A DNA stretch of 64,000 bases from Trichoplax sp. H2. Taxonomy: Eukaryota. The stretch covers positions 1-64,000 of the forward strand of contig NOWV01000154.1 in assembly GCA_003344405.1 (NCBI GenBank), written 5' to 3'. Both the position numbers and the translations under genes were made by a program. The notes below the pieces were generated by a model. That model saw only the letters and a list, made by a program, of their open reading frames with translations, searched no databases and was not told where the DNA came from. Numbering within the stretch: position 1 is the first letter of the stretch; the number at the start of each line of letters is the position of its first letter. Shown here one piece after another: positions 1-64,000 of this stretch.

Positions 1-209
1 CTACTCATAAATGTAACCAATGCTGGAAAGAACATTTTCCCATAGTGCTCTGTATAGAATTCACTGGCCTGTTCTGAAGTGAGTCGGACACAGCGTCTTT
101 GAAGTACACAAAATCCTTGCTTTTCCAATAATTCTACTATCTCATCTTCTTTCCTAACTGCATTGGGCTTAATAATAGCGAGGGTACACTGATAACTGTC
201 ACTAGTCAT
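1..209 (-). CDS. NME5: Nucleoside diphosphate kinase homolog 5 (NME5/NDK5-like), first coding exon; gene continues beyond window start
   Basis: Reverse strand from ATG at 209 reads MTSDSYQCTLAIIKPNAVRKEDEIVELLEKQGFCVLQRRCVRLTSEQASEFYTEHYGKMFFPALVTFMS. This has the NDK 'TLAIIKP' motif and the NME5-type 'YGKMFFP' motif. Not in the supplied ORF track because it is truncated. Confidence 0.9.
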   Translation of the reverse strand, partial: MTSDSYQCTLAIIKPNAVRKEDEIVELLEKQGFCVLQRRCVRLTSEQASEFYTEHYGKMFFPALVTFMS

Positions 210-685
210 TATCGATTAGCAAAACTCCTTAGCGGATAAGAAAATTTACTATAGTACCTATGGTGTCGGAACTTAAAAATTTCACGAAATTGTTTCAATG
301 ATAACTCTGAGTTACAACTAAGTATATTTTAGATATGAACACAGATGATTTTAAAGCGATATGATTAGTCCTAACGAATTTATCTATCTTCAGCCAGTTG
401 TTGTGCTCCGATGTAAGGTAAAACGACGACTCCACAAAGTGATCAGTGCGAATGCGGGAGAGTCAATAGTGCAAAGTATCAATACATATGATCCGCGACT
501 GTGTATGTATAAATGACTAGGATGTCTATTAGATTATCTGTACAGTAGGACGTAACTGAGATATTTGTGACAATTACCTTAGTAGCCTATGCGATCAGCG
601 TAGAATCGTCTTGATATCAATTTGTCGATAAACTTTGGCGTTGCCTTAGCAACCCGTTTCGATATGTTGATAGTTGATAACTTGA

Positions 686-1000
686 TGTACTGTACTGTAG
701 GTTTAGCGTTACAGTGTAAAATACTGTAATGTACTGTACTGTACAGTGTACAGTACACTACTGTACTGTACTGTACTGTAGTCAAGGATTCCTAGAGGGA
801 AATACCGTACAGTACTTGGCCGGCAGGTTTACAGTACGGTATTCTAGCACGTGTACAGTACTGTACAGTGTCCACTGTCCAGTACGGTACTGTACAGTAC
901 AGTAATTCACTGATGACAGTACAGTATAGTGTACTGTACAGTACTGTACTGTACTGTACGGTAGTGTTGAAATGGCGAAGACATTTACGGACTGTAGTAT
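686..1000. repeat. Palindromic CAGTA/TACTG pentamer array upstream of NME5
   Basis: Dense runs of tactg/cagta with tgtaca and agtact inversion points. Inverted arms aataccgtac (801-810) and gtacggtatt (834-843). Confidence 0.9.
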
Positions 1001-3120
1001 TGTATAATCTTTCAATTATAATTTGACTTTAAGGATTAAAAATTTCAAGTGAATTTCCTCTTATTTTTGTAATTAATGTTCATACTCAGGATTTAATTAC
1101 GTAAGGGTTACCAGAGGAATAAAAGTAAAAAATAATAAAATTCATTTCTAAACATGAAATACTAAGTTAAGTTGTATGTGTTGATGTACTGTATACTTTA
1201 CACATACATTCTGTACCAAGATCCTCATCCGTTCATGCTGTCCTCACATCTTGCTACAGTATCAAGATTCGCCCTTTTACTTACAGTACTCTACAAGTTC
1301 CATCCTCAACTTATCCAAATTATTTTATTTTTAATTTTATAATTTCGCAATTTTTTCTTCTTTCTTTCTACTCAGTGTACAGTGTTGCGACAGCAAACGT
1401 AACTCTGTCTGTCTGTGTCTACCGAAGTGATGACTCTACACAGTGTACAGTATGTGACTGAGTGTTATTTATCATCCTGCTGTCATGTGATCGTAGAACG
1501 TTTTAAATGGTGCTAAGGAGGGTGTAACTGCCGATGACCATTATGGGGCGAGAAGGTGGAATATGCCAATCGGTCACACTCTAAAAACTCTATAACTTCA
1601 ACATATCGATTCATTCATTTAAACGCCCACTAGATTCTTATTAAACATAAGCAGCATGGATTATGGAGTAAAAACTTTTTTTCTATAAATCTCCTATAAT
1701 TAATATGTAGTAGTATAACTAATAGGAAAGTTATGATTCAACTCACTATTCCATAGCTTACGTTGAATCTGCCTCACCCCTTTAGTACGTAGTGCTTTAA
1801 CTATATACAGTACCGCACAAGTGCACATTTTATTTTTATTTTTCTTATCTTATGCTTGTTTATATATTAAAATATATATGGTAACTAATAATAATGCACA
1901 CTGCGTACGTAATAAATCAAACCCACTCATTCTTACTTAATCCGACTAAAACGTCTCACAATTTTCGCGTGCATGTAAATTACTAAAGGTGAGAGTAGAA
2001 TAAGAATTTCGTAAGGATTTCGTCTCAACTCCACTGAGTTATAAGGCGATTTTTTGATCAGTTGCTTTATGTAATGAATCATTATGGATGCGTTACGATA
2101 CTTATGAGAATTGACCGTGTCTTTCAATTTGAAATTTTAATAATTTATCGTCAGTGCTTTTATTCCGTTCATAAGCGTATAATTAAATAAATAACTGTTA
2201 TGAAATTATTTTGATTAGATCCTATTAGAAATTTGCTCCAATTTTTGTCATGATTGGAAGAATGACATATTATTTCGGCTTATGCTTAATGCAAGTATGA
2301 AATGTTATCTTACAGAAATTTTATGCAGCATGTGTACCGATTGTAATTATCGAATCCGTCTTCGAATCCGTCATTATATACATATCACAATCATAAATAA
2401 CGATTGTATACATTAAGTGTTTAGTAACGAATAGAGAATTAAGTTGTAATTGAAATCTCTTGTAATATCAATACATTAATATATTTCAAAAAATATCAGC
2501 TTTTAGTATTATTTCCATCAATCATGAGCTATCGTGTTTAGTACCGCGTATTCCATCGAAATTGCTGAACTTTAAGATTCAAAATTCAAAGAAATCTTCA
2601 TTTAATGATTGATGAGTATGTACTGTATTAAACTGCTCATCCTTATTGTTATAGAGTATTATACCTGGTCGTATTCCATTGGTAAACGCTTCCTGTTTAG
2701 TGGTTTCGATTTCAGAAGCTCTCACTATATCTACCACACGGAAATCGTCATTACAGTTATTCTTAGTGTTATAAACTTTATATGTACTGTCAGCCTTTTA
2801 AAATATTGTATAATTATAGTTTCTTTTACTAATTTAAAAGATGACTAAAGCAATACCTTAATAAAGGCTTTAATTAAATGATTATCGCAACTATCGTAGT
2901 AAAACTGATAGTGTACGTCCAAACTGCATTTCTGATAGCTCACCATTTTACTGTATAATTTGTTCTTCATATAGACAGCATGTAATATCATTTAGCAATT
3001 CACGTTCATAACATTAGTTTCGTAATTTCTTCCAATATGTATCTGTACGGATAATCGCTATCTTTAATCGACGTAAAGATAAGACTAATTATATAACACT
3101 AGATTAGCTATAAATATCAT

Positions 3121-4234
3121 TTATTCGCCGTTACTTTGGCGGTAGGTTACACCCATAACTACATCGTCGTTAATGATCATTTTTTGCTTTTTGCAGCATT
3201 TATTAACTCCTAATAGCTCATAAAAACTATGCCTAAATTTTCGATTAAGAAATCCATATATAACAGGATTACAGGCTGAATTCATCAATGCTAACCATGT
3301 AGTAGCTGTAAAGAATAACTTGGGAAATGGACAGTAGGGAAATGTTAAGCAAATAATGCCAAAAAAGTGGGGAGACCAACATATCATAAATGTTCCCATG
3401 ACAGTCATCAACGTAATCGTTGCTTTTTCTTCACGACGATATTTACGAAACGCATTTGTTATACGACTTTTATCTCTAATATCAACTGGTGAAAGAATTA
3501 CTGCCATTAGACTGATTATGTTCCTGATTACTATTATTATTATTGTCCTCACTTGGTGTTCCCGGAAGATTTAAAGAAGCCATTTCGGCGGCAATTATTT
3601 TCGATTGTGCCCGAGCAACTCGTAATATGTGATAATAACAATAAGCCATAATAGCTAAAGGTAAAAAAAAAGCAGCTCCAATTGTTGTTAAAGTATAGCT
3701 TAAGCTATGGCCCCAATCGGCCGTACATAATGACTCTTCATAGTAATACCGATAAGTGCTCCATCCAGTAAATGGTAAAGCAGCAAAAACAAAGGCATGT
3801 AGCCATATGTACACAACCATACAAGTAACAGTTCTAGGGCTCATTTTTCGATGGTAATCCAATGGACGAAGTATAACATAATAACGATCTATACTAACTG
3901 CGCTTAATGTCAATAGCGATACAATACAAAAGAAAGAATTGGCAAATCCTTGTATTTGGCACATTTCGTAGCCAAATATCCACCGAACAGTAACACTCGA
4001 TACAGCTGCTAATGACATACCAATAATGGCAAAGAGTAAATCAGCTACTGCTAGATTAGCAACAAACACATTACGTATAGTTTGTAAGCTCTTCTTCCTT
4101 TTGATTGATAGCAGGACTAAGATGTTTCCTGCAATAGCAGCGATAGCGAAAAATGTCATTGTCGAAGCTTCAGCTACAATAGAAGGTACTGTTTTATTGT
4201 AAGTTTCATTTTGTGGTGTTATTAGTGATCTCAT
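3121..4234 (-). CDS. Orphan class A (rhodopsin-like) GPCR, GPR161/aminergic-like; exons 4234-3553 and 3485-3121 with a predicted 67-nt intron (or a frameshift) in ICL3
   Basis: TM1 GN, TM2 LAVADL, TM3 DRY, TM4 W and TM5 FLP are in ORF 3482-4234. TM6 CWSP and TM7 NPVIY are in ORF 3121-3552. A GTGAGG...TTTCACCAG intron at 3552-3486 (phase 1) restores one frame. Confidence 0.88.
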
Positions 4235-7200
4235 TATGGCTATAACAAAGCCCTTTCTATTGCTTTTAACTTAAAAAGTCTTGAAAATGGATTGCCAAAT
4301 CTTAAATTTTCTTGTTGAAATTTTTCGCTTTAACATGACCATTCATAACTGATTTAAAATAAATTGCAGCGATAACTAGCTAGCTATCAACTGATAACAA
4401 TAAATTTTACGAAAGAGACGAATCTTGATATTTGGTTCGGCAATTATTTCCAGTTGTTTCTTAAGATAGCGATTCCCAGTTAGAAGCGGAAATTAACAAG
4501 ATTTGGACAAACTATGATATAGAATGTAATACTTTAATGATTTCACAAGATCTGAATAAATTTTTCTTGATTGAAACTCAAAAATCAGCCAACTTTGACG
4601 ATATTAATGGAAAAACAATTCGATCTTGAACACCAAGATGGTAAGAGTGAAAGAGGGATATAGTTGTTGTAAAATTAACAGGATATTAACTCGTAGATTG
4701 CGCAATCTCTTCACATTTGTTTTTCTTATTTTCACTAACTTTAACAAATTTGGCTAACTGTCTTCATGTTTACATGAATGGCATCAACTATCATCTTCAA
4801 GCTATAAACAAAAAGCAAAGCAAGTTTTAAAACACTGGCAAGGATCATGGTATCATGGAAATACAAGTTCAGACACTTTCTAGACATGGTAAACGCCGTA
4901 ACTTGGAGCTATGTATAACATGTCAATGTAAATAATAAAATGACCAGCCTAAGTACCAACCACTTCGCTGGCTGGTTACTTGATTCTTTATAAATCCTTA
5001 GGCCCTATAATTTGGTTAGTGCGTGCCCACAACTAATATGGTGCTTCGTATGGACATATGTTAAGAACGGAGAACTAATATATTAGTGCGATTATCCTAT
5101 TACCATGGCAAGTTACTGTAACTAGAAGGCTACAAATGACGTAGAGGTACTTTAAGACTTTTTCTGTACCATACTCCTTCCTAATTTCAAGACCACAAAA
5201 AATAATCAAAATTCTACTGTAATTGTTCATGATGCTCATAATCCGGTCTAGCATATTTTCTATACTGGATAGCATCGTACAATATGTAGATTGAAACAGA
5301 ATTATTAATAGCAAGAGAATAAGAATTAGATGATTGACTAATTCGGATAAATTGCATTGAAACATCAAAGGATACTGGTGGTAATGTTTTAAAAAATTAT
5401 CCCTATTACAAAATTCTCTCTAATTACTCCGCTATCGAATAACATTGCTGCATGGTAGTTGCTACTGCCATTATCTCCGCCCGATTATCGTATTCATTCA
5501 AGGAATAAAAGTGTTCACTTCATTACTTGTAACGTTACTATGTAGTGTATAATAATATCATTCTCTAATACTTATTTAATATTAAGATCAATCATGAAAA
5601 TGTGCCTAAAAATGCTATATCGTAACAATATTAGCTTTCTGCTGTATATAGCAAAATCTTCAAGGATTTAGAAGAGGGAAATCATTTCTTTATACAAAAA
5701 GAAATGATTAATGGATAGAGAAATAATACAAGAGCTGTAAATGTGACAGCATGGGATAAGGATAGTATGATAGTCTAAAAGAGTTAATTGATAATGAAAA
5801 TTAATGATGAAAGCATTTCCTAATTTAATAATTTCATGTAGCTGACAAAATTAATTTCCAGTTGTACTGCCCTCCTACCGTTGTTTCAGAAAATTTAAAT
5901 GATGATCATGTTATGTCAGAGAGAAGTAAACAATATAAAGAATAGAAATATTCCAGTAAAGCCTTAATAATATTATAATTAACACATTTTTATTGTCTTG
6001 TCATAGATAAAACACCAAGACATATCTGTTATTTATCATCCGCCCTAAGTTTTAATGCAGATAATCTGAATTTTTATCCTACACCCAGTATTTAATAATA
6101 ACTTCCAGTTACAATTTGAATTCCTTTAAGTAGAGTCAGAAAGACAAAATAATATAAGTAGCTGCAATCACACTTGAAATTAAGATTGGAAGTTATCAAA
6201 TGCAAATTATCAAAATATGATACGATGATGACGTTTTTATCGTAACAGGCGAATCAAAATTGTTTGGAACGACATCAGCCGAGAATGTAACAGAATAACA
6301 CAATTATTATTAATCTAATAATTTCAATATCAGTTTTACTCTCTTCAAAATCAGCAGATGGCGATACTTTAATCGTGCTTATTTTCAGCGTATGCAAAAT
6401 AAGTTTTACGACTAAGTAAATTCGCAACGGTAAACCCTTCAGAATGACTATCTCTCATATATTTTATGAGTGACTGGCTGTTATTAAACTTAATCCTTAC
6501 TACACGGTATACGCGTATATGCCAAAATAGTAGCTTACACATGACAAAATCAAAATGAAGACTTAATTTTCCTAAGTGTTAAATACCAGCAAGCAAAATG
6601 CATTAACAAATAAACGATTACCTTCGGGACTTTTATTGTGACGATGGAGGTTGAAGTATAAGTATAATCTAGTTTAATGTGGAGAGATACCATGCAGTCA
6701 AAATTTAATAAATAAAATGATATTAGACAGTATCGATGTTATATAAATCGGTAAGTTGATAATGAATATTGGAAAGAAGAAACAAAAGATGGCTTAAAAT
6801 CTTTTGAAAAATGGTATCATACATATCGTTCATAATTAATATTTAATATTTAAGATTGAATGAAAGTTATTATTTTCATTAGGTGATGTCGTTGATATAA
6901 GAATTGAAAGATCAGTGACAGCGTAAAAATAGATATTTACTCTGAAACAATCGTTATTTGATTGTTAGGAATAATACTACCTTTCATCCAATATAAAATT
7001 AAAAAATTAAGGCTGGATATAAATTGAATTATGATATCATACTAATTCAATTAATTATTGACTAGTTTACGTAAAAAAGACAACGATAATGCAAATAAAA
7101 TGTTTATAAAACTGTTTTGCGTCTAATTAAATGGATACATTCCGAGTATGTTAAAAGACTAAGATAACGATATTAGTATGAAATGAATCTTTTATTTCTT

Positions 7201-8676
7201 TTGAAATCAGCTTTACTCTGTTAAATACCCGGGGATCATAACCCTAGTTCTGCATAAAGTATAGAAATATTAATGTACTGTATGATTTATTACCCAGATA
7301 TCTATATTAATTCAAAGTACCGTACACGTATACGCTTGCAATGAATTAGCCTATTGAAATAATTTAGAATACTCTACATCTACTTCATTTTACATGTATT
7401 AGGAGTCAAATTAAGCCCAAATAATATTGAAACTGACAATCGATAATGCTTGATACTGGGATAAACATCAACGTTTAACATTTCACCAAGGTTTAAGTAA
7501 GACCATATACAGGCTATAAACTTAAAATAGTAATTTTTCTGCAGTGTCACATAATTAAAATATCATGAGAAATGAATGGGCGAACGTCAAATTCAAAAAT
7601 CTAAAAATATTACGGGACAATATTGTCACTGAAATTATCTACATAAACAGTACGAGAGAAATGCTTTGATTATTGCAATGTGACGAAGGATGAACACAGT
7701 AGTGTCATTAATGAATCATGATTTTATCCACTGAAATATAGTACCACTAAAAGGTTTCCATAGCTTTACATATATGGTTACTACATCAGATTCTTATGCT
7801 TTATATGAAAGATGAATAATAACCCATGCCTTGCATTGTTCGCAGAAAATAATCTTTGTCTTTGCTTTTAATTCACAATACAACTGTAGTCTGTACTACA
7901 ACCGCACAGCCTACTTTGTAAGAGTACAATAGGCTTATAGGAAGCAAAATTAAGTCTAAAATACTTTTGAAAAGTGGCGATTAATAACATCATACAAATA
8001 GATAGCCAATGTTTACTTATATTATATTCTATTTTATATAGCATCATTAAATTTATCTCTAAATAGCCCTCTGCATGACGTTCGTAATAAATAATTCAGC
8101 ATAAGGACACCGCTGACATCAAGCATAATAGGTGTACTTAAAAAATGAAGATTTAGGAAACTTATCGAATTGCACTGTAGAATATGGTTACTGCCGGGAA
8201 CTATAGTGCACCTCATCTTGCTGGGATAGTTCAGGAGTAAAAAGGAGTTTTTTTGGTCTAATTAGCACTATATAGCTATAATTAATAAGTTTGTTATTCG
8301 TAAATTGGTCGTATAAGCGTTAAGGCTAGATAAGTGGAATAGCCTGAATGACTACTCCTATGCTGCAATGAACGTACACGAAAATTTTTTAAAATAATTT
8401 TTCAGACTGAGCACATGCTTGTAAAATACTATTTGTCCCGTAGATTCAGGATGATTTCGTTGAGAATTGAAAGCCAATAATTCTATATTGTAGAGCTGAG
8501 ATGGAATAGTTTAGACTAAACCACCAATATATTACATCAAGTAGTATATATAATAAGCAAGAAACTAAAGTGAAGAAGTATGCTTGCCGGATGCCAATTA
8601 CGTAACTCATGAAGGAGTGTAAAGGGCAGTCATGATTGATGAAGGTCGTAAATGTCGTAATAAATTGTAATTTATC

Positions 8677-8693
8677 CTCTCTCTCTCTCTCTC
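8677..8693. repeat. (CT)n microsatellite
   Basis: ctctctctctctctctc. Confidence 0.8.
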
Positions 8694-11600
8694 CACTCGT
8701 TAACTACGATAATTAATTAATGTAAACTAATAAAAACTTTACTAGCGCTAAAAAATTACTTCTATTTAATCTATTAGTAATCGTACCACTCTTTCCATAA
8801 GAGTCTTTTCTACTGCATATAAACCAAATTATAGATTCGACGTCGTATTTAAGACTGTTTTATATAACATTTATGTCTACTGAATAATCAGCTGACGAGT
8901 ATAGTCCTATAATATCACGGTTTACTAATTTTCTAAGAACAATCATGGCTTCAAAAGTGATATAATTGTTCGATATTAGACAACAGCTGACTTTAAATAT
9001 GGACACACTTCCGTCAGATGCTTCTACTTATGATTGTAACCCTTTCACAGTGTAGATAGTATTAGCAGAAGTTTATACGCGTACATTGCTACAATTCAGC
9101 TGTTCATTTGTAGATCTTCGTAAACACTAAATTAAACAAGATCATAATTTCGACGCTCCGATGATCATTCAATTTATGTCTGCAATAATAATGAATATTA
9201 TATAATTTGGCGAGAAAGGAACTTAATTAAGTAAATATGAGACGATATACGTAAGTACGGATCAAATTAAATTTCTAGAAAATATATTAATTGATGATTC
9301 ATAAATTGTCATGAAAATCCACAGCAATTTCAACAATTAGGCGCTAACGATAAGCAAATATTTGTCGCGATAAAGTGGTAACAGATGGATAAGCATCGGA
9401 AATATAGAAAACAGACGTTGCAAGTGTTGATAAATAATAGTACTTCAAACAGCTATAATTTACAATAAATTGGAATATTTGATATCGCTAATATTTCGTC
9501 AACCTATACTGTCATTTGTGTATGTTTCTGTTTCTTCAGGAAACGAAGAGGTTATAAAGGAACAATATTCTTAGAATTGCCTAGTGCTTGATAACAAGAG
9601 GAAGCATTATCAAATCCTTCTTTAAGCCTTCAGAAGTACAGAATTAGTAGTGGTATTTTAATCGCTCAGCGGGAACTGTACTGTACATCTGCAATATCTA
9701 GCTGAAGGAAATCAATTAATAGATATATCATTCATCACTTGAAGTAACCTTGTAAATTAATTTCTTAGACTTACAGGTACAATTAATGTCGACTTCAAAT
9801 TACGCTGTTACAGAAGAAAGCAAACAATTGTAGTAATTTAAGTTCTATTGTACAACATTTACATTAATGATGATCAGGTTTGTTCCTATTGCAGCGTTTT
9901 TAAAGGTAAAGTGTAGAGTGATATCATCACTCATAGAAATTTGTAGTAAATAGAATAGAATAAATCCGATAAGAATAGTCTACGCGATGGGCTATCTTTA
10001 CATGCATTACAAAAAAATTGGTAAAGTACAGTACTCGTTTGTAAGGCTAAAGAAGGCTTAAGTTGTAGGTAATGATTAATACTTGTGAAGTCATTAAGTA
10101 CATGGTGGTCTGGTGCAGATTTCGTAAGCATATCAATGACTTGCAATAGGGATATTCTTGCAGATAAAGCTACTAAGGTATGAGTAAATACTATAGTTAA
10201 AATATCTGTTTCTCTCTTTATCCCATTATTTTACTGAAAAAACATTTTAAAATTCAATTTCAGACCTATTGCGCTAAATTTGTTTAAGTTTTATGTAAGG
10301 TATGAAGAGCTTGGTAAGTATCAACATGATGGGCGAAGGAAAATCACTAATATCAACTAGCCTCATTCTCAAACGCATAGACAAAGTTGTAATATATGTT
10401 AAGGCTGTTGATATCATAGTAAGGAGTCGTCAAAAATTGCTTCTATTATTATTTTCCTTTATATGAATGTATAGCAACACACTATTATATTAAAAATAGT
10501 ATATCATCTAAAGTTTTATGTGTGTAGTGTTCAACTACAAAATTCCGGAGCTCATAATCAAATTTCCCGAACAACGTACTTCCATCATATTCAGATTATA
10601 TTAGTGGTAGTCAGTAATTCATGTCAATAAAAAATGTTTATAAAGATAGAATTGTATGCGAATCCACCACAATCTTTTCCAAATAGTTATTTAATTGACT
10701 TTAACACTTAACCATTTAATAGCATCATCGTAAACTTATTGTTGCTTTGTACCAATAAAATTTAAGTAATGCTTAATACGGCAGAAAAAATTAGTGAAGA
10801 TAAAAAAACTCATGAATAAATCATTATTGCGTATAATTTACTCATTGATTAGTCTAAAAATGTAAGTCTGCAATAGTTGAAATAGGTTCTGATAATTGAG
10901 TAGACTATTAACAAATACATTTTTTATTATAATTCTAGCCTTTAGCAGGTTCTACGATACAATAAAATCTTCAAGTATGAAAATAATTCTGAAATAAACA
11001 ATACATGTAGCTGAAGGTGATCCTTATTATAAATAACGTTCGAATGTATTTGTCTGTACATGAAATATGGGCTGGTATCATTTCTGAGAACATACATAAG
11101 TAGCAGATGTTAACGGTGTATAGTATAGTAACGTAATGATATGAATACAGCACATAGTTTTTACCTTATTAATGAAACCTAATACGAATCTGGTGATCAA
11201 ATTCGATAATTGCCCTACAATTGCACTACACTAAGGACCTCTACTATTGTTTACTTATGAAATTTGGATGGAAATAGAATAGAAAAGTTAGGAGAGCTAT
11301 TAGGTATATCTTCCAAGTAAATGGCAAGTTACCGAGATTTTGTGAAGTTCTTCACAAAAATCGCTAAAATTAAGCTCTCATATTTTGAATAAAACTCTAT
11401 TTCAAAATAAAGTTATTAATGATGCTAACTTACAATTTTAGTAGAACTTTCTGATTTTTATAATTCTTGATTTAATTGACCAACTTGTTAAGAGAGATAC
11501 AGGCTCAATACAGCACGATTCTTTAATCGGCGCATCGGACTTTCATTCTCCTTCTCGATCGTCAAATCTAGAGGACATGAGGTAAACTGTCACAGAGTAG

Positions 11601-14600
11601 ACATTATCAAATGTACAAATCTATATTCTGATTAGAATAGCAAATTAGACCTAAACTTTACTCAAAAGAATTGATGTAATGAAACGTTGTTTAAAAAATT
11701 CGAGGATAGATTTTTATTCAAATTAATTCCATTAATCGATTTAATTGAATAAAATAAGATTGCTCCTATTTATATTATCCGTTATGTTAGGATATTGTTA
11801 TATGTGAAATAACAGCTGTGGTATAGGACACATGATATCAATAGCCGCAGACTTGTCATTATTTTATGCCAATGCAGTACTGTCTTATTGACCGCTATAT
11901 TTGATTTTGATTGCCTCCTGATTTATCTTTAGTTTTTGTAATACCGCATCGATTTAATTACATAAATCATATGAGAAATTGAGAGAACGTATTGCAGCGG
12001 TTCCATAGTATTTCTTCTGACTAATGTAATAGCTCTGCGTGTAATATGCTATACTATATAGCATAGCAAGATTATTCCATAAGTGTTAAGTAATAGGATA
12101 ACAAATACTTACTGATTTACATACGGTATGATTTAATTTAGAGTCTACAATTGATTGGCATTAAATGCCGCATATATCCTCTAGCCATTAGTATCGTCGT
12201 ATCACAGCATCATTCTAAGTAATATTTTACATTATTGATTAAATACAGTCCTAATGTTATTTTATAAATGATAATTAGCATTTCTAAACATAGATTTGAC
12301 CAATTTAATATCACCTTCACTTGTTAAAAGTTTTAAGATATATTCTACTTAAAGATGTAGTAAATAATCTATTGAACTGCATTTAGGAATAAAGAATATT
12401 TCCTAGATTCATTAATAGTAACTATAGATTTCACAATATTGAAATAGATAACTAGATTATGTTTCTATTTATTCCTGGTGGATGCGGTAGAATGTAATTG
12501 TGCGACTAAATACGATATACTTGCCCATAGACCCAATCCCACGAAGTAACAAAATTACCGGTACGTACGTGTATATAAAGAACAGAAGGTTAATTACATT
12601 CTGTAACGGCTTTCTGAAGTTATGTTGCTATGATTATTAAATATACCTATATACTTAGTACCTAATGTACAGTATCTGTAAAATTGACTATCAATAAACC
12701 TTTGTTGGTTCAGTATGGTACGTATTGAAAGGCGTGAATAGTTGATCTATAATTATTTTATTTTTACGTGCTTGTATGAACATTAAACGTCGATATAAAA
12801 TTATTTTACTTTTAATATCGAGGCTCTTTAAAATGTCCAATTCAAACTTGTTTGAGCTATGATGAAGTATTTTATGGTAATTTTGACTTAAAAATAGCAA
12901 TAATAATATACGTGTAAGAGCATTATTTTTAATTTAAAAATTTTTAGTGTGATTGCTTAGTGAGAAACAGATGAGTGCCATTGTGGTTTTTAGCATACCT
13001 TTTCAAATGAAGTGCTTGTTTTAGTATTCGCTTACTCAACGGTAAAAGAATACTGAGTAGTTATGCTAGTGAGAGTATACGGACAGAAGGTTAGGTAAAT
13101 GTACGTCTGATTCAAAATGAAGTATGAATCACGAATAGCCTTTTCAGATTATGATAAAACAGACGACGTCTTTATTTAGCACTCAAATACTGCATTTTAT
13201 CAATTAGTTAAGAACTATTTAATATTTGCTGTTGAAAAAGCCTTTCTAAGAAACACAATACTAATATTTTAATTATGGCATGACACATACTTGTATATAG
13301 TATCATGAAAGCTACGTTATAACTTCATAGATATTTATGTGGAAACTTCTAAATTCATGAAAATATATAGCAAAAACAGTAAAGAAAGTTGGAGTTAATT
13401 ATGTTTGCTATTAATATATGAAATATTATTGTAAGAAATTAGGGTAGCTTGTGACGGTCGGTAATTAAAAGACAGTCATATAGTTCAGCAATACATTCCG
13501 TTACTCTTGACTCTTTACGATACTTAATTAAATATGAGAGAAAACAGAATCTAGGGTCGAGGGAAATTTCGATCTCTGTGATAGATTTAGGCCATTTATT
13601 TCTCTAGTAAAAATTTCAAGATCGCTAACGTACTTTACCGTGTAAAAATGATTGCATACAATCCAATTATTAAGAAATGAAGATATAATAGTATCAGTAA
13701 ACTTGTAAAAATATAATTGCATCTAATGTTAACACGTTTACATATATATGTTCGTAAACATGTTACTATGTGCAACTGTCGTTGTAAGTAAATCAAATGA
13801 AACCTGTCTACAAATGATACATTGCAACGTAGGCCTTCTTTAGATATTTGAAGCTAAATTTAACATTCATGGGCGCCTTTATGCCGGTCTTTATTCATCT
13901 ATATTGTAATACTGTCTGTAGATACATTACGAAAATCTAAATACGCCTTTAACTATTAATGATTAGTATAAGACAACTTTAGAAACCTTTATCAGAATAA
14001 AAAAATTATACGTTCGGCAGTAATATAGAGTGAACCCTCAACACTTCTTTCCTGCTATTAAAAGGTAATTATGAATGTATTATTTATTGCGTTCTTTTAA
14101 TGAACTATTAACGACATCCTAATTCATGCGAAAACAGAGTAGAACAAGATCTAGGCATCATGTTAGCTACTCCATGTCATGGTAAACATTCAGTAATGTA
14201 GTAAACAAGTTTTATCTTCTAAGGAAGAAAAATATGTAAAAGATGGAGTAGTTATGATATGCAACTTCTCCGCTAGGGCAAAATTACTGTTCTCAGTGTC
14301 TACTATAAGTAGTTTTCTTCCAATGTAAACAGAATTCTAATAGCTGTATAGTGTATACGTATGTACTTAGGCTCTTATGTGCAGATCAATACTACACTGA
14401 AATAGTACTTAATATGATAACACTTTATCTCTGAGTTGAATTATTCCTTTGGTGTCCCTGTTCCCTTTTTGCTTACTGCGCTAACTTTATGAATCTATCT
14501 TCGTGGCAGGATATTTATGAAATATCAGTTTTGCACAAAATAATGATTGAAGAAAACAGATAGGATGTGTTGAATTATTTAAGACGATCATTGTTCGTAA

Positions 14601-17600
14601 TAGAAATAAGAAGATTTTTGTTTTTCAATATATCTCTGTTCTAGTCTCTTTATCAGCCTATAATTTATATGTAAAGTACGCTTTGTTCCATTTGTGAATT
14701 TTAGCGATAGGCCAATGATTAGTTCACAGATTCAATCAGTTTTAACGGCAGAAACTACAGTGAAAATTTAACAGGCATAGTGTGCCTAGCATAGTATGGT
14801 ACTTAGGAGATGTTATTGTCCGATAAAAAACGTAAAAATTATAAATTGATACCAAATTAAAGGATACGGTACCGTATTTTTACATTTAATTATAGAGATC
14901 TATATATTAAAATAGAATCAGAAGCAATACTGTTCGATGAGCCGAAGTGAGTATGATGGTAAGACGTAATTGTAGCTAATCAAAGTGTATAAGTAGTGAA
15001 TTCGCAAAATACTTATTAGCAACTCTCAGCTACAAGTCATAAGCAATCATTAAATCGTTAGTGATCAACTATTTTATTTACTTTACTGTGTAGGCAGAAG
15101 CGATAAGAATCGCTGTACTATAAAAGTTATAATATATTTTTACTATTAGTATTAGATATTTATCAAGCTATTATTTTAGAGGAATGGTTTGATTGCACTT
15201 AAGTAAGTAGCATATGATTTATAATTAAGTACTGTAGTGATTAAAATAATGATATTGCAGTATCATTATCAATCAACGCCGAGTGATCATTAACTATATG
15301 CCACAAATAGGCCCTGTCAGCGTGTCTACGCACCTTTAATAAAACGGCAAAAATTTCTGACTAAGCCAATAATCTCGTGCGTCGTGACTTTTTTCTCGTT
15401 TAAAACCCAATTTTTATACCCTTTTCAATATTTACCTTAGGCTTGACCAGTTCTACAGCTAAAATGGAAGAAAAATTATAAACCATTAAAATAGGGTACT
15501 TTTAAATCGGATGTAATTTATAATCGAATGACTTAATAGGCAATTTTAGTAGATTATCATTGGAAAAGATTTAAAACGTCTAAATCGATCAGTAATTAAC
15601 AACTGAAAATGAATCAATTTACGATCAATTGGTAGCAATCAATAATTAATTATATCAGAAATTACCTTAAGGAAAAATATTGAAGCCAACCAAAATAGAA
15701 TGTATCGATTCAAGAAATCGATATTATGGTGAAGACTAATTACTGAAGACAAGAGATATTATTAAAGAGCGCTAAACATTAATTACTCTATTGAATCGTA
15801 TATGCCGGTATGTTTCTAGGAACTTCTTAACAATGAAATGAAGTCGTTCTGCGTTATGCAATTTCTGCAAATTATTCTAATCTATTAATTATTAGATGGG
15901 TATGTTTATAGTTTCTATTATTTTCGGTGACAATAATTAATGGGGTGCTTTTCTCAAATTAGCTGTCCCCCTAAAGCTACACTTATAAGATTGAACAATG
16001 GTTACTAGGCCAGATAATGTCGGATCAACGCTGTTAGAATTAGTTAAAATTAGTAAATTACAATGACATTAGAAGTTATCAATCTGATTAAAAAGTAGAT
16101 AAAGTAGATGTAAAAAGTCTAACAAATTTATTAAAATGAATTTTTGTCTTTTCAATGTCATGTATTACGATATGTAACAAAGTGGTTCTATAATGATGGC
16201 TAAAATGGCGACAGTTACTTTATTTAATATGTCACTATGACTCAGATATAACGGAATGGATAATTTTTCATTCTTTTTGTCTTTAACTATAGTTAGCTAT
16301 ATTGTCATGAAGTCAAACGGTAAGCAAAAAGCTCAAGGTGTCAAATAGCATTATAGTTATTTCGGCCAAAAATCTACGATGATTACTATTTTTTATAACA
16401 TTAATTAGAATCGCGAAAAGTAACGTCTGTACTCAATTGCCTTCAGGCAATGAGCATTCTTGTAGATTTATTTAATATTAAAACGACCAATAGTATTGAG
16501 GCCATAAGATCACAATGTAAAAGATGTGTTTGTCTAGCTTAGATAATGTAAATGTTGTAAACATTAACAACATAACAAAAGATGGCAAACTGCGACAACT
16601 ATTTATTTCAGTATTATACAACCAGTATGATCATTTCTAAATAAATGCTAATTACAAACTTGAGTTATCATTTCAATTTTTAGTAAAAAGATAAATGTTC
16701 CATGATAAGATAAACAGTATTAGCAGAATAGGATTGTAGGGCATTAAAATCGAATCAAGCCTTAAGGGCCGTGCGAATTCTCACTAGCACTTTGGGCTAC
16801 TGCACGGATTATTAATAAGAAATAATAGAATTCTTATGGCCGTCAGGATATAAAACTTTTACTGTAGTATAAAATACTATTAGATATCATCAGTACGATG
16901 GAAATAGTTTCGCTGTATATAAAATTAAGTGCGTTTGGGTAGTATGAGTATAATACAGCATATATCGATTAAATTAGATATTTTCGTAGGCTAGTTAACT
17001 ATAAGTGGTATGATATAAATCTGTATTTATCTACTTTACAAGTGCATTAAAAGTACAGCAAGACGTTGTAAGAGGAAAATACGATTACACATTATAACTC
17101 ACCCTATTACAATCAGTATTTGATCAGTTTACTCGAGAATTAAATATTCTTAGGATTCTATCGAATCATCGAATAAAAATGACATATTCTTAACCAACCG
17201 ATATTTTTAGATACAATTGCAGAAAGTTCTACGATAATATTATTAAGATACTGCCCCGTGGGCTTATTTGCATCCGAACTTTGTAACAACATAGCATTAC
17301 GCGATATCATGGTCAGTTATTACGTAAAATCTCCACGCCCCTCATCTACATGATTTCATCCCGATCATCAAGTTTTATCAATAAATAATATCCATAAATA
17401 ACTTGACAAGAACGTGTAGGAAATGAAGGTAATCTACCATTTAAAATTATTATAAACCAATACTAATGACGAAGTGTGCAAGATTCAATTCATCAATATG
17501 ATTCATAATGTAAATTAAAGCGGTTCACTAATCATGCCATCTAATCAACGGCATGATATTTCTTACTCTTGCTTACTATTGAAAGGTCTTAGAGGCTATT

Positions 17601-18183
17601 TTTTTTTTTTAATCTGTCTGTGGTTCGTCTCTTGCATACTCTTTGAACACGACATAACAGCAAATATTGCTACTAAGAATAGCAATGTCAGATCAAATCT
17701 CATGAAACGGCATTCACTATATGCATGCACACTTTTTGGCACTTTAATACATGTATTCAATACATTTTAGCACGTTATAGCTCTCTGCTGAATTGAACTA
17801 CGCAAACCGTACTTTTTTATGTTTCACAACCGAATATTGAGTTGTCTCAAATTCTGTAGTCTTCATATTGGTTTAAAAATGATACAATTTAGAGGCAATT
17901 AGTACAATAGTCTATTTTAGTAAGATTACATTCATACTTTATCAGAAATCTTATAGATTAGGTAACATTAATTCTTTGCTAATTAGACGTTACATTATAA
18001 AAGCAACATTACTTCAATTATATTATTATCACTAGGAAATAATGCTTTACTTTAGTAATAACTTTCTATCTATTCATAATACAACAGAAGATAGTAGCTG
18101 TAGTTTTTTAATTTAATAACGGAAATATTGAACGGCTAGTCCAATGTTTAATATGACAATTAGTCTTATTTAAAAAATATGTG

Positions 18184-18253
18184 CTACTCATTTCATTGCT
18201 CGCTAATCACTTAAATGACTACTCATTTCTTTGCTTGCTAATCGGTTAAATAA
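18184..18253. repeat. Degenerate tandem duplication of a 35-bp unit
   Basis: ctactcatttcattgctcgctaatcacttaaatga followed by ctactcatttctttgcttgctaatcggttaaataa. Confidence 0.75.
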
Positions 18254-21200
18254 TTGCAGCTGATCATCGCCAATCGCAATAGAATAGAGTAATAAACGAA
18301 TAAGAATACGTATACGGGTATTTGACTGGAATGAAATTGTATAATCGAAGTTGCATGTTATTGCCGCTTTGGAATAGCGTTTTCATTCTTTTAAAGCTAT
18401 TCCGTCGTGTATGTAAGAACGATATTGAATACTTAATATTTACTGGAATACCTAGACATAGGAAGTGTCATCAACGCTATCAACAATTCATAATAATTCT
18501 ACTAGATCATTTTTATAGAATAATAAACAATATAAGTAAAAAACAATCAAGAATGGATATCATTATTTTATAGATAATAAAAATATTAATTTGGTCAATG
18601 TTCCCTTGGAAGAATGTCATCATCGACTAATATTAATAATGCGTTCAACTAGTTATTGAATTTATATTCTAATAATGATATCGACGAGCCTCAATAAGAA
18701 CATGATCTGTGTGACATGGCTTGGCGAAAGTTCTAACAATTTATCATTGTAATAATTGAAACTGTCATTTTGAGTTTGTAATATAAATTTTGTGAAGTTA
18801 ACTTGAGATTTTCTTATTAGCGGAGATGTTCATCAATTATTTTGCACTGGATTTAAATAATGCTATATTACTTGTTGTAGCATCAATTAGGACAATTTGA
18901 TTACGATAAAATAACTGTATATTATATAAGGATTATCCCATATAAATTGAACGATCAACTCTAATTAAATTAATATAGACAATTGATAGAAGCATACAAT
19001 CAGGCTCTACGTTACTACGGGTATCGCTAATTTTTATATAAGTTATATAATTATCATTCGCGAAACAAATTTCGCTAGTGGTAAAAAATGCAGACCTTAC
19101 TACTATTTCTCTTCTTTTCTGTACAATTCTAAAGAAATTTTGCATAACCTTAGTTACAGTCGAGAAATAAAAGTAACAACATTTGATAAGCAATCGATGT
19201 ATTGATTTAATTATCAGAATGATATTATTAGATGGAACTGGAAAGTAGTCGATTTTCCGTGATATACTTTTCTTTGTCCTATTTTCAGTTTTCATAATCA
19301 GGATTAATAATTAAATTTATTCACAGCTGGGCTGTTAAAATCAAAAAGTAATATATTATGGCCAATTAAGAATAATTAATAAATGACAAAAATCAATTTT
19401 AATTCCGCTCAATAGAACGTCTATGATAGCCCATAGAGAAAAGCATTTTCTTAATATAGCAAAGTATGATAAGATATATGAAGTACACTTGTACGAAACT
19501 TTTATAACTTTGAAGATAATCAGTAATTGATAAGTTATTTATACATTACCTTGATTTTTTACGCTAGGACTGACAATCAGTGCAATTCTTATTTATTTTT
19601 TATGCGCCGGAATGAGCATGTAACATATTCAAGAGCAGCAATTTCATTGAAAGGTAGTAACGCGTATTTACTGATAGGATGGTATATTAGAATCCAAGTC
19701 GAACACTTCTTGCATCTAAAGATTTATTGATGCAGTCTAGCAGTACGATTATACATTAGCATTTATTTAGATCAGTTTAAAATTAACAGCAATACTCTAT
19801 TTATAGGTAATTCATCATTTTACGAGTACTTAATAAACGTTTACATTGCGCACATTTCGGTACTACTCCTTAAATGATATAATCGATTAATCTTTATAAA
19901 GAAATGATCCCAAATAACAAGCTAAACTATACTTATATTAATTTAGTAATTTCGGGAATCTTTGGTATAATTTATCTTTATTGTATGTGTTTGATTGCTA
20001 GTTTAATTTGGAGTATTTTAGCATGATAGTTGGATAGTCTAATACTACCAACTGCTCTATGAAGCATATAAAAGGTGGCATAGTTTGATAGTTTAGTGCA
20101 GTTGAAGATAGAGAAGGCAAGAAAAGTTTAGAATAATCGTGTATTAGCTCATTAATTGATATTTTGGTTGGCTGAGGCAGCAATCCTGCCCTTTTTTGTT
20201 ACTCCTTTAAGAATTTTGCTAAGATTGTTGTTAAAGTTATAATAAATTGGTGTTTTTCCCCCTGTACATTTTGTTTTGAAGTTCAATTGCTGATTATTTA
20301 AGCTTAGTTTTTTTCTCGTCCAACATTTCTTTACAATAAGATAAAACTTACGATAAGTGCTATACGTAGTTCATTTAATAGTGAATATGAACGAAAATAA
20401 TACTATAATTTTGTAATTTGGAAATATTCCTACGTCAGATATATTAGTTTCCTATTATTTGAATATTTGCTAGCAAAAATGTGAGCAATATTTTCTCGCA
20501 TTATTATGCTTAATTAAGATGTAAATTGCCAAAAGATTCGTATTTTACAGACTTTTTTTTAATGTTTTACTAGAAAATCCGTCCATTTGAAGATCATTGC
20601 CTTTCCTGAAAATGATTTCTAGTTCAAAATCTGGCATATTCTATTCGCCTACAAATGGAGTAGTAATGAATGCTACGCCAATAAAATATAGTAAATTATA
20701 ATTAATGGTTTATATTGTATTCGTGAAATCTTTTAAAACGCTGATCTCGCTCTAAATGTTGTCTTGATGATCGTGATCAAAGTATCTTTTTGGGGGTGTA
20801 TATGCTTAAAACAGATTCAAATGCTTACTTTTATAACTAGTCTGTTTAATTCCCGATAGACTTATAATGTAATTATAGTAAATCATGCACGTGCAGATTT
20901 CAGAATTAAGGGCTTGGTTATACTTTCATTTGTAAGTTATTATGATACGATTTAACGAATCTTACTCTATATCAAGCCGTTTAATCGTTAGAGTATCAAA
21001 ATTATAATTTTAAGCATAGCCTAGACTATCTGAAATATCGATGTCGTTCAAACATGCGATTAGCATGAAACCTTTAAAATCGAACTGTATAGGCAGAATT
21101 TAACCTTTTCCAGTGTCTGCCATATTTTATAGATCTATTGACTTTATAAAAGAGCCATAGTGACGATTACTTCGATAGCTACTCAATTCTAAATCACTAA

Positions 21201-23600
21201 ACTGACCTAGGGGTACGGACCTATACAGCTAGTGGATAGAATTATTGATCAGTGCAGAATTACTACTACCATAATTATAGTATTAGTTAGTATAGCTACT
21301 ATCAAAGTTATGTGATTGTATAGTTTTAACCCTACTTCAATATTATTGCATTAAGAAATATAGGGTTTTTACAATTTTCAGTACTTAAGAAAAAGCAAAG
21401 GAAATAATCTACATTTTTTCTACACAAAAATAACTCAGTATAAAGTATCCGCAGCCTGGTAATCATGCGATATAGATTTGATTTTGCAATCGATTCTAAA
21501 AGAAAATTTGTAAGTTTCAAAGTACTCTAAAAATGTAATAAACAAAACATTTAATTAGCTTTATTATCTAACAAATTCTTTGTAGTAGTGTATGAGGACG
21601 TTCGGAAGAATTCAATGTATGATTTGAGGTTAAAATACAATACATTCACAATATCGTAATCATCAATTTATTAGAACGGTAGGAATAAAGATTATTATTT
21701 CAATAAAGAAACTCCGCATAATTTCATGTCAATATGAGTTATTGATAACGTAATACATGACGTGTTTAAAATGGAACTAATCATAAAATTTTTCTTTACC
21801 GCGTTAACTTTATAATAGTAAGCCTGATCACTTATCAAATCTTTTCAAGTCATGACAATCATCTATTTGATAACTACGGAATCATATTTTGCTCTTTTTA
21901 CTATTCTAAATTTTTAGAATGATACAATGGTGTCCTTCAAATACAGTATCATATGATGCAAACATAATTGTCAATAGAAATATCTAGCCTAATTATGTTA
22001 GTAATCTTACATAGTAATTTCATCTCAATTTCCGATATATAAGGTAAAAACTGATATTGATCGTTCAAATTATTAATGCACAGTATGTCGTCGTAAAAGA
22101 GTAATTTTTATCAATAAATTAATTATAAGTAGCCACCAAACAATAGGCTGCATGATCGATTAAAAGAGATGGCCAACGAAAGTTTGTATCACGTAAATCA
22201 CTCCATGAGTCAGCTATCCTGCAATTTGCCGTTGAAACATTATTATATCACCTTTTTATAGCTTTACAATTATTTTATCTAACAAATAACACGAAGGACT
22301 TTGTCGACATGTATGAGCTCTCCTGTACTTTTACTATAATCTATCCTATATACAATCTTGTAGAAGTTAGAATATATGTATATAAGGGATTCTGCATTAG
22401 TAGATACCATGAAAAGACTTGGTAATAATTGTTACATAACTTATTATGCTAATAATATAATCATAAATCAATTATCAAGCGTACAATTTCATTATTTAGT
22501 ATGATGTTATCATCGTTCAATTAAGTGAAAGAGATTCTTAAGCGAAAAAATTAAAATTTTATTTACGGTATGATAAAGTAGTGTATATCTAAGAGTATGC
22601 CACCGCTTGGGAATGTCCATCTATTTTGGTTGTATGTTATTATCGCTTAATTACAATGTTTAAGATGAAGTCATGATAAATTGAGTTCTCTGTTTCTTGG
22701 TTAAATTGAAATTATTCGTTATCCTTACTAGTTAATTTTTATTATTAATCGAATTAACGTGCTTGGTCTGAAGGTAGATGAATCAACTATCCGGAACTTG
22801 TGATAGATTATCAATAGCATGGAAAACAGTAGCATGTCGCGTTCTGTAATTTTAGTTATTAAGGGAAAATGCATGTGCATATTATAGCCAGTCTGAAACT
22901 AATCACTCCGGTAATTTTAATCAACAATGCTGGTTAATTTGGGAACGTGAAAAGTTACACAGTAGTTTAGCAGATATTAGAATTATGCTATTTTTACTTG
23001 GAGACCATAACCAGAGGTATTTTTCCTGGGCATCATAATAAAAAGGCTTTCTATTGAGATTTTAACTCTACTGAATGATTGCATTATTTTGAAACGAGGA
23101 AATATGTAAATGCGTCAATTTCAACGGAATCGCAGATTGACTTTGAAAGTTAAAATTGTTAGTATTATATTTTCTTTGTAATAGATAGTACACAGATTTT
23201 ATTATACAGTAGTTAGTAGTAAACACTATTTTCAAAGGTTGAATAATAATTAAGTTGTGTCAAATTCAGTTTTCTATTATTGATTTGTAAATAAATGAAA
23301 GAATTTTTCATCATTGAATAAAATCAAAATTGCTTGATTACCTACGAAGTTTCGAAATGATAAATTAGGAAAAAATCTATTAAAACTTCTGATGTTGTTT
23401 GCTAGTTTCGACTTTATTCAATTCCTTTCGCTTAATCAATTACAACTATATCATGGCAATAGAATTGTTTAATTTACAGACGCTGTTACATCGGTTCAGT
23501 TTTGTGAATCATTACTTTAACCTTGATACAGTACATTGTTATGCAAGAAATAAAAATACGATAAATATAAACAACAAAACTGCACCAATTTCATTCGAAT

Positions 23601-24755
23601 TTAGTATAATTTACAATATTTTACCCAGGATCCGAGTAAGGTTTTAAGACCTTTTCTTATAGATGTATCCATAGCTCCATATATGATTGGGTTAAAAGCC
23701 GAGTTAGCCATTGCTAGCCATGTTGTAATTTGATGAAAACTACAGGGTAACGGGCTTATTTCATAAATGGTTAAATATACCATACTAATAAGATGCGGTA
23801 GCCAGCAGACTATAAAACTACCGATGACAATTAATAACATCAATGTTGCTTTAATATGTGTTTTATAATGTATTCTTCGGCTAGTTAGCATTTCACGAAC
23901 GTACTGTAATCGGATACGTTGCGAGATAGAATTGCTAGTTAGAATACCTAAATCAGTATCACAAGGTAATGGCAGAGTTTCTTGATGATCACTTGTAGTT
24001 ACGTTAACTGGACTAAGGTTATTATATGTACCAGTTGGGCTTAGATAAGTTGAAATTGCTACAGTTGACGTAGATACCCCTATCCGCCTTGAATGTTTAC
24101 GAGCAATTTTTAGTACGAGGAAATAAGTACAACTCATGATCACGGTAGGTAGTCCAAAATTAATACCAACTATAAAACCAACATAATTTGGAAAGCTCCA
24201 CCAAGCAACTGTGCAAATTGTTTCGAAAGGAAGGTAGACATATTCTCCCCAGCCCAAAAAGGGTAGACTAGCATTAATAGCTGAATGGATCCATATAATT
24301 GAAATTACACATGTGACTTTACTTTTGCTCATATAATGATGATATGTCAATGGTGAAGCAATAGCACAGTATTTTTCCACACTAACAGCGGCTAAAGTAA
24401 TCATGGAATTAATACAAAAAAATGAGTTAGCAAACCCTGTTAAACTGCATAAGTTCTGACCAAAAACCCATTGCCCATTTAAGCAGGAAATCAAAATACA
24501 GGGCATGCATAGTACGCCCAGTAAAAAATCAGTTAAGGCTAAATTAGTGATAAAATAGTTAGATGCCGACTTGATATCATCATGATGGTAGCGTAAAACG
24601 AGTAAGACGGCGCCATTACCAATGCAGCTCATCAACATAAATAGGGTCATGAAACAGCTTAAAATGATACGCCATAGACAATCTGAGACAACTAGGCTCC
24701 CATTGCATAGCTCTAGTGATTTATTCGTGAAATTGTTAATGTAGGTATCAGCCAT
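23601..24755 (-). CDS. Orphan class A GPCR, single coding exon, paralog of the GPCR at 3121-4234 (~384 aa from ATG 24755)
   Basis: Seven TM segments: GN, LALTD, EKY (DRY variant), W, GLP, CWLP, NPIIY. N-glycosylation sequons in the N-terminus (NFT, NKS, NGS). Shares GFANSFFCI and TTWLA with the first GPCR. Confidence 0.93.
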   Translation of the reverse strand: MADTYINNFTNKSLELCNGSLVVSDCLWRIILSCFMTLFMLMSCIGNGAVLLVLRYHHDDIKSASNYFITNLALTDFLLGVLCMPCILISCLNGQWVFGQNLCSLTGFANSFFCINSMITLAAVSVEKYCAIASPLTYHHYMSKSKVTCVISIIWIHSAINASLPFLGWGEYVYLPFETICTVAWWSFPNYVGFIVGINFGLPTVIMSCTYFLVLKIARKHSRRIGVSTSTVAISTYLSPTGTYNNLSPVNVTTSDHQETLPLPCDTDLGILTSNSISQRIRLQYVREMLTSRRIHYKTHIKATLMLLIVIGSFIVCWLPHLISMVYLTIYEISPLPCSFHQITTWLAMANSAFNPIIYGAMDTSIRKGLKTLLGSWVKYCKLY

Positions 24756-27751
24756 CGCTACATCTAAATAGATATCCAAAGATTTTTCTAGCAACTGCTA
24801 ATATGTCTTATTATAACATTATTGTGCTTGAAGCAGTTCTACAATGATTTCTTCCGATGAATCTTCAACTTATCAATTTACCATTATCTAGAACTATTTT
24901 TCTTTCTGTCACATAATCCCCTAACGTATAAAATACGTAACAGGATATTATCATAACATCAGCCAAATCTTAATTATGAATTAAATCAGTTACTCATGGC
25001 AACTGTAGTTCAATCCATATATAATTAATTTAACATATCGACAAGAGATTCAAATACTTACTTTAAATTTAATTATCAGTTGCTGTTGTTGTTACTATTG
25101 TTACATCATAGTCATAAGTATGAAATAATTGATTTATTGAAATATATTCAACAATCCTATATTGATTTTAATAGTTACCTATCAACATTTCTTTAGTTAT
25201 ATCTTTCCAAGTCTAGAGCAACAATAGTAACGTAAGTATTGTTTCAAATTTATCTAGTTTCGTTGAAAGTGCCATTTTATAAATTCTTACTTTGTTCACG
25301 TTTGTTTTCGTGATAACATACTGTTATATAATTATTTTACAGGAATGTATAACTGCACACTGAGCAATAAATAAATTGCTATCGATATGCAAATAAAATT
25401 TATCACCATTGATATTGGTCTTGGTACGTATAGAATATGTTATGATTTAGTTAATGACAATAATTATCCTATTACTACAAGTAAATATTTGATAAAAGTG
25501 TTACTGATTCATTAAATTGCACCTAATATATTTTGAGCATAAATTGTGACAAATTGGTTGTGTTGGTTGCAAACGCATCTTTTAATTGATGTTTTGATAT
25601 TAGCTTTCTAAAATGATGATCTATCGCTTCTGTAAATGAAACTAGAATACCTGTGTTACATGTGTTCTATAAGTATGATTTAATGCTATATATGAAGTAT
25701 ACTTATTCATTCCTTCCTCTTAAACTGATAGTAACTTCGAAGATACCTCTATGCTTTTAATTTTGTACCGATATATGTTTACAAGAATCCAAGAAATAGC
25801 ATTGAAAAATTTCGCCAAATTTTACCTGGAACGTGTTACGTTTACTTATTAGATTAGTTGTCAAGCCTTAACAGTAACATGAAATTCTATCTGTAACAAC
25901 GCAATAAAGAAGTTATGGAATAAAGTTTGTAAGACTTATGCAGCAAATCCTAAACTGCGGCGCTAGCTGCTTGGATCGTGCTCATATTATTAATAATATT
26001 AATCCTATTTTGATAGAGTAATTCAATTATTAAAGGAAGTTCAACATAAATTTTTTAGTTCAAAAACATTTCATGATTTAGAAACAGTGATACGCATATC
26101 GTTTGTTGGAAAGTCATTTTCTGTGCGTAAACAGTGCCGCCTTTAAATGTTTAATCAAAATCTAAATAAAATTATTCATATTTCAATATCATCTGCCCAA
26201 AAATTATAATTTATAATTTATACGTAAACAATGCTGCCTTTAAACTTCAATATATCGCTGAATACTCGTATACTTTCGTTTCGGATAATGATCTACTTAA
26301 CAGCAAATATTTTGATGGTTTATTAATTATTTTAGTTACCTTTGTGTACAAGCATGATTTTTTTTGTATACGCAAGACTCCTGATGGAAAGCCTTCATGT
26401 ACGAGTTTCCATATTTTTAGGGGGTCACATCAATAGAAATCTATTACATGTAATCATTAACGTTGTGTAGGGCATCATTAAACATTTTATATGGAATACA
26501 TAATTGGTAGCGAATATCGTCATCATTAGTAGGAACTTTTACGCAGCTTTACAAGGCTTCGAAGTGAATGTCCTAAATAAGAATCTAAAAGCATTCAATT
26601 TCAGAAATTATTTTAGTTACTTAACATCAGACGAGCTTACAGTATGCGATTTTGCTCCTTATGTAGCTGAAATCCATAAACCCTATTTCTTAAAGGGTAC
26701 ACTATCAAGTACCTGTATGCGCTTAATTTACTACATAATATCTCTAGGGATACTCCTATTTCTGTTTGCTGATAGTTAGCTATTTCAGCTATGAATTAAT
26801 TGTTTCTTTCGGAAATCATGATTGCGCAATAAATGATCAGACTTCGACATCGATAGTTCCTGGTACATATGTAGTCTACAATATCATGCAGAGTGGCAAT
26901 AGTACTATATGAGTAAGTTAACAGAAATTCACTAAATCAGTCATTTTGTAAAGTGACTAAACAACCGTCATTAACTCGCAAAGCAGATAGGCTAGAAATA
27001 ACGTACAAAGACACATCTTAAAATGGAGGGGGTGATTTTCTTTCTCGAACAGTTCCTGATAATCTCATGCAAACCCGTACAGTGGTAACAGGCAAACCGT
27101 TCGCTGAGGACAGTTTTCTTCAGTTTATTATAATTGTATGAAAAAGAACATGCAATTAATGCTCTTATATATGTTATAGGTTGTGTAAATAGAATAAGTA
27201 GACAGCAGTCACAAGCTGGTCCAACACTCATGAGAGCAGTATCTTTTATCAGAAAACTCAAGATCATTCGATGTAGTCAAGACCATGGTGAGTGGTGAGC
27301 AATGCAATAAACTTTTCTAAGCTTTACCTACTATATAGCTGAAATTTAATGTTAAAGCGTTGTAACTTCCTATAGTAGTTTATATTTTCCTGCTTTCAGT
27401 ATACGTAGGCAGTATATTCGGCTACAAAAATACAGGTACATATCAAGGACACTTCACTTTAATTTCATCAGTTCTAGAAATTTTGTAACATTTCGATTTA
27501 TGGAATGATGTCGCAACAATACATTGTGCAAACAGAATAAGTTATAAACGACACCACTATTCCTATTACCAAATTCTTTGATAGTTTTTTACTTGTTTCT
27601 TAAGTTGTCTACAGTAACATTTTCCATTTTATAACCTATCGTAAAAACATCCTGAATTTCGGCATATACCTGAGTTCTTTCAGTATAACTTTACTTGAGA
27701 AAGTTTGTGTTAGGTTTTCCCAGATTTTAATATAGAGAAGTTTAATTGCTA

Positions 27752-30700
27752 CTACTTTAGTCTATCTGCGTGTTGGGCTTCCCATTCTTGACGCTTCCTA
27801 CTAAAAGCAGTAATCTCTTCATCCTAGAAGATAAGCAATTGTTTGAACTTATTACAGTGGTAAGTTAAACAGTTATAATAACAAACAAATACTGTTCTTA
27901 CTAAGGTTTTCCGTTGTTTGTCTAATATCTTTTTCTCTTCAGAACGCTCCTTCTTCGTCTTTTCGAAACCTTTTAAAAGATCTTGTTCCTTTCTTTTTAG
28001 TTCTTCATCTTTTTCTTTAACCAACTGCATATAATGATCTCGAATCTCTTCCTCTTTCCGTCTAAAGGTCTCAATCATAGCAGCTCGTTCTTTCTCATAG
28101 CTAGCTTTCATGTCACTTAAACTGAATCAAGCAAGGTTTATTTTAATAAAGCAGTAGCAAAATCCGACTTCGAGTATACGGTTTTATTTAACCAAGAAAA
28201 ATATCCTTATAGCGGCTTTGAAATAAAAAAAACACACGTTGCTAGACTTACTTGCTTACGTCAATGTATCCCATCTCTTGAAGACGTCTACGTCGATACA
28301 TTTCGTAACAATAATGATGTGTTTTCTCGCGCAGATCGTCCATGTTTGTCCTATCATTTTAACCAACACAGAAGTTTATCAATATTGAATTAACTATCTA
28401 TATCAAATTTGATTAAATAGGTAAGAAAGTAAAAGTACAGTAGACGTAGCATTAGAAAATAGATTGAGAAGCTTTGTTACCTAATTAGCATATCTCGCAG
28501 TCTAGTGAAGTCACAATGATTTTCATTTTCCACTGTATGAAGTAATAAATGTTTATATAAAGGTTCAACTTCAATGACAACTTATAGCTCCATTGTACCT
28601 TGTACTACTCCCCACGGATATTGTCTGGCACGAACATGCTCATTGCCAACCTTGACTTTTTCTCGACTACCAATAATAGCAAATGGTAACCGTTCCTAAT
28701 GGGGAAAGTACAAATTTATTACAGTCTGAGAATCTTGCAAGGAGAGAATGAATACATGATATTAGTGTTATATATTCATATATTTATGGCGTAATATAAT
28801 AGTGCGTACATTGTTTGCCTTATTAACGGCACTGACGACTTTATCATCCGCCGGGAAGTGATATATTTCGATATTATTAGCATTTATTTCTCCCATGATC
28901 TGTTAAAAATATCGTCCAGTGATATATAGATTTAAGTTACTTGCATCACAAATTAGGATACCTATTCGAGGATAAGCTTATACAATCGAGCAATTTGCTG
29001 AGCACAAATATATCTTATTCAACTTCTTACCCTACTCTTAAACCCTTGCAGTTCATCAATACTAATCGTGTCAGCTTTAGCAATAAGTGGTATGATATTA
29101 ACCTAAAGAAAAAAAACGACATAGAATTTCGAAAATTTTCCTAATAGCACTTTATAACAATAGCTAATTACAGGTATCAATAAACTACATATAAAGAGTG
29201 CTAGCTACTTGTCAATAAGAATAGCAAACCTTTCGATGCAATGCTTCCATACATTTCAGGTCAAGTGCCTTAATTCTGTGCCGAATCAATAGAATATTAT
29301 AAACTTTTCATTTGTAAACGTACACATAGCGAAAAAAATAGCAACAAAGATACAACTCACGAGTGACCAGTAGGAGAAACAAAGTATAAGCATGCATGAA
29401 TACGAGTATCGTGTAGACCATGCAAATTACGGATTCCAGATGCCATTTCAGCTTGGAGATAGCGCTCAAATTGATCATCAACATATTTAGATATCTGTTC
29501 ACAGCTATTGTAACGGCACATTTTGAACTTGATTAACACTTTATTTTTGTAAGAGTTTATCGAAAGCTTAAGAAATTAGCTATCAGGTAGGAACCAGAAG
29601 CCAAAGAAAGACACATAAAGTGTAGCTATTATTACTAATCAATTACCACAATTGAATTCTATTGTGTTGTTACCTTTCTCCTTTGTTAATTTGATCCCCG
29701 AAAGATTCAGTATGAACAAGTGTCAAACGTAGTGAAATTTGACTTTCTTTTAGCACTAACATTAATAATAAACAATTTTATTTATGAACACATTTGCAAG
29801 CTTCTGAGTCGGAACAGTTTCCTTAAACGTATACAGTTACATCATATCTACTTACCATATGTGGAGCAGTCAAGGCCAACTTTAGAAGTGCTAGAATGCC
29901 TTTTAGATTTAATGTCTGAAGTCATAAAGGGTTTAAATCAATTTTGGTTATAATACGTATTAAGTTGTACTTTTTGTAAATTTACAAAATATCTTATCGT
30001 ACGGCAACACCGAAATTTAATATGAACAAGGTATGTGCCTCAGCGCATCAAATAAAACATATCGTATGACGTTGGTAGTACCTTCGAATTCAGTCTTGAA
30101 AAGGGAATCCATTAACGTTGACTTTCCACATCCGGTCTCGCCTATGTGAATTTTTGGATAAAGTGATGTGATATATCTTTATCGTAAGCAGGTACAATTT
30201 AGATAAGTTCATAAACAGTAATCGAATTTATACTCATAGAATAGTTTATAATATTGTAAATTTATCTGTTTACCAATACATAAAACATTGAAATCGAAAC
30301 CATTTTCAGTACATCTGTTGACAAGTTGGTCTGGAAGGCTAGAAAATCCAACAGTACCAGAAGGTTTTAGCGGACGATCTGGACCCTACAATGAGCGGTG
30401 ATATATACATATTTAAAGTTGATAAGTATTCTTAGGATTCGTAATTTATACAGGCCAAAGTTGACTAAATCAATTATAATTATCCTTCTTAATGCACTGC
30501 TATCACTGTGGAGTTAAATAATATATAAGCAGGTAACTGATCGAGAATTTAAACTAATAAAAAGCAGTCGGTATTAATAGTCCAAGAGCGACACTGAGCT
30601 ATCAGCGACGTACAGTGTATCGACATGTTGCATGGTCTCTTATTAATTTAATTAACTTCAGTTCGTTTGCTGCCGTATGTGGTACTAAAGAGGGCGTAAG

Positions 30701-31947
30701 TCTAGACGCTTTACTACACAACATGGTGTACGCTATCAGTATGACAAGCATGATATAACCTACTGTACTGTATGATGTCAGTAGCAATATATTTTAGACA
30801 GTGTACACTAGAGATCCTATACAAAAATCTTTTTGCACAGGGTCTCGAGTATACACTCACTGTCTAAGTCGGTACTCTAAAAGTCATTAGGACATAGAAA
30901 ATCGATAACATCAATGCAGATTAGAGAGCAAGGAGTGCTTTTATCATTGCTTGACTTAAAGTTGGGCAGTTAACTAAATTCGGAATGTACGAGTTATATA
31001 TTGTACTATACCAGCAAATTATTGACGCAATCACAAGCACCTACACTGCGTATTTCAGCATTACAACAGCAAAAATGTTAGAAAAAGACCAGCAAATTAC
31101 AATTTTGTAGAAAAAGTTACATAGCCCAGAACAGTAATCTAGTTCTTATTTCATGGATTCATTACGATGATGTAACAGATACTACTTTGTGATACTAAGG
31201 AAAGGATTAGTAATGAGAGACTGATAGAATAATTAAATATGATTGGTACTTTAAGCGCACAATAAGCAATAGAACAAGTTCTTCTGGAGTACTGCAGCCA
31301 TCTATTATTTTATCTACTGTAGAATTAGTACGGATTGCAAAGCATAAAGATTTATGCCGTAAAAATCGTCGACTGTTTATTAGCAATACTGTAACATGTA
31401 AAGAATAATCCATTCGAATTTGCTGTAAGCATTATCAAAAGGAGTGAAAAATCTCTATCCAATGACAATCCAAAATGAAAAGTAATTTATAGGTCTTCGA
31501 AAGTAATGGCTATTACTACATTCAGTACTATTGTTGACCATCTTAGTCGTAACATTCTCTAGCAGTACAATACAGTGTTCAGTTATCACCTTTCAACACG
31601 GCATATTTGTTATTAAAGTACGTTGCACTAATCGCTACGTACACAGTAAAATACTTTGCAGGCTACATTTCATTATTGCGTGATTGCAGTAGTATGATGA
31701 AATGGCTACATACGTATCTACGAGTCGCTATATTGAATTTGCTAGTAGGAGTTTGACAGCATCAATTTTAGTCATGGCAATCTAAAGTTAATCACTTGTC
31801 GAACTCAATTCAACTGTATCACTCATGATACAGTTGACTTATTGGAAGTCTGACAATAATAAATTCAATTGAAGTGGATTCTAGATTATTCCATATCCTA
31901 CATCGGGAATCATAACATACCAAAACTCGTTTAACTTCAGAAGACAT
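27752..31947 (-). CDS. Septin, SEPT6/8/10/11 group; 14 exons: 31947-31921, 30385-30274, 30141-30082, 29915-29856, 29755-29674, 29504-29361, 29275-29230, 29102-29031, 28899-28810, 28695-28599, 28532-28481, 28350-28252, 28121-27902, 27823-27752
   Basis: Spliced translation [32 protein letters not shown]...[15 protein letters not shown] (G1)...FGDQINK...[17 protein letters not shown]...IAKAD (G4)...RQYPWG...ENENHCDF...coiled coil. All junctions are GT-AG and phase-consistent. LPDQLV is typical of the SEPT6 group. Confidence 0.92.
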
Positions 31948-32057
31948 TTGTAATTTTCGAAGCAGTAAACTTGTGAGCTCCCAAAATATCGATCAAATGC
32001 TTGCTAACGTCTTTGATCTTTTGATCAGCGTAAGACTAAGCTGGCCCGCGGATGTAA

Positions 32058-32270
32058 CCACAGTACTGTGCTCAGTCTACTGTACTTTGGTAACGCGAAC
32101 ACCTGTAAGCAAGCTTTTAGTTTAACCACAACCACTCAGTCAGTTTTGCGCCAACTAACCAACGACTATTTCCAACAGTTAATGTACTGTACATTGTACA
32201 GTACTACAGTGTATTATACGCTATGGAGTGTACTGTACACTGTACAGTACAGTACCTCACCGTACTTGTA
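32058..32270. repeat. CAGTA/TACTG array upstream of septin start
   Basis: cacagtactgtg, tgtactgtacattgtacagtactacagtg and gtactgtacactgtacagtacagtac lie ~110-320 bp upstream of ATG 31947. Confidence 0.85.
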
Positions 32271-32874
32271 CCATATTACTGCCTACTATAGAGTTCATAC
32301 TAACAACCGTATTGAAAGTTCTTACTAATCTCCATTAGCATGGAGACAAGAAATTGAATACGTAGTTAAAGTTATTCTAAAACAAACTACTAGCTCCTAC
32401 TCTCTCTTGATTGTATTGAAAAACGGCGGCTTATATACGTGCGCTGTTTACACTTAGAACGCAATGTAATGGCAAGTTTGTGTAACAGTAGATTCATTAG
32501 TGGATACAGTATAATAACACGGATTTGCACACTGCACCGTACTGTATTAGTCATTTCTAGTAAGTGTATGCCCGTTTCAAAGACTACTAAAAACCATCGA
32601 CAGGTGTAATGACCGCCCACTACACGTTATTTGTACAGTAATGTCATATTTGTTGCATTCATGGTCTATGGACAATTAAACAAGTATTGTACTTTCATAA
32701 ATGTTTTCGAGTTGGTAGAAAGTTTAGAAATTATTAAGAAATATAGGCACCTCAGCAAATTAATTTTTCGATATTTTCGGCCCCCATCTGATGGGAAAGT
32801 CTGTCTGTCCATGACTTACGGGGTGACAATCGTGTATCAGACTATGGAGGTCAGTAAGAAGTTCTTTACCTCTA

Positions 32875-33083
32875 TAGTACAGTATGTTTCAGACCTACAG
32901 TACAGTACAGTGCACAGCATGCACAATTGCACACTAAGTCACAAGCTCATAACGTGAGTGACGTCATGTAACGTACTGTACACTGTACTGAGTGTACAGT
33001 GTACAGTACATAGGTACCCTGTACAGTACAGTACAGTACTGTACTGTACAGTGTACACTACTGTAGTAAATGTACTGTACTGT
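32875..33083. repeat. CAGTA/TACTG array upstream of the scavenger receptor gene
   Basis: Includes the perfect 24-bp palindrome gtacagtacagtactgtactgtac at 33026-33049. Confidence 0.9.
32959..32966. promoter_or_regulatory. Consensus CRE (TGACGTCA), possible CREB/ATF site
   Basis: Exact palindrome embedded in the array between the divergent septin and SCARB genes. Function is inferred. Confidence 0.4.
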
Positions 33084-33916
33084 TGATCATCGATTTAACT
33101 ACACTAAACTTAATCATAAGACAAGCAAGCCTAGTGGAGTAATTTGAACGTCCTAAAAGAAAACAACGCAGCAACAGAGGCTTATCAACATACTTATAAT
33201 ACACAGTATATATATGTTACGTATACATATAATCAGATGGAGAAATAATCTTGTATAGGAGCTTCTTATTTGACTTTTCATTAATAAATAGTAACATTAT
33301 CTACAGAACACTGCGCAATACAGGTAAAATTAGACTCCGCTGCTTTGAAATTGTTAATTACAAGAATGTAAAGTAGACCGTAGTGTGTGGAAAATTTAAC
33401 ACATACCTAACGTTTTTTGCTAAATTTTTTGGTTGGTGACGGCATATAGCGAATAGTAATTGTAACATTTATTGAATATTATCTTAAACTGATGCCAAAG
33501 AGTATTATGAATTTACTTGAATTTGATTGTAGTTTAACATGTTCCATTGCTTGGCTTAAAACGACTTTCACACCTTTTGCGGTAAAATAAAGTATTGCTT
33601 AAGGTTAGGATAGCTATACTGTACGGTGATAGTACGTTGATCCACTCGACACTTTAATTTGATAATTGGAATTAATACTGTATGTTGTGATTAATTAAAT
33701 GAAATGAAGAATTCATTTCAACTCGTCGGGAAAAGCCCTATAAGTTCTTATGACGTTGATAATCGCTTATCATTTCATTAGCTGTATCCGAGTTACCGCT
33801 TTGCTAATAGTTTGTTCGCCAATACTGAAATGGTTAATATTTTGCTTTTTCAAGATTAAAATCCCACAACGGTGTGATATTGTGAGCTGTTTAAAAGAAT
33901 CTGCTGAGGTAATATC

Positions 33917-36900
33917 ATGGCATGTACCTGCGGTTGTGTTGCCATCACTACGCTGGTTTTGGGTGTTTTACTAGCGATTGGATGTGGTGTTGGTATTCCG
34001 CTACTAACGACGTTCTTGAGCGGAGTAGTTGATCAGGTCATCTGAAATATTGATCAGTTAGATATGGAATAGGCGTATACGTACTACTTTTGATAGTGAA
34101 TTAAGATTTCGATTAGCTTGATACATTATTGATGAGACGCTGTTGAATTGACTCTAAAAATGGAATAAGAATTTTCATTACCAAATCGTATTGGTTGATA
34201 ACTAGTTATGAATCTTGCTGCTACAGTATCGTAAAAACTCAGTATAATTCTATGATATAACCTAACCAATATCAGCTAAAAATTAATTATGCCATCTTAG
34301 TTCCGTCGTACAAAATAAATTTACTATAGGATATTGCTTAGCACGCAGTATACTCGTTTAATTATGTTTCACCCCATTGCCTATAACTTTTGATGATGCT
34401 TCTCTTAATTAAGAGTAAAATTTTCATTGCTTATTTAGAATCAGGCTGATAAACATTTATTTTATCTAATCTTAAGCAGCGACATTCAATCCTTTAAATT
34501 TATAAACCCAATAACATGACTGCTCCACACTTTTGCCGTACTATAAATTAAAAATTTATTGTATTAATTCATTATACGTATATAATTGATTTATTTAGAG
34601 GGTAGAATTATTACCGAATACCACTGGTTATAATAATTGGCTGCATCCTGGCGGACCAATTTATATGCAATTTTATATTTTCAATATTGTGAATCCATTA
34701 GAAATTGAGCAAGGTCAACGACCGGCTGTTGAACAAATTGGCCCATTTACTTATAGGTACCATGAATATAGTCTTTAAGTGGGTTGTAATCCTAGGCTAT
34801 TATCAGAATTGGACCTTATTGTACATACACTGTAGAATTGTGGCTTCGTTAAAATTATAATTAATCGCGGTTAAAATGACTTCCTATTATTGTCATCTTA
34901 TGTACTATAGTTTAAGATTTCTGTTACTGCAGACAATACATAGATACATATATGTAATAATTATACATTTAGTAAAACTAGAAAATTATTAACTGAAAGC
35001 AACTTCTTTCGTTCGTTAAACACGATTGCCCAAAAATTCTGCGGAAATTGTAAATACATCCAATGATAATCATATCTTGAAGCAATAGCGTATTTTATTT
35101 TGCGGTATTGATATCTACTTTTCTCGATATTGATTTACCCTATTGACAAGGTGACACCGTTTGCTAGTGAAAGGATATTATCGAACTTGAATACGAAAAG
35201 CTATTACTAATGATATCATTCATGTTGACTAGGGAACATCGTATTAAAACTGATGTTGTCTTCTACACCAATGGCACTGCATCTTACAATGAGAAGAAGA
35301 TTTTTATTTTTCTACCAGATCGATCAATTGATAGCGATAATTTTACGTTTACAACTATCAACGTACCATTATTAGTAAGTTGTAGTAGGTGTTTAGTATT
35401 AACTGCGGTATTAATTTACGAGCCCCTGATAAATGTTAATTATTACAATGTTTTACCATACAATAGACAACGTTGGAAATTATGAGGAAAGATAATATAT
35501 CAGAAAATCTTAAGAAACTCTTTTTCAATTTCATTTCAAACCTGCATAACGAGGGATTGTTTATAAAGCGGTCAGTTAGACAGATGATATGGGGCTATGA
35601 TGACGATATTTTTGACTTTTTACGTGATATAAGTGCACTGTTGCCTAACCCAGTCAAAATTCCGAAAGTGTTTGGATTGCAACAAAATGCCTCAAGTGCT
35701 GGAATATTTGATGTTTACACTGGTAAAGATGATCCGAAAAATTTAGGAAAGATTGCGCGTTGGAATGGGGAAAGGTTAGTTCCTATAGTTACGTAGCACA
35801 GTGATTAATATAAAATCTTATGTCGCTAATTCTTTGTTATATATCAATAAAACATTCCACAGTCATTTGCATTGGTGGAAAGACAAATATGCTAATATGA
35901 TCAATGGAACTGGTAAGGAAATGTCAAGCCTAACCAGAAAGTAGATGCAGTGCAATTTATAGATATAACTTTATACTATAAATTGAAAAGTATCAGTATA
36001 ATTCGAGATTATTGATGTTCAATATACGTGCATAAGAATACGTTCTTATTATATCTAATTGTAAGAAACGTCTGTATCACTATTGCATTACTACGTTTTC
36101 AGATGCCGTACAATTTCATCCACATTTGACTCGGAAGGAAATGCTATATTTATTCAATAACGATGTATGCAGGTAAAGGATACCCCACAATTAGTAATTG
36201 ATAACTAAGTTTCATTTCAGACTTCCAATTTGTGCTGCAAAAGGAATGACTTATTCACAGATGCAAACACAAGGCTTAAATTAGAGTCTAATAATATTGT
36301 CGTGTTTACTCTTATAGTGATTATACTATAGAATACATATTACGGTACTTTTTTATCCTTAGTTGGATAATATCACAACTGGTCACCTACTTAAGATCAA
36401 TTTTTCTTTTTCAGATCCTTATACTCTATTTACCACTCTGATGTTAAACTGAAAGGCATTAATTTGTATCGTTATACTATTCCCGGTAAAGTTTTCTTGA
36501 ATTCTTCAGCTAATCCAGACAATGCCGGTTTCTGTGAACCGTGCCTGGCTTCTGGACTATTAAGTTTATCCTCGTGCAAACAAGGTAAATATTTATTGTT
36601 CTCTTCCAACGTATCATTATTTCAATCAGTGGAATCCAGTGATTATACAATTCAATAGATAGAAAGTTTACTGATAAAGTATATCGTATTATCTTCTGTG
36701 TTAGTAGTGCATGAATTTTATCGCTTGCATTTTCAAAACGTTGTAGGGGCTCCTGTAGCTATTTCATCACCCCATTTCCTTTATGGCGATCCTCAATTAG
36801 TACATAATGTAACAGGTCTACATCCAAACTTGGAAGAGCATGCGACGTGGATTGATATTGATCCGGTAATTAGTCAATTATTTGATTACAAATGACATTA

Positions 36901-37701
36901 TAAAACGTAGCACTTATCCGTTAGCGTATTCATATTTTATTAAGTTAAGCAAAGTGATTTCTTGTGTGATAACAGATTACAGGCTTTACCATGCATGCCC
37001 GGAAACGGTTACAAATTAATGCTGTCGTCTCGCCTGATAATTCGCTTAAGTAAGAGTTTTACGTTGTTATGTAGTTATGACATATAAATGCATTTGCTAA
37101 CATCAGACTTTCCAAATAACTGTTGAATACTAGGGGAATGAAAAATGTAAAATATGTAGTAATGCCGATTGTTTACCTGAACGAGGTAGTATAAACGTTT
37201 AGCTAACATAATATGTACCATCATTAGCATTCGTTATTGCAAAAAACTTTTACTGTCCAATTTTAACGGCAAATGGACTCTATTTTGTCCTTGTAGAGTG
37301 CTGAGATTGATAAGAAGCACGTCGACCTGTATAACCAGCAGCTTACTATACCATTTCTAATCTTCCATATTTTGGAGTATGCGGTGCCTGCATTTAGTGG
37401 AATTCTTATCCTAGTATCAGCGGTGGTTCTATTTCGTATTAAGCGACATGGCCGAATTCTGCACGTGGTAGGTAATCTGTGCTATTTACGCAAAGTATCA
37501 GTTACTCGTATAACGGTAAAGTATGACAAGTATGACAAAGTAGCTCCTGAATAGATTTTTTTAGATGGATAAAAACTATCAAAATAATTACTATAGCTAG
37601 GTCATACATTTAGAGCCGAAACTTGTAAGGATATCTTACATGAGCTTACAATTGTATTCTCTTTTTTACAGCAACGATCAGATTATGAGCCCATAGAATA
37701 A
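33917..37701 (+). CDS. CD36-family class B scavenger receptor (SCARB2/LIMP-2-like); 12 exons: 33917-34036, 34599-34756, 35233-35374, 35467-35774, 35863-35912, 36103-36172, 36415-36584, 36747-36865, 36976-37049, 37134-37185, 37297-37467, 37672-37701
   Basis: N-terminal TM, YMQFYIFNIVNP, EQIGPFTYRE, WGYDD, MINGTD, DVCRS, SSPHFLYGD, ARKRLQIN, C-terminal TM and tail ending DYEPIE*. GT-AG junctions are in phase. Confidence 0.92.
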
Positions 37702-38869
37702 TCATAATCTTACAGCTCTGTAAACCATGTTGCATTTGTCTTGATATCTTCTCTGGGGAGCATGAACAAATCAAGTATCATGCACATACTTTTAAATGAT
37801 AACAATAAAAGTAAAATTTTGGACTTATACTGTTTATAATTGTTGTTTCAAGATTTGCATTAGATATCTTAGCTAAGTAGGCGATCATTTTGATGTCATT
37901 ATTGCTTAAATATGCCTAGACTTTACTTTGTTAATATCTATGATATTTTTATTCACTATAATATTTCCGCATAATATTCTAGATCCACAATTTCAGATTT
38001 ATACCAATCATCTACTTGTATGATGTAGAAGCCGAGTTGAACTATCTATCTGCTATAATATTCACATTTGTAGAATTTGGTAAATATCGCCAGAATGTCC
38101 TTGATGTTGCTAAAATAATGACAAAACGTTTCATTGTAATTATATTTGACGAAAGTTGACGAAAATAATTTTGACCCTAGTTCATGATTGACTTTTCATA
38201 CTATTTTTTAATATTCTAAATCTTTAATAGCGCATCAATAATTTTTACAAAGATTTATCAAGAAAATAAAATTCAAACCTTATTAGTATAGGAATTTTAT
38301 ATCCTTTGTCTGAGATTACATTTGTATGATAAAAGCGTCTGGATGATTGTTATCAGATTACGAATACAGTTAACTCGAGTTAATTTCACATTCTTCGTAA
38401 CTTTTGAATAAATGAACATGTTCAGTGGTTGTGACAATGAAGCAGATGCGACAGCCATTTTATAATGTTACAAAATTACAAGGTAAAACATTGGCACTGC
38501 CTGTTGACACTTAGAAATCTATATATGATATTTAGGATCGTATATTCGATTAATAATCCACACACCATAGGACTGTTAAGCCCTATGAGGTAAACAACCA
38601 CGAAATATTCAATACATCAATTTCTATAATTGTATCATACGGTATTATATTGATAATACAAATTATCGATAAGTACCTTTTTACAAGCACAATACGACAT
38701 CTTGATTTTGTTATAAAATAACTAGTTGGTCTAGCTAGTACTGTGCGTACTTACGCAATGGGGTGATTTTGAAGGTCACCGAACTATTGCATTCTTAAAT
38801 TTAAACTACGGTACTGTACTTTGCTGACCCAATAACTTTTCCATGCTTAAAAAGTAGAAATAAACATGT

Positions 38870-41064
38870 TTAGTCTTGTATCTTTAAGATGTTCTTGTTT
38901 TCTACACTATTCATCTCCTTTAGCACTTTAGCAATATTATATCGTAATTCATGAAATTTCGCCACAGAAACCTGAGTATCAATTGAGAATAGCGGTATAC
39001 GGAAACATTAAGTAATAATTTACAGCAAAGAATTTACGTTTTCCCTACCCACCTCAAAAGTGAATATTTTGCCGTTGCTAAGGGTCAATTCAAGCAAGAG
39101 GTTAGGCACCAGAGATCTACTGATTGTACTACAGACAACAAAATCATAACGGACTTTAATTAAGGTTGCAAAAGGTATATCATTATAATAGCAGAGAAAC
39201 TAAAACATTTTATAACCTAGTCGATATCGTTACATCAACACGCCATCTAAGAGACTGGCATCGTGGAAAATGGCATGTGCTGTTTAATATTTCGGATTCC
39301 ATATATTTTCGTCTATTTATGATAAAAATTCAGATTCAGACATTACAATATACAATTTCCTACAACAGTTATTCACTCTTTGTCCTTTACCTTGAACCAT
39401 ATACCGCATCTCTCAGATAAGGTATAACTTCATCCGGTATTCTACAACAGTTAATAATGATACGTCAATAAAATAACAGCATAAAGTTATCAAGGACATA
39501 CTGTAACATATCGCTACCATTAAGTAGCTTTGATAGCTCTTTACCTCATCTGCTGTAAATCGGTTTCAAATACCTAAAATTCCGAGAGGATAATTTTTAT
39601 AAGTCTAGTATAATAAACATCAGCAAAGTACAGTATAATATCTAATAATATTTAGTGTCAGCAGAAAATTTTAAATACTTTTACTACTGTCGACGTATAG
39701 TACCAATTTCAGTGAGCTCTTTCTCTATCTCTGCAGAAAACTGATCGTATCGATATCAAAGTAAGAATGCTAATAATTTAAATCTTACAATCCAGTAATA
39801 TTGTAAATACAATAGTGCAACTGCATTGCTCATAATTGATCATATACTGTAAACTTATCATCAAATAATTGCTAGGTATAACATCCAATCAGCGATTCTA
39901 GGTGACTATTCCAACATTTATGAAAAAGTACTGAACTATTTATTAACTTGCTATATACTGTAAATCTAACTGAGAATGTCATCCGTACTACTATATAATT
40001 GATTATAATATCGGTGTATATAGCTGGTTTTACAACCTGGAAATAAATATTCTATGGACGTACAATGCTAGAAATAGTATAGTAAGAGATAAATTATAGG
40101 TAAATTGATTAATTTACAAACCTCGCTCTTCAGAGATGCATCTGGTAGTCTGATACTACTTGCTATAAGCAATTTGGTACCAGCAAAAATTATGTTAAAG
40201 TTATCAATCGGCAATTCTTCTGATTTAACTTCTTTGAGGACTCTGTGATAGCTAGAAGTGTCTCCCTCGATGTCTTTAACAACAGCTATAATTGAGTATA
40301 GTGTGAAATACTGGAGTAAGAACAAGTAATTTGAAATTGTAAATAATAATTTAATTATTATATTCATTTAGACATGAACCGAGAAAGGGAATGGTTGCTT
40401 AATTAATAGTTCTATACTTTCATACCACAGATTATCTGATAGATAGTATCAAAATATAAATAATGCTATTTCAATGCTCAAAACTACTGACGCAAAGAGA
40501 TTCACCATCTTACGAGAGGATAATCTCACTCAATCTTACATATAGTATGTGAACTTATATCGGAGTCTGATTATATTGAAACTCAAATCTAATCTTTTAA
40601 GTTATGCAAATAGACTAATGCGATTCAAATTTTACGGTGTCACAAATGGGGCTGTACAGTACTGAAGATAATTTCGATAGCAATCTGAAGCAGAATAACT
40701 AACTGAAGTGTACAATGCTATGAATTGCATTGATAATAACTTAACAAAACTCTACTGTAAGATCACTATCGACCTTGAGGGCACTGCACGTAACCTTAAG
40801 CCTACTCTCAGCAGAAAGCACATACTGTAGGTGAAATTGCTTTTTGATAATATGATTGATCTTATTAGTTTGCTCTTTGAGCGGAAAAGCTAGCTTTCAT
40901 AACTCACCTACTACTATTTTACGGTAACTTGAATGATCAATCTTTTTCAATAACTTGGACATTTTTGAAACTTCATCGGGTACTTTATATCCGGCAAAAA
41001 GTGTTCTTTCAATTGCGCCTGGTCTATTACCAGGCTTAGTTCCATGGCTGACTTTACTTGCCAT
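38870..41064 (-). CDS. COMMD5: COMM domain-containing protein 5; 7 exons: 41064-40908, 40285-40122, 39573-39545, 39441-39391, 39312-39217, 39128-39053, 38971-38870
   Basis: Spliced translation includes VPDEVSKMSKLLKKIDHSSYRK, IRLPDASLK, LRWRVDVTISTS and FEVSVAKFHELRYNIAKVLKEM, matching the COMMD5 COMM domain. Confidence 0.92.
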
Positions 41065-41213
41065 ATCCTTAGCTATGTTTACTCTGTAGTATCACAATTG
41101 TACTTGAAACTGAGGCAAATATTGTTCAAGGAATAGTCAAAACGATCCTTTCTTTGCCAAACCACGAATACCAATCGACGGGTGGAGGTAGGAGCTGTAC
41201 AATTATACATCTT

Positions 41214-41600
41214 ACTGTTGCAGCTCGATGTACAGTACAGTACTGTACTGTATATGAAGGGCTGTTATTGTTGAAAGCAAGATCTCGATCGATTTATGCA
41301 CTACCGTACAGTACGTACAACTTGGTACAAGTGTACTGTACAGTACAGTACAGTCTGTGCGTACAGTACTGTACAGTCGTACTGTACACTGTAAAGCATG
41401 TACTGTACTGTAATAAGAGAGCAGTACAGTACCGCACGGTACCGTACCGTATTGTACCATAACTGGACCGTATTGTACCGTAACTGGACCGTACTCTGTA
41501 CTTTCCAACGCCTGGTGTGATCCCGGAGACCTGCAAAATCTGTTGACGGTGAGTTTTAAAGTGCGTCGTCCCATGTGTACAGTACTGGACTGTACAACGT
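41214..41600. repeat. CAGTA/TACTG array filling the COMMD5-BCKDHB bidirectional promoter
   Basis: Multiple tgtacagtac/gtactgtaca blocks and GC-richer ccgta variants. A 21-bp tandem unit ccgtattgtacc(a/g)taactgga occurs twice at 41447-41488. Confidence 0.9.
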
Positions 41601-41760
41601 TGCAGTAAAGTGCAAAAGAAAAGCTTTACTACTAGTAGTAGGATAGTCAATCTAGCATTGCAGACTGCAGTTCGTCTACACGTTTGGCTGGTTGAGGAGA
41701 TTGAAAACATCTTTCACTCCGTTTGCGTTGACTTTATTTTACAACTTATCCTAATTAATA

Positions 41761-44700
41761 ATGATAGCTATTAGAAATGCAGCTGTTAAGCCAACTACCT
41801 GGCGCCCGTTGCTGTCCTCCATCAGAAGTATATCATTCGTTTTTCAATCAGAAGATGCCTCATCAGTTGGCTTGCATGGAGGTACAGTATGTTAATGTAC
41901 TATCTTTGACTCTGTTATTATTGGGAGGTGCGCGACAATAATTCGCTCCAATCGCGACACATGCCAACAATATTATAAAATAAACCCACTTGAAATAAAG
42001 GAACACTACAACAATATCTTGCCTAAGTTGCGTTACTGTATTAGAGGTATTGGAGATGGCAGATTTATTCACTGTTGTATACGACTGTATCGATGGATTA
42101 TCTTTGCTAAAAGTGTAATGTAAGAATAAACGTGAAATGGTTAATCTTTCTGCAATTTTGACGTCAGTCGCCAATTACCTAATATGGAGCGATCAATGGG
42201 ATATGTACTTATTTTTTAGCTCTTCTGTAAGAAATTTCTGCTCTTGTGTACTGTAAGTAAGAAGCAATGGAGAGTTATTGTTGATCTTAAGCTGGATCCT
42301 TTAAATGCACACTGACTGCAGCTTATCACGGGATAGATCTCAGACTGTCCACATATAAGGCTACTCAAATCACAACGTAGGATGACTATTCATGAGCTTT
42401 CGACCTATTGTAGTTGCGCTTTCACATGTGTAAATTCGTGAAATTGACATGATCCGATCTATCAATAGGACTTTATTTCTCAAATGTGCGCGTACGGGTA
42501 TATAATATATTAATCAGCTATGAAATATTGTACTAATATTCATTTACCGTAAAACATACATAAGTACCTTACTGTGCGCAACTGCTAATCACATTCTTAT
42601 TCAATTTAATATCGATCGTAAGGGATAATACGTATATTTCAAAGTACAGTGCTTAATAAACTTTCAAATGCGATGTTCTCATTCCTATAGGTGAAACGAA
42701 AAGATTAAATTTGTTTCAATCGTTAACGAATGCTATGGATATTGCTATGGCTAGTGACCCAAATGCAGGTAAGATATATATCACATATTGACGGTTATAA
42801 TTGATAACCTGAATTTTTGTTTTATGCAATGTACTCTATCCAATAATATATGATAAATGATAGTTAACACAACACCTGTGCAATGCACACAGTGTGCATA
42901 CTAAGTAATTGAAATTATATTATACGTTTATTATACGTATTTGCAAGCCCAACATTAATCGGTAAATTTTGGCCTTTCAAGAACTAAAAACAAATAGTAG
43001 AGAAATAAATTTGCAAGTGGGTGTAACTGCTAGCTGACATTGCATGTTAAAATGGAATAAATTGTTCATATCTATTCGAATCTGTTGTACCTAGTCTCCT
43101 CAACGACCGTAAGAACAGTTTAGTTTTGAGCTTAAGAAAAGTCTAGCTTTATTTTACAGAACTCTCTTATATGGCTATGCATCAATTTGCACATCCGATG
43201 ATAAAGATTTTACAAGTTTTAGATAAAAATAGTACTTCAGAACTGTTATGTATCTATATTATTATTTTGCACGATAGTTACTCTGAGTGCAGCTAGTAAA
43301 GTTGATCTTTTTACTCATCAACATGTGCTTAGATGCTTCCACTAATAACACAAAATGTCATCATGATACGAGAACTTCACTAGCTATATTTAAGGCTATG
43401 ATATACTGTAGGCTATGCTATTTCACAAATAAAATCTTATTACATATCCATATGAATAATTACATACGAGTATTAATATTAAATATTAAATACTCATCTA
43501 ATTTACCTTTTAATTATAACGACTTATTTTTACAATACTGTACATATCAGAACCCAATCTAATTCAATTACATTTTATGGAAAACTGTGAGACATCTTTA
43601 ATAATGGTTTACTATACCTATTACAAAGATTTCAAGTTACATAAATTCTTAGTAAATATCAATTAACAACTAATAATATAAGCCTTGATATCTGTATAGC
43701 AGAAGTACTCGAACTTTTAATAGCATTAACGTCGTTGATATTAGCAATGAATGATATCTCTATCTAAAAAATCAACTCAAGTTAATTCTAAAGGTCTATT
43801 TTAATTTTGCGTCAAATAGAACAACAGATATTAACATTTCTCATGTAATTGATAAAATAAATAGTTATCTTTGGAGAAGACGTTGCCTTTGGTGGCGTAT
43901 TTCGCTGCACTTTAGGACTAGCGGACAAGTACGGTTAGTCCAATCCAAGATCTTTGGCAATTAGCGACTATTGAATTAGAGGTCATTTACACTTGTAAAG
44001 ATAGGTAATTTCGTAATGTATTATTTTCATCTATACAGGAAAGGATCGAGTATTTAATACTCCATTATGTGAGCAAGGAATTGCCGGTTTTGGAATTGGT
44101 TTAGCGGCTGCTGGAGCTACTGCGATAGCAGAAATTCAATTTGCTGACTATATATTTCCCGCTTTTGATCAGGTACTGCAAATACCAAAGTAAGAATAGA
44201 ACGATTTTATCTGTTATAATATTATATAATAGTCGATAATCAACTTAAATTGCCTACTAAGGTAATATATTAGTAAGAAATACGCAGTATGTTATATTTC
44301 CGAACGTAAAATAAAATTTACTCCACGGAAATGACCCTTATATCATCGATATGCCAGACGTGTAAAATTTGCCTGTTATTGTAAATATTATCCAGTTGAG
44401 CTAGAACAGTAACCTTGATAATTATGTTGTACAATCTTACAAATTTATACCAAGGGGATGCACTCAACCAGTAGAGTCTATACAGCTAACAATTAACCGC
44501 TTTTTATCGATTGTGTTTATTGCAATTTTAACCACAGATTGTAAATGAAGCTGCAAAATATCGCTATCGCTCTGGTAATATATATGACTGTGGCAAGTTA
44601 ACAATCAGAGCACCTTGTGGAGCTGTTGGTCATGGTGCCTTATATCATTCGCAGTCACCAGAAGCATACTTTTCACATACTCCTGGACTTAAGGTTCGAC

Positions 44701-46024
44701 TAATTACTGCAGTATTTAAAAAATTTGCAAACTGACCTACATTAATTCTGATCAAGATCTCTTGCACTGCCATTCATCTAATGCTACATAATATTATTTT
44801 AAGTGTATATCACCATAGATATTATTATAATCTAAGCAGGGAAGTCTCTTTGTTTCGTTTGCTAAGGTTGTCATTCCTCGCAGTCCTATACAAGCCAAAG
44901 GTCTGCTGTTGTCTTGCATTCGTGATCCGAATCCTGCCATATTTTTAGAACCGAAAGTGCTATATCGTTCTGCAGGTTGTAGATTAATGTTATAATGCTG
45001 TCTTTTAATCGCTAAATAAGTTACATTTTTATTATATTGCATCACAGTCGAAGAAGTTCCGGTAGATGACTATGAAATTCCGCTATCAAAAGCTGAAGTA
45101 GTTATGGAGGGTAAGGATAGTTCTAGTGTTCAGAAATTTGATCGCTTGTAATTGATAAAGCAGCGCAAACTTTGCTATGTCATATTTGCAAAGTACTATG
45201 CTTGTGATAACATAGGATTCTTTAAATCTATACTCTTTACGTTCGTAGAGATGCTATCAAATGTACCAAATCTTGTCTTTAAAAGGCATGATTTTTGGCT
45301 GTAAATACGGCTTAAATTACATGATGATACAATCTTTTGATTTCATACCATCTTAAAGTAGTTTATAATAACATTTCTAAACCGTGCATGATGGAATTAT
45401 TTGCTAATTTAATACCTTGAGATTTGTATGTTTTGTTTTATAGGTAGCGACATAACACTTGTCGCTTGGGGCACTCAATTTCACATTATAAAAGAGGTTG
45501 CCGATATGGCTCGTGAAAAATTTGGAGCATCATGTGAAGTTATAGATTTAAGAACAATTTTACCTTGGGATTATCAAACTGTAGTGAAGGTAGTATATAT
45601 ATTACAGTTGATTATTATTGAAAATTTTGTATGCGATTTCTAAAGTGAAGCTATCTAAACAGACTAAATCACGCTATAATTTCTTAATGCAATTTTAAAG
45701 TCTGTTAAGAAAACTGGAAGACTAGTTGTGAGCCATGAAGCCCCAATAACCTCTGGATTTGGAGCCGAAATTGCTAGTACTATCCAGGTTGATTTATGAC
45801 AAATACTTATTTCCATGTACGATTTCATATTTCAGTTTAGCATAAGAACTTGACTGTAAGGTTTTCTTTATATCAATATTTAGGAGCGATGCTTTCTTAG
45901 CTTAGAAGCGCCAATCCAGAGAGTATGTGGGTTGGATACACCTTTCCCACACATATTTGAACCCTTCTATGTTCCGGATAAGTGGCGATGCTTAGACGCT
46001 GTTAAGAAAGCACTCGACTATTAA
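41761..46024 (+). CDS. BCKDHB: 2-oxoisovalerate dehydrogenase E1 beta subunit, mitochondrial; 10 exons: 41761-41881, 42691-42768, 43865-43933, 44039-44172, 44538-44693, 44867-44975, 45048-45110, 45444-45589, 45701-45787, 45884-46024
   Basis: Arg/Ser-rich presequence [23 protein letters not shown], then [101 protein letters not shown]. Confidence 0.96.
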
Positions 46025-46139
46025 TAGTATTATTTCCTTTATGATTATGCATCTAATACTGCTTTATAACTGGTGTTTGATTAGGTAAATAGTACTTATC
46101 TTGATAGATTGATATGTGTAAGTATTGGGTATATTACTC

Positions 46140-47223
46140 CTAAAATACTTTGTATTCCCATGAGATATCAAAAGCGAATGAACTTATACCCGATTCTACT
46201 ACCATACACATATTATTAATATATACTATAAAAATTATACCAGAATACACTTGTACAAATACGCTAGCGTCAGATACAAGTTGCTGCTTTAACTGGTATA
46301 CAGTACTAATATAATTATTATTGAATCTTCCGAGGCCAGATTCCGATCTCTGCGTGTCGTATTTTGTACCGTAAGTCATAATATTTGTATCAGTAGTAAC
46401 TTTTCCGATTACAGTTCTGACTTGCGTTATTAGTACCATGATTTCTGATTTGAAATTGCATTACGGACTTCTACTGATGCTATTAAATGCAAGATATAGT
46501 GGAGATTTACTTGATAACTGATTACATGGACAGTTTAGTTAAAGTATAACTTTTTTCTTAATATTTGAACACAATCTAAATTTTTAATCGTTGATGGAAA
46601 CTATTTTCAATAGTAAATAATAGCATAGAATATATTTCAAAAGGCCTGGAAGTTTATATAAGTTTCTCGTTGGCTAAATTCGTGCTTATGTATAGGAACA
46701 TTAATATTAATCATCAAATTTTCGGTCTTAAGAAAGAGCGACGTTTTTACCAAAGATAAACCTTTTGCAAAAAAATTGTGACATTTAATACAGGCAGTTA
46801 ATGGTAACAGTGAATATGATGTTAAAATTAAAATATTAGAGCAAATAAAAATTGCATTGGCTCATGTATTTAATGATCTTAGTATTTTGCCTACCTTGAT
46901 TAAGATAATCAATTATAGTACAAATTGTAAAGCCAGACAATTGGTAATCCTGCGAAAATTGAAGTCATTCGCAATGATCCATGTATAATAAATAATACAT
47001 AATCTTTCAAACTGCGTGTTTGTAAGATGAGTCAGTCGTCATTTTATTACCAGTGTACGTATCCTTTATCCTTGATTGTCATCATTTTTAATAACCCGAT
47101 AGGCTAAGAATTCTATTTATTTACGCTATTCTAACCAACACGAAATACTTTATCCATATTCTTTACCAAATACTTACTTTGTCTGTGCCACCTTGAAGTA
47201 TATTATTGTTATATTCGATCCTC
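46140..47223 (-). other. Candidate unannotated gene or pseudogene with weak TNF/C1q-like beta-sandwich pattern; putative exons 47223-47178, 46949-46895, 46444-46140
   Basis: Three AG...GT-bounded segments join in frame: RIEYNNNILQGGTDK-DYQLSGFTICTIIDYLNQ-EIMVLITQVRT...RFNNNYISTVYQLKQ...VFVQVYS. The family resemblance is by eye only. Confidence 0.3.
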
Positions 47224-48482
47224 CTGCATGATATAAATACCTTCCAACATACGACTCGTATATACGGTATATAACTTGAATTGGTGAGGCGTTACGTAAA
47301 ATACAATAGTTGAAATTATGGTTAACAAAGTGATGAAGAAACCTTTATAATCATGTCCTTTTAAACAATTCAAACAATTCAATTCTGAGCAACAAGATCC
47401 TTCCTGAGCTCCAAACCTTTCATTGATGTTATCACTAGCTTAAAACATAATTGTTATGCCCTGATAGGTTCTACGACATCCATTAACAGCTGGTGTTCAT
47501 CATACTCAAATGTCCTGTAATATTAGTGACCAAATAATAGTATTAAGATTGTTGTTTGTATCTTCCTCAGTCCTCACCCGGTTAGTAAAGATTAGCCTTA
47601 GTAGGTATGGAAAGTATTATTATCAGGGTTACCTTATATCCAATTTAAGGTATATAAATATTAAATGGCACCTACTGTATAAACTAGCTATTTACAGTAT
47701 GCTAACACACTAATTCAACGGATAGCAGCGATTTCAATGATTTAAAATTTTTTATCAATAATAACATTTTATTGTCGCTAATAGTACCTTAAATTCGTTA
47801 CAATGAAAAGTTAAAATACAATAAACTTCGATGGCGTTACATTGCTTTGATATATGGCATATGGAATAGCGGTCATCCTATTATCGCACCTGTTGAATTG
47901 AAGAATTACCCGTGTAAAAGTTTCAGCCTTTTTTTCTCAAGTTTAATAGCCATTAGAATTGCTTTGATCAATGATTGTTAATCAATCATCTATTAATACG
48001 ACTAACGATAATTGCATTACAGGAGCTCATCAGATGAGACACAGTAAACAATATGCATATCGTAATATTCAAATGATTATTAACAAATTGGACAGACTAA
48101 TTGTCATTTCTCTTAGTAATCATTTATCCCCCCTAGAAGGAAATGATCATTCATTATGAAATGCTTGCGGCCTTAATAGGATCGCCTTATACTGTATTGA
48201 TTTAAAAAAATGATATATTGTGAACGTTAATACACGATAAATCAGCGCAACACACACCTGTATGGATTAAAATTACGGCCAACGTCTTCTTAAGAACTGA
48301 TCGCACTCAGGCAAGATTTTTCAAGATTAGGATTACCCTAGACGTAATAATATCTATTCTACCCCATATACGACAAATATAAGTGTAACACAATTCTAAA
48401 GATAGGCTTCAAAAATCCGGCAATAAATACAAATAATAATAGATGAAGGTAATGAACTACATAAAATCACCCTCATATATGG

Positions 48483-48520
48483 TTAACTTTTTGACCGGCG
48501 ATACGAGTCTCGTATCGCCG
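48483..48520. repeat. GC-rich perfect hairpin, possible solitary DNA-transposon terminus
   Basis: cggcgatacgag-t-ctcgtatcgccg (12-bp arms, 48496-48520) preceded by ttaactttttgac. Confidence 0.6.
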
Positions 48521-51145
48521 TATCGGCATTTACTTTAGCATTAATGACCTAAAGCTAAATAACATCGGCTATTGTGTACTTAGGAACTTTTATTTCGCTT
48601 ACAGGTAAAGTCAATATCGAATTAAAAATTGACGGATTTGTTTATAGTGATGCCCCTTTACCATAGTGATTTCATTGAAAACAATAATAACTCAATCAAA
48701 TACATTGGCAATTCTAATGCGATAATCGTATTGTTATCGTCGCAAGTGATGGCGAAATGCTAATAGGATTAATTTTAATTGGCGGTATCTCAAAGGCATC
48801 ATTAATGTATTGTCTTCGATGATAATGACTTACGAGAAGGGACGGATCATAGCTATCTCGTTGCCCATCATATAACAATTGTGTAATAAAATATTGATGA
48901 CGTTCACATAATGCAATAGTCATCTGAATTTCTTTTTCGTTAGTCTATCGACTTGATTTCAAACTATTCATACAGATGAATCTAATAGTAAGAAATACAT
49001 ATACAATAACATTAAAACGGTATACGAACATGCTATTAGGGCTATCCAGTCTTAGCCTTAACCTGCCCTTCATATATTGAGTTGATCAACTAAAAACATG
49101 AATGAGGATATAAATTGAACTTGATTTTAACAATTTTTCGCAATGGGTTTTTTTACCGTTTCCAAGCATATTTATGTCATTTAATATTATACGTACATAT
49201 GATGCAATTGCGGAAGATAGGAGATCGTTGCAAAAATAGCATCAGATGTAATCGTTTATTTTGATTGAGGTATATAGTAAATAATGAGATGAAGTTGTTT
49301 GAATTTGTGAAAATAAGTACTGTAGGTAAATACAAAAAAAAATAAAAATCACTGTGTCAGCAAATTCCACTATAAATTTATTTTTTAGTGATATGATAGT
49401 AATTGACCAATAATAATTACGCATGCAATCATACGCAAAATAAAGGATTCATTTAAATATGGATTACCGCATTTCGTGGAAGGATGAAAAAATTGCATCT
49501 TGATTATTTTATCGCGATGCACTTACAGACACTCAATTGATTAAAATGTGAAATTTTTTTATTATTCCACGGTTTTAAAATTACATTCTTAATTTCGCCC
49601 AATGGTGCATGAATAGGCACAACTAATGACTAGTGACATAAAAATAAACCAATTTCGAAGATATGGATGTAACATATATTAGTAACATTCCATGTGTATC
49701 ACATTGTGTCACTAATTACATATAATTTTAGTGGATCGATTATATTAGAGAACTTCGTTTAACCAACTCCAAATATTATAATTTAAGATTTTGCATTACA
49801 GACTGTAACCTACATACATATTTTATATGTAACACATAATAACATCAAAAACAAAATAATCGATCGAAACAAATTATCTATGCTAAGTGCTATTGGCATC
49901 ATAAACATGATCATAAAGATTTGTGTATCCGTTTGTGATCTTATCGAATGAAGTGTACTCCTTAAGTATTGTACAAATACTGCGAGAGTTGCACTGAAAT
50001 GAATACAAAATGCTTTAGTTCAAACTAGAGATGATGACATGGATGTGCATTTCAAATTGTTGAGAATGGTCGATGTTAGAATAATATACGATACAACGAT
50101 GATTATTATCATTACATGATAAGAGAGCAATAGCGCGGACGTAATCATTCCTTTCAATCGATGGAATAGGTACAATAGTTACACAGAATTTAGTAAGTAT
50201 AACTTAATACACCAGTACGGTGCTATAACTTGGACAATAACAGTAATACTTAAAACTTTTACGATAACGCAAATTAAGATGATAGCAGAATGTAAGCCTT
50301 GACATATTTGAAGAGATAATTACAAGTTTAACTATGACAAGAATAAATTTAAATTTCGCTATGATATGCTAGGGTTAATGAACTTGGATGATATCTTTTG
50401 CAATCATAACAATAAGACAAGGCAGATTAAAGAAAACAAAAATAGTTTGAACGGATATCGATCGATTTGAAATATTAACAAAATTAAAACGATAATCCAT
50501 GCTATACAGTTATCGTGATGACACGAATTTAATCCTAGTGCATGTCCCATGTGTTCTTCATTTACGTATTCATGGTTGCGATGATCCAGCAAGTAACAAG
50601 TTACATAACTTTAATTTATACCAGTTTTATGTTTTACTTTTTTAAAATGATTTAAACATTAAGCTAGCAGAATTAGAATTAGAGACCCTTTAGGGAAGAA
50701 AAATTGGAGTAATTTCTTACATTGCTGCTTTTGAAATCCTTTTACCTACTTTGTAAACGGCCTATTTCCATCTTTCATCGTAATTAGACAAAAGTTAGGT
50801 AGTGATTTCGTAAAGAGCATGGTTACAATAGCTTAATTATGTACAAATAGTGACACATACCATATTGCTCTGGGTAAGCAAAAGCTTTAAAATCATAAAA
50901 ACCTTGATGAATGCTATAGTGCGACAAGCTAAGATAACGATACATATTGTTTGTACATAAATGTATATATATATATACTAGATTAAAACCAGATGAACAG
51001 TACTTTTAATTATGCGGAAATTAGTTTCTTTATGGGTAGAATTAAACTAAAGAGATGATGACTACATACATGTATGCCACATATCTATAATCTATAGTAA
51101 CGGTTATCAAGCAGTATTGCGCTAGACAAGCACATATATGTGAAA

Positions 51146-51146
<1 letters not shown>

Positions 51147-51171
<25 letters not shown>
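51147..51171. repeat. (TA)n microsatellite in the probable TENT5 3' UTR
   Basis: About 12 TA units; a shorter run lies at ~50963-50977. Confidence 0.8.
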
Positions 51172-51176
<5 letters not shown>

Positions 51177-51857
51177 CGTTTTTATGATGTATGGATACAT
51201 AGATAGATAGATAGTTACGTACATATATAGTAGATTTACAAATGTATAGAGACAAGCTACACGTTTGATCATTACGATAGGAGTAGATACAGTAGTATAA
51301 CGTCGACACCGCCAATACTAATCGGTGCAATAAAAATTATAACTGTAATAATTAATAAAACCTTTATATTGCAATGTAATCATAATAAGTCGATATTATC
51401 TTTCGACAAGTAACGATTCTTTAAGTTTCTTTATAAGAAATTAGGACTTGATAAAGCACAAGCAATTACTCTAATAATTAAAATACATACACGATCTATT
51501 AATGACGATTGATGAATTTTTGTCAAGATACCAGTTTAAAGGATAAAAAAATAATTTTTTTGTACCTACATTACGGAATATATCGCATTCCTAAGTTTCA
51601 ATAATATGACAGTTTCTAAATCGGTCATCTATTATTAATAGCAATCTATTGTGATGTACTATTAATAATTACAGGAGTTCCGATTAGTAAATAACTAACA
51701 GTAAGATTTATACGAGTTGCAGCGTAGATCTTCCCACTTATTCAAACATACCATGAACCTAATTGATATTGATGTCCATAGATTACCATCTGTATTTTTT
51801 CTTGTTTTACGACAGTCTAGTACTTAATATAAGGAGAATCGTTTAAACACTTATTGG

Positions 51858-53138
51858 TTAACAAGTGATGGGTACCCATTTGCTGGAAGGCCAGCCAAGA
51901 TTTGATGAAGATATAGACATCATTTGAAGCGATTGGGTTTGTTGCTGTATACGATTGGCTGTCGGATGATGTTGCAAGTGTTGCTGAAGTGGTAAAGCGC
52001 CGGGTAATAGTTGTGGTGGACCAGGTTGCAACCGCTGTTGCTTCAAGCGACGATATGTATGAGGATGTCGCTGTTGCTGGTGTTGAGGCACATAACTGAT
52101 AGGGATATATTGATTATAACGTGATTGTAGTGTCACATTTGTATTGTACATTTCACCTATTAAATAATCGATCATGTCCAATGTTTGCCAACGTTCATGG
52201 CGCATCAAGCAAACAGTTGAATTACCAATAACATTGTATAGTGTCTTTAGAAATTCCAATTTATGGTGATCTTCACCAATAAAATGGTCTGCGACGTAAC
52301 TTTGTAATTTTTGCCATTGTGTCTGGACATCGGCGAAATCGATAAAAAATCGACTGCACATGTAACGTTCTAAACTTCGCAAATGATCGGTATCTATAGG
52401 CACGAAACCGTGAACTAACAAATTGCAGTATTTTAGTAAACCACCACCACGAATTTCCTCAGGTTTATGAGTGACGATATAACGATTTTTTAGATGGCTT
52501 AAGGCCAAAGCAAAATCACCATATACCGATTCACCAATAACAGTTGGAAAAATGTTACGACACATTTCATAACATGATGATTTGTAATGTTCCAACATTG
52601 AATCCAAAATAATTTGAAAGGAATCGACAGAAAATTCATATTGACGTCTCATACGATCGACAAATTTCAATTCGAAATTTTTTCCGTTGTTATTATACAA
52701 GGAAATCAACGACCAACAATCCATTTCTTTGATCACTTTCACCATTTTGCGAACATAGGCAGACTGCAATGTTGTATCAGTCAATCTATCTTTGACTACA
52801 TCATTCGGTAGTGAATCGAGTAAGGCATCAAGAACGATTTGCTTGACCTTATCCATCTCTTCTTGATCATCCATTTTGACGCGAAAGATAACATCGATAT
52901 CGTGGTATGTAGGCGCTTCGTGACCACCTAAGGCGAAGCTAGCACCACTACCATTCAAACGAACATCATACAAATGTATACCGTGGATTGCCAGTTTCTT
53001 CAATATTAAATTGACAAATTGATATGGACGGACTTCCAATGAAGGAAAATTTCCAACTCCATCGATGGATATCACTTGAGTCAAAATTTCGTCCAACCGA
53101 CTGACTTGATCATAATCCAATATATGAGAGTTAGCCAT
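51858..53138 (-). CDS. TENT5: Terminal nucleotidyltransferase 5 (FAM46) non-canonical poly(A) polymerase, intronless, 426 aa
   Basis: GNFPSL, RLNGSGAS, DIDVIF (catalytic DxD), YVRKMVKV, WSLISL, ELKFVD, RRQYEFSVDSFQIILD, RGGGLLKYC, ERYMCSRFFIDF, STVCLMRHER. Q/H/P-rich tail. Confidence 0.97.
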   Translation of the reverse strand: MANSHILDYDQVSRLDEILTQVISIDGVGNFPSLEVRPYQFVNLILKKLAIHGIHLYDVRLNGSGASFALGGHEAPTYHDIDVIFRVKMDDQEEMDKVKQIVLDALLDSLPNDVVKDRLTDTTLQSAYVRKMVKVIKEMDCWSLISLYNNNGKNFELKFVDRMRRQYEFSVDSFQIILDSMLEHYKSSCYEMCRNIFPTVIGESVYGDFALALSHLKNRYIVTHKPEEIRGGGLLKYCNLLVHGFVPIDTDHLRSLERYMCSRFFIDFADVQTQWQKLQSYVADHFIGEDHHKLEFLKTLYNVIGNSTVCLMRHERWQTLDMIDYLIGEMYNTNVTLQSRYNQYIPISYVPQHQQQRHPHTYRRLKQQRLQPGPPQLLPGALPLQQHLQHHPTANRIQQQTQSLQMMSISSSNLGWPSSKWVPITC

Positions 53139-53679
53139 AATATAATCGCAGCAAGTTATTCTTGACGTTTGGAAAATAGCAATAGTACACGATTGTCAAT
53201 TTGCTTGCAGATGATGTTTCAAATGAGATAATATCCAATGACACAAGAATATCGTGTTCCTCACTCACGTACAGATGCAAATATGCTATTAAAAAAAAAC
53301 TTGCCCGAACAACAACTCAACTTTTAGGCACCGTGGTACAGGTCTATATTTTTTTCTCTCTTACTTTTTTTTGAATTACTGATACTTTTACGCCTATTGA
53401 AGTTGGAAGTTATCGATTGATAAGGCTAGCAGAAATTCAATTCCTGACTAATAATTGAACAAGTGACAAATGCAACTTTCTACAATGTTGAAAAGTTTGA
53501 CGATAAAAATGACGGAAAAGTCTGCTTCAAATCGCTCTAAAAATGTCAAATCGTCCACAAGTAAGTCTATAAGGGGGATAGTCGCAAATAAAATGTTCAA
53601 ATACTAAATTGCTTTAATATACAAATAGTGTCGATAAAAGAAAATAATCAATTATTCAATGAAATCGCAATCACGATGT

Positions 53680-53770
53680 TCATTGGTCGGGTGTATTATT
53701 GCATAGCAACAACAGACGTTTATTTATAGAAATACATTCATAATGATAGATAGCGGAAGTGATTGGCTAA
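53680..53770 (-). promoter_or_regulatory. Putative TENT5 promoter elements: two CCAAT boxes and an ETS-like CGGAAGT
   Basis: attgg at ~53682 and ~53762 (CCAAT on the gene strand); cggaagt at 53754-53760; ~550-630 bp upstream of the ATG. Confidence 0.35.
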
Positions 53771-53929
53771 TAATGTTGATTGAATGTTTGAATAGAGAAT
53801 TCGTCCAACCCCCTGGCAATCCCGGCATGCCTTGCGATCATTGTTTTCTTTAAATAGATTAGATTCATTCTAATGCTGGCTGAGTGTCGGCATCATATCC
53901 TGTATGCCTTTTACGCTAGACACATACAG

Positions 53930-54170
53930 TCCTGTACTGTTAGACATGACAGTACTATATGGCAGCTTTCAATGGTGGGACGGGACCACAGAGGTAAGAA
54001 AAAACCTTTATGGGTGGCGACTGACAATCTGACAGTGTATTGTACTGTTAGTACTGTACAGTAAAGTACAGTACACGCTAATTGAGCTCTAGAAATTTCT
54101 ACGGTGTACTACTGTATGTCTGACAAAAGTGCTGACTGCTGAGTACGCTGTGCCTTTTTGGCTTGTGTAC
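53930..54170. repeat. Weaker CAGTA/TACTG array upstream of TENT5
   Basis: tgtactgttagtactgtacagtaaagtacagtacac at ~54041-54076 plus flanking copies. Confidence 0.7.
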
Positions 54171-54639
54171 AGTATTTATTAATTAATATTGATAGTGCAA
54201 ATCGAGATAGGTTGTCAACAATAGTCTCTCTAGTGCAATTGACTCTGAATCAAGTCGTGGCTGTAGCGCATACCCATAGATACAGCGACATAGATTTACC
54301 ATCACCCACTGTCAAACAAGTTATTTACGCTAACTTGGCACATTTGAGTTAGAATGGAGATTCACTGCCATCTGTATTGTATGAGTGAGTACAGTATACG
54401 GTATAATATGCGTAGTGTAACGAGCGAGGGGTCTATTAGTGATTATTATAGAAAGTGACATTTTATCTCGTAATATTGTACTGTATTCTTCTAAGCAGTA
54501 CGATGTAATGTTACCGGATGGTATACTCGCAAAGGATGTGTCCGATATGTATATTATACAATATACAGTTGATCTGGATGAAATAGATTTTATTTTACTC
54601 GTATCTTCTCGAGAAAAAAAGCAAGACTCAGCAGAAAGT

Positions 54640-54862
54640 TTATGTTGCAGTACTGTACTGTACAGTACACAGCGGTGAAATAGAGTACAGTACTGTACTG
54701 TACAGTGTACACTGTAAACTCAGGGTTCAGTTCTGTGCAGTACAGTACAGTAAAATGCTGAGTCAATGTACCGTACAGTACACTAGTGTACTGTACAGCA
54801 TAGTATGCGCAGTGTAACGATGGAGAATCGTATGTAAATTTTGACTACAGTACAGTACTGTA
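54640..54862. repeat. CAGTA/TACTG array at the start of SERHL copy 1
   Basis: cagtactgtactgtacagtacac, gtacagtactgtactgtacagtgtacactgta and similar blocks directly flank the predicted ATG at 54820. Confidence 0.88.
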
Positions 54863-57800
54863 TGCCAAGTTTGCCAACAATAAAGTTAATTACTGTTAGG
54901 TAAATCAGAAATCGAACTACAACAATTAGCATCTCCTATGGAAGAAATTACTTGTGGTACGATATGTATAATATATACTGAATTCGATTTTTTTGTCAGT
55001 AAAACATCGTCATCATTACCATCGTTCACTTACTGCAGTTGCATTTATATTATTTTATATTATATTGACACATACTACGTATAAACGTCATTATGCTCCG
55101 GAATCTTATTGATGACGTTTATAGCAGTAATCTATACTCTAGTCTACGCTATTAACAAAGTTATTGCAGTTAAGTATTCATTGATTTATTTTGCTTAATA
55201 TTATCCCCTTAGCTATATTTGTAATGATCTAGCACAGAATTTAGTATCTTTAACCAAACTAAAAGTACGTCGAATCTTTGCAATGCAATTTCAGCTACTG
55301 CAAGTATAAGAAATATTTCAACTTTAGCATCAGCAAGCCTTTGACCTTTGATAGTAACGTCTTGTAACCTTTGTAATTTGCATGCGCATACTGTACTGTA
55401 CTGTACTGTATGTGTAATAATAACGTAATAGCCAATGTTGTGCTTTGGTAATAACGACATTATTGCCAGGGCTTGGATTTGAAATCATCAATTCAGCAAA
55501 TTTAAGAATTGTCAAGCCATGAGATCATTGCATGTAATCAAACAGAGAGAATGAAAACTACTCATGGATACAGTATTGCAACGTATTGTCATTAGACTAG
55601 AAAATTAGTCTTTGTGCTATACCGATACTGTATTTACCTGAAATCAACTTCGATACGAAGGCGGAGAATGGAAGTTATTGCATATACTTAGAGATATCTT
55701 TCAAGCTGTCCCCGACTTTTAGCACAAGTGTTATGCGTTGCCAAAGTTAGCTAATATCATTTATCTTTAGCCTTTTATGGGATATGTATTTGTTGATAAT
55801 TTTATAGAACTGTGTTTTCCTAGATTCAATGGGTCTATACCATTATCCTATAATCTAGCTAGGAATAATTATATAACTATATAGCATTGCACATACCGTA
55901 CAAAAATTGAATCTAATACCGTACTTTACGTCAGGCTGTTAGTCAGGATTTGCAAATAGATCTGCAAATTCTAATAAAATGAAATATTTTAGTAGCTAAT
56001 TGTTACTAATATGCTATTGAAATCAATTAACTCACAGAAGAACTATCAGTAGCAGTACCATGGGGTACTATGGCTGCTAAAAGCTGGAACTCAGAATGCA
56101 CAAAGATAATAATAGGAATTCACGGTTGGTTTATGTTACTAGAACATACTGTATTAGCTATACAGTACATTATACGGGTATATAGTAATGCTCTACATGA
56201 AGTGTGCAGATACAATAATAGTTATACAATCATTCAATAGGACAGGGTGATTTTATAGAGTATATGAATTCATTTCCTGTAAAAGGATACGCATTTCTTG
56301 CATTGATTTGCACAGTATATAATATCGATGGTTTGTGTTTCCTGTTAATAGGATGGCAAGATAATGCTAATTCATTTGATAAATTAATCCCACTATTACC
56401 GAAAGGTTTGCAATCTTGATGTACAAGTACCATTAATAACTTATTGCAATAATGTATATGCTGTGGTATTACATATTGGGTTTTCATATTATTTCTATTG
56501 ATCTCCAAGCTTGATAACATTAATGGCTTTTGCCTCTTAAGGTATTAGATACATTATCCTTGATCTCCCCGGACATGGTAAATCGTCATATTTTCCTCCT
56601 GGAACTATGTACGAAATGCAAAGATACATCATGAGTCTGCACTTTTTTGTCAAGGGTAAGCTGGCACATTGCGGATCAGTAACATCTATACCATTACTAT
56701 ATTTACTGATGGATTGATATAATAAGTATTTTAGGTACTTATTACGCTGTATAGTATCCGATGTAATTACTTTTTAACTAGTTACAAGCAATCATCGGAC
56801 GTTCCAGCAGTATCGTTTACATACACCACGAATAAAATTATATAGTTACTGTAGCTATAGATTTATATACGTATATAGATTGATTGATGAAAATGGGTTT
56901 ACCAGAACTAACTATTTCGTACAGCTACACGTACTATTCATCCTTATTGTTGGAATACGATTATCCAGTTTGTTAACGTTGTTATTCTCATCGTTATTTC
57001 ATTCAAATATTTCTATGATTCCAGGCTCATCCGTTGTGTAACGATTTTCCTGATTGCTTTTTATTTTTGTATCTTAATTGCTGACAGGTTTAAAACTAGA
57101 TAAATTTTCGTTAATGGGGCATAGCTTAGGTAAATATCATATCAGTTTCTTAGTTTAATACACGGTGAAGCAACCTTAACCTTGCCTACGTTATGTATAC
57201 TTCCTTTTCTCTCATTTTGTTGAACTTATCTATCTAACCTTCTTGTAGGTGGTGCTGTCTGCTGTCTGGTATGTTTTTTGCTTACTGTGTAATTTTTGGA
57301 TCTGATATAAAACGAATATAACCTTTTAACGGTAGCTTACGTAAACATGAATTACGCCATTTCATAGTATTCCGGTACCTTCCCTAATAATGTATACGAA
57401 TTAATTATACTAGAATCGATATGTGCTGCATCGGGAGAACCAGTAAGAAAATGTTTAGTTTATATTCATGTATAAAGCTACCCATCATCAGAATCTTTAA
57501 TCCTTTTTCTTCTCAATAACAGGAAAGATTAGTGAACTTATTTTCTGAGGGTCTCGACTCTTTCGTAAAGGGTGAGTTCAGAACGGCAAAGCCTTATCCA
57601 ACAATTGACGCAGCCGTCGAAAGGTTAGTTTAAGTTGTTAACTTATATCACATAATATTGCCGTATAAAACACAAGCATACTTATATTAGTTTAGCGTAA
57701 CATTAATAAAATTTAGAATAAGATATACTTTACTGCGTCATTAACGACCTTTTCTCTAGGTTGAAACTAGCAAACAATTCTTTGACAGATGACGCTGCAA

Positions 57801-58653
57801 AAATTCTAATTGACAGAGGCACAGTCAAATCGGAAAATGGTTAGTTATAAAACTAACTTACATATTTTTATGTTCAACTTTTGTAGCTAAATCAATTCAC
57901 TGTATTCAGAATCGCTTTACTGGTTATCTTATGATCAAAGTACTATAGTCAATAATTCTTTACAATCTATAAGTTAACCGAATTTTCTTCTTTTTAAGGC
58001 TATTTATTTGTTAGAGATCCGGTATTGTATCAAGTAAGAATGTACTCTCAGCTAAATGCCGTAAAATTATTCCAAATCATACCATTACATACACGTCTTC
58101 GTTTTATAGAGTACCCTTCGAATGGCGCGAGAGGTGCAACTAGAAATAGTCTCCAGGATTAAAGCGAAAACGTTAATTGTTCTGTAGGTGATCTTTAAAT
58201 ATACCACTGGAACTAAATAGTATTTGAAGTGCTATTAAAATATAATATGCTACTTATAGAGCAGAGGATGGACTTATACTCAAAGGCGTTGATGCTGCAG
58301 TTTTAGCCCGTCTTCTTGAAGCTTACAAGAAAAGCACATCTTTGGTAAGAATCTTGGAAATCTTTATAGTTATGCTAGTGTTGTACGAAGCATTAACATA
58401 ACATCATTCTTAAATAGCCTTATAAATACCATCAACACTAGTATTGATGAGCTACCATACAACACTGAAATGCAACAAAATATTAATATACCAATGTTTA
58501 TTTCATTTCTATTCGCCATTGTTACATTTAAATGGGATTTAGTACAAGCAAGTTACCGTGCCTGGCAAACATCACATACACCTGACTGATCCAGAATCTA
58601 TTAGTCAAATTATTTGTGACTTCCTAAATGACAGCGTAGAAGATTCATCTTAA
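54820..58653 (+). CDS. SERHL: Serine hydrolase-like (SERHL/SERHL2-type) alpha/beta hydrolase, copy 1; exons 54820-54829 (tentative), 56038-56124, 56352-56405, 56542-56655, 57088-57129, 57249-57268, 57368-57442, 57523-57623, 57760-57839, 57999-58033, 58110-58183, 58260-58344, 58543-58653
   Basis: ELSVAVPWG, HGWQDNANSFDKLIPLLP, DLPGHGKS, GHSLGG nucleophile elbow, YLFVRDP, VPGKHHIHL (catalytic His). The first exon ATGGAGAATC|GTATGT is phase-compatible but unconfirmed. Confidence 0.88.
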
Positions 58654-59473
58654 TGATGCAATAAACTGATACGACTTAGATATCCTATGGTACCGCTTAG
58701 AACTTTAAGTAACTGAAGTTTTGCTACATTTCTCCTAAGGGTAAAAACTTTAAATTTTAAAATAGGTCAACGAATTTCTTTCATAATTTAATATTCTACT
58801 GAACGTAATAAGGTGATATTCGTACTAAGCATAACATTATAAGAATGATTACCATAGCACTATACGATAAATATAAAAAGTACTATAAAGTTTCACTGCA
58901 GCTTGCCATTGTTTGCTATGGGTTACTACAAGATACTAAGAATGACTGACACAATACTTGCTCTATCCTTTCCTTGTACCCATATGTGCAATATATTATT
59001 TATCTATTCTGACAATGAAAAAAATTGATGGATGTAAATTGAAGATTTTGAGGAGAATAAACCAGCTGCGGATATTTAAAATTTATATTACATGTATTGT
59101 GTCATTCTATTTATTAATTATTATACTAGTGTACCCTGGAATGAATTACGTATATCTTACAAAGAATACTTTAAACTCGCAATTGCACTAAGCGTGGGTC
59201 GGTATGCAGCTCCACGTCATGCTATAGCATATACATATCTGCGAAGTCATAGATACACCTGGAATGTCTAAACCCGTGATTTTCTACGCATTAAGCCTGT
59301 CATATAATACTCATTAATTAACTTACCTATGAACTACTAGAAGAAGACCTAGTAGTCCATGACTTAACCAACTGTAATAGAGGTAAATCACCATGGCCAC
59401 TCTATGGGCAGTGTGCCTCTTGGAAGCCTTGCCACTACCCGACAAGGCCAGAACACTACTTTTAGGGTAGTGT

Positions 59474-59760
59474 CAGGGAGTACTAAGAAGAAAGAAAGGG
59501 GCAGAACGGTCGTTCAAAATAGCAAAAATGAGGGGGGCTGACTACTTTGTTGGTTATCTCAGCTGAACCGTATCTGAAACGATACACTATACTGTCTACG
59601 ATTGTTATCCAAATTTTAGCCGCTTGGTTGATTTTGTACAGTATAGCGTAGTATACGGTTTATGTGGTAGTATATCGTAGAATGACCCAAAAAATGATAA
59701 GCCCCCTATTATTTTGCATTAAATGCCCGCTATGCGTCCCTCTCTTTCTAGTAATCCCTG
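59474..59760. mobile_element. Degenerate MITE-like/foldback element with CAGGG...CCCTG termini
   Basis: The left arm cagggagtactaagaag...gcaaaaatgaggggggct (59474-59539) is an imperfect reverse complement of the right arm agccccctattattttgc...tctttctagtaatccctg (59700-59760). No target-site duplication found. Confidence 0.45.
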
Positions 59761-59779
59761 CTACTCTGTTTTTAGTATG

Positions 59780-59980
59780 CAGAGTACAGTACGGCAGGGA
59801 CTACAGTACTAAAGAAGAGAAAAGACTGTCCAACATTAGCTGCTAATGATGCTGCGAAGTTGGTCTTGTACAGTACTGTATAATATGGTAGAATGACTGG
59901 AAAAAGAATAAGCCGCTGCATTTACACACTGTAGTGTACTGTATGTACAGTGTACAGTACAGTAATCTACTGTACACACA
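59780..59980. repeat. CAGTA/TACTG array upstream of SERHL copy 2
   Basis: tgtacagtactgta and cactgtagtgtactgtatgtacagtgtacagtacagta lie ~150-340 bp upstream of the tentative ATG at 60125. Confidence 0.8.
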
Positions 59981-60124
59981 GCCAGCTGATACAAACTATT
60001 GCGATTCTGAATGACTGAAATCCGGAGGGCTCTCATCTGAATCCGGATGAGAAAATCTGCTTGGGCAATCTCCTAAAACTGTACATAATTCTAATGTATA
60101 GAACCCTATCTGGGAAACTTCGTG

Positions 60125-63100
60125 ATGGCATCTCGATTAGGAAAGGCTTTATACGGTGACTATAAGGATATCTTATTATGGAATGACTTTATCATGGAAA
60201 TTACAACTTCGTTTCTATTAATATCTTGAAATTACAGATTAATATACTGTACACTCTACTGTGTACACTACTCTACAAGCACAGCTGAAATTGATAACAG
60301 CTCACGATTTTACAACAGATTATACGCTTATATATAATAATACTAATAATATTTATTGATATTTATTAATATTTACGTAACTAAAATATAAATTAGTACG
60401 TAAATAAAATTCGAATTTCGTAATTCAACCCCAGTAAAAATGCGCATTTACTACAATGTAGTGTGTTCTCTTAACGAGAAGTGATCTGCAGCATTTTCAA
60501 CCGTGTTGGAACTAATCTCGTTAAAAAAACGTAGCTGAATGCAATTCTCTATAAGTATCATTTCATATACTGTACTGTATATAAGAATCTGTAACATTTT
60601 GCACTATTTTACATCGAAATTTTTAATCTATCGAGTATTACCAAGAGATCATAATTAAAGATAAGCAAATACCTCTTCAAGCACTTGCCCACCACTTGTT
60701 GTTATCAAACTAGCACAGTAGAGAGCGATAAGATAGTACTGTACAGTCGTAAAATTTGATCAAGAATATTCTAAGCTTAATACAGTAATTATAATTATCA
60801 TTGTCACCTCGACTGCATTTTACTTCTGTACTGTATCTTGTTCTAATTAATTGTAACTAGTGCAAACTCCCGTCGCTTTGCTGACTTCTATTCTCAACTA
60901 TATAATAGTGCAGTATGATCATTTAAATGAAATAGAGGGCATTAGTAATAGGCAAGATTGGAAAGAAAAATATGAATAAGGCTACAGCAGTAGCGATAAG
61001 CAAATAATTCCTGAATGTATTTAAATTAGGGGTCATTGGGTAAACTACGTAGGATAGCCCTTGTTACGTGTAGCAGGAAGCATACATGAATTCGTCATCC
61101 ATTCATTTATAGCGTAATAAAGTATTTGCAGGATAGAATCTTTTGTTTGTAGAATGGTCAGTTTTATTTGTACTTTACTAATAATGCCTTCGATCTAAAG
61201 TGAATTTAGCCCTTGCTATATATCGATTTAGTCGCCCTAAATCATATTCTCTGTGCTTTAGAGGAACTATCGGTTGCGGTGCCATGGGGTAGAATGGCTG
61301 CTAAATGTTGGAATACCGGCGGTACCAGGACTGTATTAGGAGTTCATGGTAAGATTGTATTGACTTTCAGACATTTTATGGATAAGAATAATTGCAGGAC
61401 ACATATATACGGCATCTTATCCCTACAGATATTCACGCATGCATTGAGGTGCGTGACGTGTCCAGGAACAATCAAGAGTAGTTATTTGATAATCGCCCCT
61501 GGTCGTTATTGAGTGTCAATAGTTTACTCTTCTACCCATTTCACGCCTATTGTAACGATATTTTCTATAAATCCGTCATATTGTAGCTATAGGAAAAGTA
61601 TAGCGCCAATATGGAAATAGTCATGGATTTTTTAAGCTACACAATTTTTAATGAAGATGCGAAATTAATTAGTAATGACGTTGCTTTTCACAGGCTGGCA
61701 GGATAACGCAAACACCTTTGATGGATTGATTCCGTTGCTACCAAAAAGTAAGAGTAACAGATACTATCAAGTAGTTTCTCTGATTGATATTGATCATAGA
61801 AGTAAGAAATAATTGAAATGTTTATTAATTAAATACGACTACATCAACATAAGTCACTAGCTAGGCGTCTTACCACATCCGCATTTCTTGTTTTAGACAT
61901 GAAATTTAAAATTTACATTTTACAGATTATTAGATAAAGAAATCAATCGCAAAACTTTCTGATGTGTTTATATCATTGATTTATGATATTAATTTTTTAT
62001 GTTATTACGAGTGATACAAATTTATTATAGATCGTGAATAATTATTCATCTCATTTCTGGGCATAGATATCAAATTTATAGCTATTGACCTCCCTGGACA
62101 TGGCAAATCTTCAAATCTTCCCTCTGGTGTGATGTATGAAATACAAAGATACATCATGAGTTTACACTTCTTTGCGAAGGGTATGCAAAAATACTACTTT
62201 CTATTCTTTAACGTTTTACAACTACCGAACTATGTCTTTAATTTCTTCTAGCATTGACATTACGATTCTTGCGTAGTACTTCAAATATTACTATATAAAA
62301 GCCTTATTTCTACACGATAGGTTGCTAAATCGCTGTAGTTTATGTGAATGATATAGATCTTACTTCTGCATAAGATTAGCCTTCAACTACATATGTAATC
62401 TTAAAGCGCGAGTGTATTAAAAAATTTTGCATTGGATTGATACACTGTAAGATAATTACCAAGCACCGTTAGATTACGGACACAAAATCATAAATTTTAA
62501 ATTTTATTAGATATATAGTATTAGTCTACGATATAAATTACTGGTAACGAGTCTTATTTCTAACTGAAATATTTCCCTCTACACTATTTTTCGGAAGAAT
62601 AGGTTTAAACCTAGATAAATTCTCTTTAATGGCACATAGCCTTGGTAAGTAAACTTCTTAAAGTATACCTGCTTTCGCATATACGATATTTTATGACTGA
62701 AGTAGTTTATTGCTCATAGGTGGTTCAATTGCTGCATTGGTAAGAGATTTATATCTGCTTCGATAGATGCTAGTAATAATTCACATGAATAAATCAAGTA
62801 TTAACTCAAGATTGTAATTAGTATTCATTTCCTTGTAAGTATAGTATTCTGGTACCTTTCCGGACAAAATACAGCAGCTAGTTATTATAGAATCAATATG
62901 TGCTATATCTGGTACACCGGTAAGATCAGTTAATTATTCTTAATAATTTTTGGTGAATTCACCTCTTTTGTCATGATATGTTTTACTAAATAAATAAACA
63001 AAATTCTTTAGAAACATCTCATTGACTTATTTTCTGATGGCATGGATTCATTCGTAAAGGAAAATCACAGAATAGCTAAGCCTTACGCAGATATAGAAGC

Positions 63101-63862
63101 CGCCGTGGCTAGGTATTAGTATAGTTTAAAACTTATCATGTCTGTAAATATTACCGTACTCATATAGTCTATTGACTCATAAATGGAGTAACAAACTGCA
63201 ATGGAACTTCTAAATATCAAGAGGACATCAAGAATCCTTAAGCAACATTAATCTCGTATCCCTACTATACCATCTGATTTAGGTTGAAATCGATAAATAC
63301 CTCCCTCACTAATGATGCTGCAAGAATTCTAGTTAAAAGAGGCACTTCAAAAAGCGCAGATGGTCAATATTTTCTCTACTTTCAATTCTATTGCTGATTA
63401 AAGTTGTTTACACACTTATTCGTAAAATTTCATATCTTATTCTCTTCATATGAGCCTAAATTGAGTCGTGAGATAACATTGAATTTAATTACTATTAAAT
63501 CATTTTATTTAGGATACCGTTTTGTACGTGATCCCGCTCTGCAATACGTAATGAAGCTTTGCATGAATACATTATATATATTATTGCATTATATTTTGTA
63601 ATCGTTTACAATTTTATTTCTTTAGAATACGCTTCGATTGACTTTGGAAATGCAGTTAGAAATAATCTCTAGAATAAAAGCACACTGTTTGATTATACTG
63701 TATGTACATTTTTACTAAATGCAACATTTTTGCTGATTAGTAATCATTAAACCATTTTGTTACGATATTATTAGGGCGGAAGAAGGAATTATTCTTAACG
63801 AATCCACACTCTATGAAAATATTTCAGCTCTTCATGAGGCCTATAAGAAAAACTCCAGCTCG
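60125..63862 (+). CDS. SERHL: SERHL-like alpha/beta hydrolase, copy 2, 3' end beyond window; exons 60125-60155 (tentative), 61262-61348, 61694-61747, 62067-62180, 62603-62644, 62720-62739, 62845-62919, 63012-63112, 63283-63362, 63513-63547, 63626-63699, 63775-63862
   Basis: ELSVAVPWG, HGWQDNANTFDGLIPLLP, DLPGHGKS, AHSLGG, YRFVRDP. Exon lengths match copy 1 (87, 54, 114, 42, 20, 75, 101, 80, 35, 74 nt). Confidence 0.87.
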
Positions 63863-64000
63863 GTAGTAATTTTGTTTAATTCTACCTGAAATATCACATT
63901 TTTCCGTTTTCTAATGAGCCATTGCTATGTTTTATATAATTATTACTAGTTTGATTACTAACTTACACTTATTCTTTAATCACAGTTTAAGCAAATCGTT

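Follow-up and report, generated by a model that had tools for sequence, protein, structure and literature searches.

What are the short clusters of the pentamers CAGTA and TACTG that lie close to gene starts in Trichoplax, and do they act at promoters? Gene regulation in placozoans takes place almost entirely from proximal promoters, and placozoan genomes contain thousands of promoter-promoter loops. An earlier note on the 64,000-nt stretch of Trichoplax DNA analyzed here (the window) had proposed that the clusters form a palindromic, repeat-based promoter system in front of every gene that does not encode a GPCR.

The repeat unit and its DNA structure

Word counts were compared with those in 100 dinucleotide-preserving shuffles of the window. 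CAGTA or TACTG occurs 318 times against 142.2 in the shuffles (maximum 170), and the hexamers TGTACA (64 against 27.0) and AGTACT (45 against 21.1) are elevated as well. The word GTAC[AT]GTAC was found 65 times where 0.4 was expected, with a shuffle maximum of 2, and three phased GTAC words were seen 23 times in the window and never in the shuffles. The distance from one GTAC to the next is 5 bp in 69 cases, 7 bp being the runner-up (n = 11), and the spacer base in phased pairs is A in 30, T in 30, C in 2 and G in 1, so that 60 of the 63 pairs have A or T. The best description of the unit is (GTACW)n, a palindromic GTAC core with an A/T spacer. TRF called period-5 arrays in the window, among them pure tracts such as (TACTG)4.4 at 55389-55410, and the phased runs are short, with at most six GTAC.

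Neighbouring spacers are uncorrelated (12 of 25 differ, switch rate 0.48). Because GTAC is its own reverse complement, the “alternating orientation” described earlier amounts to no more than whether the fifth base is A or T, and the palindromic design that had been claimed follows automatically from the core and a random A/T spacer; the palindromic hexamers show no excess beyond the GTACW unit itself. A sense-strand bias of the unit relative to the genes was rejected (27 versus 18, p = 0.23). Like vertebrate CpG islands, the arrays are a compositional mark at promoters of broadly expressed genes, with a GC content of 0.41-0.43 compared to 0.32 for the whole window, but the proposed likeness ends there, since they are not enriched in CpG (observed/expected 0-1.01 versus 0.96 in the window) and consist of a defined word and not of a composition. 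ATCGAT was considered as an array-associated word and discarded, its 42 sites being scattered over the entire window. Neither Rfam families nor tRNA genes were found in the window.

A unit of this kind could act through the DNA itself, where a TA step every 5 bp or cruciform formation would exclude or position nucleosomes. It could also form an array of initiators in which each CAGT works as a start site like the Inr, and transcription would begin at dispersed points of both strands; CAGT presumably resembles the Inr with its CA+1GT core. Taken jointly, we consider these two variants improbable. When eight array segments were folded as single-stranded DNA the z-scores ranged from -1.55 to -4.70, and among 200 shuffles none folded as well in three of the eight segments and at most one did so in six of the eight, but such hairpin potential follows automatically from a self-complementary unit, and the absence of a hexamer excess argues against these variants. 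In RNA contigs from other loci, array words are seen with loose ends to either side (depth 705 in one contig); arrays can thus be part of transcripts, which is what initiation within or ahead of the arrays would produce. However, RNA libraries may contain DNA, and the lack of a sense-strand bias also speaks against the two variants.

Arrays and gene starts

Eleven 200-bp bins in the window contain at least five CAGTA/TACTG words, and they are found only at 601-1000, 32001-32200, 32801-33200, 41201-41600, 54001-54200, 54601-55000 and 59801-60000. All seven regions where dense clusters had been described do hold them, bearing out that description. The arrays are 40-270 bp long and are listed with their neighbouring genes in Table 1.

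Table 1 GTACW arrays in the window and the genes beside them.
Feature	Position	Main GTAC clusters	Small GTAC clusters	GTAC / GTACWGTAC	Position relative to genes	Gene structure
GTACW array	about 687..959 (sub-arrays 687-780, 852-967)	687-959		27 / 16; TRF period 5	upstream of NME5-like gene (minus strand, ATG 209); 478 bp between ATG and nearest edge	NDK exon 3-215(-)
GTACW array	32058..32271 (main part 32184-32271)	32184-32271		11 / 5	upstream of septin gene, minus strand (putative ATG ~31947, a guess)	exons 29360-29575(-), 30020-30178(-)
GTACW array	32877..33080	32973-33080	32877-32908	16 / 8 (32973-33080)	upstream of CD36/SCARB-like gene (ATG 33917, plus strand); 32973-33080 lies 837 bp from ATG	N-terminal membrane-span exon 33908-34042; CD36 exons 34599-36892(+)
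GTACW arrays	41197..41595	41197-41248, 41306-41501	41577-41595	5+23+3 GTAC	common 700-bp head-to-head region of COMMD (ATG 41064, minus) and BCKDHB (ATG 41761, plus)	COMM domain exon 39023-39199(-); BCKDHB exon 1 end 41879 (GT..AG joint, RNA contigs), transketolase-type exons 44017-46021(+)
Weaker GTACW array	53930..54170	54042-54170		8 / 2 (54042-54170)	upstream of TENT5 (ATG 53138, minus strand)	51941-53370 and 53442-54121 covered by contigs from RNA or probable-RNA runs
GTACW array	54650..54858	54650-54858		18 / 10	81 bp upstream of ATG (54939, plus strand) of first SERHL-like paralogue	exon 1 end 54955, GT..AG joint 54955>56037
Pure (GTACT)3 tract	55393..55406		55393-55406		intron 1 of first SERHL-like gene; sole multi-hit array not 5' of a start codon	
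GTACW array	59784..59985	59936-59975	59784-59809		~140-170 bp upstream of presumed ATG (60126, plus strand; from sequence, not RNA joints) of second SERHL-like paralogue	

It is clear from Table 1 that the arrays are associated with gene starts. With ten ATGs in the window, the 1-kb upstream zones make up 14.2% of its length and hold 58 of the 65 GTACWGTAC matches and seven of the eight multi-hit loci (p = 8e-6 for the multi-hit loci), and the distance between array and ATG is spread from 81 to 913 bp. The claim that every cluster is found at most about 1 kb 5' of a start codon is accordingly correct for seven of the eight multi-hit loci and fails for the intronic tract of the first SERHL-like gene. 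At least two matches are present on the 5' side of all eight non-GPCR genes and none at the two GPCR genes, in agreement with what had been proposed, where the expression breadth of the ten genes is judged from gene identity. The reported absence of clusters near the GPCR starts was confirmed, with no WGTACW among the 1.5 kb that precede each of the two genes compared to a background of 2.65, and the 19-kb gene-poor stretch, also said to be free of clusters, contains just isolated single matches at 9678 and 10026. One of the GPCRs (23604-24755, minus strand) is 95% identical to TRIADDRAFT_26009 of Trichoplax adhaerens. Placing transcription start sites from Logan contigs was attempted and abandoned, and neither coverage gaps, such as that at 47.0-49.4 kb (X20), nor the stop of a second-species contig at 53731 constitutes evidence.

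In two head-to-head gene pairs each gene has an array of its own (32184-32271 and 32973-33080 in the first pair, 54042-54170 and 54650-54858 in the second). The tandem SERHL-like paralogues, with 58-88% amino-acid identity per exon, are old, and each retains an array 80-170 bp before its ATG although the two promoters can no longer be aligned. From a GHSLG motif and the alignment of the paralogues their products are predicted to be alpha/beta-hydrolases; Pfam searches on single exons left “SERHL” unconfirmed, the sole hint being Abhydrolase_1 (E = 0.073, 62042-62248).

The period-5 tracts called by TRF, some of them pure, would also be expected if the arrays were neutral pentanucleotide microsatellites, born by slippage and accumulating at promoters through a mutational bias linked to transcription or accessibility. 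At least 113 metagenome contigs, which vary in GC content, do hold runs of five or more GTACW units, and since similar ordinary microsatellites are thus found in other organisms the GTACW sequence as such is not special. The (GTACA)n and (GTACT)n microsatellites share the unit and the 5-bp period with the arrays, but they are long and mostly pure: 87 of the 113 contigs are pure, with up to 42 units and a spacer switch rate of 0.11, a rate to be read with the preselection for runs of five or more units. The arrays, in contrast, are short and interrupted, switch spacers at the random rate given above and are tied to gene starts. This strict localisation, together with the retention of an array in both old SERHL-like paralogues, also argues against neutral slippage, which we hold to be very improbable.

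The published placozoan motif and Mutator elements

In a search of the literature on promoter motifs in Trichoplax and placozoans (including ACTGTAC, palindromic motifs and H3K4me3), Kim et al. 2025 (Nature, PMC12221973) was the sole relevant paper. Najle et al. 2023 is silent on the motif, and the literature on GTACAGTAC gave, among the matches listed, primers or miRNAs only, none of them relevant. According to PMC12221973, one motif is enriched at placozoan GP1 promoters and at the loop anchors of promoter hubs, GP1 comprising housekeeping genes and GP3 genes of peptidergic cells without the marks. The paper also links the motif to ATAC and H3K4me3 signal and to loops at GP1 genes, notes its resemblance to “Mutator” TIRs and reports it as conserved across four placozoan species at orthologous promoters, a further point against neutral slippage.

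The words GTAC and TACTG do not occur in the text of PMC12221973, where the letters of the motif are given in figures only (Fig. 3d, Extended Data Fig. 8k). Because the published logo appears solely in a figure we have to infer its identity with GTACW, which we consider very likely. The two have in common the Trichoplax host, the presence at housekeeping-type promoters, the lack at cell-type-specific genes and an inverted-repeat character compatible with “TIR” calls. They differ in that the paper describes a single motif in Mutator TIRs, while in the window there are arrays without any sign of a transposon. If the motifs are identical, the present finding is largely already known, and the promoter idea of the earlier note, which fits the GP1 versus GP3 contrast in the paper, is not new. 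What would then be left as novel is that the Mutator link may be an annotation artefact.

Mutator-like MITEs are TIR transposons with a TSD of 9-11 bp. Like the arrays they have an inverted-repeat structure, are small and lie close to promoters, and the arrays could be relics or TIRs of such elements with a preference for open, highly expressed promoters, in which case the association would reflect target choice and not function. In the window 276 of the 756 inverted 10-bp seed pairs fall in arrays. Kim et al. 2025 (PMC12221973) report that GP1 promoters often contain Mutator insertions with the motif inside their TIRs, and name targeted integration as one possibility for this link. However, any two GTACW arrays are mutual inverted repeats by construction, so the TIR feature cannot discriminate, and the published annotation was made with EDTA, a structure-based pipeline.

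The sequences around the arrays also argue against transposons. Likeness between the seven loci is confined to the arrays, and none of the 1973 non-self blastn matches between these loci reaches 20 bp or more outside arrays with an E below 0.002. Exact direct repeats of at least 8 bp are absent at nine of the 11 boundary sets tested, the exceptions being a 9-mer pair at 59891/60009, which is at chance level, and an 8-mer at 32996/33048 inside an array. No exact TIR+TSD structure was found in the window, and when one mismatch was allowed the “TSDs” of all ten candidates were built of array units. The idea that the 5-bp period yields exact 10-bp “TSDs” automatically failed (0 exact) and is true only with one mismatch. 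None of the 364 ORFs of at least 45 aa matched a transposase family, and in a second species the array flanks are heterogeneous. Collectively, the arrays in the window have no common termini, no common internal sequence and no genuine TSD, and we regard an origin from Mutator-like MITEs as unlikely. That the arrays are not copies of one element had been proposed before and holds for the seven loci, where nothing outside the repeat itself is common; the accompanying claim of independent maintenance likewise holds within the window, but the published work ties the motif to Mutator TIRs.

A possible function of the arrays

We find it fairly probable that the motif of placozoan housekeeping promoters and loop anchors takes the form of these arrays in Trichoplax, and that they serve as a multivalent platform for a putative sequence-specific protein. 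The presumably TSS-proximal clusters of palindromic GTAC cores with A/T flanks in a 5-bp register would be bound multivalently by this protein, probably as a dimer on each palindrome. The bound protein would keep the array promoters open and may gather them into promoter hubs of the kind reported from Micro-C in PMC12221973. No FHY3-type (Mutator-derived) factor is reported for Trichoplax in the preprint of Mukherjee & Moroz, which therefore gives no candidate reader. If GTACW is the anchor motif, its exact grammar supplies a probe with which the factor can be sought; this grammar combines a palindromic GTAC core with an A/T spacer, a 5-bp register and a single array for each transcription unit.

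A more far-reaching reading, which we put forward tentatively as a possibility, is that the arrays are a promoter and loop-anchor code that is independent of transposons, maintained by selection, continually renewed and read by a placozoan-specific protein, while the “Mutator TIR” link is an artefact of structure-based TE callers. To such a caller a self-complementary, 5-bp-periodic repeat might mimic both TIRs and 10-bp “TSDs”. This bears on the question left by Kim et al. 2025 between domesticated Mutator TIRs, targeted insertion and no transposon, and the evidence from the window suggests no transposon at all. If the transposon-independent reading is true, an early-branching animal uses a promoter and loop-anchor code encoded in repeats.

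In Drosophila, clusters of short words at housekeeping promoters are read by multimeric or architectural factors, namely GAGA by GAF and DRE by DREF with BEAF-32. The likeness to the arrays, in short repeated or palindromic words and in factors that open chromatin and link promoters, is a functional analogy only; the sequences are unrelated, and the arrays are known here from sequence alone. The GC motif at ctenophore loop anchors, with CTEP1/CTEP2, is likewise lineage-specific, anchors loops and is associated with TEs, but according to Kim et al. 2025 it has another sequence, serves enhancer-promoter and not promoter-promoter loops, and has known binding proteins.

In a sequencing run of the second species, the depth reached 1933, 2024 and 787 in array bins compared to roughly 0-10 for the majority of the other bins, and loose ends do not agree (~0.4). 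The second species thus appears to carry the array words at high copy with unrelated flanks, and the orthologous promoters are not among the contigs; a TENT5 contig of the same run is about 84% identical.

Phased GTAC cores at gene starts

The pattern in question, described in the earlier note as palindromic CAGTA/TACTG arrays marking the 5' ends of the non-GPCR genes, is confirmed and highly non-random. When the window, which is AT-rich and compact (32% GC), was compared with 100 dinucleotide-preserving shuffles, CAGTA/TACTG occurred 318 times versus 142.2 (sd 9.9), and GTAC[AT]GTAC 65 times versus 0.4 expected (shuffle maximum 2), the phased form being a far sharper signal than the pentamers. 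Three phased GTAC cores were found 23 times and never in the shuffles. Clusters of such cores in 5-bp register, separated by W (A or T), are called GTACW arrays here. Objective clustering regained all seven dense regions of the earlier note, each accompanied by small satellite clusters, and Tandem Repeats Finder reported period-5 arrays at 722-780, 852-967, 33019-33083, 41332-41412, 41424-41494 and 55389-55410. Two clusters of four GTACs (30682-30806 and 31525-31642) lack the 5-bp phasing and were rejected as arrays, and five single GTACWGTAC matches lie elsewhere (9678, 10026, 38811, 40654 and 60736).

For the gene map, every stop-to-stop ORF of at least 45 aa in the window (364 in all) was scanned with Pfam, and start codons were taken from the sequence for the eight non-GPCR genes; ten starts entered the position test. 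RNA contigs bore out the GT..AG joints 41879>42689 (BCKDHB exon 1) and 54955>56037 (SERHL-like 1 exon 1), and the SCARB start codon lies in an N-terminal membrane-span exon.

Genes, GTACW arrays and RNA contigs located in the window
Feature	Position	Strand	Basis; start codon
NME5-like (ciliary-type NDK)	NDK exon 3-215	-	Pfam; ATG 209
First rhodopsin-type GPCR	3124-4270	-	Pfam
Second rhodopsin-type GPCR	23604-24797	-	Pfam
Septin	exons 29360-29575, 30020-30178	-	Pfam; putative ATG about 31947
SCARB (CD36-family)	exons 34599-36892	+	Pfam; ATG 33917
COMMD	COMM domain exon 39023-39199	-	Pfam; ATG 41064
BCKDHB	BCKDHB-type transketolase exons 44017-46021	+	Pfam; ATG 41761
TENT5	51861-53138	-	Pfam; ATG 53138
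SERHL-like 1	54939-58184, exons from 56037	+	tblastn between paralogue regions; ATG 54939
SERHL-like 2	60126-63700, exons from 61261	+	tblastn between paralogue regions; ATG about 60126
GTACW array	687-959		objective clustering
GTACW array	32184-32271		objective clustering
GTACW array	32973-33080		objective clustering
GTACW array	41197-41248 with 41306-41501		objective clustering
GTACW array	54042-54170		objective clustering
GTACW array	54650-54858		objective clustering
GTACW array	59936-59975		objective clustering
RNA contigs 3' of TENT5, X20	49450-50082, 50053-51923		
RNA contigs 3' of TENT5, X18	49597-50709, 50711-51923		

At most 1 kb upstream of an ATG we find 58 of the 65 GTACWGTAC matches and seven of the eight multi-hit array loci, although these zones make up only 14.2% of the window (binomial p=8e-6). 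The earlier claim that arrays lie within about 1 kb upstream of start codons thus stands for these seven loci and fails for a two-hit pure tract at 55393-55406, inside intron 1 of SERHL-like 1. The distance from the nearest array edge to the ATG ranges from 81 to 913 bp, and in head-to-head gene pairs there is one array per gene, not one per intergenic region. All eight non-GPCR genes have at least two GTACWGTAC in the 1-kb upstream zone and neither of the two GPCRs has any; not even WGTACW occurs in the 1.5 kb upstream of each GPCR (background expectation 2.65). The absence of arrays from GPCR starts is borne out by these counts.

The RFX X-box has the consensus GTNRCCNNRGYAAC, for which 0.12 matches are expected per window and at least one was seen in 10 of 100 shuffles. 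Its sole match in the window, GTTGCCTTAGCAAC at 640-653, has the 687-959 array on one side and the NME5-like gene start on the other, which fits RFX control of this cilium gene alongside the general array.

Some further features of the map may be recorded. The two SERHL-like genes are alpha/beta-hydrolase paralogues in tandem; their exons match in order with 58-88% identity per exon and share the GHSLG nucleophile motif (tblastn). Single-exon Pfam searches yielded no more than a weak hint of Abhydrolase_1 (E=0.073), so the name SERHL is plausible but not proven. The second GPCR (23604-24755(-)) is 95% identical to TRIADDRAFT_26009 of Trichoplax adhaerens, and the window is assigned to Trichoplax. 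The first GPCR spans two overlapping frames, 3485-4270 with 7tm_1 positions 1-189 and 3124-3570 with positions 177-260, the cause being a short intron or else a frameshift. Positions 4271-23600 gave no Pfam, Rfam or tRNA match above thresholds, and in this 19-kb stretch without recognisable genes Tandem Repeats Finder reported a 35-bp unit (x1.9, 87% match) at 18184-18251. RNA contigs from two runs span about 2.4 kb 3' of the TENT5 stop codon (49450-51861), a block without Pfam match; the 3' UTR may be long, or a transcript missing from the annotation may lie here.

Array grammar and a possible binding platform

Consecutive GTACs in the window are most often spaced by 5 bp (n=69), followed by 7 bp (n=11). 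The spacer between 5-bp-phased cores in the arrays is A in 30 cases, T in 30, C in two and G in one, and adjacent spacers are identical in 13 cases and different in 12; they thus switch at a rate of 0.48, the value given by random A/T. Since the reverse complement of GTAC is again GTAC, only the fifth base sets the "orientation" of a pentamer (GTACA being the CAGTA-type and GTACT the TACTG-type reading), and any (GTACW)n in which the spacer may freely be A or T will show both TGTACA/AGTACT dyads and an alternating orientation. The palindromic design proposed earlier is therefore automatic and calls for nothing extra. Cruciform extrusion, nucleosome exclusion and a role like that of CpG islands, as put forward in the earlier note, are candidate mechanisms; CpG is not enriched in the arrays. 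Across the whole window CpG is not depleted either (observed/expected 0.96), in keeping with slight or absent CpG methylation in this genome.

Beyond the location of the arrays, we lean towards the view that their palindromic GTAC sites together form a multivalent platform, placed at the transcription start or a short way upstream. A sequence-specific protein, probably dimeric, would read these sites, keep the promoters open and mediate promoter-promoter contacts. We favour a maintained function over decay since the core and an A/T spacer are retained while spacer identity drifts, since each transcription unit has one array, and since both of the old SERHL-like paralogues retain theirs though their promoters no longer align. 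Compatible with such a platform, though rather unlikely, is an action of the arrays through DNA structure directly or as Inr-like initiators. The self-complementary unit gives every array a strong hairpin potential; single-strand DNA folding of eight array segments gave z-scores of -1.55 to -4.70, and among 200 shuffles per segment none folded equally well for three segments and at most one for six.

Within-window search for a mobile element

The seven array loci, with about 200-500 bp of flank per side, were compared among themselves by blastn. Similarity was limited to the arrays, where matches (68-77% identity) ran in either orientation and in many registers, and none of the 1973 non-self hits reached 20 bp or more beyond them at E <0.002. 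Flanking exact direct repeats of at least 8 bp were absent in 9 of 11 boundary sets tried, the exceptions being an 8-mer inside the 32973-33080 array and a 9-mer pair (59891/60009), the latter at chance level for the number of tests made. No transposase family was matched by Pfam among the 364 ORFs. Shared TIR/TSD boundaries, which would speak for copies of one element, were thus sought and not found in the window, in agreement with the earlier note.

The Mutator class is assigned by a 9-11 bp TSD. A structural search was emulated in which exact inverted seeds of 10 bp had to lie 50-2000 bp apart and be flanked by a direct repeat of 9-11 bp. It gave no candidate in the window, and allowing one mismatch gave 10, every one with both ends in arrays and with array units themselves as "TSDs"; the arrays can hence mimic TIR/TSD boundaries for a tolerant structure-based caller. 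A T. adhaerens study (Kim et al. 2025, PMC12221973), with repeats annotated by EDTA v2.1.0, links its promoter motif to Mutator TIRs and allows for domestication of the TIRs as well as for targeted insertion. According to Ou et al. 2019, EDTA builds on GRF and TIR-Learner, applies no copy-number filter to candidate TIRs, and showed in rice a false-discovery rate for TIRs of 57%, reduced to 31%. On the within-window evidence the arrays can be explained without a transposon, and we regard it as unlikely that they are relics of Mutator MITEs with a preference for promoter insertion.

Array words in other genomes and the published motif

Contigs from four public runs were aligned to window positions 41000-60999, three from organisms A and B (the window's own labels) and one, probably DNA, from the differently labelled organism C. 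In all four runs the contig pile-ups coincide exactly with the arrays. Bin depth in organism C was 1933 (41.0-41.7 kb), 2024 (54.3-55.0 kb) and 787 (59.7-60.3 kb) versus about 0-10 in most other bins, with single-copy contigs at 17-65; the loose ends beside the arrays disagree mutually (consensus agreement about 0.4), and a contig is about 84% identical to the TENT5 coding region. Taken together, this points to a related species with the same words at many loci with unrelated flanks, apparently in a copy number of the order of hundreds. Array words also occur in RNA contigs that stem from other loci, one of these contigs having depth 705; arrays can accordingly be within transcripts.

A metagenome scan for five phased GTACW units, a set thereby selected for long runs, gave at least 113 contigs (GC 0.34-0.63), so the unit as such is not confined to this genome. 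In 87 of the 113 the spacer stays pure throughout the longest run; runs extend to 42 units, and spacers switch at a rate of 0.11. Pure (GTACA)n or (GTACT)n tracts predominate; a few contigs (L020, L023, L032 and L084 among them) have mixed A/T arrays and are Trichoplax-like. Whereas the metagenome tracts are mostly ordinary long microsatellites, the window arrays are short, interrupted, spacer-random and tied to gene starts, and we consider it quite improbable that they are neutral slippage repeats of promoter-biased origin.

In the available text of Kim et al. 2025 (PMC12221973), the 2,978 GP1 genes of T. adhaerens have ATAC and H3K4me3 peaks, loops and housekeeping functions, GP2 is a further class, and GP3 is without these marks and has peptidergic-cell functions. 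Loop anchors and GP1 promoters are enriched for a single motif, which recurs at orthologous promoters of four placozoan species. The strings gtac and tactg do not occur in that text, and in the literature searched the letters of the motif were not found in print linked to Trichoplax. The motif is nevertheless probably GTACW, because the genus is the same, the gene classes agree (housekeeping-type genes with, GPCRs without), it is conserved in another species, and its inverted-repeat nature would explain the TIR calls. The earlier note is right in its core, that promoters of broadly used genes bear a lineage-specific mark, but this core was very probably published in 2025; what remains new is the grammar of the arrays together with the evidence, from within the window, against the need for a transposon.

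A last observation concerns positions 53569-53731, 430-590 bp upstream of the TENT5 ATG, to which the organism C TENT5 contig aligns with 13 differences in 163 positions, so that part of the presumed 5' UTR is conserved.
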